The translations under genes and the position numbers were made by a program. From Felis catus (lineage: Eukaryota), in the NCBI RefSeq assembly GCF_018350175.1, contig NC_058382.1, positions 17,484,001 through 17,548,000 of the forward strand: a DNA stretch of 64,000 nucleotides, read 5' to 3'. The notes under the pieces are model-generated. The model saw nothing but the letters and a program-made list of their open reading frames with translations, did no database searches and was not told the origin of the DNA. This document shows positions 1-64,000 of this stretch, one piece after another. The number at the start of each line of letters is the position of its first letter. Position 1 is the first letter of the stretch.

Positions 1-34
1 TACACCTTTAATGCAGTATTTATTTACTTTTAAA

Positions 35-230
35 GCTTATTTATTTATTTTGAGAGACAGCATGAGTGGGAGAGGGTCAGAGAGAGAGGGAGAGAGAGAG
101 AATCCCAAGCAGGTTCTGTGTTACCAACGCAGAGCCCGATGTGGGACTCGAACCCATGAAGCTGTGAGAGCGTGACCTGAGCCAAAACCAGGAGTGGGAC
201 GCTCAACCGACTAAGCCACCCAGGCACCCC
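35..230 (-). mobile_element. Can-SINE (carnivore tRNA-derived SINE)
   Basis: Reverse-complement of GGGGTGCCTGGGTGGCTTAGTCGGTTGAGCG head, (CT)n tract and A-rich tail. Confidence 0.9.
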
Positions 231-245
231 TTTAATGCAGTATTT

Positions 246-464
246 TATTTATTTATTTATTTTTAATGTTTATTATTTTTGAGAGAGAGAGACAGAGAGC
301 AAGCAGGGAAGGGGCAGAGAGAGAGGGAGACACAGAATTGGAAGCAGGCTCCAGGCTCTGAGCTGTCAGCACAGAGCCCGATGTGGGGTTCGAACTCACA
401 GACCGTGAGATCATGACCTGAGCTGTAGTTGGCCGCCCAACTGACTGAGCCACCCAGGCGCCCC
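246..464 (-). mobile_element. Can-SINE (felid type)
   Basis: Full head-to-tail SINE flanked by TTTAATGCAGTATTT direct repeats. Confidence 0.9.
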
Positions 465-1153
465 TTTAATGCAGTATTTTAAAATAAATTCCAGATATTA
501 GTTCTTTTGCCCATAAATATTTCAGAATGTTTTTCCAACAGATGACTATTTTAAAAACATAAACCAGGACAATTATCATACCTAGCAAAATTAATTTCTT
601 ACAACTATCCAGTGCCCAATTCATGCTCAATCTTCCCCAACTGTTTTAAAATGTCATTTTATGGAATGATTTGTTGCAGACAAGGTCTATAACCTGCAAC
701 TAGATGTTTCTTAAATCTCTTTTAACCTATAACCCCACCCTACCCCCATGAATGTAGAATCTCCCACTTTGTAGATTTGTCCAGTTTCATAAACTACTCT
801 CTCAGCTTCATGTAGAGGAGCAGATTGTTGGGGGAGGGCAGAGTGGCTGTGGGTAAGGGCGATCAGGAAGGAGGCTGTTGCAAAAGCCCAGGCAGGAGAG
901 GATGGAGGCTGAATGGAAGGGGCAACAGAGGTAGGAGAGGTGGGCTGATGCTGGGTGTTTAAAAGGTGGAAGAATGGGATGTGGGTTGGTGGTAGGGCCT
1001 GGGTAGGAGGCAGGGACAGCTTCTAGCCTGGGAGACAGAGGTCTGGAGCCCAGGGACCTCCCGATGTGTGTGTCCTCAGGGAGGGGTGTGACCGGACCTG
1101 ATATTGCTGACCCCATAACCCCACTGACCCCGTAACCCCACTGCCCCTGGCAG

Positions 1154-3532
1154 GTTCCCACTGAAGGATGGCCCCCGGCTGCGGGCCTGGCTGCGGCACA
1201 TGGGCCATGAGGACTGGGTGCCCAGCTGCCACCAGCACCTGTGCAGCGAGCACTTCACACCTTCCTGCTTCCAGTGGCGCTGGGGTGTGCGCTACCTGCG
1301 GCCTGATGCAGTGCCCTCCATTTTCTCCCCAGCGCCGCCTACTGAGGTGAGCAAAGGGAGGTCCCACCACTGGCGTCTGACCCCCAGTCTTCCCCACCTG
1401 GAAATAATCCATGGAGTCTGATCCCCAGCCCTCCTCTCCTGAGGGAGGTCCCTCCTCCAGTCTGACCCTATGCCCTTCTCTCCTGAGGGAAGTCCCTCTT
1501 TGAGGTCTGGCCTTACCTGATGGCAGTACCCCTTGGAGTCTGGCCCTGATGCCCCCCACCCCATGCTTTGTCTTCCAGAAGCACCAGAGTACCCGAAGCA
1601 CCGAGAAGCCAGTCGTGTCTCCCTCCCCACCAGACGTCACGCCCCCGACCCCTGGCCCAGCTCTCTCGGCCCCTGGCCCTGTGCACCTTGTGGTACTAGG
1701 GCCAGCACCCAGAGGCCCCGAGGCCGCGGCCACCGTGTTCCTGGCCCCCCTGATCCTTCCTCCTGCTCCTGCCAGGCCACGGCCTGGAGTTCGGGCCCAG
1801 CACCCTCTGGCCGGGCTGGGCACTATCCTGGGAGCACTGCAACGTCGTGTGCGGAGGCTGCAGCGGCGCCAGGAGCAGCACCAGGTGCAGCTGCGGGCTC
1901 TAGAACAGCTGGCGCAGCAGCTGTGCAAGGAGAGCCTGCCGGCTGGGCGCACCAGGACCTGCTCTGCCTGGTGATGTGGCCACCTGGCCCCCGTGGCATA
2001 TGTATTTTCATTTAAAAGTCAGAACATTTCATTCATGTTTCCACATTTCTGGCTTTTCTTGAAAAAAAAAGTCAGTTTCGCAATGCCTACCCACTATTGG
2101 TCAGAGCAGGGTAATGGCTGTTCCGTATATTAATAATATTTAAGGGGCCTTTACTCTCTGCCAGACAGAGTTAATAACTTATTGAAAACTCACTGTGACC
2201 TTGGTACTGCGGTTGTCCCCATTTTTCAGATGAAAAGTCAGGCACAAATCTCGCCCAAAGTCAAGCAGCCAGTAAGTTGCAGAACCTCGATTCAAACGGT
2301 TAGAGAGCTCCTGCCTGGCCCCTGTGGAGCGTGAGTTTGCAGCCCATCTAGTAGAGTCTCCCGAGCCCTATCTAAAGGCGCTTTTGCTCCTATAGTTTAC
2401 TTCTGAATATTGGAGGAGGGCATTGTGTCTTTAAGAATTTGACCAGGCCTTTTCCCTGCTTCAAACCCTAGGGCCAACTTTGAGGTCCTAGGGCTCTCAG
2501 CCCTGCCTGGACAAGAGATAGGAAGGGGTTTCAAAAAGGAGCCCCCAAAGTAGCTCTGTGGCTAAGGTGTCTGCCTGCTGGCCAGTAGGTTGTACACAGC
2601 TAACAGATACGATTTTTTCTGGCCTCACTGGTGCTTTAAAATAATTTTTGGTCTTTCCTGAAGGCTCAGCAGATTTAGCAGCAGTCAGCTAGGAACAGTC
2701 AGCTAGAACTGCAGTGTGGCTGCCCCTGGAGGCTTTGTGTTTGAGACTGTGGCCTAACCATGCTGGGGCACAAGAGGGACATACAGAGTGTAGGGACAGA
2801 CCTCAGACTCAGGTCTGGGATTCTTCAGCCTGCCATGGTCCCTGGGCCGACAGTGTCTCTCTGCCTCCCCTGCCCCCATTCAATCTATGTGTTTCAATCT
2901 CCTCCTCTCTCCTCCCACATTCATCTTTATGTTTCTGATGCCCCATCTCTCTTCCCTCCTGTCTCTCCATTTCCCCATGTCTCTCTTCATCTGCATCTTT
3001 CTGTGTCCCCCATCTATGTCTCTCTCTGTCTTCTCCTGTGTTTGCCTATCCCCATATCTGTCTCTCGACACCCCCCCCCCATTTCCCTGTTTCTCCATAC
3101 CTCTTTATTCCCCCATGAATGTCTCTCTGGCCTCACATTTGTTTCCCTGTCTCCCCACAAATCTCTGCCCACATCTCTCTGTGTTCCTTGACACCCCCCT
3201 CCCACATCACCCTCCATGTTCCTCACCATTTCTTCCCCCCTTTTCCTTCCTTCCCTCTCTTCTTCCCTCCCCTCATTCCCCTGTGTTCTCCATCTCTATC
3301 ACTTCTTTGTCTGGGAATGCCCAGCTCCCTGGATGTGAGGAGTCCCATTATCTGTGGAGGGTCTGACATAGGTGTGGTCCTTGCCCAAAGTCCTGCACTT
3401 CTCACACTGGATGCCAAGCCTGAGCTCCTGGACACTCAGACCCCCCCTGGACACTCAGACCCCCTGGACACTCAGACCCCCACTCAGACCTGGACACTCA
3501 GACCAGGACGGATAATGTTGCAGGACAGATGA
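1154..3532 (+). CDS. THAP8: THAP domain-containing protein 8, 3' coding exons (exon 1 is upstream of the window)
   Basis: Exon 1154-1346 encodes FPLKDGPRLRAWLRHMG..LCSEHFTPSCF..LRPDAVPSIF (THAP zinc finger with AVPSIF box). Exon 1579-1970 is Pro-rich plus coiled coil LQRRVRRLQRRQEQHQ. Probable last exon 3325-3532 encodes IICGGSDIGVVLAQ..DAKPELLDT. The exon 3/4 junction is inferred. Confidence 0.9.
3428..3504 (+). repeat. Tandem repeat (CTGGACACTCAGACCCC-like, ~5 units) in the THAP8 last exon
   Basis: The CACTCAGACC core occurs five times between 3433 and 3504. Confidence 0.85.
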
Positions 3533-5498
3533 CAGAAGACAGAGGAAGAGCCACTCATCATACATGGGTCTGCCTAGCCCCACCGCCCATGCCTGGGCCA
3601 TTGCAGCTCCCTCAAGGGTCTGGTTCCAAGTACCCCCTCCTAAGGAACCCCTTGAACCTTGGGGCTGACCAAGGCCCAAGCCTCATCAGTCCCTGTTCCC
3701 CTTGGTGCCAGGTTCCTGCCATTCCTAGTTTGAACCTTTGCAGTCAGTAAAACAGTCTCAGAGCAGAACAAGAGTTGTTTATTTGGGGAGAATTCTACCT
3801 GGTTCTCATACCCTTTGCGAAGTCTGGCGCTGAGCTGGGTGTACAGCAGTGAACACAGCTGACAAAGTCCTGCCCTCATGGTGTTTCTATTCTGCTTGAG
3901 TAGAATATAAACCAGTCAACTAATAAACAAGATAATTTCAGATTGTAATAAGCGCCGTAAAGACTAAACGAAAATGTAATGGAGTGGGGGTGGCACTGGC
4001 AGATGGCTGGAGAAGAGGACTCTAAGGAGACAATGTTCGAGCAGAGACCTGGATGAGAAGGACCTGGCCCGGAAGGCATACGGACTGGATCTTCCAGGGA
4101 GCAGCACACCCCCTGCAAGTGCCCAACATCTAGGGTGTCAGCTGGAGGAGGGCAGTGTTGCTATGGTAAAAACTGAAGCAGGGAAGGGAGTATGTGTGGG
4201 GGATGCAATTTTAGATAGAGCGGAGAAGGTCTCACTGAAAAGGCGCCAAGAAGTAAAATCCTAAACTAGGGGAGAGAGGAAACCAAGCATCTGGGGAGGA
4301 GCATTCTGGGCAGAAGGAACGGCCAGTGTAAAGGTCCTGGGCTGAGAAGGAGCAAGGAAGTCAGCGTGGTGGGCAGTGAATGTGGGGGGGGGGAGTGAGA
4401 GGAGGAGAGGGTGGAGAGATGATAGTGGAAAGTCCACCTAGGGCCTTGTGAGCTGTGGTTGAGAACACTAGCTTTTATCTAGAGCGAGGTGCAGCAAGCA
4501 GATGTCTCTGAATGGAGGAGGGCCCTGATATGATATGTTAGGTCCCTGTGGCTGCATTATAGGGAGCAAGTTGTGGGGTAAGGGAGAACACAGTCCAGGT
4601 GGGAGAGGATGAAGGACAGACCAGGATGAGGGCCGGGGTGGGGGGCGAGGGATGAAACTAGCCCTGCCCATTAGAAGGATGAGGGGCGGGAGGCAAAGTA
4701 GCCCAGTCCTCTTTGGGCTGGAGTGGTAGGCAGTGCCAGCTCTGGTCACCAGGCAAGAGTGACAGCCAAACCAGGGTGATGGAGCCAGGAAGGCTTGGAC
4801 TCTGAGCTGGCTCCAGGAGGTCTTCCCCCAAGGGGAGATACAGGTTCCGAGAGGGTTGGAGGGGTTCATTGGCAGATCTGGCCCCTACACACTGCTACAG
4901 CCACATGTAGCATGGTGATGAAGAGCCCAGACTCTCCAGCCAGGCCGTCGGGTTTCCAGCAGGCTGTCTGGTTTCTTAGCTCCAGCATCTGCTTGCTGTG
5001 TGCCCTTGGGCAAGTAGCTTAACCTCTCTAAACCTGGTAAGTGCTCTCTGAGCACTCAGTGATGATAACCACGGTAACTAATGACCCTCGATGATGAAAG
5101 GAGTCTACAAAATCATCCCTCTGAGACACCCCTTATATGCGGTGACCATGGAGAAGGGTCAGGTCTGAGATCTCAGAGAGAGGAAAACACTCATAACCAC
5201 CACCACACTGAGACCCCTGCCCTAACTGGCCTGGTTTGTGGGCCTGCGGGAAGGAAGGCTCTGTCCCAGGGGGACGGACAAAAAACTGTGCCCGCTTTCC
5301 CATCCCTCTCCTTCTTGCCCTTGTCTCTGCTTCATCTCTTTCTGTTTTGATGTCTCACATCCTTTTTCGTGGCCATCTCTTCTTTTCTCTCTCCATCCTC
5401 CGTGTCTATCCTCTTCACGACGACGCTGCCTCAAGCCCTTTCATCAAAGCCTGGAGCCTCCCAGTATCTCCGCCCCCGCGCCTGGTTGGGGGTATCAC

Positions 5499-5510
5499 TG
5501 CGCATGCGCA
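5499..5510. promoter_or_regulatory. NRF1-type palindrome TGCGCATGCGCA in the CLIP3 promoter/exon 1 region
   Basis: Perfect match to the NRF1 consensus in CpG-containing sequence upstream of the first donor GAG|GTAAGA (5666/5667). Confidence 0.65.
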
Positions 5511-6049
5511 TCAGCGCCCCTCCTTCTCCACCCCCATCCCCTGTCGGCGTCTGGGCCTCGTCCCCTTCTGTCTCCCTCTCCTCCCCCATCACTTCCCCCA
5601 ACACTGACACCCCATTACTCCAGTCTCCCCAGTCTCAGCTTTGGTCCCCAGCCCCATCAGTCCGAGGTAAGANNNNNNNNNNNNNNNNNNNNNNNNNNNN
5701 NNNNNNNNNNNNNNNNNNNNNNNNNNNNNNNNNNNNNNNNNNNNNNNNNNNNNNNNNNNNNNNNNNNNNNNNNNNNNNNNNNNNNNNNNNNNNNNNNNNN
5801 NNNNNNNNNNNNGGGGGAAGTGGTAGGCGCTGGGCCCGCATACCAGGGTCCTCTGACGGCTGATGGTCGTCGCTATGATTGCCCAAAATCCAGAGCTGGG
5901 GGTGTGGGAGTCACTGGGGGCCTTGGAGCTTCTGGGGGCTCAGACCCTAGACCTTGTTGGGGGCTCTCTGTAACTGGCCTCTGTCTCCAGGATTGGCCTG
6001 AAAGCCGCCCCCAAATCTGCACCCGCCCCCCGGAGGGCCACTGAAGACC

Positions 6050-9000
6050 ATGACTAAGACAGATCCCGCTCCCATGGCCCNNNNNNNNNNNNNNNNNNNN
6101 NNNNNNNNNNNNNNNNNNNNNNNNNNNNNNNNNNNNNNNNNNNNNNNNNNNNNNNNNNNNNNNNNNNNNNNNNNNNNNNNNNNNNNNNNNNNNNNNNNNN
6201 NNNNNNNNNNNNACGGTAACCATCCTCCCCACCCTGCAATTTTGTTTGGAGCCATGGGTGGCCAGAGAGGTTGGGCTGAGCTCTGCTGGTGGTGATGGTG
6301 GGGAGATTCTGGGTGATTTAAAAGTGGTCTGGGTGAGTGGTGGCCATTGCATCCCCCTTTGGTTAATTTATTCATTCACCCGTTGGAGAATGAAATTGGA
6401 ACAATCCTAATCTTTGATTCATGACACATCATTCAATCATTTAGTCATTCAACAAACATTTACTGAAAGCTTGTGGTGGACCTGGCTCTATGCTAGGAGC
6501 TGGGGCAAAGCATGGAGCCAGACAGACCCAGTTGTTGCCCTGAGAGAATTTACAGGCCTCAATGGCAACCACACAGATAAGTATAATGTAATATAAATAT
6601 ATAATTATAAGACATGATGAGAATTGTGTTTGCCAAGGATGGGATGCTGCAAGAGCTTTTTAAGACATGGTTTCTATGAGGGGTAACATTTGAGGGAGAC
6701 CCAAGGATGAGTTGGGGTTTAACAAGGGAAAGGGGCAAGGGAGGGAGTACCTAGAGAGATAACTGCAGGAGTAAAGGCTCCAAGGTAGGAAGGTGTGGAG
6801 CTGAGAGGGTATTTTCTTGGAGAAACTGAAAGTGTCTAACCATTCACCAAGCATATTTATCCATTGCTACTAGTCTGTGATAAGATTTATGTTGGGTGAT
6901 CTCTATCATCTTCTATTAATGGTGAGTGACCCAGGCATCATCCCTGCTCTCAGAAGGGAACAAATAATAGATCAATCAGATACATTCAGATGGAGTGAGT
7001 GCTATGAAAGAAATAAAAGTTGGACATATAAGGGGGGGGCAGGGGGCAGCACCTTGAGACGGAGTGGTCAGAGTGTGTCTTTCTGACAAGGTAGCATTTA
7101 GGCTGAGACCCAGAGGATGAGAAGGAATCAGCCATAAGAGAGCTGGAGAAAGACAGTTCCGGGCTATCTTTTGCAAGTGCAAAAGCCCTGGGCCAGGAAC
7201 GAAAGGCAATCTTGGAGCTGTAGTAAGGGAGTGATGGGAGTCGAGGTGAGGGTTTGGCAATGACTAGATCTGGGGGGCCTTAGCGGCCACTGCGAGGACT
7301 TTGGATAAGTGTGATGAGAGAGCAGTTGGTAGGGAGGTATTTAAAAGCAGAGGAGTGGCAGATCTGATTTATATTTTTAAAAACTCCCTCTGGCTGCTGG
7401 GTAGAGAGGGTGGAGGAGGCTTTTAGAAGATGTTGTCTGGGAATCCCCAGCAGCTGTAAGTTCAAAAACTAGGCACCATGTTCAAAGAGTGGGCATCACT
7501 AGGATAGGGTAGAAGGGATGGCATCTGTGCTCATGTCACCCACTAGAGGTGGGTCAGAGAGGCTACAAGTTGACTTCAGTCTGATAGAAAAATAAGAACA
7601 TTCGTCCCAGGTGACGAATCCACCCCAGGGAACTGGAAAATCTCCTTTGGAAATGTGTCTAGATGTGGCTGGGGCTTGTACCCTGGTGGAAGTCAGAGAG
7701 TGTAGGCTGCTCCCTGCCTGACCCTCACCTCCCTCAGAATCTTGCTTCTAGAACGAGGAGGGTTTGACCACCGAACATGAAGGAATCTGGAAATGTGGTC
7801 TAGGACAGAGAGGGGGCTATGATGGACTCTGAGAAGAACTTGTCTATTTGTGTATCAAAGTTGTACAATTAATTCCGCAGAGATTGATTGATCACCTACT
7901 GCATGCCAGCTACTGTGCCAGGCCTTGGGGAGAAGGAAGTGAACAAGGCAGCACAGAAACACAGTGCTTACATCCTAGCGAGGGAGACAAGTGAGACAGG
8001 AAAAGAGGGAAGGAGAAAGGGAAGGAAAGAGGAGTAAACAAGTTAATGTTAGCAGTGGTAGGTGCCGTGATTACAGCAATAAAAAAGGTCAGGAGATGGA
8101 GACGGGCAGAGGTGCTGATGTACACAGAGTGGTCTGGGGAGGCCTCCCTGAAGAAGTGACATCTGAGTAAAACCTGCAACACCTTGAGAAGGCTTGAGGG
8201 AAGACTGTCCCGGGCAAGGAAAATGCCGAGCGCAAAGTGCCTGAGAGGAATTTGCCTGGCGTGTTGGAAGGACAGAAGGAGCCAGTGTGGCTGGGTGGAA
8301 TGAGTGAGGGCGAGAGGGCAGAGAACACACTGGCCTCCGGTTTGTGCAGGGCCCGTGGGCTGTGGAGAGAATAGTGGTCGGTGCTTTGAGTGTGGTGGGA
8401 GCCAGGGCAGGGTCTGAGCCAAGGGGGGCTGTGCGTGCCGGGACTGTGGTTTAAAGAGGAACACAAAGGCTGATTCCTGGAGATGCTGTCTCTGTGGGTG
8501 TGTATCATCCGGATACACATCCAGAGCTATGTATCATCTGGGAATTCATTTACTCACTCAGTATGCACTGAGTTCCTGCCCTGCGCCAGGCCATGTGCTG
8601 GGTGTTGACAATACCACAGAAAGCAACACACATCACGGCCTAATAGGGGGAGATGGAAGTTCCTCTGGGCACCACCCTGGCTGGCCACAGGTTGGATCCT
8701 GCCCATGGGTACGTTTTATGTGTTCTACACAGTATTTGAAAAATTGGGGAGATTTTTCTGAAAAGCCAGCTTTTCTGGCTTTTTGTTTTTACTTGAGATT
8801 TAGCCAAACTGTGCCCATACTTGGCCAGGGCAACGGTGGGCTAGAGCAGTGGCAGCCTCCCTCCTCCCAGGGGCATGCAGACTCGAGGTACTGCACTCCC
8901 TCTACACTCATTTCCAGGGGTGCAGTTTGCTGCTCTGTGGGATTGCCAGATCTTCCAACTTTTCAAGACACATGGGGCATGCAGTTTTCTGTGAAACCTC

Positions 9001-12000
9001 CTGATTTTGAAACCTTATGCTGGGCAACAGAAAATGCCTGTAGCCCATGCACCATGTGGTTTGAGACCATGTGTTAGAGGGCATTAAAGGCAAAGGCCTA
9101 GAGCTGCCCTGCCTCAGGATGGAAAGAGGGGATCAGCTTGCCTGGGATGACTTTGAACTTCTCACTGCCCTAGCCTTCACGTTCTTCGACCCCAATGACC
9201 CGGCGTGCCAGGAGATTCTTTTTGACCCGCAGACCACCATCCCTGAGCTGTTCGCCATCGTGCGCCAGTGGGTGCCCCAAGTTCAGCACAAGATTGATGT
9301 CATCGGCAATGAGGTAAGACGCTTGGGAAGCCAGGGAGGGGGAGGATGGGGTCCCTCATGTATTTGGGTAAACCTCCCTGATTCCGTCCCAGATTCTGCG
9401 TCGAGGCTGCCATGTGAATGACCGTGATGGGCTGACCGACATGACACTGCTCCACTATGCGTGCAAGGCTGGAGCCCATGGAGTCGGTAAGGTCCAAACC
9501 CCCAAGCCACCAGCCCCCAAACCTAGACGCCCAGACATGACACCCTCAGAATCACCCAGAATCCTGGCCCTCAGACCCCCACTGTGAACCCGCAGCCTAA
9601 GATCCCAAAGCACAGTCCCTAAGGCCTAGGGCCTTCCCCACACCCTGGGCCCAGGCTTTGGAGGAGGGGACGCAAGCTGACCTGGGCTGTCGTGCAGGGG
9701 ACCCTGCGGCGGCTGTGCGCCTTTCACAGCAGCTGCTGGCGCTGGGTGCGGACGTAACACTGCGCAGCCGCTGGACCAACATGAATGCTCTTCACTACGC
9801 TGCCTACTTCGACGTTCCCGACCTTGTGCGCGTGCTGCTGAAAGGCGCCCGGCCAAGAGGTGAGCGGGAGGGTCGGGGCTTGGAGGGAATGGGACCCAGG
9901 ATAAGATGGGGGCTGGAAGCAGGAGGAGGGTGCCTCTGTTGTGTGCTGGGGGCCGGGAGAAGATGTGCTGGGAGATGGGGAGACATGAAGAAGGCAGGGC
10001 AGCTGAGTGATGGGGCAGAGCTGAGGTCTGGCCTGGGAAGGGAGAAGGGACCAGGATCCGAGATGATGGTGGTAGGGTGGAGGTAGGAGGTGTGAGAGAC
10101 AGGGTCCAGATATCCATGACCCATCCATCCCCGGGGCTGGACAGGACCCTTCTGGAGGGGCTGGGCTCTGCAACACGAGTCTGTGGGAGGCACTCGGGTC
10201 TGCGGGGTTAAGAGATGGACTTGAGCTGGGGACTCTAAGGTGGCAAGGTGGCCTACGGGGGGTGGGGTGCCAAGTCCACTCACCCGGAACCCTCCTCTCT
10301 CCCACACCCCAGTGGTGAACTCCACGTGCAGTGACTTCAACCACGGCTCAGCCCTGCACATCGCTGCCTCCAACCTGTGCCTGGGCGCAGCCAAATGTTT
10401 GCTGGAGCATGGTGCCAACCCGGCGCTGCGGGTACTACATCCCTGTCCCAGCCCCCATTCTCTTCCTTCTCCTTCCTTCCCCACCCCCTTTCCCAGCCAG
10501 CGGAGGAGAGGGAGGCCAGAACTGCTTGCGTTTCTAGAAGTTCATTACAAAAATCATCTACTATACATTCAACAAATGAAATGATAGCTGGTGTTTACTT
10601 AGTGTTCATGATATGTCAGGTGAACTCTGTTATGAGCCCTATTAGAGAAACTGAAGCTGAGAGAGTAAGTGATTTATCCAGGGTTACCCATCAAAGAATA
10701 TCTTCTTTCAATCTTGGCTGACCCTGGGGCTGTGTGTAGATTATATTTCAGGATCGTGAAAAAAGTTGAGACTCTCTGTGAATGAGAAGGTTGGGTCCCC
10801 CCATAAGCCCTCAGTATGATCTTTGATCTCCAAAGCATCCATTTCCAACACCAGTTACTCTGCATTATTCCAGGCTCAGATATCCTAGGGAAACATGGCC
10901 TGTGTTCCTGAACCCCTGCCTCTCCTCATTCCCCATTGGCCCAGTTGGACACCTGACCCAGTACCACAGGAGACCATTTTCAATGTTCATCCCTCACATG
11001 GTCTCATTCCAGGCTTGGGATCTTTGGGGACATGGCCTCCCTGAGAGCATGACCTACAGACTGAAGTGTGACCTTCATTCCCTGTTGGCTCCACCCCTAG
11101 TTCCACCCTGAATTACTTGAAATCCCCAGCCTGAGGTTGAGGGTGGACTTCCCTGGGGACGTGGTCTACAACTTAATGCCTCACCCCTTCTTATTCCCAT
11201 GATGGCCTAAGGGATGGCCTGGATCTGCCTTTGCTTTACATGGTCTAGGGGTCTCTGGGAGCTTGGGCTCGGTGGAGGTACAGCCTATGCCACTGAATTC
11301 TCACTTCCTTTTTTCCCATTGGCCCCCAGAACCGAAAGGGACAGGTGCCAGCAGAGGTGGTCCCAGACCCCATGGACATGTCCCTGGACAAGGCAGAGGC
11401 AGCGCTGGTGGCCAAGGAGCTGCGAACACTGCTGGAGGAGGCTGTGCCACTCTCCTGTGCCCTCCCCAAGGTCACACTACCCAACTATGACAACGTCCCA
11501 GGCAATCTCATGCTCAGTGCATTGGGCCTGCGTCTGGGAGACCGCGTGCTGCTGGATGGCCAGAAGGTCAGGGCCTGGGGAAAGGTGTGGAGAGCAGGAG
11601 TCAGCCCTCGTGCCTCAGAGTTGGGTCTTTGGACAGAGTGTAGACCCTCCCCTTTGTCCACCCCTCCACCCCCTCCACCCCCATCATTCCTACAGTATTT
11701 ATTTCATCTAACAGTCATTCTTTGAGTGCTTCCTTTTGCCCCAAGGCTGAGCTCTCAGTCCAGGGAGGGAAGGCAGATCTATCAGTTGACAGTGACAGCC
11801 CAGAATAGTCGTGGCGGTCATGAGGTAGCACAAACAGAGTGATCAGTGCAGCTCTGCACATGTGAGTTACCCTGGGCCTTGTGATCCCCAGTCAAGGCCC
11901 ACCTCTGCTCCCAGAGGCGTCAGCACTTTGGGAAAAAAGGACAGGTCAGAACAATCAGGGGTATTGTGGGATGGAGGCACCCACTTCAAGATAAGGAGGA

Positions 12001-14649
12001 ATGAGCCAGAAGAAGAAAAGGAGAAGGGATCCCGCATAGAGGGAGCAGGTATAAAGGCCCAAAGGGCAGAGAGAATCTTCATTTATCCAGGTATTCCAAC
12101 TTTGACTTATTTATTTATCTGGTGTCCCTCAGTCTCTATGTGGACCCAGCCTCTCCTTGGGAATAAAGGGCTGTGTGTGAGCCCAGACCCACTCTTATGG
12201 AGCTTTTCTAATGAGAGACAGCCAATAAAGTAAATCCACAGTTAAGATAATTTCTGGTAGCAACAGAGGCTTTGAAAACCATTAAATGCTTGGATTTAGG
12301 GGAGCCTGGCTGGCTCAGTCAGTAGAGCATATGACTCTTGATCTTGGGGTCATGAGTTTGAGCGCCACATTGGACTCTGTGATTACTTAAAAAACATTTT
12401 TTTTAACTTAAATAAGTTTGGATTTAGTAAATTTCCCCTGGCTGAAGGCAAATGCAGTTTTAGCTGCTGGGGTGTTCCAAAGACTTCTCTGAGGAGCTGA
12501 TATCTGAGCTGAGAGAGGAGGGAGCTCACACACAACAATATGGAGACAGAGGAGACAGCAGGTTCAGAGGCCAAGAGGAGGGAAGGGGTAGTGTCACCAG
12601 AGGACGAAGGGGAGAGGTCAGTAAGGGGCTGGATCATACCAGACATGTAGGCCACCGGAAGGAATCTGAATCTAGTTTCTTACACAGTGAGGAACTGTAA
12701 AAGTCACATTGCGTTTCCTAATCAAGAGTCTTGCATGCATCAGCCCTGCCTGTAAAGCTTTCTGTGCATGATCTTGTCAAATCCATGTGACAATTCTGAA
12801 AGCAGAATGGGTTGGCTCTTCCCATTATAGAACCCAGAAGACTGTAGGAGGCTCAGAGAGGTGAAACCTTTGGTTTGAAGATAAGAACAATAATGACAAT
12901 CTGCCTCTGAGAGAAGCAGTATAGTACAGTGGTTAGAAGCTCAGGCAAACCTCAGCTTTCCTGCTTTCCAGCTGGGGGACCTGCGGCCACTGATCCCACC
13001 TCTCTGGGTATCAGTTTCTTCATGTGTAAAATGGAGCTAGTAACAGTACCCACCTCATGTTGTATGAGGATTAAACTAATTAAAATCTGTAAAGCCCTTA
13101 GAAGAAGCCTTGGTGCATTCCAAGTGCTGTCTGTGTGCCAGGCACTATTCTGATCCCCACACCAATCCTCCAAAATAGGCACTATTAACTCACCCATTTT
13201 ATAGGCAAGGAACCAGAACTTTGAGAGTGAAGCAGCCTCACACAATGATAATAGCCACGAGGGCTCACCACAACTAAACAAATTTACATACATTACAGAT
13301 GTTTCAACCAGACAGCCAGGCTCTAAGGTGCATTATTCTCTCCATTTTGCAGACGAAACTAAGGCCTAGGAGGTCATTTGACCAAAGTTACAAGACAATA
13401 ATAGTCAACACTAGCTGATCCCTCACTCAGCACCAGGCCCTGTTCTGAGGCTATAACAGCCCTGTCCAGTAGACCTTTCTGTGATGATGGAAATATTGTG
13501 TCTGTATTGTCTAGTAAAGTAGCCATAAGCCACATGTGGCTACTAGCCCTTGAAATGTGGCTAGTGCAACCAGGAAAACTAAATTTAATTTTAATTTCAG
13601 TTAATTTAAATTGTTGTATGTGGCTAATGGCTGTTTATTGCATTGGACAGGGAAGCTCTATAACCATTCTATAAGGTAGGTGTGATTTCTGTTCCCATTT
13701 CATAGATGAGGACACTGAGGCACAGTGATGTTAAGTCATATAGCCAATAAATGGTAATGTCCAAACAGATTTGAGCTTAGGGCTCCCTCATCCACTCACC
13801 AGGGCTGTGCCAGGGATCTGTCATGGCCCCCCAAGGACCACCCCCGCCAAACCATATCCTCCCTTGTTTCCTCAGACGGGCACACTTCGGTTCTGCGGGA
13901 CCACGGAGTTCGCCAGTGGCCAGTGGGTGGGCGTGGAGCTGGATGAACCCGAGGGCAAGAATGATGGCAGTGTTGGGGGTGTCCGGTACTTCATCTGCCC
14001 TCCCAAGCAGGGTCAGTCCCACCTGGGGCTCAAATGGGGTGGTGGTGGGGTCCACTCAGTAGTTCTGATGCTGCTGACTGGGTAATGGGGGTAGGGAGAT
14101 GATGACTGGGCAGAGGGCAGAGGCTTGGACAGCTCCCAGCCCACGTTCTGTCCCCGCAGGTCTCTTTGCCTCTGTGTCCAAGATCTCCAAAGTAGTGGAT
14201 GCACCCCCCTCATCAGTCACCTCCACACCTCGGACTCCTCGGATGGACTTTTCCCGTGTCACTGGGAAAGGCCGCAGGGAACATAAAGGTCAGAGGGGAG
14301 CCTTCTGGGTAGGAGGAGAGCCAATTTGAGGATATTCTGTGGGTAGCCCAGCTTCAGTGACTCAGTTTATCCTCAGGCCCAAACTCCTGTTTTAGAAGAG
14401 AATCTCTTGAGTTCTTCACTTCTATGACTCTGTTTCTCCTTTGACTTGGCACTGCCCACCCACCCCCAGTTCCTGAAAAGATCTGGGGGTTCTCTGTTTT
14501 CTATGACTTAGTTTCCCCTCAGGCCCAAGGGTTTTTCCCCAGTTTTAGGGAAGAATCTGTGGGGTTCCTGGATTTAGTGACTTGATTTATCTTCACACCC
14601 AACCTTTTCCTTCATTTTATTTATTTATTTTTAAATGTTTATTTATTTT

Positions 14650-14686
<37 letters not shown>

Positions 14687-16627
14687 TGCACATGTACATG
14701 CAGGTGAGGGGCAGAGAGAAGGGGGGAGAAAGAATCCTAAGCAGGCTCCATGAAGAGCCCGATGCAGAGCTTGATCTCATGACCCTGTGATCATGACCTG
14801 AGCCAAAATCAAGAGTCAGACGCTTAACCGACTGAACCACCAAGGTGCCCCTACTTCCTTCACCTTGAAAGGATAATTTCTGGGCTCCTTACTTTTGTGA
14901 CTCAGTTTTTCTTTTGACCCAAATAACTTCAGCTTTGAGAAAGGATTTGGGGGTTCTCCAGGTTCTTGACCCTCATGCCTAACCCCCACCCCCAGTTTTC
15001 TTACAGTTGAGATTGTTTCCTTTCAAGCCTAAAGCCCCCCAGTTCTTGGGAAGGCTCTAGAGTTCCTGACAGGAGCCAGGACAGAGTTTCTACCTTGGGT
15101 CTTTTTGGGTGGCATGGGGTCCCCAGGGCTGGCATCTGGGGGCCCCACTCCCTCCCCATGTACCCTTTACCCCAGGCAAGAAGAAGCCCCCGTCATCCCC
15201 ATCTCTGGGGAGCCTGCAGCAGCGAGAGGGAGCCAAGGCTGAGGTTGGAGACCAAGTCCTCGTTGCTGGCCAGAAGCAAGGGATTGTGCGCTTCTATGGG
15301 AAGACAGACTTTGCCCCAGGTGAGGACAGTGATCTGGGGGGTAGGGTGGGGGCAGGCAGGCAGGGCCTTGAGGCATCCTGACACCTTACTGCTGCAGGTT
15401 ACTGGTATGGCATTGAGCTAGACCAGCCCACTGGAAAGCATGATGGCTCTGTCTTCGGTGTCCGGTACTTTACCTGTCCCCCGCGGCATGGAGTCTTTGC
15501 ACCAGCATCCCGAATTCAGAGGTGAGCCCAAACTCTAACCCAAACCCAGGGCACTTCCCAGAACCCTGATTCCCCTGTTAGATGTCTCTTCCTCTTGTAC
15601 CAGCAGGACAGTGTGGATACCCACCTCCACACCGTAGCTCTTTCTGCATAGGCCCCATGGGTTCAGCTCCTCTTGTGACTCTGACTTCTCCTACTCTTCT
15701 TATGTCTCCCCAGGATTGGTGGATCCACTGACCCCCCTGGGGACAATGTGGGAGCCAAAAAAGTGCATCAAGTGACAAGTGAGTTGGGGCTGGAGTGTAA
15801 GAGGTAGAGGAGGAGTGAAGGTTTGGGGATAGGAGGGTCATGGGTTTTCAGGTATATGCTGGTGGCAAAATCTCCAGTATTTCACAGGGGACATGGGGTC
15901 CAGGAAAATGATGAGACAGGATCCCGAAGAGGATAGATGCTATGGGGTATGGGGATGTTAACAACAAGGCTCTGGGCAGGCACTGGGGACATGAGTAGGT
16001 ATTGAGGGACACAGAATATTATTGATAAGAGGTCCAGATGGGTATTGGAATGTGGGGTCGAGGTGGATACTGGGGACATGGACAAGTATTAATGACAAGG
16101 AGTCTGGTTGGGTATTGAGGGTCTGTCATCCTGTCACCTGAGACCTTGCCCTCTCCTTCAGTGACACAGCCCAAACGCACTTTCACGACAGTCCGGACCC
16201 CAAAGGACATCGCATCAGAGAACTCCATCTCCAGGTGTGTAGCCAACCCTTGGCCCACCTCCTGTAGGATGTTCAGGGAGAGGTTGCACAAGGCTGGTGG
16301 ACACAGGGATCTGGACTTCTGGTTGGGGCTGGAAATAGAGGTTAGGAAAACTAGTGGCTAATCAGCCTACCCAGAAACAGTTTTTAGGGAGTGAGCTCCC
16401 ACACTGAATTCTGGGGACTTTCACCCTTATGGGGCAGGTAGAGGAGGCAGAACACCTTCCACGGCACAGGAGTCTGAGAGGGCATAGCCAGACAAGTAGA
16501 GACAGAATCCAGAAAGGCCAAATCCAGATGTTCCCTGCATCAAGGCGTGATGGATATGATTCTCCTTTCCAGGTTGCTCTTCTGCTGCTGGTTTCCCTGG
16601 ATGCTGAGGGCAGAGATGCAGTCTTAG
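6050..16627 (+). CDS. CLIP3: CAP-Gly domain-containing linker protein 3 (CLIPR-59): ankyrin repeats, two CAP-Gly domains, C-terminal palmitoylated CC motif
   Basis: Coding exons 6050-6215 (partly N), 9174-9313, 9393-9486, 9698-9859, 10313-10431, 11330-11566, 13876-14011, 14160-14288, 15176-15319, 15398-15521, 15714-15778, 16162-16234, 16573-16627; total 1644 nt = 547 aa. Starts [10 protein letters not shown], has GKNDG and GKHDG CAP-Gly motifs, ends [17 protein letters not shown]. All introns GT-AG. Confidence 0.98.
12299..12395 (+). mobile_element. Short Can-SINE
   Basis: GGGGAGCCTGGCTGGCTCAGTCAGTAGAGCAT head, short body, A tail. Confidence 0.75.
13458..13652. mobile_element. MER3-like hAT MITE
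   Basis: Inverted termini CCCTGTCCA...TGGACAGGG and internal AGCCACATGTGGCT palindrome. Confidence 0.6.
14617..14851 (-). mobile_element. Can-SINE with (GA)n in a CLIP3 intron
   Basis: Reverse SINE head at 14851, GA tract, T-rich tail. Confidence 0.85.
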
Positions 16628-18105
16628 AGGCCTGGATACCTGACAGAGTCACAGAGTCCCCTCTAGCATCTCCTGACACAAGGAGCCCCTGAATCACCCT
16701 GAGATAGAGATTCCCAGTAACACATCCAGAATAGAGACCCCATTAGCCAGCCCTGGATCACTGAGGCCCCATTATTAACAGATTCCCTCATGATAACCCC
16801 CAAATACAGACCCCAAGGTACCCAGAAAGAGATTCCTTGAGTGTAGCACCTTCAGGCTAGTCCCTATCCCCAACCCCTCAGAGCAGACCCCCAATAACAT
16901 ATTTCCACATCACCTCAAATGATGGTGACCTCTACATAATGCTCCAGAGCAGAACATTCCTGAATCATTCATTACTGGATCAGAACCCTCCCCCATTAAC
17001 AAAGACTCCTCCTCTGTCAAGTCCCCTTGAAATAAACATAGGTCATGCCTCCAGAGCAACAGAGTAACAGACCTACATTTAACATCAGTCCCCTCAAGAT
17101 GTTGTGACCCCCCCATGGTCACCCCAAAAGCTTACACTGCAATCAGAAACTCCCTACATTAACAAAGACCCCTGTTCTTACAGAAGAGACACACATTAAC
17201 CAGTCCACTGTCACCCCCAATTTACAGACACCAAAACAGTCCTGGAAGTGCTAATTACAGGACCCCTAAGTCTTCCTACCCTCTGCGCCCTCAAGAAACC
17301 CCCAGTGCCTTGTATGAAGCCCACCCCACATGGCCCACAGCCCCTGTGCTGGTCAGGCTCCCAGAAAATTCTCTATTTTTTAAGTAACGACTTCCCCCTT
17401 TGGGGGACCCCAAAATTTAGAGGCCCCATTCTGTGACTCTCGGGATCCCAAACCCCAGAGTACAAGTCCCATACTCCCCTGTGTCCCCAAGTCCTACAGC
17501 CCCTAGAGGATCCCAAGGCCCTAACTACCAGGATCCTCAAATCATGGAATCCCCAAATCCCCAGGGAATCCCAAATTAAAAAATTCAATCCCAAGCCCCC
17601 AGGAAACCCCAATCACGGAGGTCCTTGTGCCTGGGATGGAGGAGACTGCAGTGAGGATATGCATCCCGGGCTCCCAGGGCACCTCAAGCCCACTTCATAG
17701 GCACCAGGAGACCCCGAACAGGAATTCTCATCCCTGGAAACTGGAGCACTTCAATGCCCTGAGTCGTTGGATCTCAAGACACCCAAATGCAAAGAGCCCC
17801 AGCCCCAAGGGAACCCCACATCCTAAAGCCTCCATCTCTAATACATGAAGGGCCCCAAGGCCTTGAGGGGATCCCAAATCCTGGAACCCCTATTTCAATC
17901 TATGTTCTGGTCACAGGTCCAAAACACCAAATCTGAGTCACTGGCCCCAAAGGACCTCACAGCACTCGAGCCAGACCAACGGCCTGAGGGAGAACCTGAA
18001 GGCCCAGGGGGTCCAGGGTGGACCCGGGGCCCTGACCACCAAGGACAGCTCACGACTGCCCCTTCACTGCATGTCCCTGAATTCAGCATGACCCCTGTCC
18101 CCTTC

Positions 18106-18111
18106 AATAAA
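18106..18111 (+). terminator. CLIP3 polyadenylation signal AATAAA
   Basis: AATAAA ~1.5 kb after the stop, followed by GT-rich sequence, just before the ALKBH6 promoter. Confidence 0.75.
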
Positions 18112-18349
18112 GATGTTTCTATGGTTTCTCTGTGTACGGTCAGTATTTGGAAAGTTGTGGGCCTCCCTCCTTATTGCTGGGGAAGTACGAGGGAGGAAGT
18201 CGTTCCTTCAATCCATTCTCCCTGCAGCTGGGGTATGGAATGATTCAGCCTGCGGGAAGTCGTTGTGACAGTCTAGTCTTCCAGCGGGTTCCCCTCCCAT
18301 CTGGCCCCGTTCCAAGGGTACCCCTCCCATCTGGGCCCACTCCACTGTG

Positions 18350-18600
18350 TGGGCGGGTTGGGTTCTGGAGTTCTGATTGGTCAGTACCAGATGAAGGCCC
18401 GTCTCCGAAGGATCCCCAGTGGCTCAGAGGCCAGGAGGTGCAGCCTATCATAGACGAGAGTGAAGGGGCGGGGCAATAGTGGGTGAGAGCTCCGATTGGG
18501 TGGAAGGCGGACCCTTAGGACCTTTGAGAGTTCCCGTTGGTTTGAGAAAACGTGCGTCAGGAACGTGGAGCGGAAGTGACTGGGAAGGGAATGGGGTAGT
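18350..18600 (+). promoter_or_regulatory. ALKBH6 promoter / non-coding exon 1 region
   Basis: GC boxes (GGGCGGG ~18351, ~18466), inverted CCAAT (GATTGG ~18375, ~18494), ETS CGGAAGTG 18571-18578. Confidence 0.6.
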
Positions 18601-19419
18601 TTAATTCGGGTATTGGAGGGGTACTCTGGTGGACGGTCAGATTTGGGGGTGGCTGGGGGGCGGAGATGGGTGTCCAAGAGGGCTGAGAATGGGGATCTAG
18701 GGAAGCTCAGATGGGAGTCCAGGGAAACTCAGAGTGTGGAATTCTAGAAAACTCGGGGTGGAGAGTCTAAGGGGTTCAGGTAGGGAAGAAGGTTTGAGAG
18801 GAGTCAAGCTCCGGACTAAAGGCCCAAGGTTGCTACAGGGAAGGGGCGCTCGGGAGGGGAAGTGTGAAGGGGTCCGGAGTGGGGGGATCCGAGGAGACTG
18901 AGAGTGGACCTGTCTGAGGAGACTCAGATTGGGGGCACGCGGGTGTTCAGAATGGGACATCTGAAAGGGCTCGAGGCGGCAGGAGGGTGCATGGGGAGTT
19001 TGAATGTTGTTAGAGACCCAGACTCATGGTCGCAGGTTTGAAGTTGTTAGGATGGCGTCTCAAACTGAAGGGGCTTTGGGGTGCAGCCCTGGAGGCTATG
19101 CGTGGAGCTCTTGGGAAAGGCTCCCAGTGAGGTCAGAGGATATTCTCTGTGAGAGGCTTAAGGGGCAGAAATGTGTAGTTTCGTGGGCCATTGTGGATGA
19201 AGTTTGGGGCAGTGTTCTGGGTACTCACTGTGTCCGGGTGGCTTTTGAGATGCTGAGGACTCAGGTTTTAGAAACCAAGTGAGTTTCACTGTAGGGCCAA
19301 GGTGAGGCCCTGGCCCTTGATAAAGCAGAAAATGGGATCATAGCCTGAGAGTGGGAGGCTTGGTGACTTCAGAGTATCCTCCCCTCCCCCACAGGACTGG
19401 GTGCATGGAGTTGGTGTCC

Positions 19420-23949
<4,530 letters not shown>

Positions 23950-24109
23950 TGCCAGGCGCCCGCCCTGCTCACATTCCCGGGCTCTCCACCTCCTGACAGC
24001 TGTGACCCTGTGACCTTGGAACCCTGGGGCAGAGATGGCTCCCCCCCCCCCCCGGGTTATTTATTTTCCCAGTAACTTTGTGGGAACTACAGGAAGAGGC
24101 CCCATTTCA

Positions 24110-24115
24110 AATAAA
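24110..24115 (+). terminator. ALKBH6 polyadenylation signal AATAAA
   Basis: AATAAA 160 nt after the stop, followed by T/GT-rich sequence. Confidence 0.75.
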
Positions 24116-24571
24116 CCAACAAAAATCTTTCTTTGGTTTTGGATGGAGTGGGGGGGGGGGGCGGGGGCAGATGCGGGTTCCTGAGGGGTACGGTGTCTGG
24201 GACCTTGGATGGTGTGGGTCCTGGGGTCAGATGTACAGGTCCCTGAGTGGGGCAGAATCCATGGCTCGTGAGGGGTCAGGGTTGTATCGGGAAACCCCTT
24301 AGGTGGGATGAGTGGGGTGAACCTGGGAGGTTCTGCTAACTGGCAGGCTAGGGAAGAAGGAGTTAAGTGGTGCTGCTGCCACCTGAGCCGGGCATCAAAT
24401 GACCTGAGTCCAGTTCTGCTAGTGAGGAGGTGGAGTTGAGCCTGCCCCCAGGCCTCTGGCTGCCTCAGGCCTGTGTGAGTCCTGCTGAGGAGGTCTGGGG
24501 GGATGCCCCTGGCCAGGAAAAGAGCTCTCACTGGGGATCCTCACTGACTCTCTGTCTCCAGGCTCCCAGCT

Positions 24572-27500
24572 ATGGCCCTCCCCCCACCTCTGGGCCCTAG
24601 ATTCCCCTCAGAGCCCCTCAACTACCCCGCTGGAGCCCCTAGGGAACTGGACATTGCTAGATGCACCATCTGCCCTGCATCTGGAGAGAAGAGAATCAGG
24701 TAGGGGCTGGGCTTTGGAACTTAGGTCCCAAAAGGGTGGGGGCAGTAGCAGGGGCATTTTGAGGGGGGAAGGTGCTATGGCTATGATCACCTAGGGACAT
24801 GGGAGGGGCACCTAAGGACAGGGGTAGGGTAGGGTGGATAATGGACACCTAGGCTCAGCCAGAGGCCTGTCAATGCCTCCTACCTCCCAGACCAGAACAG
24901 GCCCAGAAACTGGGGCAAGACTCCTTGGACCCTCCCGAACACTTCCAGGGTGGGCTGAGGGGCACTGAGCCTGCTGCTGGTCCCCTGAGATTGCCAGCAC
25001 CCTCTTCCAGTGAGGACCCAGCTGGGGGCAGACACCGTGAGGTGAGCTGAGGTGATCCAGGCCCCCTTGTGCCAGCCCCCACCTCCTCTCCCCCAGAATT
25101 TGGCCTCCAAACTGGGCATGAGGTGATGATTCTGGAAAAGTGTTGGGCATCTGTGGGGGGAGGGACACTCCAGAAAATGATTCTTTACCAATCACTATAG
25201 AAAATCTTGGGGCGCCTGGGTGGCGCAGTCGGTTAAGCGTCCGACTTCAGCCAGGTCACGATCTCGCGGTCCGGGAGTTCGAGCCCCGCGTCGGGCTCTG
25301 GGCTGATGGCTCAGAGCCTGGAGCCTGTTTCCGATTCTGTGTCTCCCTCTCTCTCTGCCCCTCCCCCGTTCATGCTCTGTCTCTCTCTGTCTCAAAAATA
25401 AATAAATGTTAAAAAAAAAAAAATCTTTATTATTTTGCCAACTGGGAGAGAATTAGCTCGTCATTGACCCTGGTGCAGTCCCATTCCTTGTGAGGATATC
25501 CAGCCCCATCACCCACTCTCTGTTCAGACCCCCAGGCCCCTTATGTCCACACTTCTAGGAGCCTTGAAAACCTGGAGATTCTGTCCAGGCCCGACTCCAC
25601 TGGGAAGGACTCCAGGTGGGAGCAGCCCTGGTGCAGACCAGAGATGGACTCTGCTACAGAAGGAGCCTGCAGAAGAGGGGTGGCAATGGAAGTGGGGGCA
25701 AGGTCTGGGTTGGCCCACCGACCCTGACTCAGTCCCCTGTGTTCCCCAGCACCTCATCTCTGGCCAGGAAGTATTGGAGGCTGAGCAGGACAGCCTATCC
25801 CTTTGCCTGTTGGGGCTGGGCCTCCGGCTGCAGGACCTAGAACAAGGCTTGGGGCCCTGGGCATCAGCCCAGAGCGGGATGGTCCAGCTGCAGGTGGGCA
25901 GTGGGAGGCAACGGTATGGGAGGGTGGGCGGGGCCTCAGGAATGGGTACCAGCTTCCTGGGATGGGAAATGCGTGTACTCCATGTTCTAGGTGTCTGGGT
26001 AAGAGAAGGGGGAAGGGATATAACTCCAGGTAGCTGATCTCTGGTGCTCCTGGTGTGTGGGTGGGGGGTGGGAGTGGTGTCCAACCTTCTGTCCCCAGGC
26101 CCTACAGGCAGACCTATGTGGAGCAGCTGAGCGTGTAGATGCACTGCTGGCATTCGGTGAGGGGCTGGCACAGCGGAGTGAGCCTCAGGCCCGGGCATCC
26201 CTGGAGCAGGTCCTGAGGGCCCTCAGAGCCCACCGAGATGGCATCTTTCGGCGACTGTGGTGGCTGCAGGCCCAGCTGGTCAGCTACAGCCTGGTATGGC
26301 CCACCCTGGCAGTCCCCGCCCAAGGTACCAATTCCACAACCCCCATGACTCTGTCCTCTGACCAGGTGTTCGAGGAGGCCAGTACACTGGACCAGGACTT
26401 GGAAGTTGAGGGGGACTTGGACGGGCCAGGACCTGGTGGGGCCTGGGGGCCCTGGGCACCCAGTGGCCTCCCTACTCCTGCAGAGTTGGAGTGGGACCCG
26501 GCAGGGGATGTTGGAGGCCTCAGGCCCTTGGGGCGAAAGACAGCCTGGACACCAGGAGCTCCCTGTGAGCTATGTGGCCACAGGGTCCCCGAGGGCAGGG
26601 GACAAGGCCTTGAGGTGAGAGCAGGTAGGGGACACCCTTCCTCCACAGGCACCCTTGGGATACCTCTGTGTGCCTCCTAGTAGGGTACTTCCCTTTCAAG
26701 GGGGTCTCGGTGGCTCTGTGTCTCCATCTCTCTCAGTGTCTCTTTCTTGCTGTCTCAATGCTGTCCTCCCTCCCTCCCCCTGCCTCTCTCAGTCTCTGTG
26801 TCTTCCTCTATCTCAGCCTCCTGGTTTTTCAAACATTCCAAATTCACTCCTATTTCAAAGCCCCCAGACACATGCCCAGCTCACTTCCTCACTTCATTCC
26901 CGTCTCTCCCCAAATCTCACCTCTTCAGAGAGGCCTGTCCTGATCTCCAAACATTATCACTCCTTAACCTCTTTATTTTCTAACAGCACTTACCACATCT
27001 TGACATCGTACATTTATTTATTAATGTACAGTCTCTCTTTGCTAGAATATAAGCTCCGTGGATGCCAGGACTTTTCCTATTTGCATGCCCACCGCATCCT
27101 CAGATTCTAGAACAGTGCTGGCATGTAATGGACCCTCATTAAATATTTGTTGAGTGAATGAATAAGTAATGTCTCTTCTCGGTTTCTTCGACTCTGTCCC
27201 TCTCTTGTCTCTCCCTGAGATATTTTTCTTCCCCCGGAATCTCACCTCTGTGACAACCCCGTCTTGGCCTTTGCCCAACTTTGTGTCTGTCACTAGTTCT
27301 CTGAGAACTCCCACACCTTTATTTCCCCACAGGACATGCTCATGTCGGGCTTCAGCCACCGGAAACACTTAGCAGGTCAGCGAAGACGCTCCCTGCTCCG
27401 GAAGCCTCAGGTGAGATGGTCCTCAGCCAGCTGTATCACTCTGGAATTTTGATGGCAAGTGACAGAAACCTAACCCAAATGGAATTACACAAAAAAGGGG

Positions 27501-28446
27501 ATGTAATTTTTTTTATGTAACTGACAAGGCTGGGTGCTGCTGAAGAGATCTCAAATGCTGTCAGGGCTCAGTCCTTTCCTCTTTCAGGCTCTACTTCTCC
27601 AAGGTGGATTCTTTCTCAGCAAATGGCCACCCCAATACTCGCCCAATACTGAATACTCATTTCCCACTGGTATGCCCACCCAAGGAGAAGCAGGGTGCCA
27701 CCTACCTGCTGGCAGCAATGTCCCAGGGCTGCCTCCCACTTGCCCAGCTTGGGTCATGGCCTGCACCCTGAACCAATCACAGTGGCCAAACTGATGGAGT
27801 GCTCTCATTGGCCAGATCTGGCTCACATGCCCAGTCATGGAAGTGGAGACGTGTGGGGTCAGCCACATAAGAACCTGAAGGGCTGAGAGGGGGTCGGCAT
27901 GATACCCTCCACCCACTGTACAAATTGAGCCACTGTTACCAGGAGAAGGAAGACTGGATGGAGGGCAGGCACAGATATCCACTACACTGGAGAGGGTTGG
28001 GAGGGTTCCAGGAAAGAAGGAAAAATAAACTCAGCCCCATAGGTCTTATGGTAGGAAGGAAGAGTCCAGAGTAAGTGTCCCTTCCATCCATTCTGCTGCT
28101 GGCTGCTGTCTCCCCTTAGGACAAGAAGCAGGCATCTCCCAACCTGCAGGATGTGATGCTGGAGGTAGACCCTGGGTGAGATGCTCGGGAGATGGGTCTG
28201 GGGGTGGGGGGTACAGGGGCTCATAGTGGCAGCGCACCATAGTTTCAACATTGCATTTCTCTTCACAGAGCCCCTCCTCCTGCATCCAGGTGGTCCCTGA
28301 CCTTCCTCATTCTCCTCCTCTTCCTTCTCCTCGTGGGTGCCACATTGCTCCTGCCACCGTCAGGGGGGTCCTGCTGCTCTCCTGCCCGACTGGCCAGGAC
28401 ACCTCATCTGGTGCTCAGCTATGTCAATGGTCCCCCCCCAATCTGA
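24572..28446 (+). CDS. SYNE4: Nesprin-4 (KASH-domain outer nuclear membrane protein)
   Basis: Exons 24572-24699, 24891-25041, 25750-25893, 26099-26293, 26366-26614, 27333-27410, 28120-28175, 28269-28446; total 1179 nt = 392 aa. Contains the LEWD kinesin-1 motif, TM segment LTFLILLLFLLLVGATLLL and KASH end LVLSYVNGPPPI*. Confidence 0.96.
25209..25422 (+). mobile_element. Young felid Can-SINE in a SYNE4 intron
   Basis: Intact CpGs, clean poly(A), TSD AAAATCTT at 25201-25208 and 25420-25427. Confidence 0.92.
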
Positions 28447-28467
28447 GAACATGGCCCAGACATATGT

Positions 28468-28473
28468 AATAAA
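28468..28473 (+). terminator. SYNE4 polyadenylation signal AATAAA
   Basis: AATAAA 22 nt after the TGA stop. Confidence 0.7.
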
Positions 28474-28624
28474 TGGTCNNNNNNNNNNNNNNNNNNNNNN
28501 NNNNNNNNNNNNNNNNNNNNNNNNNNNNNNNNNNNNNNNNNNNNNNNNNNNNNNNNNNNNNNNNNNNNNNNNNNNNNNNNNNNNNNNNNNNNNNNNNNNN
28601 NNNNNNNNNNNNNNNNNNNNNNNN

Positions 28625-28842
28625 GAGCCTGCTTTCTGCTTCATAGATGGTCACCTTCTCACTATGTCCTTACATGACAGAAGGGGCAGGGAGCTCTCTT
28701 TTATAAGGATTCCAAATTCCTTTTATGGGGAATTCACTGTCACAACATAATTATTTCCCAAAGGCCTCACCTCCTAATATTATCACATTGGGGTATTAGG
28801 ACTTCAACATATGAATCTTGAGGGAGGCACAAACATTCAGAG
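28625..28842 (+). mobile_element. MaLR (MLT1-like) LTR fragment
   Basis: Typical MLT1 end CCCAAAGGCCTCACCTCCTAATATTATCACATTGGG..ACTTCAACATATGAAT..ACAAACATTCAG. Confidence 0.6.
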
Positions 28843-30704
28843 GATACTGGGTGTTTGAAAATTCAGAATTTGGGATGCAGTCCTGGTGCCTGGGCAGCCC
28901 CCTCCACAGATCTCTTTGCTTTGAGTGTACAACACAGAACTGAATCAGCTCATCTTGGATTGGGGTCCCCCAGGCCCCGAGGCAAAGATTCAAGCACAAG
29001 TAGTTTATTAGGGAGGTGACCCCTAGGCAGACTGATAGGGGAGTGGGAAAGTGAGCCAGGGAAGGGAGTTAATGAGTTGGTTGCTGCTCTGGGCATCTGG
29101 GGCACCATCCCACTAGGGACCTCTGCGAGACTGTGTGGGACACACTCAAAGTTGGTCCACCAAAAGGGTGAAGAAGTTGTGCCATTTATGTACCAGCTTC
29201 CATCTCTCATTGGTTAAGGACTGTTCCTGGAGATGTTAACTCCCCACCACTTCCAGTCTCTTCTGCCTGTCAAGGCTCCTCAGGCAAAGAGGCACAGGTG
29301 CATCCGTACAGGTTCTCCGTTCAAACATTGTACATGGCGGGCTCCCAGGCTGGGCCATCCCTGGTGTAGGATTATGAAACCCCCCTTCCCCAGGGTCCTG
29401 ATGACACCAAGCTGAATTGTCAGGGCTCAGTCCTGTAGTCTAATCCCCAGCCTCAGGTGTCGAAGCTCATCTTCTCCTCAGAGTTTATGCTATCAGGACA
29501 AGAGGTAGAACAGGACTAGACTCAAGAACAGAGGCAGAACCCTTGCTAGGCTCCTGGATGTACACTAAACACACATCCCTTCCTTAATGCTCACAACCAC
29601 CCAATGGTGTGTCCCCACTTAACAGAATGGAAGCTGAGGCTATAAAGGGGAAGCCCTGGCCCGAGGCCACACAGGGAACAAGAGGCTGAAGCCCAATTCC
29701 CAGTGATTTAAGTGGAATGGGAACTGATTTGGGGGGGATAACTGAAAAGTTCAGGCTGCAAGGACAGCTGGATCCGGGGGCACAAATGAGATCTCTCCCA
29801 GTTCTTTCCTCTGGTTTGGCTTCACTCTTACCTAGCAGTAGCCAGAGTGCCCCTCAAAACCTCTAAGCATACATCCCACCAATTCAGCAGCCAACAGGAC
29901 AATCACTCTTCCCTTACAGCCCAAAGCTGGCTCCCCTGGCCCGTGTCACCTGCTTTCCTGGGGGCTGCTGTCAGCCCTCCCTGAATCATATGCGCTGAAA
30001 ATGGGGGAGAAGTGAGTCTCCAAAGAAAACCAAGGAGCTGTCCAGAAGGGGGAATGGACACTGAGGGAGAGGGGCAGGAAGCAGCAGATTCTGGAAAAAC
30101 CAGAACACAAACCTGACCTGTTTTCACATCAAGTGCATATTGTCCACACCAAGACGCTGTCCCCAACCAAGAAAAGGCATGGTCTCCCTGGCGTCACCAT
30201 AAATAGGGCCAGCAGAGTCTTGGCAATTCTGACCCAACTGACCAAGTAATGGGACAAATCTGTACCACTCATTCATTCATTCAAAACTGAGTGTCTGCTT
30301 TGAGTCAGTTCCTGGTCAAAGAGCAGGACCAGGGCAGTGAACAAAACAGGTGAAAATTCTTGTCCCCATGGGGCCAACATTCTATAGGGGAGATCAACAG
30401 TAAATAAAATCTGTAATAAATAATAATACTAAATAATAATAATAAATTAATTTTAAAAACTAGGTAAAATCTGTAATAGGTCAGTTGGTGATTAAGTGCT
30501 AAGGAGAAAACTAAAGCAGCCAAAGGGAAAGGGGGTACAATTTAATTAGGGTGGTTGAGGAAGGCATCAGGGAGATAATTATGTCATTATGTTGTAATTA
30601 AGTGATTAGAGCAAATTGTAGTGAGGAAACAAGCCACAGGACTCCTAGAGTAATGCTGTCCAAGACAGATGTAACATGAGGCACAAATACAATTTTATTT
30701 TATT

Positions 30705-31028
30705 ATTATTTTTTACAGGAGATATGTTTATTGAATACACTGCAAGGGAGCAGCGGCCAGGACAGCAAAGGAGAGACTGTCTGCCATGAGGCGGTGGTGA
30801 GGGACTATAGTTACAGGGCGGAGTGATGAAGTATGGCGACATAAGGAAGTTTCCTTTTTTTGGTAACTGTGCCTGGTTGAGGGAAGCCCATTGGTCAGTT
30901 AGGGCCTATGATTATTTCTAGGCAGGTCACTTAATGAGACTGCATTCAGTTTGGTGGTCACTGTGGGCCCTTTTGCTTCACTCAAGTTTCCACTGCTCAA
31001 GCCTGTTGCCTAAAAAGTGGCCTCAACA
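30705..31028 (-). mobile_element. Probable ERV solo-LTR fragment
   Basis: The minus strand begins TGTTGAGG and carries AATAAA near its other end; composition differs from the AT-rich flanks. Confidence 0.4.
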
Positions 31029-31384
31029 TTCCCTCCTGACATATCGACAATGATAAATCTTTGGCATTTGGGCAGAGGTCTCATCCTCAGTAGCTGCTTT
31101 AATTTTAAACTTTCTAATAGTCAACAGCAGAAACAGGTAAAATTAATTTTAATAATTGAGTTTTTACTGTTTAACCTTATAGACCCAAAATACTATCATT
31201 ATAATATGTAACCAATATAGTAATAATGTAATATTTTATAATTCTTTTTTCTTACAAAGTCTTTGAAATCTGGTAATGCTACCAAAACAATAAAATTGTG
31301 TTTAATGGAAAAAACATTTTACACTGCTCGTTTTTACATTTCAATTATTTAAAATTTATACAATTTTTATCCTTATTATTTAAA

Positions 31385-31592
31385 AATTTTTTTAATGTTT
31401 ATTTATTTTTGAGAGAGAGACAGAGCACAAGCAGGGGAGGGGCAGAGAGGGAGGGAGACACAGAATCCAAAGCAGGCTCCAGGCTCTGAGCTGTCAGCAC
31501 AGATCCCAACATGGGGCTCGAACTCACAAACTGTGAGATCATGACCTGAGCCAAAGTCAGATGCTCAACCAACTGAGCCACACAGGTGCCCC
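31385..31592 (-). mobile_element. Can-SINE
   Basis: Reverse SINE consensus. Confidence 0.85.
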
Positions 31593-32569
31593 AAAATTTA
31601 TTTAAAAAATTTTAAAACTCCCTAGTCCCTAATCACATTTCAAATGCTCAAGCCCCAGGTTGCTCTCAGTTATCATAATAGGTAGAGGGGGAAAGTGCAA
31701 AGGCCCAGAGACAGAAGTGTGTCTGGCATGTGGGAAGGCCAGTGTGTTTGGAACATGAGTGGTGGAGGGGAGCGTGGGAGAAGGTGAGGTGAGAGAAGTG
31801 ACAGGGCCAGATCAGGTGACATCTTGTGGATCACAGAGAGGACTTCTGATGTGAGTTAGGCTGGGGACCACTGGAGTTTGTTTTCCCAACTTCAATTCTG
31901 ATACTTTTTGAACTTGTACAAAAAGAGAAGGGACAGCATTACAAGTCCTCATGGGCTCATCACCAGCTCCACTTATTATCAACTCAGAGCCAATCCTCCC
32001 AGGCACCCACTCCCCTCTCTCTAGATTACTTTGAAGCCAATTCTAGACATCATATCCTTTTACTCACGAGCGATTCATGGAGTACTGCCAGATCAGGATT
32101 GTTTTAAAATCAAATCACAATACTTTTACTGCTGTAAAGAAAACCCTAGTCATTCTTCCACATAATTCATATCCAGAATTGTCCAGTACTGTATGAGGGA
32201 GGAAGCTGAGCAAGAGTGGTGGTAACACAAGATGCCTGGCTGGCTCAGTTGGTAGAGCGTGCAACTCTTGAGGGGTATTGAACTCGAGCCCCACATTGAG
32301 TGTAAAGACTACTCAAAAATAAAGTCTTAAAAAAAAAAAATTATGGTGGTAACTTGCTGGTGTGGCTAGTGGCTCCTCATCAGGTACTGTGAGTTTCCCA
32401 CGCTTCCCTAAGGCCACACTAGGTCACTTCACGTGCCTGGTCACTGGCTCGGCCCCTTGGGACAGCTGAGTGTGTGACCCAAGACAAGAACATATTCTAG
32501 TGAACTGTCGTTCCCAATAGAATGGAGATCAGAATCTGTAAGGGGAACCAGATATTATTTCACAAAAGC

Positions 32570-32740
32570 CACCTGTGTGGCTCAGTCGGTTAAGCATCTG
32601 ACTTTGGCTCAGGTCACGATCTCATGGCTTGTGAGTTAGAGCCCTGCATCAGGCTCTATGCTGATAGCTCAGAGCCTAGAGTCTGCTTCAGATTCTGTCT
32701 CTCTCTCTCTCTCTCTCTCTCAAAAATAAGCAATTAAAAA
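32570..32740 (+). mobile_element. Can-SINE
   Basis: GGCTCAGTCGGTTAAGCATCTGACT head, (CT)n, A tail. Confidence 0.8.
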
Positions 32741-33164
32741 AATTTTTAAAAGGTAAAAAATCCAGAAATGTAATTGTAATTGATTGCTAGATCTGTGAAG
32801 CTACACCTTTAAACTATGCATAAGAGATCTATAAAGTCTCAAAATAACAGGCTTTACTGTTTTCAAATCTGCTGTAAAAATGTGCCCTGTGTGTAAAGAT
32901 CTCTGGTGCCCAAATGTAAATGATCATTGGCCTTTGTGTTCATGTAACTTTTTGTTTCAAATTACTGAAAAGTTTTAAGACTAGCACATCAAACTCCCAT
33001 ATACCCTTCACCCAGATTCACGGCTAACATTTTACCCCATGTGCTTCACCATTTACACTCTTGCTAGTATATTTATGTATGTGCATATATTTTGGAACAT
33101 TTTGAAAGCACACTGTAGACATGATTGATACTCTTTACTCCTAAATACTTTGGTGTATAGTTCT

Positions 33165-33351
33165 TTTTAATTTTTATTTTTTTTAATTTGAGAGAGAGCA
33201 CAGCTGAGGAGAGGGGCAGAGGGAGAGAGAGAATCTTAAGCAGGCTCCATGATCAACATGGGCCCCCAACTTAGGGCCTGATTGCATGACCCTGGATCTG
33301 ACCTGAGCTGAAGTCCAGAGCTGGACACTCAACCAACTCACCCAGGCACCC
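33165..33351 (-). mobile_element. Can-SINE (older)
   Basis: Reverse SINE flanked by TGGTGTATAGTTCTT direct repeats. Confidence 0.8.
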
Positions 33352-34938
33352 CTGGTGTATAGTTCTTAGGAACAAGAGCATTCTCTTACACTAGTGTAGT
33401 TATCAGAATCAGGAAATTTAGCCACTCCATTCAATTCTGTTATTAATCCACAATACATACTCCAAATTACCCCAAGCCCCATAAGTCCTTTATCGCAATT
33501 TTCTTAGACCAGGAGGTTCCTGTTTGACAGGGCTAAGGGATTGAGAAGCATTGACCCTGGGCCTTAGCAGAGTAAAAAAAAAAACACAGCACAAACACAG
33601 AGAGTATCAACCATGTGTAAACATTGGCACACTCTGAGTCAAAGGCTTGGGGGAGGTTTATTTGGGATATGATCCCAGGAGACAGGAGTTAGGGAGTGGG
33701 GAGAGTGAGACAGGCCAGGGGATATGCCAGAAAAGGTGCTCATGAAATGGTAACTGCTGTGGGTGACTGGGGCTCAGTCCCACAGGGGGCCTCTGAGGAA
33801 CCTTGGGGAATAGACCTGCACTTGTCTCATCAGACAACAGGCAGGCTGGAGCACTCATCCACTGACTGCTGTCCCCCCAGGCTAAGGATTGCTCCCAAGC
33901 GCATTAACCCACATTCTGTAACTCCCAGAAAGCCCTCATGCAAAGGAGCAGACACAGGAGCTCACAGCAGGAAGCCTCCTCTTCTTTAGCTCCACGTGGA
34001 CTCAAGTAGGCGAGAGGGTCACAGAATTGGGACATCATCTGGTGCCACACCATGTATTTAATTCACTCTATTATAACTGCCACATGAGGAAGGCCCTATT
34101 ATGATGCCCATTTCACAGATAAGGGTACTGAGGCACGAAGAGGTTAAATCAGAGGTCCATGATCATGTAATTAGTAGTACATGTTGGAGCTGGGATCCAA
34201 ATGAAAGCATTCCAGTTCCAGAGTCCATGCTCTCAATCACCACTGACCTACAACTGCCTCCCTCACATCAGGCACTCCCCTCCCTCACTCCCTCTACCAC
34301 ACAGATTCTGTTCATCTGTAGTACCTGGGTAGAACATCTCCCCTCCTGACCCAGGTCACCCAGCCCCAGTGGGAACTTGCTCACTGCCTGCAGCCCTGCC
34401 AGAAGCTCCCATCCTGGAGCTTCTTAGGGCTCAAGATCTTGGATCCAGGAGTGAGCAAGAGGGAGAGGTGAGTGATGCGGGAGAGATGTAATGGACAGAG
34501 ATATGGGAGGAGGTACGCCTGGGGCCTATGGGTCTACCTCTCCTCCCCAACACCTGGTCCTTGCTGACCAAAGTCCTAGCTTGTAGCTGAGGCTGGACTC
34601 TTCAGCCAGGTTTGAGGTCCCCAGTACTGCCTCAGGGGTTTCCAGGCAGGCCTCCTGAGCTCCACCATTTTCTCTCTTACCTCCCTACCTTCTATTAAGG
34701 AGTCAACTGGGGTTTCTTTGGGGTCAAACCACAGTGGGTCAATGGATCTGGCCAGGGGCATGAACTAGGCTGCTTCAACCAATCTGCTAGTCCAGAGGGC
34801 TCCAGAGAAGAACAGATAGCTCCCCATACCTCCCCCTCCCAGAGGGTCACTTCTTGGTTTGTGAGGGCCTTTAAAAAAAAATCCCCAAATACATGAACTC
34901 TTTAAGACCACCAAGAGGGAAGTAATCACATCTCCAAT

Positions 34939-34944
34939 TTTATT
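34939..34944 (-). terminator. Probable SDHAF1 polyadenylation signal
   Basis: TTTATT on + (AATAAA on -) ~620 nt downstream of the SDHAF1 stop. Confidence 0.55.
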
Positions 34945-35566
34945 CCTTTTGTTCAACAGTCCTGGGAGAAGGGCCCAGGAGTCAGGGTTTCCCCTCAGAA
35001 CCATCAAGTATAGGTCTTGACGGGTCTTCAGTTGATCAGATGGGGTTAGATACCCCAGCCCCTTCCCCACAGGTCCTAGTCTGCCACAATTAACGGGAAG
35101 AAAGTTTCCCAAAGGGGATTCGGGGCTTCTCACCATCCATCAGGGTATCTTCCCAAAATTCTCAGCAAAAAGTCTGCTCTTCTCAGAGTTAAATACAGGA
35201 GAGGGAAGCCAGAGGTAAATAGAAAGGTGTCTTTTTCCGTCCGACGGCAGGCGTCTTGGTTCCCCATGCTTTAGGGTAAGGAGCTCTCAGCTTGACACAG
35301 TTCAGCCAGCCGGCAACCAAGCCACTCCAAACCCTCATGAGAGTTCGACCCGTTATCATGGATCGTGCAGTGCAAGGTCGGTCATCTCTCACCATCTATC
35401 ACGGGGGTCGCTGGCACCCCACGTCGCTAGGAGGGCTCTCCGATTCCCCAATCCATTGAGCTGGTCTTAAGACCTTTCTCGTTTCATCAGGCAGGTTCCC
35501 TAGTCCCCCCACACAGTCAGGCGGGCCCCCGGTTCCCCTGCGCTATCGGGTAAGCTCCTCGTCCTG

Positions 35567-35923
35567 TCACCGTCCATTGGGGGGTGTCTCCGGTGACCTC
35601 ATTCCGTCAAGAGGATTCCTCGGACCATCGCCATTGTCAGGCTGCGTCCCTGGCGCCCCCGCGCCGCTGGACTCCTGGGTTGGACTCCGCTGACGCACGA
35701 ACGCACCCATAGCAGTGGCGTGGCCCGACCGTAGCAGCTGCAGCTGGCGCCGCCCGCGGCGGTACAGGTACTCGATACGCAGCACGTCGGAGCGTGGCAG
35801 GCAAGCATGCTGCCGGAACTCTGCCCGCACCCGCGCCTCGGCGCCAGGCTTCCCGCGCCCGGCGCGCAGAAGCTCGCGGTACAAGCTCAGAATTTGCCTC
35901 TGCAGCCGGCTGGGCCGGCTCAT
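35567..35923 (-). CDS. SDHAF1: Succinate dehydrogenase assembly factor 1 (LYR-motif protein), single exon, 118 aa
   Basis: [42 protein letters not shown] (two LYR motifs); ATG in GCGGCCATGA context. Confidence 0.97.
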
Positions 35924-36009
35924 GGCCGCAGCTGGGCCCAGGGCGCACGCAGGTAATGCCCGAAGAACAGTGGCGCAGCAGCACCTTTGCGAGATACGGC
36001 AGTGCAAGG

Positions 36010-36135
36010 CAACAGGCACTTCCGGCCCGCGCGCTTCAAAACTTCCGCTTCCTGCCTTGGCTAGCTGGCGCCGTCGAGCCGGATTGGCTGTCGATGCAGT
36101 TACGTCACAATATTGTGGGTCAGGGGCGGAGCTGC
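36010..36135 (-). promoter_or_regulatory. SDHAF1 CpG-island promoter
   Basis: Two ETS/GABP sites (CACTTCCGG 36017-36025, ACTTCCG 36041-36047), CCAAT box (36082-36087), CRE-like TTACGTCA 36100-36107, GC box 36123-36129. Confidence 0.7.
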
Positions 36136-36378
36136 AGGTTCCCCCGCCTGCCCCAGAGGGAATTTGTGTCCTTGAGGGGAATGCAGTTCTAGGGACCCGA
36201 AGGAGGAGGGAGCTAGGTGCTCGGACTCAGGTTTTGGGTCGGAAGGGGTCAGGGTCCCGACCTAACTCCTGAGTCTTGGGAAACGAGAACTATAGGTTGG
36301 GACCTTTTGTGTTCCCCAGGGCGCGGGGGCACTGGGAAGTAGAAGATATAGGCACAAGCAGGTTTTGGTCATAAATTA

Positions 36379-36384
36379 TTTATT
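36379..36384 (-). terminator. Polyadenylation signal of the FCGBP-like gene
   Basis: TTTATT on + in an isolated AT-rich patch 120 nt past the predicted stop. Confidence 0.7.
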
Positions 36385-36503
36385 AAAACAGTCTCAGGAA
36401 GGTCCGTGGGTTCCCATCCCCAGGGCAGGTGTGCGTCGAGGGTGGGGGAGTGGGGGGGGGGGGTGGACGAGTCCCAGCCCTGGGCACACGCGGAGGTACG
36501 GCG

Positions 36504-39178
36504 TCAGACGGTGAAGTGTTGGGTCACGGCTGGAATAACAAGCTTCTCCGTGCTGTGGGAAGACCATCAGAGAGAGGGTATGGGCTCCAAGTCCCCAAAG
36601 GCAGCCTGTGGCGCAGGGAGTTGCGCTGGTCGCGCCCTCTGCCGAGAGAAGTCAGGTCCCCGGGCAGGAGAAGGTAAAGTTCTCACCAGTTGTTGAAGCC
36701 CCGAACCCGGCACGCGTGGAACACGTCGACTAGGCTGGCATCCCGGAGTCCTCCTGGGAGTATCAGGTCGTCGGCTGCAATTCCGTTGTAGTTCCCGCAG
36801 GCTGCCCGGAGGCGTCCTCGTAGCGCAGGGGAGGCCCGTAGGGACACAGCCCCCTCGGGCCCCACCAGCACCCGCAGCATGGGGGACCGCTCGATAACAA
36901 CTCGGGAGCCCTCAGCCCAGCGTACGACCACGCCCCTGCACACTTGCGCCGGGAGGCTGGCGGGTTGTCCATTCACCTGCAGAGAGGAGGCGAGTGAAGG
37001 GCGGGGATTAGGGCCCGAATCCGGAGGCGGGGCTCTGAAACTACTGTGAATCCTGCTGGGTGTCTCTATCAAAATGGCATACCCAGGTCTTTGCTAGAGG
37101 AAAAAGGTCTGGTATTTGCTTTCAAATCCTCCAGCACGAACAAAGCAGAGTGGGAGGAAAAGATGAAAGCAAAAATGGCAAAACATTTGTAACTGTAAGA
37201 GTTTCATGACACACCATTCTCTCTTCTTTTGTGATGCTTGAATTTTTCCATAATAAACTCTTTCCTAAAAGGGAGCTTTAGAGAACAAAGTCTCTAGAAC
37301 CAGTTGCATTTCTCTCACCTGTGTCTTCATAATCTAATAACCGTTTACACATACTCTGTGCCAGGCACTATTCCAAGTGCTTTAATATTTGGTTATTTAT
37401 TTTATAAGATAATGTATGACAGTATATTGCATTATGTAATGTAATTGGTATTTTAATATACTGTCACCTAACTTAATTATGTAATTAATGATATTAAATT
37501 TATAAATGATACTAAATCCCCACCAACACTCTGACAGGGTAGATCAGTACTGTATGCCTAGGTGCCTCTTGCCTTTTACTGATTAGGAAACTGAGGCCCA
37601 GAGAAGTAACATAGCTTGCCCAGGTTCACATAGCTGGTAAGTGGCAGAGCCAATTTTGAACCAAAGGGGTGTGATTTCATGACCTGTGTTCTTGACCATT
37701 CTGTTATATATATTGCCTCTCCATTAATAATATAAAAGTGACCACAAGAGCAATCACAGCTTTTTTTTTTTTTAACGTTTACTTATTTTTGAGAGACAGA
37801 GACAGCATGAGCAGGGGAGGAGCAGAGAGAGGGAGACACAGAATCCATCCGAAGCAGTCCCCAGGCTCAGACCTGTACACACAGAGCCTGACACAGGGCT
37901 CGAACTCATGAACTGTGAAATCATGACCTGAACCAAAGTAGGATGTTTAACTGAGCCACCCAGGCACCTGCAATCACAGTTTAAAAATTTTTTGTTTATT
38001 TACTTTTTTAATGTTTATATTTGAGAGAGAGAGAGAGAGAGAACTGGGGAGGGGCAGAGGGGGAGGGAGAGAGAGAATCCCAAGCAGGCTCCTTGCTGTC
38101 GGCGCAGAGCCCTACGTGGGGCTCAGTTCCACAAACTGTGAGATCATGACCTGAGCCGAAATCAAGAGTCAGATGCTTAACCAACTGAGCCACCCAGGCG
38201 CCCCTTAAGTTTATTTACTTTTAAGTACTCTGTACACTCAACATGGGGCTCAACTCACAACCCCAAGGTCAAGTCTTAAGCTCTTCCAACGGAGTCAGCC
38301 AGGCGCCCCAAGAGCTTCTATTTACTGAGCACTTCATATATGCCACACACTCTGCACGAATCCTCACAGCTACCCTATGTGGTACTGTTCTAATCACCAC
38401 TTTTTGTGGTTGAGCTGGGTTGTGGCAGAATCCTAGCTGCTCTCTTGCTGGACCATCCTCCCACTCTTACCAGTAGCCTCCTTCTATTTCTCAACATGGG
38501 GTTTCAGGTTTGTTTCCCTCTTACTTATAAACAGTATCCATTTTGCCTGCCAGATTCCAGTTCTGCTGCTCTCTGTTTTCCACGTGTCTTGGGGGAGCCA
38601 GGTGCTCTCCACTCTGGCCTCTCTACCCACTGGATCTCCAACCTCTCCTTGTCTGGCTCCTTCCCATCAGCACTTAAACATCCCAGGGTTTTTCCCATCA
38701 CAAAATCGTAATGGTAAACCAGTTTTAAAAGGCCTCTGCCTCTTCCTGGCTTATCTCTACTCTCACGTGTTTGACAAGGGCAGTTTGTATGTACAACTTG
38801 TCAAGAGAGCTGTCTATTCCTGCTGTCTCCATTTCTCAAACCTGCAGTCCAGGAGCTGTCCCCCTGCTGTGATTTCTTAAGTCACTAACAACCTCCCTGG
38901 CCCTAAGTCCAAAGACATTTAGTGGGCTATTTTAAACTCAACAGTTCATTTTCACCACTATTCCCCAAATATGCTCCCTCTGTTTTCCTGGCCTTGTTCT
39001 GTTCTCTTCCCAAGCTTAAAATCAGGTCTCAGCTCATTTGTCACCTTCTCCAGAAAGCCTTCACTGGTCTCCTAAACTGAGAGTATCTCCTCTGGGCTTC
39101 CACAGTCTACCTGTGGCTTCTCCCATTCCAGCCCTGATCACTCTACCTGGGCTACCTGGGCTTCCCCTATTAGAGCTC

Positions 39179-39221
<43 letters not shown>

Positions 39222-40549
39222 ATGACTACTCAGTCAGTAGTTCCCAGGAGTTGAGCAGCACTTGAGTCAATGTGGGGGATCAGTGGGTCCTGAGAAGTCC
39301 AGGGTGAAGTTTATATAGGGTCTAGAGAGGGTCATGGGAGAGCATGACAAGGACATTTAGCCAATGGAGGTCAATGTGAGAGCACAGTGATGGGAGAGTT
39401 CTATGTTAAAAGGGTATGGAATGCCAATGAGGGATCAAAAGGCCCCAGAGATCAGTGCCAGATTATAAAAAAGTCTTGGCTTTTACTGAGGAAGTCCCTT
39501 ACCCATATTTCCTGATTGGTTCCCACAGCTGCACAGCCATCCCTGAAGCCGATGATCACTCGTGGTTTGAGAGCAGTGCAGCTAGGACAGGGCAGGAAGT
39601 CAGCAATGACATGGAACCAGTCAGGATCCTGGGGCCTGGAACCCACCAATGTGGCTAGCTCATAGGCACAGGACATAACAGGAATGGGTGTGAGCCCACT
39701 GAAGCCATCAAAGGTGGTGAAGAGGCCCCCGGGCACTAGGCGACATGTAGCACCCTCCCTGGGCTCACACCACCGCACACCCCCATCCAGGATGCAGTCT
39801 GTGCCCTGTGGGCAGGAAAAGGGCTGGCACTGGAGGCCTTGACCATGCAAGCATATACAGCGTTCCTGGCAGCCAGGCAGGATCAGTGCCTCCCCAACCT
39901 GCAGAGAGAGAGAGACTCAAAATCAAATTCAAAAAACCTTATCAACAAACAGCTAAGCACATGTATAAAACATATCATGAAGGACTAAGTTCCTTAATAT
40001 ATAAAGAGTTCCTAGAAATAAAAAAGAAAAAGACCAATAAGTCAATATAAAAACATGAACAAAGCTATTCAGAAAGTTAATAGAAAAAGAAATATGTTTC
40101 TTAGGCATTTGAAAAGATGCTCAACCTCCTAACAAGACAAATACAAATTAAAAATCCATTGAGCTGTTTTTCTCTGAGATGGGCAAAAATAAAAAAAGTT
40201 TGATGAATTTCTCCAATTGTCCCCCAAATATCTATTAAGTGTTCTTTTTCAACTAGTATATAATCAAGCTTTGTGTACTGCGTTTGACTATTGTGGTTTT
40301 AAAGTCTGTTTCAATCTGGGACAATCCCTCTGCTTTTTTCACTGGTGTGTGAAAAACCTTAAGAGCTCTCTGCAAGTTCTGATGTGCGGCCAGTGTCAGT
40401 ACTAGTGTGGAGAGGACATGCAATGGCAGCTGTAGCAGCAGCTCTTATGCCCTGTTCCTCCCAGTGTGGGCATGTATTCATTCCTGGGGTTGGTTTGGGG
40501 TTTAAAGTTTATGTATTTATTTTGAGAGTGAGAGTGCAAGTGAGAAAGG

Positions 40550-40604
<55 letters not shown>

Positions 40605-43600
40605 GAATCCCAAGCAGGCTCCACACCACCAGTGCAGAGCCTGATGTGGGGCCTGAACTCACGAACCGTGAGGTCATAACCTGAGCCAAAGTCAGAAGCT
40701 TCACTGACTGAGCCACCCAGGCACCACTAGGGTTTAACCAATCATTTTTTTCGTATCTGGTGGCCTCGAATCTCCAAGACAACTATGTCAGTCATCCCCT
40801 GGGGGGCTTTTCTTTACCTCTGAATGGATTCAAGGAGCTGCAAAGCCTTGAACAGGACGCTTTGCTTGCCGAGGGTCCATCCATCTGTGGTCTTCTGGTA
40901 ACAGCCTTCCAGTTTCTTTGGGGAATTAGCCCCACTTTTCTGTCTGTGGAGTTTCTTAGGTGATATACCTACCCTCTGGCTTCAGCTCTGGCACATGCCC
41001 CAGGTCTGGCTAGTCAGAGACAAATCAGAGTACCCCATATTTCCTGGCCTCTCTGGTTTAGGGATGGGCAAGTGGGACAATAGGAGTCAGCACTGGGACT
41101 TCTGCTGGAACTACTGAGAGAGGGGTCTGTCCTTCCACTGAGATGGCTAAACTGTACATCATAAACTTGGAGAAGAAGGGGACCACCACTGCCCAACATG
41201 CAGAAGTTATTTGAAAATGAGGCTATGCATGTCTTCAAATATCCATTCTCCATTTCTTCCCCAGAATTAGAATTTTTGGCTGCATTCAGGGATACCCAGC
41301 TAAAGATACATCTTCCAGCCTCCTCTGCAGCCAGATGGGGTCCCTTCGTGAAGTTGTGGCCAATGTGATATGAACAGAAGTGATATGTGCTACTTTTGGG
41401 TTATGCCCTTAAAGAGCGGGGCCTGACCTCCCTGTCCCTTCTTTTTCCTGGCCAACTTGCTTGAATGAAGATGTGGTGGGGAGTAGATGATCACAATACT
41501 ACAGGGGAGGTAATGATAGAAGAAACCTGTGTCCCTGACTTGGATGAGCCAAGCTGGTTATTCTTGGACTGTTCATGAGAGAGAAATAAGCTTCTATCAA
41601 ATTTAAGCCACTGTAATTTTGAGACTGTTATAGCATTTGGACCTAGAGCCTACTTGATATAGAAGCTATCATAGAAAAAGGAAAAGACAGGGATGAAAGA
41701 CAGAAAGAAACTTGAGTTCTAGTGACATCATTTGAGTCCCTGAATCCAGCCATGCGTGAAAGCCTCAGATTTAAACAATTAAAGGTAGGTATGTTCCTTG
41801 TTGTATTTAAGATACTTGGCATCCTTTTCTTCATTTACAATGGCAAATGCTGACTGATATAGTGTGGTCCAGGGAACTTTTTTTTTCTTAAGTAGGCTTC
41901 ATGCCCAGCACAGAGCCCAATGTGTGGCTCAAATCACGATCCCGAGATCAAGACTTGGGCTAAGATGAAGAGTCAGATGGTTAGCCAACTGAACCACCCA
42001 GGTGCCCCTGGGGAACATTTTATGACAAGATATGGGAAACTTTGCACCCACCCACCCATGCCTGGGGACCTCTCTTACAGGGATGTAGCGTCCACTGTGA
42101 AAGCAGCCGCAGTGGTCCTGAGACACACAGTCTGTGCCGTCAAAAATGAATCCAGGGTCACACTCACAGCCCTCATAGCATTGGGTAGAACAGTGAGCAG
42201 GGCTGGTAGGCTGGACACAGCCCCCATCACAGGTCCGTGCGCAGATGCTGTAGTGGCTCCGAGGCGGACAAGTCAGAGCTGCAGATGGATGGCAAAGGCT
42301 GGTGCTTAGGACTCAAGTTTCCCTCTCCAATCCTATTGCCTCTTGCCCCAGTCAGGCTAGCTTCCCACTGCTTTAAAAAAAATTTTTTTTAAGACATTGA
42401 TTTAGTTTTGAGAGACAGAAAGACAGAGTGTGAGTGGGGCAGGGGCAGAAAACGAGGGAAACACAGAATCCGAAGCAGGCTCCAGGCTCTGAGCTGTCAG
42501 CACAGAACCCGATGTGGGGCTCAAACTCACAAACCATGAGATCATGACCTGAGCTGAAGTCAGATGCCTAACCGACTGAGCCGCCCAGGTGCCCCCCCAC
42601 TGATATTTTTCAACTTCCACACCTTTGAAATTCCAGTTCTCTCTCCCTTGGATGCCCTTCCCCCCAACACTGCTTAGTCAATTTCATCTACATCAGGACT
42701 GCTCTGATCCCCATCAGGAGAAGGGGCTCTTCCTGCTGCCTTCAACCTGCCCCGGAGGCAACCCACACCCAGCCAGAGCACTCACGGCAAAGCTTGGGTC
42801 CCCTCCAAAGCTTCACAGGGATGCCAGCTTCCTGACAGGCTGCAGTATATGCTGTGAGGGCATCGCAGAGACCAAGGTCCTGACCATGGGTATGACATAC
42901 GTCTTGCAGGCATATCCTGAGGAAAGCCTTGGGGCTGATATGGCCCAGGCAGCGGCCAAAGGGACCATCTGGTGCCTGTAGGAGTCTACACAGTTTGGGA
43001 GCATTGAAGATCTGGGCAAGTTGCGTGGGGCAGCTGATGCTAAAGCCAAGACTGGGCTGGGGCAGTGGGCAGGGGTTAGTGACCAGGCCCCTGGACCAGG
43101 ATCTTGTGTCTAGAGGCACATCAAGGGGGCCAACTTGGCCACCGAAGGCCCCACAGAGCCCCACCAGCTGGCCGTGGAAGGTGGAAGGCACAGTTAGGCG
43201 CACCTGGCTGCCCCAGTCATACATGATATGCAGCCCACAGGCAGTGTGCACCACCACGTGGCGGCCCTCCAACGTGGCCCAGGCCCTGCCCCCCGGCAGT
43301 ACCCAGGGCAGCCGGCAGTGTTCACCATCCACCTGGGGAGGAAGAAAAGGGTCAAGACTGAGGCTGAGAAGGTTGAGCCTGCTCCCACGCCTCCCAGTAT
43401 CCTGGACATCCCTCCCAGCTGTGCCACAAATGAACTGTGAGAGTTGGGTGGAAAAGTTAGCCTCTCTGAACTTTAGTTTCTTTATTTGTAAAATGGGAGG
43501 ATCAAAGTACCTACTTCCTAGGGCTGTTGGGAGAATTAAATAAATCAACAAAAAGTACTTAGAAAAATGCTCAGCATGTGGGAAGTGCTTAATGACCTAG

Positions 43601-46600
43601 GCCAAGACCACCCAAATGCCAGTCCACTCACAGATGTGTGAGAAAGCTGGCTGAGTAAGTCACTGAGAATTTTTTTTTTGAGCTTGTTATGCAGCATTAG
43701 CTGACTAATACAGTTGCTATGAAGATTAAATGAGATGGTACAAGTAGTGCTCAGAACAGTGCCTAGCACATAATTAGCACTAAATAGGTCCCAGGGCCCT
43801 TTCTCTGGCCTTCTCTTCCTCATGAGGTCTCACCACACTTCTTTTTGAAGCTCTCTCTACTTCTGGCTGCCGAATCTCACCACACTCCTGCTTTCTCTGC
43901 TCTGTTTCGCCTAAGTTTTCATCCCCACCCATCCTAGAAGGCCCTAGTGATCTGGCCCCATCACTTCTCCAACCTCATTATCTCTTCTTCAACCCCTTAC
44001 TCACTTACTTGCTCACTCACAAGCTACACTGACTTCCTCCTATTCCTCCAACACACCAAGCACCATCCCAATTCCCTGACCTTCGCACTTTGTGTTCCCT
44101 CTGCCTGGTTTGCTCCCTCCCAGATATTCACATGGACCCCTCCCTTACCTCCTTCAGATCAGTGACTCAAATGTTACTTTGTCAGTAGAGTCTTCCTCAT
44201 CACCTATTCAAAATCCTAAACCTCTTTACACTGTTTCTGTACTCTCTCTTCCTTGTTTTATTTTTCTTTATAGTTTTCTTTTTCTTTCTTTTCTTTTTTT
44301 TTTTTGAGAGAGAGAGAGTCAGAGACAGCATGAGGTGGGGCCGGGGGTGGGGAGTGGGGGTGGGGGGCAGAGAAGGAGGGAGAGAGTAAGAATCCCAAGC
44401 AGGCTCTGGCACTGCCAGTAGTGGAGCCCAATGCGGGGCTCATACCAACCAACTATGAGATCATGACCTGAGCTGAAACCAGAGTTGGACGCTTAACCCA
44501 CTGACCCACCCAGGTGCCCCTATTCTTCGTTACAGTTCTAAACTCATCATCGGATGTACCACCTATTTTACTTATTTATATACTTATCATCTGTTTCCCT
44601 GGAGGAATGTGAGCTCTCCCAGGATTTAGTCATCATCAAATCCTCCGGCCTTTCCTGGACCACCAAGAGACTCTCCATACAATTTACTGAAATAATCCTG
44701 AATGACTAATTTTATTCAATCCTGGGTAGTAGGTGATAATGCATATCTAACAGCTACCCTTTAGTGAGCCATTACTGTGTCCCACGCAATGCTTCCACCT
44801 TGTCACATATTTGCACCATCTCTTAAGTCTTAAGGGACAGCCACGCCCACGTTACATATGGTGGGGGAAACAGAGGAACCTCCAGGAGGAAGAGGGTGGG
44901 GTGTGAGCGCGGTCCAGTGAACCCCTACCGTGATGAAGCCGACAACTGCGCGGTCTAGCTGCAGGTGGTGCCCGGAGAGGTTGAGGTGCAGACTGTGTAG
45001 CCCGGCCCCATCGCGGGCCACGTCCAGGCCGAAGGAACAGGGACCCCGGCGTGGGGTGCGGGCGAGCACTTGCAGGCAGCTCTCAGGAGAGAAGGGCGCG
45101 GGCGGGGGCAGCGTGTGCGTGCGGCCGTCGAAGGCGAGCACGTGCGCGGTCCCGGCCAGGGCGCAGCTGCCTCGGCCGTCGGGCAGGCAGCGGCGCACGC
45201 CCCCGCGCAGGCCGCACACTCGCCCGCGCCCGCACGGCCGCGGCGCGCACGTCACCACGCCGCCCGGGCGGCAGCGGCAGCGGCGTGCGCAGCCTGGCCC
45301 CGGGTACCAGACGGCGCCTAGAGCTCGGTAGCGGCCGGCGCGAAAGCAGCCGCACTTGGCCGCAGGCACGCAGGCGGCGCCGCTTAGCAAGAAGCCCGTG
45401 TCGCACACGCAGCCCTCACAGCAGCGGCTCCCGCAGGCGCCGCGGCCAGAGCGGCTCTCGCTGCCCGCGCACGTGGCTGGGCAGCACGGGCCGCACAGCT
45501 CATAGTGCGAGTGCGGCGGGCACCGTAACGCTGGGGAGACCCGCGGGGGTGCGAGGGCCAGAGCGAAATGAAAGAGATGGAGAGACGCGGGAAAGAAATA
45601 GCGGGGGACAGAGAAAGGGGTAGGCCGGGAGAGAGAAACCGACGCGAAGACAGAGACGGAGGGAGGATAGAGGGTGGGGGTGAGTGGAAGAGCAACATGG
45701 CGGGGAGAGAGGACGAGGAACGGAAAGTGGGAACACCAGGTAGAGATAGTGAGGCGCAGAAAGGGAGACACAGAGCGACACAGAGGCACGGGAGAGACAG
45801 ACAGAAAAAGAGACGGACACAAAAGACAGGAAGATCTCGTTAATTAAACTGCTGTCCCATCCAGGTCTAACTCTTCTTCAAGTCCCACCCTTCTTCACCT
45901 GGCTCCACCCAACCAGGCCTGAACTTCTTCATTGGTCCTCCCGCGTCCGTCCCTCGGTGTCCCAAATCCCAGCTCTTAGGAGTTTCATCCACTATGTATG
46001 CCAAGCCCCGCACACTCACGACAGAAGTCAGGCGTCCTCCACGGCCGCAGGTGCACATCCAGAGCCTGACAGGCGACAGTGAAGGCGGCCAGGGCTCGGC
46101 AGACGATGGGACGGGCTCCGTGGTGGCGGCACACGTCGTCCAGGCAGTTGTCCAGGAATGGGATCGGGTCCAGCGCAGCGTAGCATGGCCCCAAGGGACC
46201 CTCGGCCCCCGCCAGCAGCCCGCAGTACGCGTCTCCAGCGAATCGAGTGCGCGTGGACACTGGACACTGGTTATGGCAGAGGGGCCCGCAGACTGGGCCA
46301 CAGCCTGGCACTTCTGCCACCTTCCAGATGTCGAGCAACGGCACCGTGGGGCTGCTCGGGCCTCTTTGGGCACAGAGTCCACACAGGTAGGGTCCGTAGG
46401 GCCTCGGCAGCGTTACACGTGCCAGGCTGTCCCAATCGTAGGTGAGTGAGAGGCCGAAGTCCGTGTCTACACAGAGCTGGCGGCCTTGGTAGTAGGCACG
46501 GAGGCAGTGGCCGTGAAAGAAGGGCAGCGATTCCAGAATTCCGTCCACCTACAAGGGAGGGCATGCAGGTATCAGCAGGGGAAGGATGTAGTGGCTGTCG

Positions 46601-49600
46601 CAGAAGTTCTTGGAAATGCCAATGAAGGATCAGAGAAGGATCAAGGGGAACATCGGTTAACCAGGGTAGTCATTAGGAATCGCAAGGAGATTCAATGGAA
46701 CATCAGTAGAGGCTAAATGAAGGGTGAGTTAAAGGATCCCACCTTTGGTGGGTGAGTGTGTCAGTGGTAGAGATTAGATGATTAGAGTTAATGAGGGGGT
46801 GGAGTCAGAAGGTGAGTCAATGAGTTAATGTTACAGTCTCAGGAAGGCTTAAAGAGTGAGACTCAGTCAAAGACAGGCTCAATTGGGATATTGGAAAGCC
46901 CTGAGAATTCAGTGGAGGAATCCATATCAATAGGAAGCTCAATGGGAGAATTGGAATGGCTTGGGAACTCAATGGAAAAATCCACAGAGATGTAAATGGC
47001 ATTAATGGGCCAGTCAGTGAATCACTAGGAAGGTCAACAAATAGCTCAGTACAGATCTATGGGGTGAGGGGGGAGGTCAAGAGGACAGTAAATAGGGTTA
47101 ATGGGACAAATCAATATAACTGTAGTAGGATCAGTGGGGAGGGGCAATGAATGGGTTTGTGGGATTTTCAGTGGGAGAGAAATGGAGGGTCGGGCGCCTG
47201 GGTGGCTCAGTTAAGCGTCGGACTTCAGCTTTGGCTCAGATCATGATCTCATGGTTTGTGAGTTTGAGCCCTACCTCGGGCTATGTGCAGACAGCTCAGA
47301 GCCCAGAGCTTGCTTTGGATTCTGTGTCTCCCCCCCTCTCTCTGCCCCTCGCCAGCTTGCACTCTCAAAAATAAATAAACATTAAAAGAAGAAAGAAAGA
47401 AAGAGGGCCAATGGGGAAGTCAAGGCTGAGTCTATGGGTTAAAGGGGAGTCAACTGAGGACTCAGTGGAAGGTTAATGGGAGAATAATAGGAGACTCAAG
47501 GGTAGAAGTCTCAAATAGAAAGTTTGTGGGAAGGGATCAACAGGCAAGTCAATGAATGGGCTACTAGGAAATTGGAGTAGACATCTCTGAGAACCAGTGA
47601 GAGAGTTGATAAAGGGGGTATCAGCAGGAAAAGAGCGGTCTACAGGTTACCTGTGGGTAATGGGCATGGTGAGGGACAGTAGGTACTTATGGAGCCTTTG
47701 AAAACTCACCCGGATGTGGTTGAGATCTTCTGGACTCAGGTCCAGCCTCAGGCCACAGGCTAAGAGGGTCAGGGCCTTGGCCCAGCCACGTGGCCGCAGC
47801 AGTGGGGTCAAATCCAGGCTGAAGGGCTCAAGGTCGGCATGGGCTGTGTCACAGAGACCCGCCAGACGATAGACACAGGAGCCAGGGAATTCGTAGTGAG
47901 CTCCTCCAAATGTGTGGAAGTAGAAGTCTCCAGAGGCAGTGCACACCAGTGGCTTCTCCAGGACAGTGGGACTGGGTGAGGACTGGGCTGACAGGCAGTG
48001 GTACCAGCCACCCGTGAAGGCCTTGCAGTGACCATGGCACTTGTCAGGCCAACACTGGGGAAGTTTGCTCACCAGGGCCCCAAGGGTTGGGCAGTGGCAG
48101 TGCCAAGTACAGTTGTCTGTCCAGAAAGTACGGCCTTGGTGCAGGAAGCAGGAGCAGTGTGCAGGGGGCATGCACTGGCCGTCCTGCAGCAGGTAGCCAG
48201 GCAGGCACTGGCAGGTAGGAGCACAGGGGTGGCTACAGTGCTCTGGGGCTGAGGGGTTGGCACACGTGGCTGGACATGCAGACCCACAGGGAACAAAGCG
48301 GGAGTTTTCTGGGCACTGGGGACTGGGACTGGGGAGCAATGGTGGGGAAACCAGCGGTGGGGCCACAGAGCTAGGGGCAGGGGCCAAGGTGGCTGTGGGG
48401 GAGAGAGAAGATCAAGGACCTATGAGTCCCAGGAGTCTGGGTCACCAGTCCCCTCCTTCCCAGGATGCAGGAGTCATGCCCCAATCTCTGACCCCTGAGA
48501 CTATAGCGCTGGGCACCTTGCAATCGACAGCCTAGGACTCCATCTGTGATGCCACAGACCTCCTCCGTAGGGCAGCTGAAGGGGACACAGGCCACACCTT
48601 CCCCTAGGTGGCAGGTACAGGAGGAGGAGCAATTCTTGATGAGGATAGTCTGGCCCGGCTGTGGAGGAAGGGAGAGACGGTGAAAGGTGAGGTGGTATTG
48701 AAGGGAAGGTGTAGCCAAAGGTTCTGAGATGAGAGGATCCAAATAAACCTCTAACAAGGGCCCAAGAGGATGCTCACAGGGAAGTACAGGCCATTGTGGA
48801 AGCAAGAACAGTGGTCCACAGGGACGCAGTCACCCTTGGCGGGGAAGAATCCATCATCGCACTGGCAGCCCTCAGCGCAGGGAGTGGGGAGCTGTACCAC
48901 CTCCTGAACACCCGCACAGGCCGCGGGACAGGGGTTCACACACAGGCTGTAGTGGCTGTGTGGGGGGCACCGCATGGCTGTGGAGAGGTGGCTTGTCAGA
49001 CTCAGGCAAGCCAGGGGCCTGCCCTCCGCCTCCCCGGCACCCTCAGATTGCATCATTCCCGGAAGACCTCCCCTTAGATTAATCCTAACAGCAGTAACAA
49101 CCGGCAGTGATTGAACAGTGTCTGCGCACTATGCAGTGTGCTAGCTACTTAAGTGCATCCTAGATATGACTAATGTGGCTTCCCTGCTCTTTGTCTTTTA
49201 GGGGGTCTTTCCCCGGCAATCCCAGCCCCTGTTGAAAGGGTTGACCATTACTTGAACCACCAAGTGATCCCACCTCCTATGCTGCTTGTTTGGGTCCATA
49301 AGGAACCTGTCAGTGGATTCTAGTGGTGGAGGTCTTTTCTTGGCCTCTCTGCCCTTCTGACAATAATAACCTCCGCTTGCTTTTTGGCAACTATCCATCC
49401 TTACTTTCAACATGTGGACTGAGGCGATTCCACATCCAGGTTCCAGGGTTGTGTACAGAACCCCAGGGCTGGCTAATCAGATTATTCTTCCCTCCTCTGG
49501 TTCACAATAATTGGACAGGCGAAGCCTTGGGTGGCAAGCCTGGGACTTTAGCTGGGGTCACTGGGAAAAGGATGTTACATTTTTGCAAAGGCACTGAAGC

Positions 49601-52600
49601 TGGTAGAATTGTCAGCTTGAAGTTGCCAAAGCCTTGCGGCTACCACAAGAGGAGAATCTACTTGAGAATAAAGCTAACAGAGAGAGAATGGAAGGGAAGA
49701 AGAAGATGGACAGGGAGAAAAATGGACTTTTTAAATCTGCAGTTGAAAATTCTTAATCTAGCTAAGACTGGAGATAGAAACACCCTCAGTCTTTGCAGTT
49801 ATATGTGCTCCAAATCATTTATTCTTTCTCCCCTCAGTTTGAGTTAGGATGCTGACATCGCTATTAAGAGTCCTGCTGGATACAGTGGCCGCATTGTGTA
49901 CCCATGACCGGCTGGTTGGGTCAGGGCTGGATAAATGACCCTGACAGACAGAGGTGAGGGTGGCCATTGGTCTGTAAGTTAAGAGCAAGCCAAACATTCC
50001 CTCCAAGAACTTTTGAACCTGGAGGCAGAAAGAGAGAGACACTGACACCAAAATGATAAATTGAGGTGGGGCCAAGAGTCCATGAGGATCATGGAGGATA
50101 CACGTGGACATAGAAACGTGAAGTTGATGAGAACCTGTTAAGTGAACAAATATTCAGATGCCAGCTGAGTCATTTTCTAGGTGGGTGATACTGATCAAGT
50201 TCCTTAACCACCTATGCCTTGGTTTCCCTCATCCATAAAATGTACTTGCTTGATGGGGCTGTTGGGAGAATTGAGGGCTTAGCACCGAACGTGTATTCAG
50301 TAAGGTCAGCTGTTCTTTTCATGTTATTACTGGAACTATTTTTACATTATTGTTGGAGAGACACTATAGCATAGGGGTTGAGAGAGAGGATTCTGGAGCC
50401 AGGTGGAAAGGCCAGTTCTGCCCCCTACTGGCTGTGAGATCTGGGGGGATTCTCTGTGCCTCAGTGTCCTCAACTACAGGAGGCAGACGATTATGCCATC
50501 TCCTAGAACAGTTCTAAGATGGAGTGGGCTGACTTCAAGCACACAATACAGGTTCTCAGATCTAGTCTTGCATCCGGGTCTCCTGGAGGGCTTGTTAAAA
50601 CAGGTTGGTGGCTCCCACTCCAGAGTTTCTGATTAAGTCTGGGGCAGGGCAAGACTTTGCATTGTAAACAAGCCCTGAGTGTTGCATTGTAAACAAGCCC
50701 TGTAAACAAGCTGATGCTGCTGGTCCAGGGACTAGGATTTTAACGCAGCGCCTGATATTGAATGAGTGCTCTGTAAACGTTACCTAAGGGATAAAATCAA
50801 ATCTGTTTTCCCAACCACAGCGTGCATGGGACTCTGTCCTGTTTGGTGCTGTGTCCTTAAAATAGGCCGACACATAGTAGGTCTTCAACTAACACCTGCG
50901 TTATGACTGAAGACCAGACCAGTCTCCCGCTTTGGGACCCCACCCCGCGGGGGCGGCTCGTAAAGCCCTCTGGCAGGGGACATACGGCAAAGGCTGGGAG
51001 CCCTCCAGGGCCGCATATCCGCACCAGCCGTCTGGCAGGCAGCCACGTAGGCTTGCAGGCAGGCACAGAGCACTTTGTGGTTCCCGCGGGCGCGGCCCAC
51101 GTCGGCCACGCAGGCCTGGTAGAAGGGCTCCGGCGGCAGGAATGCGTGGCAGGGTGCCAGGGGGCCGCTGGGCTCGCGCAGGAGGTCGCAAGCGCCACGC
51201 CACGCTGCACCCGCGTCCTCGGTGGCCGGGAGGCAGCCCGAACCCGGGCAGGGACGCGGCGCGGCGCAGGGCCCGGGCCTTGGCAGCTGCAGGTCATCCG
51301 TCGCGTTGCCGTTGAAGTTGCCGCAGAGGCCGCGCGTGAGGCCGCGGTAGGCCGCAGGCAGCTCCACGCTCAGGTGGCAGCAGAGCCCGAAAAGCAGGCG
51401 CGGGCCTCCACGCACCGCGAGCACCACAGATGCGCCGCGCGCGAAGGCGCGCACCCTGCCCCCGCTCAGCGCGAAAGGCAGGCAGCGCCGCACGCCGTCC
51501 ACCTGCGGGCAGGGGTGGGGCAGCCTAGAGTCAGGGGGGAGGTCCGGGTCCGGAAGAACTGGGAGAAGACTAGTGGGGAGGAGTAGTGCGGACAGTGGGT
51601 GCGCCAGAACAGGGGAAGAGTGGGCAGGGACTGCTGGAGTGTGAAGAAGGACATGGGGTGAAGGAGAGGGGTCAAGGGGCAGGGCGTTCAAGGCAGTGCT
51701 TGGGTGTGGGTATAGTGGGAAGGTGTGGGGAAACCTGGCAAGGGGAAGGAGAGTGAGGGGAGGGAGAGTGGTGAAATGGGCCTGGAGTGCAGGGACAGAG
51801 GGGAAATTCCTTACTCAGGGACCGAAGAGAGATCTGAGGGCATCTGTGGACCTGGGGGTTGGGGCAGTAGAGCTGGGGAAGAAGAGGGAGGGGATGTGGG
51901 GACAGGAGGAGGAGGAGAGAGGAAGAGGGACCACTTTGGAGAGAAAAAGAGCGGGAAAGCTGGAGAGGAAGGGCAGTGGTGAGGTAGGGGCACCAGAGAG
52001 GGGGTTTGGGCAGCCTGGAGCAGGGGTCAGGGAAGGCTAGGTGGGTGTTGGTAAGAGGTAATGGCAGACGTAGAGCCTGAGAGGGTGCATGGAGATCCAG
52101 GTGGAGGAGGAAAAAAGGCAGAGAGGAGAGATGAAGGCTGTGGGGTGGGAGAGAGGGACAGGTGGGGTGTAGGTACGGGTGGTAGACAGAGAAAGAGGCG
52201 AGGGAAGATGGAGAGACAGCCTGAGCAGCTTGGAACAGGGATGTGCAGACCCAGCTACTGAGAGAGGGATTGAAAGGGGAAGGGGCAGAGAGAGGGAGGA
52301 AGCAGAGAAGGGAGGAGGAGGAGATTATCGGAAATGAGGTTGTTGGAGAGAGGAGAAAATCGGAAGGCGATACTCAGAGATCCCACTGGGCAGAACAGAG
52401 ACTGCCAGGCAGCTGAAAGGAGGCGGGTGACAGGGCGGGGGCTCACCGTGATGTATCCCCAGTCCTCGCAGTCTAGGCCGAAGCGGTGGCCATGCGCGCG
52501 GAGCAGCACGCGGCAGAGTTTGGGCATCCGTGGACCTGTCTCCAGCACCACCTCGAAGGGCCTCCCACCCCGAAGTCGACCCGTGCCCGTGCCTACCAAT

Positions 52601-55600
52601 GAATAGGTGCAGGCGCCCGGGAGGTGGAAGGTGGTGCCGTCGAAGGTGCGATAATAGAGTCCGTCTGTGGCAAAGCAGAGGCCTGGGCCGCCCCGGGCTG
52701 CGCGGCAGGGTTTGCAGGCCACCCGGCCGCCGGGGTGACAGCGGCAGCAGCGACCGGTCGCGGTGGGAGGGGGCGGCAGCGAGGCGCCGGGTTCCAAGTA
52801 GCGGCCGGCGCTCAGGCAGCCGCACTGAGCAGTGGGCACACAGATAGCGCCACTCAGCACAAAGCCCGCGTCGCATACGCAGCCCTCACGGCAGTGCCCA
52901 GCGCGATCGCAGCCGGGTGGTGGCTCCAGCCCCGCGCAAGTGACAGAACAAGCCGGAGCGCACAGCGTGTAGTGCGAGTGTGCGGGGCACAGCGGGCCTG
53001 CGGAACCAGTAGGAATGGAAGGTTACTTTGCGGCCTGTGGCTGTTGGGACTCTCACTCCCTAACTCTGGGGCTAGGATGGGGTATCTGGGGCCCTGCCGG
53101 GGCAAAGCTCTACCTGGGCAGAGCTGCAGGTACCTTCAGATAGCTAAGGATGCGGTGGTTAACCATGCCTCTGATGAGGCGTAGCTAATCTGTAGGGCTT
53201 GGGACGGATAAGAGCTTAGGGGCTAGACCATGAACAGGTCTGAGTCCCTGAGAGGTAAGAGCTGAAGGGTTGGACCATAATCAGGGCTGAGAAGAGGGAA
53301 GGATAAGAGTTGGGGGGCTGGACTTAAATCAGAATACACCTGCCACTTTAGCATGGGCAAAGGTTGAGGGTCTGGTGGGGAGTGGAGGGATGGCTGAAGG
53401 CTGGTGCAGTGGGAAGTACAGGGTCTCAGGGATACATTGTGCAGGGAGGAGCTGGCACTCTGGGATGAGCAACAGCCAAGGAGCCACATCTCAGTCAAGA
53501 GTGGGGCCAGGTTCCCCAGATGAGCAAAGATAGAGAGAGACGCTAGACTGAATCCCTAGGCACTCACTGCACAGGCTTGAATTCCGCCATTGGAAGACTT
53601 GGCCACCCAGCAGCTGGCAAGTTTCACAGTAGAGGCTGAGCATGGGGCAGGGTCCAGTGCCTAGGCATACATCCACCATGCAATCTTGGACATAGGGGCT
53701 TGGTGCCAGCATCTCATGGCACAGCTGGAAGGGCCCCAGAGGGTCCAAAAGGATGTCACAAGGGTGGGCAAAGTGGGTTGGGCTGCTGGTGGTTGGCAGA
53801 GTGACACAAGATGGTGGCAGTGGTGGCATCTTGTCAGCAGCATCCAGGCACCCAGTCGAGGAATCCACCAAATATCTATGGCCAAAGGCCCAGGCCATTG
53901 CATCCTCAGGCAGCTTGGTGCCCAGCACGGTTCCAGGCACCTGGAGGTCATTCATGGGGTCCCCATTATAGTCAGCGCACAGCCCCACCACATGGCCCTT
54001 ATATGCTGCTGGAAGATCCAGTACTATGCGGATCCCAGGGGCATAGGTCACACGCAGGCCAAAGGAACAGCTGACCACAGTGTCCCAGCCATGGCGAAAG
54101 ATGAGTGTATTGTTGCTCAGAGCCTGGAATGGTAGATTCTGCCAGTCACCATTCACCTGTGCAAAGAGGATATGTCAAGGTGGGGCTCTAGGGACCCCGT
54201 ATCATTACCAAGGATGCCAGTGTCCCTAGGTAAGGGTATAAGAGCAGGGCCCCCAGAAGGTCTTTTTGAAGGACTGTCTACAATGACCACCCCCAACCCA
54301 ACAAATAAAAGTTTGGGGTGCTGTCCACAATACTGATACTTTTTCCAACAAATACTTGGATGGTGAGAACTGTGGATTCTGGGGTTTGGGGCTATAGTAT
54401 TCCTGGATCAGATTTGGGGAGATGAAAGCCACAGCTTCTGGAAGTGACACATGTGCAGTGTCTGGCACATGTCTGGTCAATAAATATTTGTTGAGCTAAT
54501 GCATGGATGAGTGAATGAGGCTCATAGGTCAAGTTAGGCTGTAGAGTCCTAGGGATGCTGGGATTTCTAGGTATGGCAGGGGCTTCAGGATACTATGCAA
54601 ATGGTTCAGGGAAGGGAGGTCTGTCCATAGCATATATAAATGTTGAGGCTGCTGTGCATGGTCTAACCATATTTGCCCACAGCATCTGGGGCTGGGGTTA
54701 TAAGAATTTGGGATGAGGGTTTGTAAGCTTTTGGAGTTGGGGATTTGGAATTCCTGGATTGGGTTTAGGGGGTGCCCGGGACTGGGGCTAGAGTTGAGTC
54801 TAAAGTTCAGTTAACACATGTAACTTAGAATAGTGCCTGGAACACAGTAGGTATTCAGTAAGTGACTGTTAAATGAATGAATGAGTGAATGAATGAATGA
54901 ATGAATGAATGAATAAATGGGATTCTTGGGTCAGGACTGGAGTTTCAAGATCCCAGAATCAGGACTGAAAGCTCTGGTGTACTGGGGCTCACAATGAAGG
55001 TTCCAGAATTCTTGAGTCAAGGCTAGGAGTTTTTGTTCCAAGACAATCCAGGCCAGGAGTATTTGTTTCAAACACTTAGGTTGAACTATATGAAATTGCC
55101 GCATTTGTAGGAAAAAACACCAAATATTGGCAGCTTCGTGTCCAATTTTCATAACTACATGTGCAGGACAGTGACGTGTGGTAGTTAAGTGTCCTTTGAC
55201 TTCGGAGCCATGTCACCTGGGCTCAAATCTTGGCTCCTGGTTTGTCTCACTTTGGCAATTTGTTTAACTTCTCTGTAAAATGAGAGAAATAATAATATGC
55301 ACTGGAAAGAATTGTTGTAAGGATCAAGTAAGGATTTGTAATTGTGCCTGGCACGTGTTGGGGTAGACCGTGTTCCTTGGGAAGGCAGAGAGGTCTTAGG
55401 TTCTGGGATTAAGGTCCCTTGGGGCCACCCATAAAGCCGTAGTCAGGGCTAGGCCCCTGGTCCCAAGAAAAGCATAAAATCTGGTCCTCACTCACATGCA
55501 TTCAGGGGCCAGGCAAATAGCTAAATGAGTAAAGTGGAGAGGGTGGGATGTGCTGGGGACTGTGACAAACTAGAGAGAAAGTACGTGCCCCTCGCTAGAG

Positions 55601-58600
55601 AGGGAAGTCCCAAACATACGTGGCCATGAGAATAGGTGACTAGTTGCCAGGGCTTCTAGTTTCTCAAGAGATACCATAAGTCCAGCCTTCTTTATTTAAA
55701 AATGGTAATTCAGTAAGAAATTTAAAATATGGCCAAGGCAAACTGCAGAGAGAAAGTTACTGACAGCCTCTGGGTTCTGTCCTCTGTGGTCGGTGAATAC
55801 TCACCCCCACAGCCCCACAGCTCCTCTCCCAGTGTCCCTATCTTTATTTGTCTTTCCTACCTTGATGAGAAAATTTGTCATGTTGAAGTGGTGTCAGAGT
55901 CATTGGGAACTTGGAATTACATTTCACAAATGAGTAGTTGAGGTCATGTATTTTTTTGATGATTTACAGAGACAGCATAAGAGACCCTGGAGCCCAAAAT
56001 GCCAAGGTTTAAATACTAACTCTCGTATTTATAAGCTGTGTGACCTTGGGCCAATGGCCTCACCTCTCTGGGGCAGTTTCTTCATCTGGAAAATGGTAAT
56101 GCCTATTGTATCTACCTTAAAAGGACTCTTGTGCATTATGTGTTATTTCATTGGCACCTAGCGCGTGTGCCTCCCGAGTGGCCTTTCCAACAGCACCAAA
56201 ACTTCTTTTCCTGGGGAAATTATGGAGGACTGGGAAAGGGGGTTCTGGACTGATGGTTTGCTCCTGAAGTGTTAAGGCTTGAGTTATAATTTGGGGGTTA
56301 GTTTTGGGGGGGTTAAAGTTAGGTGACTGGGTCAGAGATCATGGGGCAAGAGGGAGGAGGTGCAAGATACTGGATTTAAGGTCCAATGTCACAGGACAAA
56401 AACTCAAGGTATGACCCTAGGGTGAGGTTAGGGGGATCTTGGGATCAGGTTTGGGAGTCTTGAGATGAGGACTCTGGGTCAGAGGACATAAGGTGAATGT
56501 GTGGGCAGGGCTGGGGTTTTCTCACCAGGACACGACCAGGTTCCTTGGGGTCCAGCCTCAGATGGAATCCAGACACGTGTACTTCGAGGCTATTCGGGAC
56601 GCCATCAGGACTGGTGCCCAGGAGCACACGGAAGTCAGTGAGCTCCTGTGGCGCTGAAGAACTGCGGCCGCTCAGCAGGTACACGCAAGAGCCAGGGAAG
56701 CGAAAACGGCGCCCATCAAAGGTGATGTAGTGGCCTCTGCCAGCCACCACGCATGTGGCCATGCTCGAGGGCACACACGTGCGCAGGTTGTGTGACAGAA
56801 CGCAGCGCTCATGCGGCCTGCACCCCGTCTCAGTGCAGATCACGCTCCCTCCTAAGGCTGGGCAGAGGCAGCGGCGGCGAGTGCAGCCCACACCCTCCCA
56901 TAAAGCCTCGCCTGGTGCCAGCAGACGTCCCTGGTGCACGCAGCCACAGCCACCAGGCCCTGGGCGCCGGAGGACACAGGCTGGGCCGCTGCGAACATAG
57001 CCAGGATTGCAGGTGCACGTCTCCCCGCAGGGCAGCGGGCAGGACGCTCCCAAGGGCCCCAAGCATGTCTCTGGGCAGGAGGAGCCACATAACTCATAAT
57101 GGCTGTTTTGGGGGCACTCGATAGCTGGGGGAAGAAGGGGAGAAAGATGGAGGGGGAAGGAGTGTTTACATCAGGACCTCCCAGTCTGGTTCCAGAGACC
57201 TAAGTATTTAGCCATCCCTAGAATGGAGATGTTCCTGCCTTCATTTTCCAAGAGTCGTGCCCAGGATCCTGGGGGTCCTCATCCCCTAGAATGGAGGCTT
57301 TCCAGCAATCTCCATCTCACAGAGTAAAGAAGTTTCTATCATCAGAAACCAGAAGTCCTCTTTCAGAACCTTAAAATCTGGCCCTGGGACACAGAACTCT
57401 CACCCCAGACCCTGGAGTCCTCCTTACCTAGAGGACTTTTCCATACACCAAATCCAGGAATCTTGCCTTTTAGAATTAACTAATTCTGAATCCCAGGGCC
57501 TGGAAGCCTTCACCCTCAGGACCCAAAGAATCCTGACCCCAAGACCTAGGGGTTCCAGCCCCCAGAAACAAGAAATCCCACCACTGGGTGGAGGAGTCTC
57601 CATCCCCAGACCCAAGGAACCCTGCCTCCTGAGCCCCTGCAGTCCCATCCCAGGGACCCTGCAGCCTTGTCCTAGGAATCAACTCCAGCCAGCATCAGGG
57701 AGTGCCACCCCTAAGTCCCAGAATCCCCTTCCCTAGTAGCCCATAGCCTTTTGCATCTAAGGGTCACTCACGGCAGCCAGTCTGGGATCTCCAGGAGTTG
57801 ATGCTGACACCTAGGCGCTGACACGCATGTGCGTAGACCTGGAGCATCAAGCAAAGAGTTGGTCGGTTGTTGGAGAAGGGGCAGATCCAAGCACTGCAGC
57901 TGATCTCGAAGGGTGCAGGCCTCAGCACATGGTGGCAATGGCTAAAGGGCCCGTTCAGAGCTGTCAGGATGGCACAGGGCCCCGGGGTCTTCGGTGGGGA
58001 CGATGGCTTGGTGCAGGGAGCAGCCCAGAGGGAGTGGCACGGGTCATCAGGCGGCTGCAGGGTCCAAGTGCGCAAGAAGGCGCGCAGGTCTGGACCGCCC
58101 ACATCATCGATTGGGTCACTGTTGAAGTTGCCACACAAGCCCACCACGTGTGCACGGTAGCCGTCGGTTACTTGCAGAGACAGGGCGTGCTGCCAGTCGT
58201 ACACTAGGCGCAGTGCAGGTGGCTCTTGCTCCAGACCTGCCTCTGCCCATAGTTCTGAGCTACGGAAATACAACCGCAGCCTCCCGTGGAGCAGCGTCAC
58301 TGGCAGCCTAAGCCGCTGCTGGTTCACCTGCAGGGGTGACCCAAGAGCAGCAATCACCAGAGAAAGGGTACATTCCTAAGCATTTAAGGTGGGGTGAGGG
58401 ATGAAAGCTGAGGGGGTTGGGTGTTGGGATACCGAGGGAGTGGGGGTCTGGGAGCTGTAAGGAGGAAATGAGTTAAGATATGAAAAGAACTTGGAACAGA
58501 GTCCACCTCATGGTTAAGTGTCATATGAGGAGGATTTGCTATGTTTGATGTCCCCTAACCCTGGCATCTGGAACCTCCAAATTCTGTGAGCTTTGGACAT

Positions 58601-59761
58601 ATCCTAGGACCACATGCGGCCGCTGGCATGTCTGCAATTTCTCCTCAGGGAACGTTTGGAGGCATTGTTCTTAGGCTTTGTTCTGGCTGGAATGTCACTC
58701 CATGCACTAACCAGGAGTCTTGTTTCCAATACCCAGATGCGACCTCGTGCAAAACTCAGAAGCCTTCCTTTCAGGAATCTTGATAAGTAATTCCACTTCA
58801 GTTAATAGGAGAGCCTTCATCCAGGACCCCAGTGTCTTTCCCCCAATTACCAAGAGCCTTCACCGAGAGCTTCCAGGTCATGTGGATTGGACTTCCATTT
58901 TTTGTGTCAGTTCACCAAGAAGGTTACCAACCCACCTTTTACTCTCACTCACTGCCTCCACCCTGGTCCAACCATCATCTCCTGCCTGGACAATTTCAGC
59001 AACCTCCTCACTGGTCTCTCAGTGCATCCTGAACAAGCCCCATAGTCTGGTCTCCACAGGGAAGCCACAGGGATCCTGTTAACACCCAAGTGGTATTTCA
59101 TCCCTCCTCTGCACACAACCTTCCCTTGGCTTCCACCTTACACAGAATAAAAGACAAAGTTGTTGCAATCTGCCCCCCATGGTCTCTCGCTCTCCTCTGT
59201 ACCACAATCCCTCCCTCTGCTTCAGCCTGGACTTCTTGCTGTTCCTCTAACGTGCCTGTCAGATTCTCACCTTAGGCATTTGCTGTTCCCTCTGCCTAGA
59301 ATTCTCTCAGATACACACATGGCTCTCTCCCTCACCTCTTTTAAGACTTGGCTCAAGTTTCATCTTCTCAGGGAGGCCCTCCTACTTAAGACTCTACTCT
59401 CAGACATCCTGATGCCACTTTTCTGCTCCATGTTTTCCTCCTTAGCATGTATCACCTGCTAAAATACTACATAATTAACTTATATGTATTACTGGTATCT
59501 CTCTGCTAGAATATAAGTACCATGAGAACAAGGATTTTTGTCTGTCTTGGTCACTGATATGTCCTCAGTGCCTTAAACAAGGTCTGGTACATAATAATAA
59601 AACATTCCAGGGTGCCAGGGTGACTCAGTCCATTAAGTGTCTAATTCTTGATTTTGGCTCAGGTTGTGATCTCATGTTTCATGATGAGCCCTGTGTTGGG
59701 CTCTGCGCTGACAACACAGAGACTGCTTAGGATTCTCTCTCTCTGTCCCTCCCCTGCATGT

Positions 59762-59800
<39 letters not shown>

Positions 59801-62142
59801 ATAAATAAACATTAAAAAAATTCCTTAGTTGATGAAGAAACTCAGGAGTGTCAGGTACTTGGGAGATGGGGGCTTATTTGATGACAGTGTAAATCTGAGG
59901 TCCTGAGAATTTGAAGGTACTGGATACCTGGGTTGGGGTGCTGGATTCTGGAGAGCCATAAGAGCACTTGGGGAACTCCCGACTCCTGAGTGACAGGGTG
60001 GGCTCCCAAGTGGCATGTGGAGGGGAGTATGGAGCATCATGGCTCATGCATCAGGTCCTAGCATCATATACTTCTGAGCTTTCCATACCTATTTTTTTAA
60101 NNNNNNNNNNNNNNNNNNNNNNNNNNNNNNNNNNNNNNNNNNNNNNNNNNNNNNNNNNNNNNNNNNNNNNNNNNNNNNNNNNNNNNNNNNNNNNNNNNNN
60201 NNNNNNNNNNNNNNNNNNNNNNNNNNNNNNNNNGGCTCCACACTATCAGTACAGAGCCTGATGTGGGGCTCGAGCCCACAAACTGTGAGATCATGACCTG
60301 AGCCAAAGTCAGACACTCGACAAACCAACCGACCGAGCCATCTAGGCGCCCCACATTAGCCTATTTGATCCATACCACAGTCTGATGACTTAGGTCTTTG
60401 TATCATCCTGATTTCACAGATGAAGAAACTAAGGCTCAGAGAGGTTAAATAACTTGCCTAAGGTCATACAGATAACAGGTGGTCAACCTGGGATTTGAAC
60501 TCAGGCCATCAGGTTTCTAGATCACATTCTTTCTAACATGGTACTGAGGAGTGACTCAGTATGTCCATAACCTCATAGGTTTGCTCTCTCTAGCAATCCT
60601 GATTAAATGTAGTCTAGTCTCCACAACCTTCCAATCAGAGCAATGCGGTCAAACCTTTCCCGAGGAGAAACTGTGGACATGCCAGTGTCCATACCTGCAT
60701 GTGGTCCTAGGCTATGTCCAAAGCCCAGGGGACTTAGAGGTTCCAGTTGTGTCAGGAGACAATAAACATAGCAAACCCACCTCATATGACACTTACCATG
60801 AGGTAGACTCTGTTCCAAGTGCCTTTCATATGTTAACTTATTCCTGCTTCATAGGAACCTGTTAAGGTAGGGCTAGAGATCCATTAGCCCTTATCCACAA
60901 TCCCCAAATGCAAAAGCGGCCTGAAGACTGAAAGATGTTTCGTGTGTTTGATGTTAAAATGTAATTGGCACCAAAAGCTCACCTGAACTCATGACATGGC
61001 CGCTTATGGTCTTAATTTATCCCAGTTAGTGTGAATATTCGGATATTTCACTGCAGAGATACTAATGTTTGTAATTATGTGACATCCATTGGGATTATCA
61101 TATAACATATGGCATTTGCACGGTATGACCATTTGAAATTTCAAAATCTGAAATGCACCTGGCCCCAAGCCTTTTGGATAAGGGACTGTGGACCTATATA
61201 ATTGCCTCCACTGTAGAGTTGACAAAAATGAGGGACAGACAAGGATACAGTTTCCCAGGATCCCACACATAATTATTCTTACCCGGACAAAGCCGAACTC
61301 ATGTTTGACAGCAGTGATGGTGATGCCAAAAGCGCGCATTGTGACAAAGCGCATGGGCTGCCTCCCTCCAGAGCAGGCGATCCACAGCTGGAAGGCAGGG
61401 AGGCCACTGGGTAGGGCCTGAGGGCAGTGGCTCAGGATGTAGGTACATCCCCCAGGCACAGGGAAAGAGTAGCCATCAAAAGTGTAGATGTATGGTAGCC
61501 CGGAAGCCCAGCAGGTACCCCCTGGGACGCCCCCCTGCCTCTTACTAGAGACACCCACTGTCTCTGATTTGGTCTGAGACACCATTTTGGACCCAGACAC
61601 AGTTTCAAGTTCCTGTTTTGCCATAGTCACAGCCTCTAAGCCTGGTTCAGTCCCTGCCACCACCTTGAGCCCCAACTTGGCCACTGAGACAGTTTCTGAC
61701 CTAGACCCAGACACTATCTTGGGTTTGGACTCTGGTTCAGCTATGGGCATTGGCAGGGGTAAAAGTACAGGTGCCGATAAAGCCACAGTCAGGGTTTCGG
61801 GAATTGGTTCTTTTACAGACAGAAGTCCAGGTTCTGGTTCAACCAAAGCTATAGATTCAGGCTGAGGTTCATTCAAAACCCCTTGTGCAAACCCTGGATA
61901 AGCCATGGTCACTGCTACAAGTCCTGGTTCTGCTTCAGGTGTGCTTTCTGATCCTGGTTTGGCCACTGCCATGGTTTTAGAGCTGGAGATGGACGCTGTT
62001 TCGAGGTCCTTCAGAGATATTGTCTTGGAACTGAACACGATGTCAGACCCAAATGTGGTCTTCGTGCTGGCCACACACTCAGGTTTGTGCTTTACAAGAT
62101 GACATGTGGTCCCATCGGAGCATGCGTGGTCCTTACAGGATC
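36504..62142 (-). CDS. IgGFc-binding protein (FCGBP)-like multi-VWD/C8/TIL protein, 5'-partial, ~2,436 aa in window
   Basis: 16 exons in transcription order: 62142-61283, 58327-57772, 57124-56526, 54156-53568, 52997-52447, 51502-50986, 48977-48778, 48658-48517, 48392-47710, 46548-46020, 45530-44929, 43332-42786, 42278-42079, 39898-39503, 36976-36687, 36552-36504 (7310 nt). All GT-AG, phases compatible, no internal stop. Repeated C-x-x-x-G-x-x-x-x-x-TFDG, GLCGNFN, GPFxxCH..Y..AC..WR and CPxxSHYxxC motifs. The last small exon is inferred; without it the frame ends FNNW* at 36683. Confidence 0.9.
37761..38310 (-). mobile_element. Cluster of three Can-SINEs (approx. 37761-37970, 37990-38204, 38205-38310)
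   Basis: Three reverse SINE heads; the first is flanked by CAATCACAG direct repeats. Confidence 0.85.
39181..39222. repeat. (AGT)n microsatellite
   Basis: About 14 perfect trinucleotide units. Confidence 0.95.
39960..40205 (+). mobile_element. Old L1 (ORF2 3' region) fragment
   Basis: Translates to GLSSLIYKEFLEIKKKKTN, similar to the younger L1 at 62.9 kb ([14 protein letters not shown]). Confidence 0.7.
40500..40726 (-). mobile_element. Can-SINE with (GA)n
   Basis: Reverse SINE; (AG)n at 40553-40598. Confidence 0.85.
42380..42597 (-). mobile_element. Can-SINE
   Basis: Reverse SINE consensus. Confidence 0.85.
44290..44520 (-). mobile_element. Can-SINE
   Basis: Reverse SINE consensus with T tail. 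Confidence 0.8.
47190..47403 (+). mobile_element. Can-SINE
   Basis: GGGCGCCTGGGTGGCTCAG head, AATAAATAAAC and A-rich tail. Confidence 0.85.
50548..50735. mobile_element. MER5A-like hAT element with internal tandem duplication
   Basis: GGTTCTCA..CTTGTTAAAACAG..CAGAGTTTCTGATT..GATGCTGCTGGTCCAGGGAC; TGTAAACAAGC occurs three times. Confidence 0.6.
54872..54915. repeat. (TGAA)n tract, typical of an L2 3' end
   Basis: Follows AGTGCCTGGAACACAGTAGGTATTCAGTAA. Confidence 0.7.
59610..59820 (+). mobile_element. Can-SINE
   Basis: Head, (CT)n, A tail; ATTCC/TTCC-like flanks. Confidence 0.8.
60234..60352 (-). mobile_element. Can-SINE (3' part inside an N gap)
   Basis: Reverse head at 60352. Confidence 0.8.
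60874..61198. mobile_element. Tigger/mariner-like MITE
   Basis: Imperfect terminal inverted repeats TAGAGATCCATTAGCCCTTATCCA ... TGGATAAGGGACTGTGGACCTATA with TA flanks. Confidence 0.55.
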
Positions 62143-62618
62143 CTGGGAACCGGAGTGGCATCATCAGGGAAGACTCTATGAGGGGATAGGATTCTGTGGG
62201 AAGGTTCAGATCTTCTTCACTCAGAATATCTGGGGATGAGATGATATGAAATGATGCGACAGAACTGGATCCTGGCATTTGGCCTCATCCCTTTCCTGCC
62301 TCTATGCTCTAGGCCTCCAGGGTTCCTGGAATTGGAGACTCAACATTCATAAGCTATCAGGGTTCCAAATCTAAAATGAAGTGGGCCTATATCAGCAGAA
62401 AGAGAAGGATGGGGCGGAAGGACAATACAGAAATGGCCAACACAACGTGGGTACAGAACAGAGCTGTGATGAGCTGGAGAGCACACACTCCCTCTAAAGA
62501 CACCACATTAATTATTTAAAAGTCTATGTGCCAGTAAATCTAAACATATCTGTGGGTCGATTTTGGCCAGTGAGGGCTTCCAGCCTGCCGCGTCTAGCAG
62601 CCTTAAGAATTGTGTGTG

Positions 62619-62843
62619 GGGGCGCCTGGGTGGCTTGGTCGGTTAAGCGTCTGACTTCGGCTCAGGTCATGATCTCACGGTCCGTGAGTTCGAGCCCCGC
62701 GTCAGGCTCTGTGCTGACAGCTCAGAGCCTGGAGCCTGTTTCGGATTCTGTGTCTCCCTCTCTCTCTGCACCTCCCCTGTTCATGCTCTGTCTCTGTCTC
62801 AAAAATAAATAAACGTTAAAAAAAATTAAAAAAAAAAAAAAAA
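62619..62843 (+). mobile_element. Young felid Can-SINE
   Basis: TSD AAGAATTGTGTGTG at 62605-62618 and 62842-62855; long A tail. Confidence 0.92.
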
Positions 62844-62856
62844 GAATTGTGTGTGT

Positions 62857-64000
62857 GTACAGCGAAGGAAACAATCAGCAAAACTAAAAGGCAACCTACA
62901 GAATGGGAGAAGATATTTGCAAATGACATATCAGATAAAGGGTTAGTATCCAGAATCTATAAAGAACTTATCAAACTGAACACCCAAAACACAAATAACC
63001 CAGTGAAGAAATGGGCAAAAGACATGAATAGACACTTCTCCAAGGAAGACATCCAGATGGCCAACCGACACATGAAAAAATGCTCAACATCACTCGTTAT
63101 CAGGAAAATACAAATCAAAATCACAATGAGCTATCACCTCACACCTGTCAGAATGGCTCACATTAACAACTCAGGCAACAACAGATGTTGGGGAGGATGC
63201 GGAGAAAAGAGGATCTCTTTTGCACAGCCGGTGGGAATACAAACTGGTGCAGCCACTCTGGAAAACAGTATAGAAGTTTCTCAAAAAATTAAAAATAGAG
63301 GGGTGCCTGGGTGTCTCAGTTGGTTAAGCATCTGACTTCAGCTCAGGTCATGATCTCACGGTTCATGGGTTCGAGCTCCACATCAGGCTCTGTGCTGACA
63401 GCTCAGAGCCTGAAGCCTGCTTTGGTTTCTGTGTCCCCCCCCTCTCTGCCCCTCCCTTGCTTATGCTCTGTCTCTCTCTCAAATATAAACATTAAAAAAA
63501 TAAGTCATTAAAAAATTAAAAATAGAACTAACCCTGCAACCCAGCAATTGCACTACTAGGTATTTATCCAGGGATATAGGTGTGCTGTTTCAAAGAGGCA
63601 CATGCATCCCAATGTTTATAGCAGCACTACCAACAATAGCCAAANNNNNNNNNNNNNNNNNNNNNNNNNNNNNNNNNNNNNNNNNNNNNNNNNNNNNNNN
63701 NNNNNNNNNNNNNNNNNNNNNNNNNNNNNNNNNNNNNNNNNNNNNNNNNNNNNNNNNNNNNNNNNNNNNNNNNNACTAGAGAGTATTATGCTAAGCGAAG
63801 TTAGTCAGTCAGAGAAAGACAAATATCATGACTTCACTCATATGAAGACTTCAAGATACAAAACAGATGAACGTAAGGGAAGGGAAGCAAAAATAATACA
63901 AAAACAGGGAGGGGAACAAAACATAAGAAACTCTTAAATACAGAGAACAAACAGAGGGTTACTGGAGGGATTGTGGGAGGGGGGAATGGGCTAAATGGGT
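62857..64000 (+). mobile_element. 5'-truncated LINE-1 (ORF2 C-terminus and 3'UTR), interrupted by a SINE
   Basis: [55 protein letters not shown]..; PMFIAAL; LESIMLSEVSQSEKDKYH. Confidence 0.95.
63300..63509 (+). mobile_element. Can-SINE nested in the L1
   Basis: 17-bp TSD AAAAAATTAAAAATAGA at 63283-63299 and 63510-63526. Confidence 0.9.

What the first reader, a model, noticed from the sequence alone, without database searches (positions are those of the whole stretch)
36379..62142. Intact, highly divergent FCGBP paralogue (~2,436 aa in window, 6 VWD) next to SDHAF1
Seen in sequence: 16 minus-strand exons with canonical splice sites join into 7.3 kb of coding sequence with no stop or frameshift, ending at its own poly(A) signal. 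The domain order is Cys-rich module, linker, [VWD-C8-TIL]x3, extra TIL, [VWD-C8-TIL]x2, terminal VWD. Established knowledge: VWDs split by a phase-0 intron before V(N/D)G, a phase-1 intron between C8 and TIL, and a terminal C8-less VWD with no TM or ZP domain fit FCGBP better than TECTA or ZAN. FCGBP proper lies megabases away in human, among other neighbours. I recall no named protein-coding gene between SDHAF1 and LRFN3 in human. Inference: this is an old, lineage-restricted secreted mucus/matrix scaffold retained in this carnivore and essentially uncharacterised. It may exist as an automated LOC model.
Basis: partly seen in the sequence, partly recalled or inferred. Interest (0 to 1): 0.9.

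Follow-up and report, generated by a model that had tools for sequence, protein, structure and literature searches.

The report
Unnamed FCGBP-like mucus gene beside SDHAF1
This cat-family genome carries an intact copy of an old, unnamed sister gene of the gut-mucus protein FCGBP; databases hold it only as automatic "IgGFc-binding protein-like" predictions from other mammals, so it is real and unstudied but not a new kind of gene.

Summary
On the minus strand, 16 exons with AG/GT borders (62229 to 36504) join into 7,395 coding bases (2,464 codons). There is no internal stop, the stop codon is the gene's own, and AATAAA lies 120 nt downstream. The assembly gap at 60101-60233 lies inside intron 1 and hides no coding sequence. 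Domain order is a 4-Cys module, a 176-aa Cys-free spacer, three VWD-C8-TIL units, an extra TIL, two more units and a terminal VWD. SDHAF1 lies 0.5 kb downstream on the same strand and is 98% identical to the Panthera uncia protein, so the genome is a felid.

The gene is not FCGBP proper, which is 37% identical and separately annotated in cat. It is the orthologue of automatic "IgGFc-binding protein-like" models in seals, mustelids, dogs, a shrew, an elephant and a marsupial (about 85% to 55% identity). A tree places this clade as sister to all mammalian FCGBP, so the duplication dates to the mammalian stem.

No member of the clade has a GDPH self-cleavage motif. All members keep the two cysteines that dimerise FCGBP. 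The window keeps 191 of 192 conserved cysteines, and the felid branch is the shortest in Carnivora.

Expression, dN/dS and the 5' exons could not be tested. Two notes from the same scan, on this same stretch, agree.

The parts
61283..62229 (-). Exon 1 in the window; it starts in phase 1, so earlier exons lie beyond 64000. Encodes the 4-Cys module (equivalent to the small N2 module of FCGBP), a 176-aa Cys-free spacer rich in S/T/P/E, and the first half of VWD1.
   Evidence: AG acceptor and GT donor. Seal P0122 residues 456-753 align at 73%. VWD profile 1-72. N2 alignment. Spacer composition.
60101..60233 (.). Assembly gap (N), inside intron 1. No coding sequence is expected in it.
57772..58327 (-). 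Exon 2: second half of VWD1 plus C8. It starts VNQ in phase 0.
56526..57124 (-). Exon 3: TIL, TILa and the first half of VWD2 (phase-1 start).
53568..54156 (-). Exon 4: second half of VWD2 plus C8.
52447..52997 (-). Exon 5: TIL, TILa-like stretch and the first half of VWD3.
50986..51502 (-). Exon 6: second half of VWD3 plus C8 (donor GTATGT).
48778..48977 (-). Exon 7: TIL.
48517..48658 (-). Exon 8: TILa (weak donor AAG|GTGCCC, supported by the orthologue alignment).
47710..48392 (-). Exon 9: Pro-rich linker, the extra TIL, and the first half of VWD4. The extra TIL may be what remains of the fourth FCGBP unit.
46020..46548 (-). Exon 10: second half of VWD4 plus C8.
44929..45530 (-). Exon 11: TIL, TILa-like stretch and the first half of VWD5. 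This TIL carries the shifted cysteine (C to R, with a new C six residues on).
42786..43332 (-). Exon 12: second half of VWD5 plus C8.
42079..42278 (-). Exon 13: TIL.
39503..39898 (-). Exon 14: TILa and the first half of the terminal VWD6.
36687..36976 (-). Exon 15: second half of the terminal VWD6. It ends in phase 2 inside the last Cys codon (donor GTGAGA).
36504..36552 (-). Exon 16: completes the Cys codon, then encodes 15 residues (TEKLVIPAVTQHFTV) and the stop TGA.
   Evidence: Acceptor CAG. The tail matches seal, mustelid and shrew C-termini.
36379..36384 (-). AATAAA poly(A) signal, 120 nt after the stop.
35567..35926 (-). Neighbouring single-exon gene SDHAF1 (118 aa, LYR family), same strand, about 0.5 kb downstream of the poly(A) signal.
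   Evidence: Pfam Complex1_LYR. 98% identical to Panthera uncia SDHAF1.

Best explanation
This is the 3' five-sixths (2,464 of about 2,900 codons) of an intact felid gene. The gene is the orthologue of the unnamed mammalian 'IgGFc-binding protein-like' gene that lies beside SDHAF1.

That gene arose by duplication of FCGBP in the mammalian stem. It then lost the VWD-C8 part of the fourth unit, gained a flexible Cys-free spacer between the small N2 module and VWD1, and lost every GDPH self-cleavage motif.

Inferred working: it is a secreted, disulfide-rich mucosal scaffold protein. Unlike FCGBP, it stays a single uncut chain. Like FCGBP, it probably pairs tail to tail through two disulfides in the terminal VWD.

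Shown here: gene structure, intactness, orthology, tree position, loss of the motif, and retention of the cysteines. Inferred only: secretion in the felid, dimerisation, tissue of expression and role.
For: - Sixteen exons with canonical borders and no internal stop over 7.4 kb.
- The model is colinear with the seal model P0122 at 85% identity. There are only six short in-frame indels and none falls at a junction.
- 191 of 192 conserved Cys columns are kept. The one lost cysteine is offset by a new one six residues away.
- The gene tree follows the species tree, and the felid path from the Carnivora node is the shortest: 0.079, against 0.106-0.15 for the caniform rows (seal, jackal, mustelids).
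- Felid-seal identity (85.4%) equals that of FCGBP proper between cat and sea lion (85.8%).
- The clade is sister to mammalian FCGBP with 100/99 support. The module tree pairs L-D2 with F-D2, L-D4 with F-D5 and L-D6 with F-D7.
- All nine clade members examined have no GDPH. Cat, rodent, marsupial and platypus FCGBP each have five.
- Cysteines equivalent to mouse C2462 and C2581, which make the FCGBP dimer (PMC11796319), are conserved.
- Orthologues carry a hydrophobic N-terminus and the IgGFc_binding domain. The window part has no membrane-span-like segment.
- The best solved relative is mouse FCGBP, 8rde.
- A dog-saliva proteome lists one peptide that exactly matches VWD1 of the dog orthologue (PMC6279226).
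Against:
- The RNA-labelled runs that hold the locus hold 49-83% of its sampled words, while exons make up only 36% of the stretch. They therefore also hold introns, and could be DNA carry-over.
- About 455 N-terminal codons lie outside the window and could be broken.
- dN/dS was not computed, because no orthologous DNA could be fetched.
- No felid protein model of this gene appeared in the protein collection.
- The saliva peptide is a single low-score hit.
- The dimer prediction gave no answer.
Confidence: 0.8

Rival explanations
1. The felid copy is a very recent or unexpressed pseudogene. The in-window part looks intact, but the gene is dead through a lesion in the unseen 5' exons or promoter.
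For: No felid model was found among long proteins or among exon-1-sized ones. The protein search found no long models in many mammalian orders, so losses seem common. No expression evidence was obtained.
Against: Simulation gives under 1% chance of an open frame at 0.5% neutral divergence. All 30 intron-end dinucleotides are intact. 191 of 192 Cys columns are kept, with a compensating shift for the other. The felid branch is the shortest in Carnivora.
Confidence: 0.12
2. It is the one-to-one orthologue of FCGBP itself, or of another named VWD gene (ZAN, TECTA), merely misjudged as divergent.
For: It has the same domain vocabulary and a terminal VWD without C8, and its orthologues carry the IgGFc_binding N-terminal domain.
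Against: Cat and lion have a separate 3,000-aa FCGBP that is only 37% identical. The tree separates the two clades with full support. ZAN and TECTA score far lower. No MAM, NIDO or ZP domain was found in the exon pieces or in the seal orthologue.
Confidence: 0.01
3. The gene is real and expressed but is not a mucus scaffold. It could be a reproductive-tract or sperm-surface adhesion protein like zonadhesin, or a matrix protein of a special organ.
For: It evolves fast (85% felid-seal, 56% eutherian-marsupial) and is retained patchily, as is typical of reproductive and immune genes. Tissue is unknown.
Against: Its nearest relative and nearest solved structure are FCGBP. It evolves no faster than FCGBP within Carnivora. 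The only tissue hints are saliva and gut RNA libraries, and both are weak.
Confidence: 0.15

Closest known systems
FCGBP (IgGFc-binding protein), for example cat P0178 and the mouse structure 8rde
   Same: - IgGFc_binding N-terminal domain (seen in orthologues) and the small 4-Cys N2 module.
- Repeated VWD-C8-TIL-TILa units.
- A terminal VWD without C8.
- Both dimerising cysteines.
- No MAM, ZP or membrane span.
   Different: - Only 37% identical, and a separate clade.
- Six VWDs instead of seven, with an orphan TIL where the fourth unit would be.
- A 176-aa spacer between N2 and VWD1.
- No GDPH motif, against five in FCGBP.
- A 15-residue tail after the last cysteine.
- A different locus, beside SDHAF1.
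Automatic gene models 'IgGFc-binding protein-like' (for example Halichoerus grypus XP_035923990.1, Mustela nigripes XP_059237595.1, Lutra lutra XP_047565327.1, dog isoform X5, Sorex fumeus, Sminthopsis crassicaudata)
   Same: These are orthologues. They are colinear exon by exon, 55-86% identical, with the same spacer, the same missing GDPH and the same C-terminal tail.
   Different: The window is from a felid, for which no such model turned up. The window lacks the first ~455 codons. Several of the models are fragments of the gene; ferret has three pieces.
Zonadhesin (ZAN) and alpha-tectorin (TECTA)
   Same: Tandem VWD-C8-TIL units.
   Different: ZAN and TECTA are 27-30% identical to the seal orthologue. 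ZAN has MAM domains; TECTA has NIDO and ZP domains. None of these occurs here or in the orthologues.

Membership tests
FCGBP family (broad sense: FCGBP and its vertebrate paralogues) | Tandem VWD-C8-TIL(-TILa) assemblies ending in a lone VWD. | tested here: met
   Pfam on the exon pieces finds 6 VWD, 5 C8 and 6 TIL. The last VWD is followed only by a 15-residue tail.
FCGBP family (broad sense: FCGBP and its vertebrate paralogues) | N-terminal IgGFc_binding domain (PF17517) after a signal peptide. | not testable with these tools
   This part lies beyond the window.
FCGBP family (broad sense: FCGBP and its vertebrate paralogues) | Small 4-Cys N2 module before VWD1. | tested here: met
   It aligns Cys for Cys with cat, camel, rodent, platypus and turtle FCGBP. 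Here it is followed by a 176-aa spacer instead of VWD1.
FCGBP family (broad sense: FCGBP and its vertebrate paralogues) | The two cysteines of the terminal VWD that form the intermolecular dimer (mouse C2462 and C2581). | tested here: met
   Both columns are Cys in the window and in seal, shrew and marsupial orthologues (PMC11796319). Dimerisation itself was not shown (one search gave no answer).
FCGBP proper (one-to-one orthologue) | Groups with mammalian FCGBP in a tree, with high identity to the same-family FCGBP. | tested here: not met
   37% identity to cat FCGBP. It forms a separate clade with 100/100 support, sister to all mammalian FCGBP.
FCGBP proper (one-to-one orthologue) | GDPH autocatalytic cleavage motif at the start of VWD1-5. 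| tested here: not met
   There is no GDPH in the window model or in eight orthologues. Cat, rodent, marsupial and platypus FCGBP have five each.
Zonadhesin | MAM domains, a mucin domain and a C-terminal membrane span. | tested here: not met
   No MAM hit in the exon pieces or in the seal orthologue. No membrane-span-like segment.
Alpha-tectorin | NIDO domain and C-terminal ZP domain. | tested here: not met
   No NIDO or ZP hit. The protein ends 15 residues after the terminal VWD.

The most novel reading that the evidence does not exclude
The SDHAF1-adjacent clade would be a functionally distinct, non-self-cleaving counterpart of FCGBP. It would be a single-chain, spacer-bearing mucus cross-linker of saliva or gut that the mammalian ancestor possessed. 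Several orders would then have lost it independently, possibly including those of the usual model species, which would explain why it has never been studied.
Probability: 0.35. Interest if true: 0.55.

Novelty: new member of a known kind. Interest (0 to 1): 0.4.

Why it matters
[quoted passage not shown] This gene is a natural sister that has done without that cleavage since before marsupials and placentals split, while keeping the dimerising cysteines. That makes it a ready-made comparison for what the cleavage is for.

It also shows that cats, dogs, ferrets, seals, shrews, elephants and marsupials may have a mucosal protein for which this protein search found no long model in primates or rodents. 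That matters when these animals serve as models for gut, airway or oral disease.

In practical terms, the felid copy deserves a proper gene model.

Tried and rejected
No synteny check or orthologous DNA could be had in other species.
- Two scans of metagenome contigs for orthologous DNA, one with exon 9 and one with the orthologue alignment A1, found nothing. dN/dS was therefore not computed.
- Complex prediction on two copies of the seal terminal VWD gave no answer. It is no evidence either way.
- Pfam on the ten longest ORFs of 1-35 kb found nothing, so no neighbour beyond SDHAF1 was identified.
- Literature searches for a named FCGBP paralogue at this locus found none.
- The rodent 'IgGFc-binding protein-like' model that was placed in the trees (Dipodomys) groups with FCGBP proper. 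It is not this gene.
- My first 15-exon model ended at the in-frame TGA at 36685-36683. I rejected it once the orthologue tails revealed exon 16.
- The joined spliced protein has no reference, so it was never sent to a database search. Searches were made exon by exon or with orthologue ids. The joined model was used only in local scripts for frame checks, alignments and trees.
- Human sequence was not examined.
Full report
**What is there.** Stop-free minus-strand pieces between 36.7 and 62.3 kb are rich in cysteine. Pfam finds VWD halves, C8, TIL and TILa in them, in a regular order. A splice-site scan and tblastn of the grey-seal protein P0122 gave a first model of 15 exons with an open frame.

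Aligning that model with orthologues showed that they carry a final cysteine and a 15-residue tail where my model stopped. The apparent stop sits just inside the intron that follows a perfect donor (CTG|GTGAGA). A 49-nt exon 134 nt downstream completes the Cys codon and encodes the same tail.

- Every exon has an AG acceptor and every intron starts with GT.
- It holds 2,464 codons plus a stop at 36506-36504.
- AATAAA lies 120 nt further on, at 36384-36379.
- The first exon begins at 62229 in phase 1, not at 62142. The gene therefore continues beyond the window.

**The assembly gap.** The N run at 60101-60233 lies in intron 1, more than 1 kb from either exon. VWD1 is complete across exons 1 and 2, and the seal protein crosses that junction without a break. 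No coding sequence is expected in the gap. I did not try to fill it.

**Neighbour and species.** A single-exon LYR-family ORF at 35926-35567, on the same strand, is SDHAF1. It is 98% identical to the Panthera uncia protein, 88% to the hyena protein and 86-90% to caniform proteins. The window therefore comes from a felid. LRFN3 is not in the window. The ten longest ORFs of the first 35 kb gave no Pfam hit.

**What the gene is.** A full search of protein representatives with exon 1 found the VWD part in many proteins, but the spacer only in anonymous short ORFs. tblastn of the hits against the window singled out a ferret protein at 79% identity and one other at 49%. All the rest were near 34%.

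Cluster look-up named the relatives 'IgGFc-binding protein-like' in ferret, mink, stoat, otters, badger, black-footed ferret and grey seal. A search with the seal protein added fur seal, harbour seal, Weddell seal, dog, golden jackal, Sorex fumeus, Loxodonta africana and Sminthopsis crassicaudata. After these there was a sharp drop to 38% or less, for FCGBP proper in cat, lion, fox, camel, dolphin, bats and rodents, then ZAN and TECTA.

The window model is 85% identical to the seal protein, 81-83% to the mustelid proteins, 69% to Sorex and 55% to Sminthopsis. Against seal it has only six short in-frame indels, none at an exon junction.

**Family tree.**
- A tree of single VWD-C8 units pairs the second unit with FCGBP unit 2, the fourth with unit 5 and the terminal one with unit 7. 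Units 1, 3 and 5 fall with the unit-3/6 type.
- Domain maps show six units against seven in FCGBP, with an orphan TIL after unit 3. This suggests that the VWD-C8 of the fourth unit was lost.
- A careful mixture-model tree of the four matched units, rooted on frogs, puts the clade as sister to all mammalian FCGBP, platypus included. Turtles and a gecko fall outside, with 100/99 support.
- The duplication therefore dates to the mammalian stem. The long stem of the clade (1.05) shows fast change afterwards. A long branch would be drawn towards the root rather than to this place, so the position is unlikely to be an artefact.

**Differences from FCGBP.**
- No member of the clade has a GDPH motif at any VWD start. 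Cat, wood mouse, bilby and platypus FCGBP each have five.
- The 4-Cys module aligns with the small N2 module that directly precedes VWD1 in FCGBP. Here it is followed by 176 Cys-free residues with 22% S+T and 10% P.
- Both points agree with two notes of this scan on the same stretch.

**Retained features.** The two cysteines that form the intermolecular bonds of the FCGBP dimer are kept (mouse C2462 and C2581; PMC11796319; alignment). There is no membrane-span-like segment. Orthologues carry the IgGFc_binding domain and a hydrophobic N-terminus. The nearest solved structure is mouse FCGBP, 8rde.

**Is it alive in the felid?**
- The window keeps 191 of 192 cysteine columns conserved among orthologues. 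The one lost cysteine (C to R in the TIL of unit 4) is matched by a new cysteine six residues on, and the total stays even at 200.
- The orthologue tree follows the species tree. The felid path from the Carnivora node (0.079) is shorter than those of dog, seal and mustelids (0.106-0.15).
- Felid-seal identity equals that of FCGBP proper between cat and sea lion.
- In simulation, the frame stays open in 9% of runs at 0.25% neutral divergence and in under 1% at 0.5%.
- These results argue for selection up to the present or very near it.

**What is missing.**
- There are no spliced reads. The run search listed four RNA-labelled runs from two studies (gut and mammal metatranscriptomes). They hold 49-83% of the sampled words, although exons make up only 36% of the stretch. 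Introns are therefore present too, and DNA carry-over cannot be excluded.
- Orthologous DNA could not be fetched, so dN/dS is not given.
- No felid protein model was found.

**Tissue hints.** A dog-saliva proteome lists one low-score peptide under 'IgGFc-binding protein-like' (PMC6279226). It matches VWD1 of the dog orthologue exactly and differs from FCGBP. This is a lead, not proof.

**Verdict.** The gene is real, apparently intact, old and unstudied. It belongs to a known family and is already present in databases as automatic models in other species. The joined spliced protein was used only in local scripts. Database searches were made exon by exon or with orthologue ids, and no human sequence was examined.

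Noticed in passing
window 44929-45530 (exon 11, model residue 1797): One conserved TIL cysteine is replaced by Arg, and a Ser six residues downstream has become Cys. This looks like a compensating cysteine shift specific to this felid sequence.
   Followed up: partly
window 43000-52997: Small RNA-labelled gut and mammal metatranscriptome runs (0.9-1.9 thousand million letters) hold 49-83% of the sampled words of this locus, introns included. This could be unspliced RNA from a well-expressed gut gene or host DNA carry-over.
   Followed up: partly
window 61283-62284: The protein collection holds seven anonymous ORFs from short ENA and Logan contigs that match exon 1, spacer included, at 85% down to 49% identity. 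Five of them (65-85% identical) are open over 87-100% of it; the two weakest cover about 73%. Further unnamed species therefore carry this exon intact.
   Followed up: no
protein cluster of P0092: A 62-aa 'hypothetical protein' of the dolphin Sousa chinensis sits in the same 90% cluster as the ferret orthologue. Cetaceans keep at least a fragment of the gene, although no long model was found for them.
   Followed up: no
window 5673-5812, 6081-6212, 28479-28624, 63645-63774: Four further assembly gaps of 130-146 N. The last one lies upstream of exon 1 and could in principle hide part of the preceding intron or exon.
   Followed up: no
window 1-275, minus strand: A dense run of AATAAA/ATTAAA matches, that is an A/T-rich simple repeat at the window start. 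It inflates the count of poly(A)-signal-like hits (125 against 32 expected).
   Followed up: no
window 22001-26000: A G+C-rich stretch (0.59-0.61) with strong negative GC skew at 22-24 kb. It may be a CpG island or exons of a neighbouring gene. The long ORFs there gave no Pfam hit.
   Followed up: partly

Follow-up and report, generated by a model that had tools for sequence, protein, structure and literature searches.

An old FCGBP paralogue upstream of SDHAF1 in the cat that lacks GDPH and is predicted to remain uncut

The 64,000-nucleotide stretch of the Felis catus genome analysed here (the window; NC_058382.1, positions 17,484,001 to 17,548,000) carries, on the minus strand and just upstream of SDHAF1, a 16-exon open reading frame of 2,435 codons. 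GT/AG ends are found at 15/15 introns, reading phases are compatible throughout, and no stops, frameshifts or broken splice sites occur in the 16 exons of the window, the 5′ exons lying beyond it. These additional exons are expected past position 64000, with a signal peptide and an IgGFc_binding domain; both parts of the cat gene are taken here from orthologues. The features are listed below in the direction of transcription.

61283..62142, minus strand: exon 1 in the window, a Cys-rich unit, a ~180-aa Ser/Thr/Pro/Glu/Val-rich spacer and the N-half of VWD1
57772..58327, minus strand: exon 2, C-half of VWD1 and C8
56526..57124, minus strand: exon 3, TIL-E and N-half of VWD2
53568..54156, minus strand: exon 4, C-half of VWD2 and C8
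52447..52997, minus strand: exon 5, TIL, a short E and N-half of VWD3
50986..51502, minus strand: exon 6, C-half of VWD3 and C8
48778..48977, minus strand: exon 7, TIL3
48517..48658, minus strand: exon 8, E (TILa) domain, with a weak donor, GTGCCC
47710..48392, minus strand: exon 9, Pro-rich linker, a TIL-E orphaned by the absence of the D4 VWD-C8, and N-half of VWD4
46020..46548, minus strand: exon 10, C-half of VWD4 (without the CGN..D motif) and C8
44929..45530, minus strand: exon 11, TIL-E and N-half of VWD5
42786..43332, minus strand: exon 12, C-half of VWD5 (without the CGN..D motif) and C8; spliced to exon 13 in a public contig
42079..42278, minus strand: exon 13, TIL
39503..39898, minus strand: exon 14, E domain and N-half of VWD6, with a CxxC loop at about 39578-39589
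36687..36976, minus strand: exon 15, C-half of VWD6, with no C8 after it
36504..36552, minus strand: exon 16, completing the tail Cys and the stop codon; the tail is the same in other felid database models
36379..36384, minus strand: AATAAA, a candidate signal for polyadenylation; the start codon of SDHAF1 lies about 460 bases downstream

Pfam identified VWD, C8, TIL and TILa domains on the exons, with 6 VWD, 5 C8 and 6 TIL in the spliced model. They form tandem VWD-C8-TIL-E assemblies with a lone VWD at the end, a feature of the FCGBP family in the broad sense. The FCGBP_N/IgGFc_binding domain (PF17517), whose exons lie outside the window, is N-terminal in the full-length orthologues P0290 (E 1.2e-43) and P0317. 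By Pfam, these two proteins contain VWD, C8, TIL, TILa and IgGFc_binding only, without the marker domains of tectorin, zonadhesin, otogelin, VWF and SCO-spondin, as given in PMC4948705. The label FCGBP-like in the initial annotation is thus well founded. Reading exon 15 through to an in-frame stop was dropped when orthologues revealed the 16th exon, and a pseudogene reading was set aside, the frame being intact in the 16 exons and one intron being spliced in a public contig. Exons of ALKBH6 and SYNE4 were also sought and were not identified by Pfam.

That contig, from run X6, shows exon 12 spliced precisely to exon 13 and verifies one of the 15 introns. The runs with exon contigs are presumed to be RNA, with a contig depth of 3-13, and in two of the three there are intronic contigs as well; in a run of poly(A) raw reads, none fell on exon 12. 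With one junction verified, the weak donor of exon 8 and felid and canid database models that are mostly fragments (170-2,243 aa), the locus might instead yield several shorter transcripts and proteins, six VWDs in one chain being an annotation construct. This is very improbable indeed, as the phases stay compatible through 16 exons, the partial models end by running into introns, and the X6 and X8 contigs extend outward beyond exons 12 and 13. Moreover, seven species (arctic fox, raccoon dog, sea lion, grey seal, black-footed ferret, tammar and dunnart) have database models that are full-length, at 2,897-3,181 aa, and carry six VWDs without GDPH.

The initial annotation held that no VWD of this protein has the GDPH autocatalytic motif. 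Minus-strand translation returned the same six tetrapeptides at the same sites. A Cys precedes each of them by 4-5 residues, and TFDG, AFDG or TFGG follows at a distance of two residues. FDG, described as largely kept, is present in 5/6 VWDs, with TFGG in VWD4. The spliced model as a whole contains 0 GDPH and 8 Asp-Pro dipeptides, none at a motif position, which confirms that all six sites lack both GDPH and the Asp-Pro bond.

61490..61501, minus strand: VWD1 motif GLPY, FCGBP D1 equivalent; true loss; identical in 24/24 species
56730..56741, minus strand: VWD2 motif GRGH, D2 equivalent; true loss; GGGH, GAGH and GTAH in relatives
52654..52665, minus strand: VWD3 motif DGLY, D3 equivalent; true loss; the most variable site, with 10 forms in 21 species
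47920..47931, minus strand: VWD4 motif GDFY, D5 equivalent; true loss; Gly-Asp kept, and GDF in 27/27 species
45142..45153, minus strand: VWD5 motif GTAH, D6 equivalent by position; FCGBP D6 is already without GDPH
39722..39733, minus strand: VWD6 motif PGGL, terminal D7/D13 equivalent; GDPH is absent there in FCGBP too

Because a quick tree of single VWD domains resolved the FCGBP counterpart of the terminal VWD only, the others were matched by pairwise domain scores against FCGBP. These give the order D1-D2-D3-(D4 lost)-D5-D6-D7 and indicate that the fifth GDPH domain, D4, was removed by deletion and not by substitution. The D6 label of VWD5 is partly positional, since its best score falls on platypus D6 while in cat D3 (194) and D5 (193) exceed D6 (185). 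The statement of the initial annotation that, in FCGBP, GDPH is absent from the final two VWDs only agrees with PMC11796319. Six separate substitutions are therefore too many: no VWD has GDPH, but only VWD1-4 represent losses, VWD5 and VWD6 having inherited the state of FCGBP D6 and D7.

On sequence comparison, the gene is a paralogue of FCGBP and not its cat orthologue. The cat has a distinct FCGBP protein (P0045) that is 35-37% identical to the paralogue and has five GDPH, and the paralogue, with GDPH in 0/6 VWDs, falls in a clade apart from mammalian FCGBP. Platypus, marsupial and placental copies form one clade (SH-aLRT 100), and a date later than the monotreme split is rejected for the duplication (p-AU 1.35e-7), by which measure the duplication predates that split. 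The sister group depends on the tree, being mammalian FCGBP at 98 and 91, in one case (the D1-D3 tree) with alligator absent, and alligator P0271 at 65 in another; all trees carry a warning of uneven residue composition. Outside the clade, the CxxC loop of the terminal VWD is shared by alligator P0271 alone.

The proposed comparison with orthologues leaves little room for recent decay in this lineage only. GDPH is found in 0/43 other therian orthologue proteins (33 species), and 44/45 proteins of the paralogue clade lack it entirely, while 57/57 mammalian FCGBP-type proteins, hand-picked from 83 matches, carry 2-7 GDPH (five in 41). With GDPH absent in orthologues and replacements such as GLPY fixed, the loss is not recent. 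A GDPH in the platypus model P0032 was considered as a retained site and rejected; it lies in a D2-like domain preceded by a D1-like domain, an arrangement that suggests fusion of a second gene unit into the model. Database entries named IgGFc-binding protein-like in Carnivora, shrews, elephant and marsupials (e.g., XP_045296879.1, XP_038317769.1, XP_074162790.1) are orthologues, with 95-100% identity in felids, 76-85% in other carnivores, 66-68% in shrew and elephant and 52-53% in marsupials. They are automatic annotations only, and no paper describing them as a family or noting the motif loss was found. A deep profile search with the N-terminal domain gave no clear non-mammalian orthologue in the best 150 of 4,661 matches.

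The functional divergence read into the substitutions is an interpretation that may hold, and relaxed constraint after duplication also fits. In the latter case the protein would be made and uncut, with GDPH lost once cleavage mattered no more, no new role gained and the gene lost lineage by lineage. This could apply because the paralogue evolves faster than FCGBP (cat-elephant identity 66% vs 80%; cat-platypus 44% vs 60%; stem branch 0.67 vs 0.23) and because a black rhinoceros model is frameshifted, matching exons 4, 6 and 11 in non-coding frames. Low contig depth, the freely varying VWD3 motif and the finding of no primate, rodent, bat or ruminant orthologue among matches of the database searches done point the same way. 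Nevertheless, the frame is open and cysteines are kept from cats to marsupials (91-97% of aligned Cys positions vs 50-82% for other residues in 5 orthologues), GLPY and GDF are invariant in the species compared, and the new terminal-VWD cysteines are conserved in 39/39 orthologue proteins, so that an idle duplicate seems unlikely.

In FCGBP, which undergoes autocatalytic cleavage in the ER, Asp-Pro is the labile bond, and the substitutions D>A, D>N and H>N, the last in D10, block cleavage (PMC10880436); the predicted loss of cleavage in the paralogue rests on this mutagenesis. In D10 a hairpin and Gln4094 form hydrogen bonds with the Asp of GDPH and with the ends left by the cut, uncut point mutants being less stable. 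Both supports of cleavage are remodelled in the paralogue. The beta5-beta6 hairpin spans 20 residues in 273/283 DPH-bearing VWDs, 14-17 in VWD1-5 of the window and 15-16 in FCGBP D6, and the Asp+14 residue is Met or Gln in 277/283 DPH-bearing VWDs and Pro in 50/66 paralogue domains, counts that are not independent events because the rows are related. Isolated GDPH losses elsewhere (GASH, GTSH, GATH, GDRS, GNSH) keep a span of 19-21. Joint loss of motif, hairpin and Gln suggests a stable uncut domain and not a damaged one; after duplication, the domains would have been re-fitted to the uncut state, like FCGBP's own uncut D6.

One site deserves separate mention. At VWD4, Gly-Asp-Phe is invariant in 27/27 species and His follows in 17/27, as also in the platypus model, so that the chain might still be cut once, either slowly at Asp-Phe or by a secretory protease in the spacer before VWD1. 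We regard this as highly unlikely, given the mutagenesis cited above, which concerns a labile Asp-Pro bond and its His, the GDFY of felids and GDFR of marsupials, the VWD4 hairpin that is 3 residues short with Pro at Asp+14, and a basic pair ahead of VWD1 that is present in the window and missing in dog.

The gene is thus probably an old FCGBP paralogue with an open frame and no GDPH, encoding a secreted, mucus-type scaffold predicted to remain an uncut, continuous chain of ~2,900 residues even with disulfides reduced. The protein would fold without self-cleavage with its backbone intact, resulting in a reduction-resistant tether without a reactive Asp-anhydride. FCGBP proper is released into mucus by goblet cells. 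The earlier description as non-self-cleaving and single-chain stands as to the absent motif; it overlooks the kept dimer cysteines, one of which lies in the 16th exon. The first Cys of the exon 14 CxxC loop aligns with human FCGBP C5284 and the exon 16 tail Cys with C5403, each with one added neighbouring Cys. With both dimer positions kept, single-chain may mean an uncut chain within a disulfide dimer; because a neighbour was gained at each, local pairing is equally possible, and for tail-to-tail pairing the chances seem about even. A two-copy prediction of the terminal VWD scored 0.00 with the alignment not used and is given no weight on either side of the dimer question. For the VWD5-VWD6 part of the near-identical jaguarundi protein, a confident AlphaFold model (pLDDT 78.8) best matched mouse FCGBP (8RDE) in the PDB, and a VWD4-region fold from a 13-row alignment (pLDDT 38.9) was not used.

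Among known systems, the seven-VWD mammalian form of FCGBP (mouse 8RDE, 8R0T; human D10 8QCI) is the closest, being the best PDB match in sequence and fold. It shares the N-terminal IgGFc_binding domain seen in orthologues, the VWD-C8-TIL-E tandem with its lone terminal VWD, the Cys at both dimer positions and last two VWDs without GDPH. The paralogue differs as a separate gene with 0 vs 5 GDPH, in the deletion of the D4 VWD-C8 that left an orphan TIL-E, and in its ~180-aa Ser/Thr/Pro/Glu-rich spacer before VWD1, shorter hairpins, VWD4 and VWD5 without the CGN..D motif, and terminal VWD with a CxxC loop and extra Cys. Rodent Fcgbpl1 is also an FCGBP duplicate with some GDPH lost (mouse GASH, GDPT), but it nests inside the FCGBP clade and keeps 3-4 GDPH and full-length hairpins. 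GDPH-free FCGBP-like proteins with an FCGBP-type N-terminal domain and 3-6 VWDs occur in frogs and turtles (Xenopus laevis P0217/P0258, Pelobates P0186, Ranitomeya P0236, Mauremys P0168). P0217 and P0168 fall outside the paralogue clade in the D1-D3 tree, as do four in the N-domain tree, which indicates that complete GDPH loss arose more than once. The uncleaved D assemblies of VWF, MUC2 D1-D3, MUC5AC and MUC5B have the same VWD-C8-TIL-E fold without a cleaved GDPH (PMC10880436; fold matches), but with fold-match identities of 19-25%, another architecture and no FCGBP-type N-terminal domain.

According to PMC10880436, it is not known what VWD domains gain from GDPH cleavage, and FCGBP point mutants are poor controls because they were destabilised and did not crystallise. 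The paralogue has four domains, predicted to be uncut by nature, that correspond to FCGBP D1, D2, D3 and D5 and have lasted across therians, and it indicates changes (hairpin length, Asp+14 residue) that may stabilise an uncut domain; its chain, predicted to be uncut, could thus serve as a natural control for the purpose of self-cutting. The surprise is limited, as many VWDs are uncut, the gene already carries an automatic annotation, and FCGBP-like proteins without GDPH exist in other vertebrates too. A bolder reading, which we consider rather doubtful, is of an overlooked second FCGBP lineage, possibly amniote-old, that lost self-cleavage stepwise. It would form a reduction-resistant, backbone-continuous scaffold of mucus or saliva, in which the two terminal Cys gained could double the dimer link or chain molecules into polymers, kept in carnivores, shrews, elephants and marsupials and lost in humans and mice. 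Such a loss would explain the lack of study.

In cats and dogs, proteomics would mistake this large, probably secreted protein for FCGBP. In PMC6008695, dog saliva gel bands of 53-75 kDa are assigned to a 318-kDa IgGFc-binding protein, which is presumably ordinary FCGBP. For dog saliva, Table 2 of PMC6279226 includes one peptide from the dog orthologue, a single match with a score of 10.28 in a list with many doubtful identifications.

All six VWD domains of the FCGBP-like gene (VWD1-6) lack the GDPH autocleavage motif, as the initial annotation had stated, and each replacement tetrapeptide was recovered on the minus strand, flanked by a Cys and by a TFDG-type motif, in exons encoding VWD, C8, TIL and TILa domains (Pfam).

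GDPH-equivalent motifs in the window and across species (counts leave out gapped sites and those under an identity cut-off)
61490-61501, minus strand: VWD1, GLPY; GLPY in 24/24 species
56730-56741, minus strand: VWD2, GRGH; GGGH, GRGH, GAGH or GTAH across 27 species
52654-52665, minus strand: VWD3, DGLY; ten forms in 21 species
47920-47931, minus strand: VWD4, GDFY; GDF[H/Y/R] in 27/27 species
45142-45153, minus strand: VWD5, GTAH; eight forms in 26 species
39722-39733, minus strand: VWD6, PGGL; PGGL-like in 29 species

Only one of 45 paralogue-clade proteins (35 species, window included), a platypus model, contains GDPH, whereas 57 of 57 mammalian FCGBP-type proteins, picked from 83 matches of one homologue search, keep two to seven copies; orthologues therefore do not retain the motif. 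The platypus GDPH was rejected as a retained site: it belongs to a D2-like domain, preceded by a D1-like one, that has no match among the window domains. In this protein (P0032), D1-, D2- and D3-like domains follow the paralogue part (residues ~1450-2393), which suggests that gene prediction fused in a neighbouring FCGBP-like gene.

Pairwise scores equate the six window assemblies with FCGBP D1, D2, D3, D5, D6 and D7, D6 being the weakest call. The VWD-C8 of D4 has no counterpart, so that two TIL-E units follow one another, as also in dunnart. Ordinary FCGBP has no GDPH in D6 or D7 either, as seen in the homologue proteins and in sections of PMC11796319, in agreement with the initial annotation that only its last two VWDs lack it. 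Sequence comparison thus gives five ancestral cleavage sites, four substituted and one deleted. The idea of a non-self-cleaving, single-chain FCGBP-like protein is partly supported. The motifs are absent, orthologues agree and the chain is predicted to stay uncut, but not all six substitutions are losses: VWD5 and VWD6 match the GDPH-free D6 and D7, and the fifth site went with D4.

Homologue searches and cluster look-ups returned two groups. The close relatives come from carnivores, shrews, elephant, three marsupials and platypus; the other proteins, 32-37% identical, carry the name FCGBP and include cat FCGBP. A tree of the colinear D1-D3 block groups the close relatives, platypus included, in a single clade (SH-aLRT 100), and a duplication later than the monotreme split was rejected (p-AU 1.35e-7). 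The gene is an FCGBP paralogue. Its sister group differs by tree, being mammalian FCGBP in two (support 98 and 91) and the alligator protein P0271 in a third (65). A CxxC loop in the terminal VWD occurs in 39/39 orthologue proteins and elsewhere only in P0271 (113 terminal VWDs compared). This alligator protein, with VWD motifs GHPH, GETH, GDPH and a terminal RGDI and, between N-domain and VWD1, Cys-rich units of ~27 residues in a long tandem series (residues ~400-990), is a candidate distant orthologue. Given the platypus placement, the rejected later duplication and the shared loop, the gene is older than ~180 million years and may date back to the origin of amniotes. The representative search also returned vertebrate-type proteins (P0109-P0114) with up to 17 tandem FCGBP N-terminal domains.

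Relaxed constraint is a real rival as the cause of the GDPH loss. The gene evolves faster than FCGBP; three window exons match a rhinoceros model out of frame, and black rhinoceros database models of the orthologous locus (P0089, P0004) match partly out of frame, suggesting a frameshifted pseudogene in that species; and word-limited homologue searches returned no primate, rodent, bat or ruminant orthologue among their matches, which is not proof of loss. Complete GDPH loss is also recurrent and not unique, since frogs and turtles have GDPH-free FCGBP-like proteins. As to constraint, cysteines are 91-97% kept vs 50-82% for other residues, and no disabling change was seen since the cat-dog split vs 35-77 expected (a crude neutral estimate on assumed rates).

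According to sections of PMC10880436, FCGBP cleavage is abolished by the mutations D>A, D>N or H>N. In the same work the Asp and the cut ends are contacted by Gln4094 (Asp+14) and by the beta5-beta6 hairpin, and mutants left uncut show earlier melting and sensitivity to trypsin. Of 488 candidate VWD segments, 475 were measured for hairpin span and Asp+14 residue; as these segments are related, the counts serve description only. DPH-bearing VWDs have a span of 20 in 273/283 cases and Met or Gln at Asp+14 in 277/283; window VWD1-5 span 14-17, and Pro occupies Asp+14 in all six window domains and in 50/66 paralogue domains. The long-uncut D6 of FCGBP has a short hairpin too (15-16), with His at Asp+14, and in isolated GDPH losses (e.g. 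rodent GASH, bird GATH) the span stays at 19-21. This pattern suggests domains re-fitted to the uncut state, not merely damaged.

Reduced FCGBP falls into 40-55 kDa pieces (PMC8267560, in part); the paralogue chain is predicted to stay whole and to have no Asp-anhydride. The near-identical jaguarundi VWD5-VWD6 part gives a confident model (pLDDT 78.8) whose best structural match is mouse FCGBP (8RDE), which indicates only that the fold is kept. VWD4 and VWD5 lack the CGN..D motif, a calcium site. FCGBP dimerises via C5284-C5403 (sections of PMC11796319), and Cys occupies both positions in the window protein and the aligned carnivore, shrew and dunnart orthologues. Since each has gained a neighbouring Cys (the CxxC loop, and a Trp-to-Cys change in the tail), these cysteines may pair between chains or locally. 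Before VWD1 lies a ~180-aa Ser/Thr/Pro/Glu/Val-rich spacer (61520-62065, minus strand) not seen in cat FCGBP; the N-domain-to-VWD1 region of orthologues (232-311 aa, ~30% Pro/Thr/Ser) is possibly an O-glycosylated stalk.

The gene model comprises 15 exons from 62142 to 36683 (minus strand) with AG/GT ends, consistent phases and an open, GDPH-free frame. Comparison with orthologue tails added one more intron (134 bases) and a final exon of 49 bases (36552-36504), completing an in-window frame of 2,435 codons with the tail cysteine. The 5' end lies beyond the window, because exon 1 starts in phase 1 and orthologues carry ~490 extra N-terminal residues (with a start resembling a signal peptide, plus an IgGFc_binding domain). 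The predicted protein matches felid database models at 95-100% identity; with one from Felis catus the agreement is complete (100%) over 690 aa.

Four of 24 listed sequencing runs were compared with 41900-43400 (exons 12-13). One 854-base contig (run X6) joins 42077-42278 directly to 42786-43333, the modelled junction; contigs of X8 and X11 end at the same exon ends with letters left over, and both runs also hold intronic contigs. Depth in these three, only guessed to be RNA, was 3-13, and in the 2% sampled of the poly(A) raw-read run X24 no reads fell on exon 12. A dog saliva peptide listed as 'IgGFc-binding protein-like' in part of PMC6279226 matched only dog and jackal orthologues among the proteins compared, a single weak match (score 10.28).

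A literature search covering few subscription papers found none on the paralogue or its motif loss. The sections of PMC4948705 covered mention neither GDPH nor a mammalian paralogue; the 974 FCGBP_N proteins listed in its supplementary figure S5 possibly take in the orthologues described here. The feature is real, old and coherent, in an auto-annotated but apparently unstudied gene.

Neighbouring genes
35567-35923, minus strand: SDHAF1-like gene (presumably SDHAF1), single exon, 118 aa, LYR domain (Pfam), start codon at 35923, same strand as the FCGBP-like gene
1100-26700, plus strand: THAP-domain exons; ankyrin and CAP-Gly exons (CLIP3-like; Pfam); further exons we take to be ALKBH6 and SYNE4, for which the exons tried gave no Pfam confirmation

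An AATAAA at 36384, 3' of the last exon, lies only ~460 bases upstream of the SDHAF1-like start codon, placing the last FCGBP-like exons in or beside its CpG-rich promoter region. The THAP, ankyrin and CAP-Gly exons fit the LRFN3-SDHAF1-CLIP3 block described in part of PMC3380836, by which LRFN3 would lie past the window end. Exons 5, 6, 11 and 15 (minus strand) are CpG-island-like (GC 0.67-0.75, CpG observed/expected 0.83-1.04) and adjoin CpG-poor ones (0.15-0.27). Five assembly gaps (N) all fall outside the gene's exons. A presumed LINE-1-like fragment occupies 62820-63940, and many introns hold what we take to be carnivore-type SINE copies.
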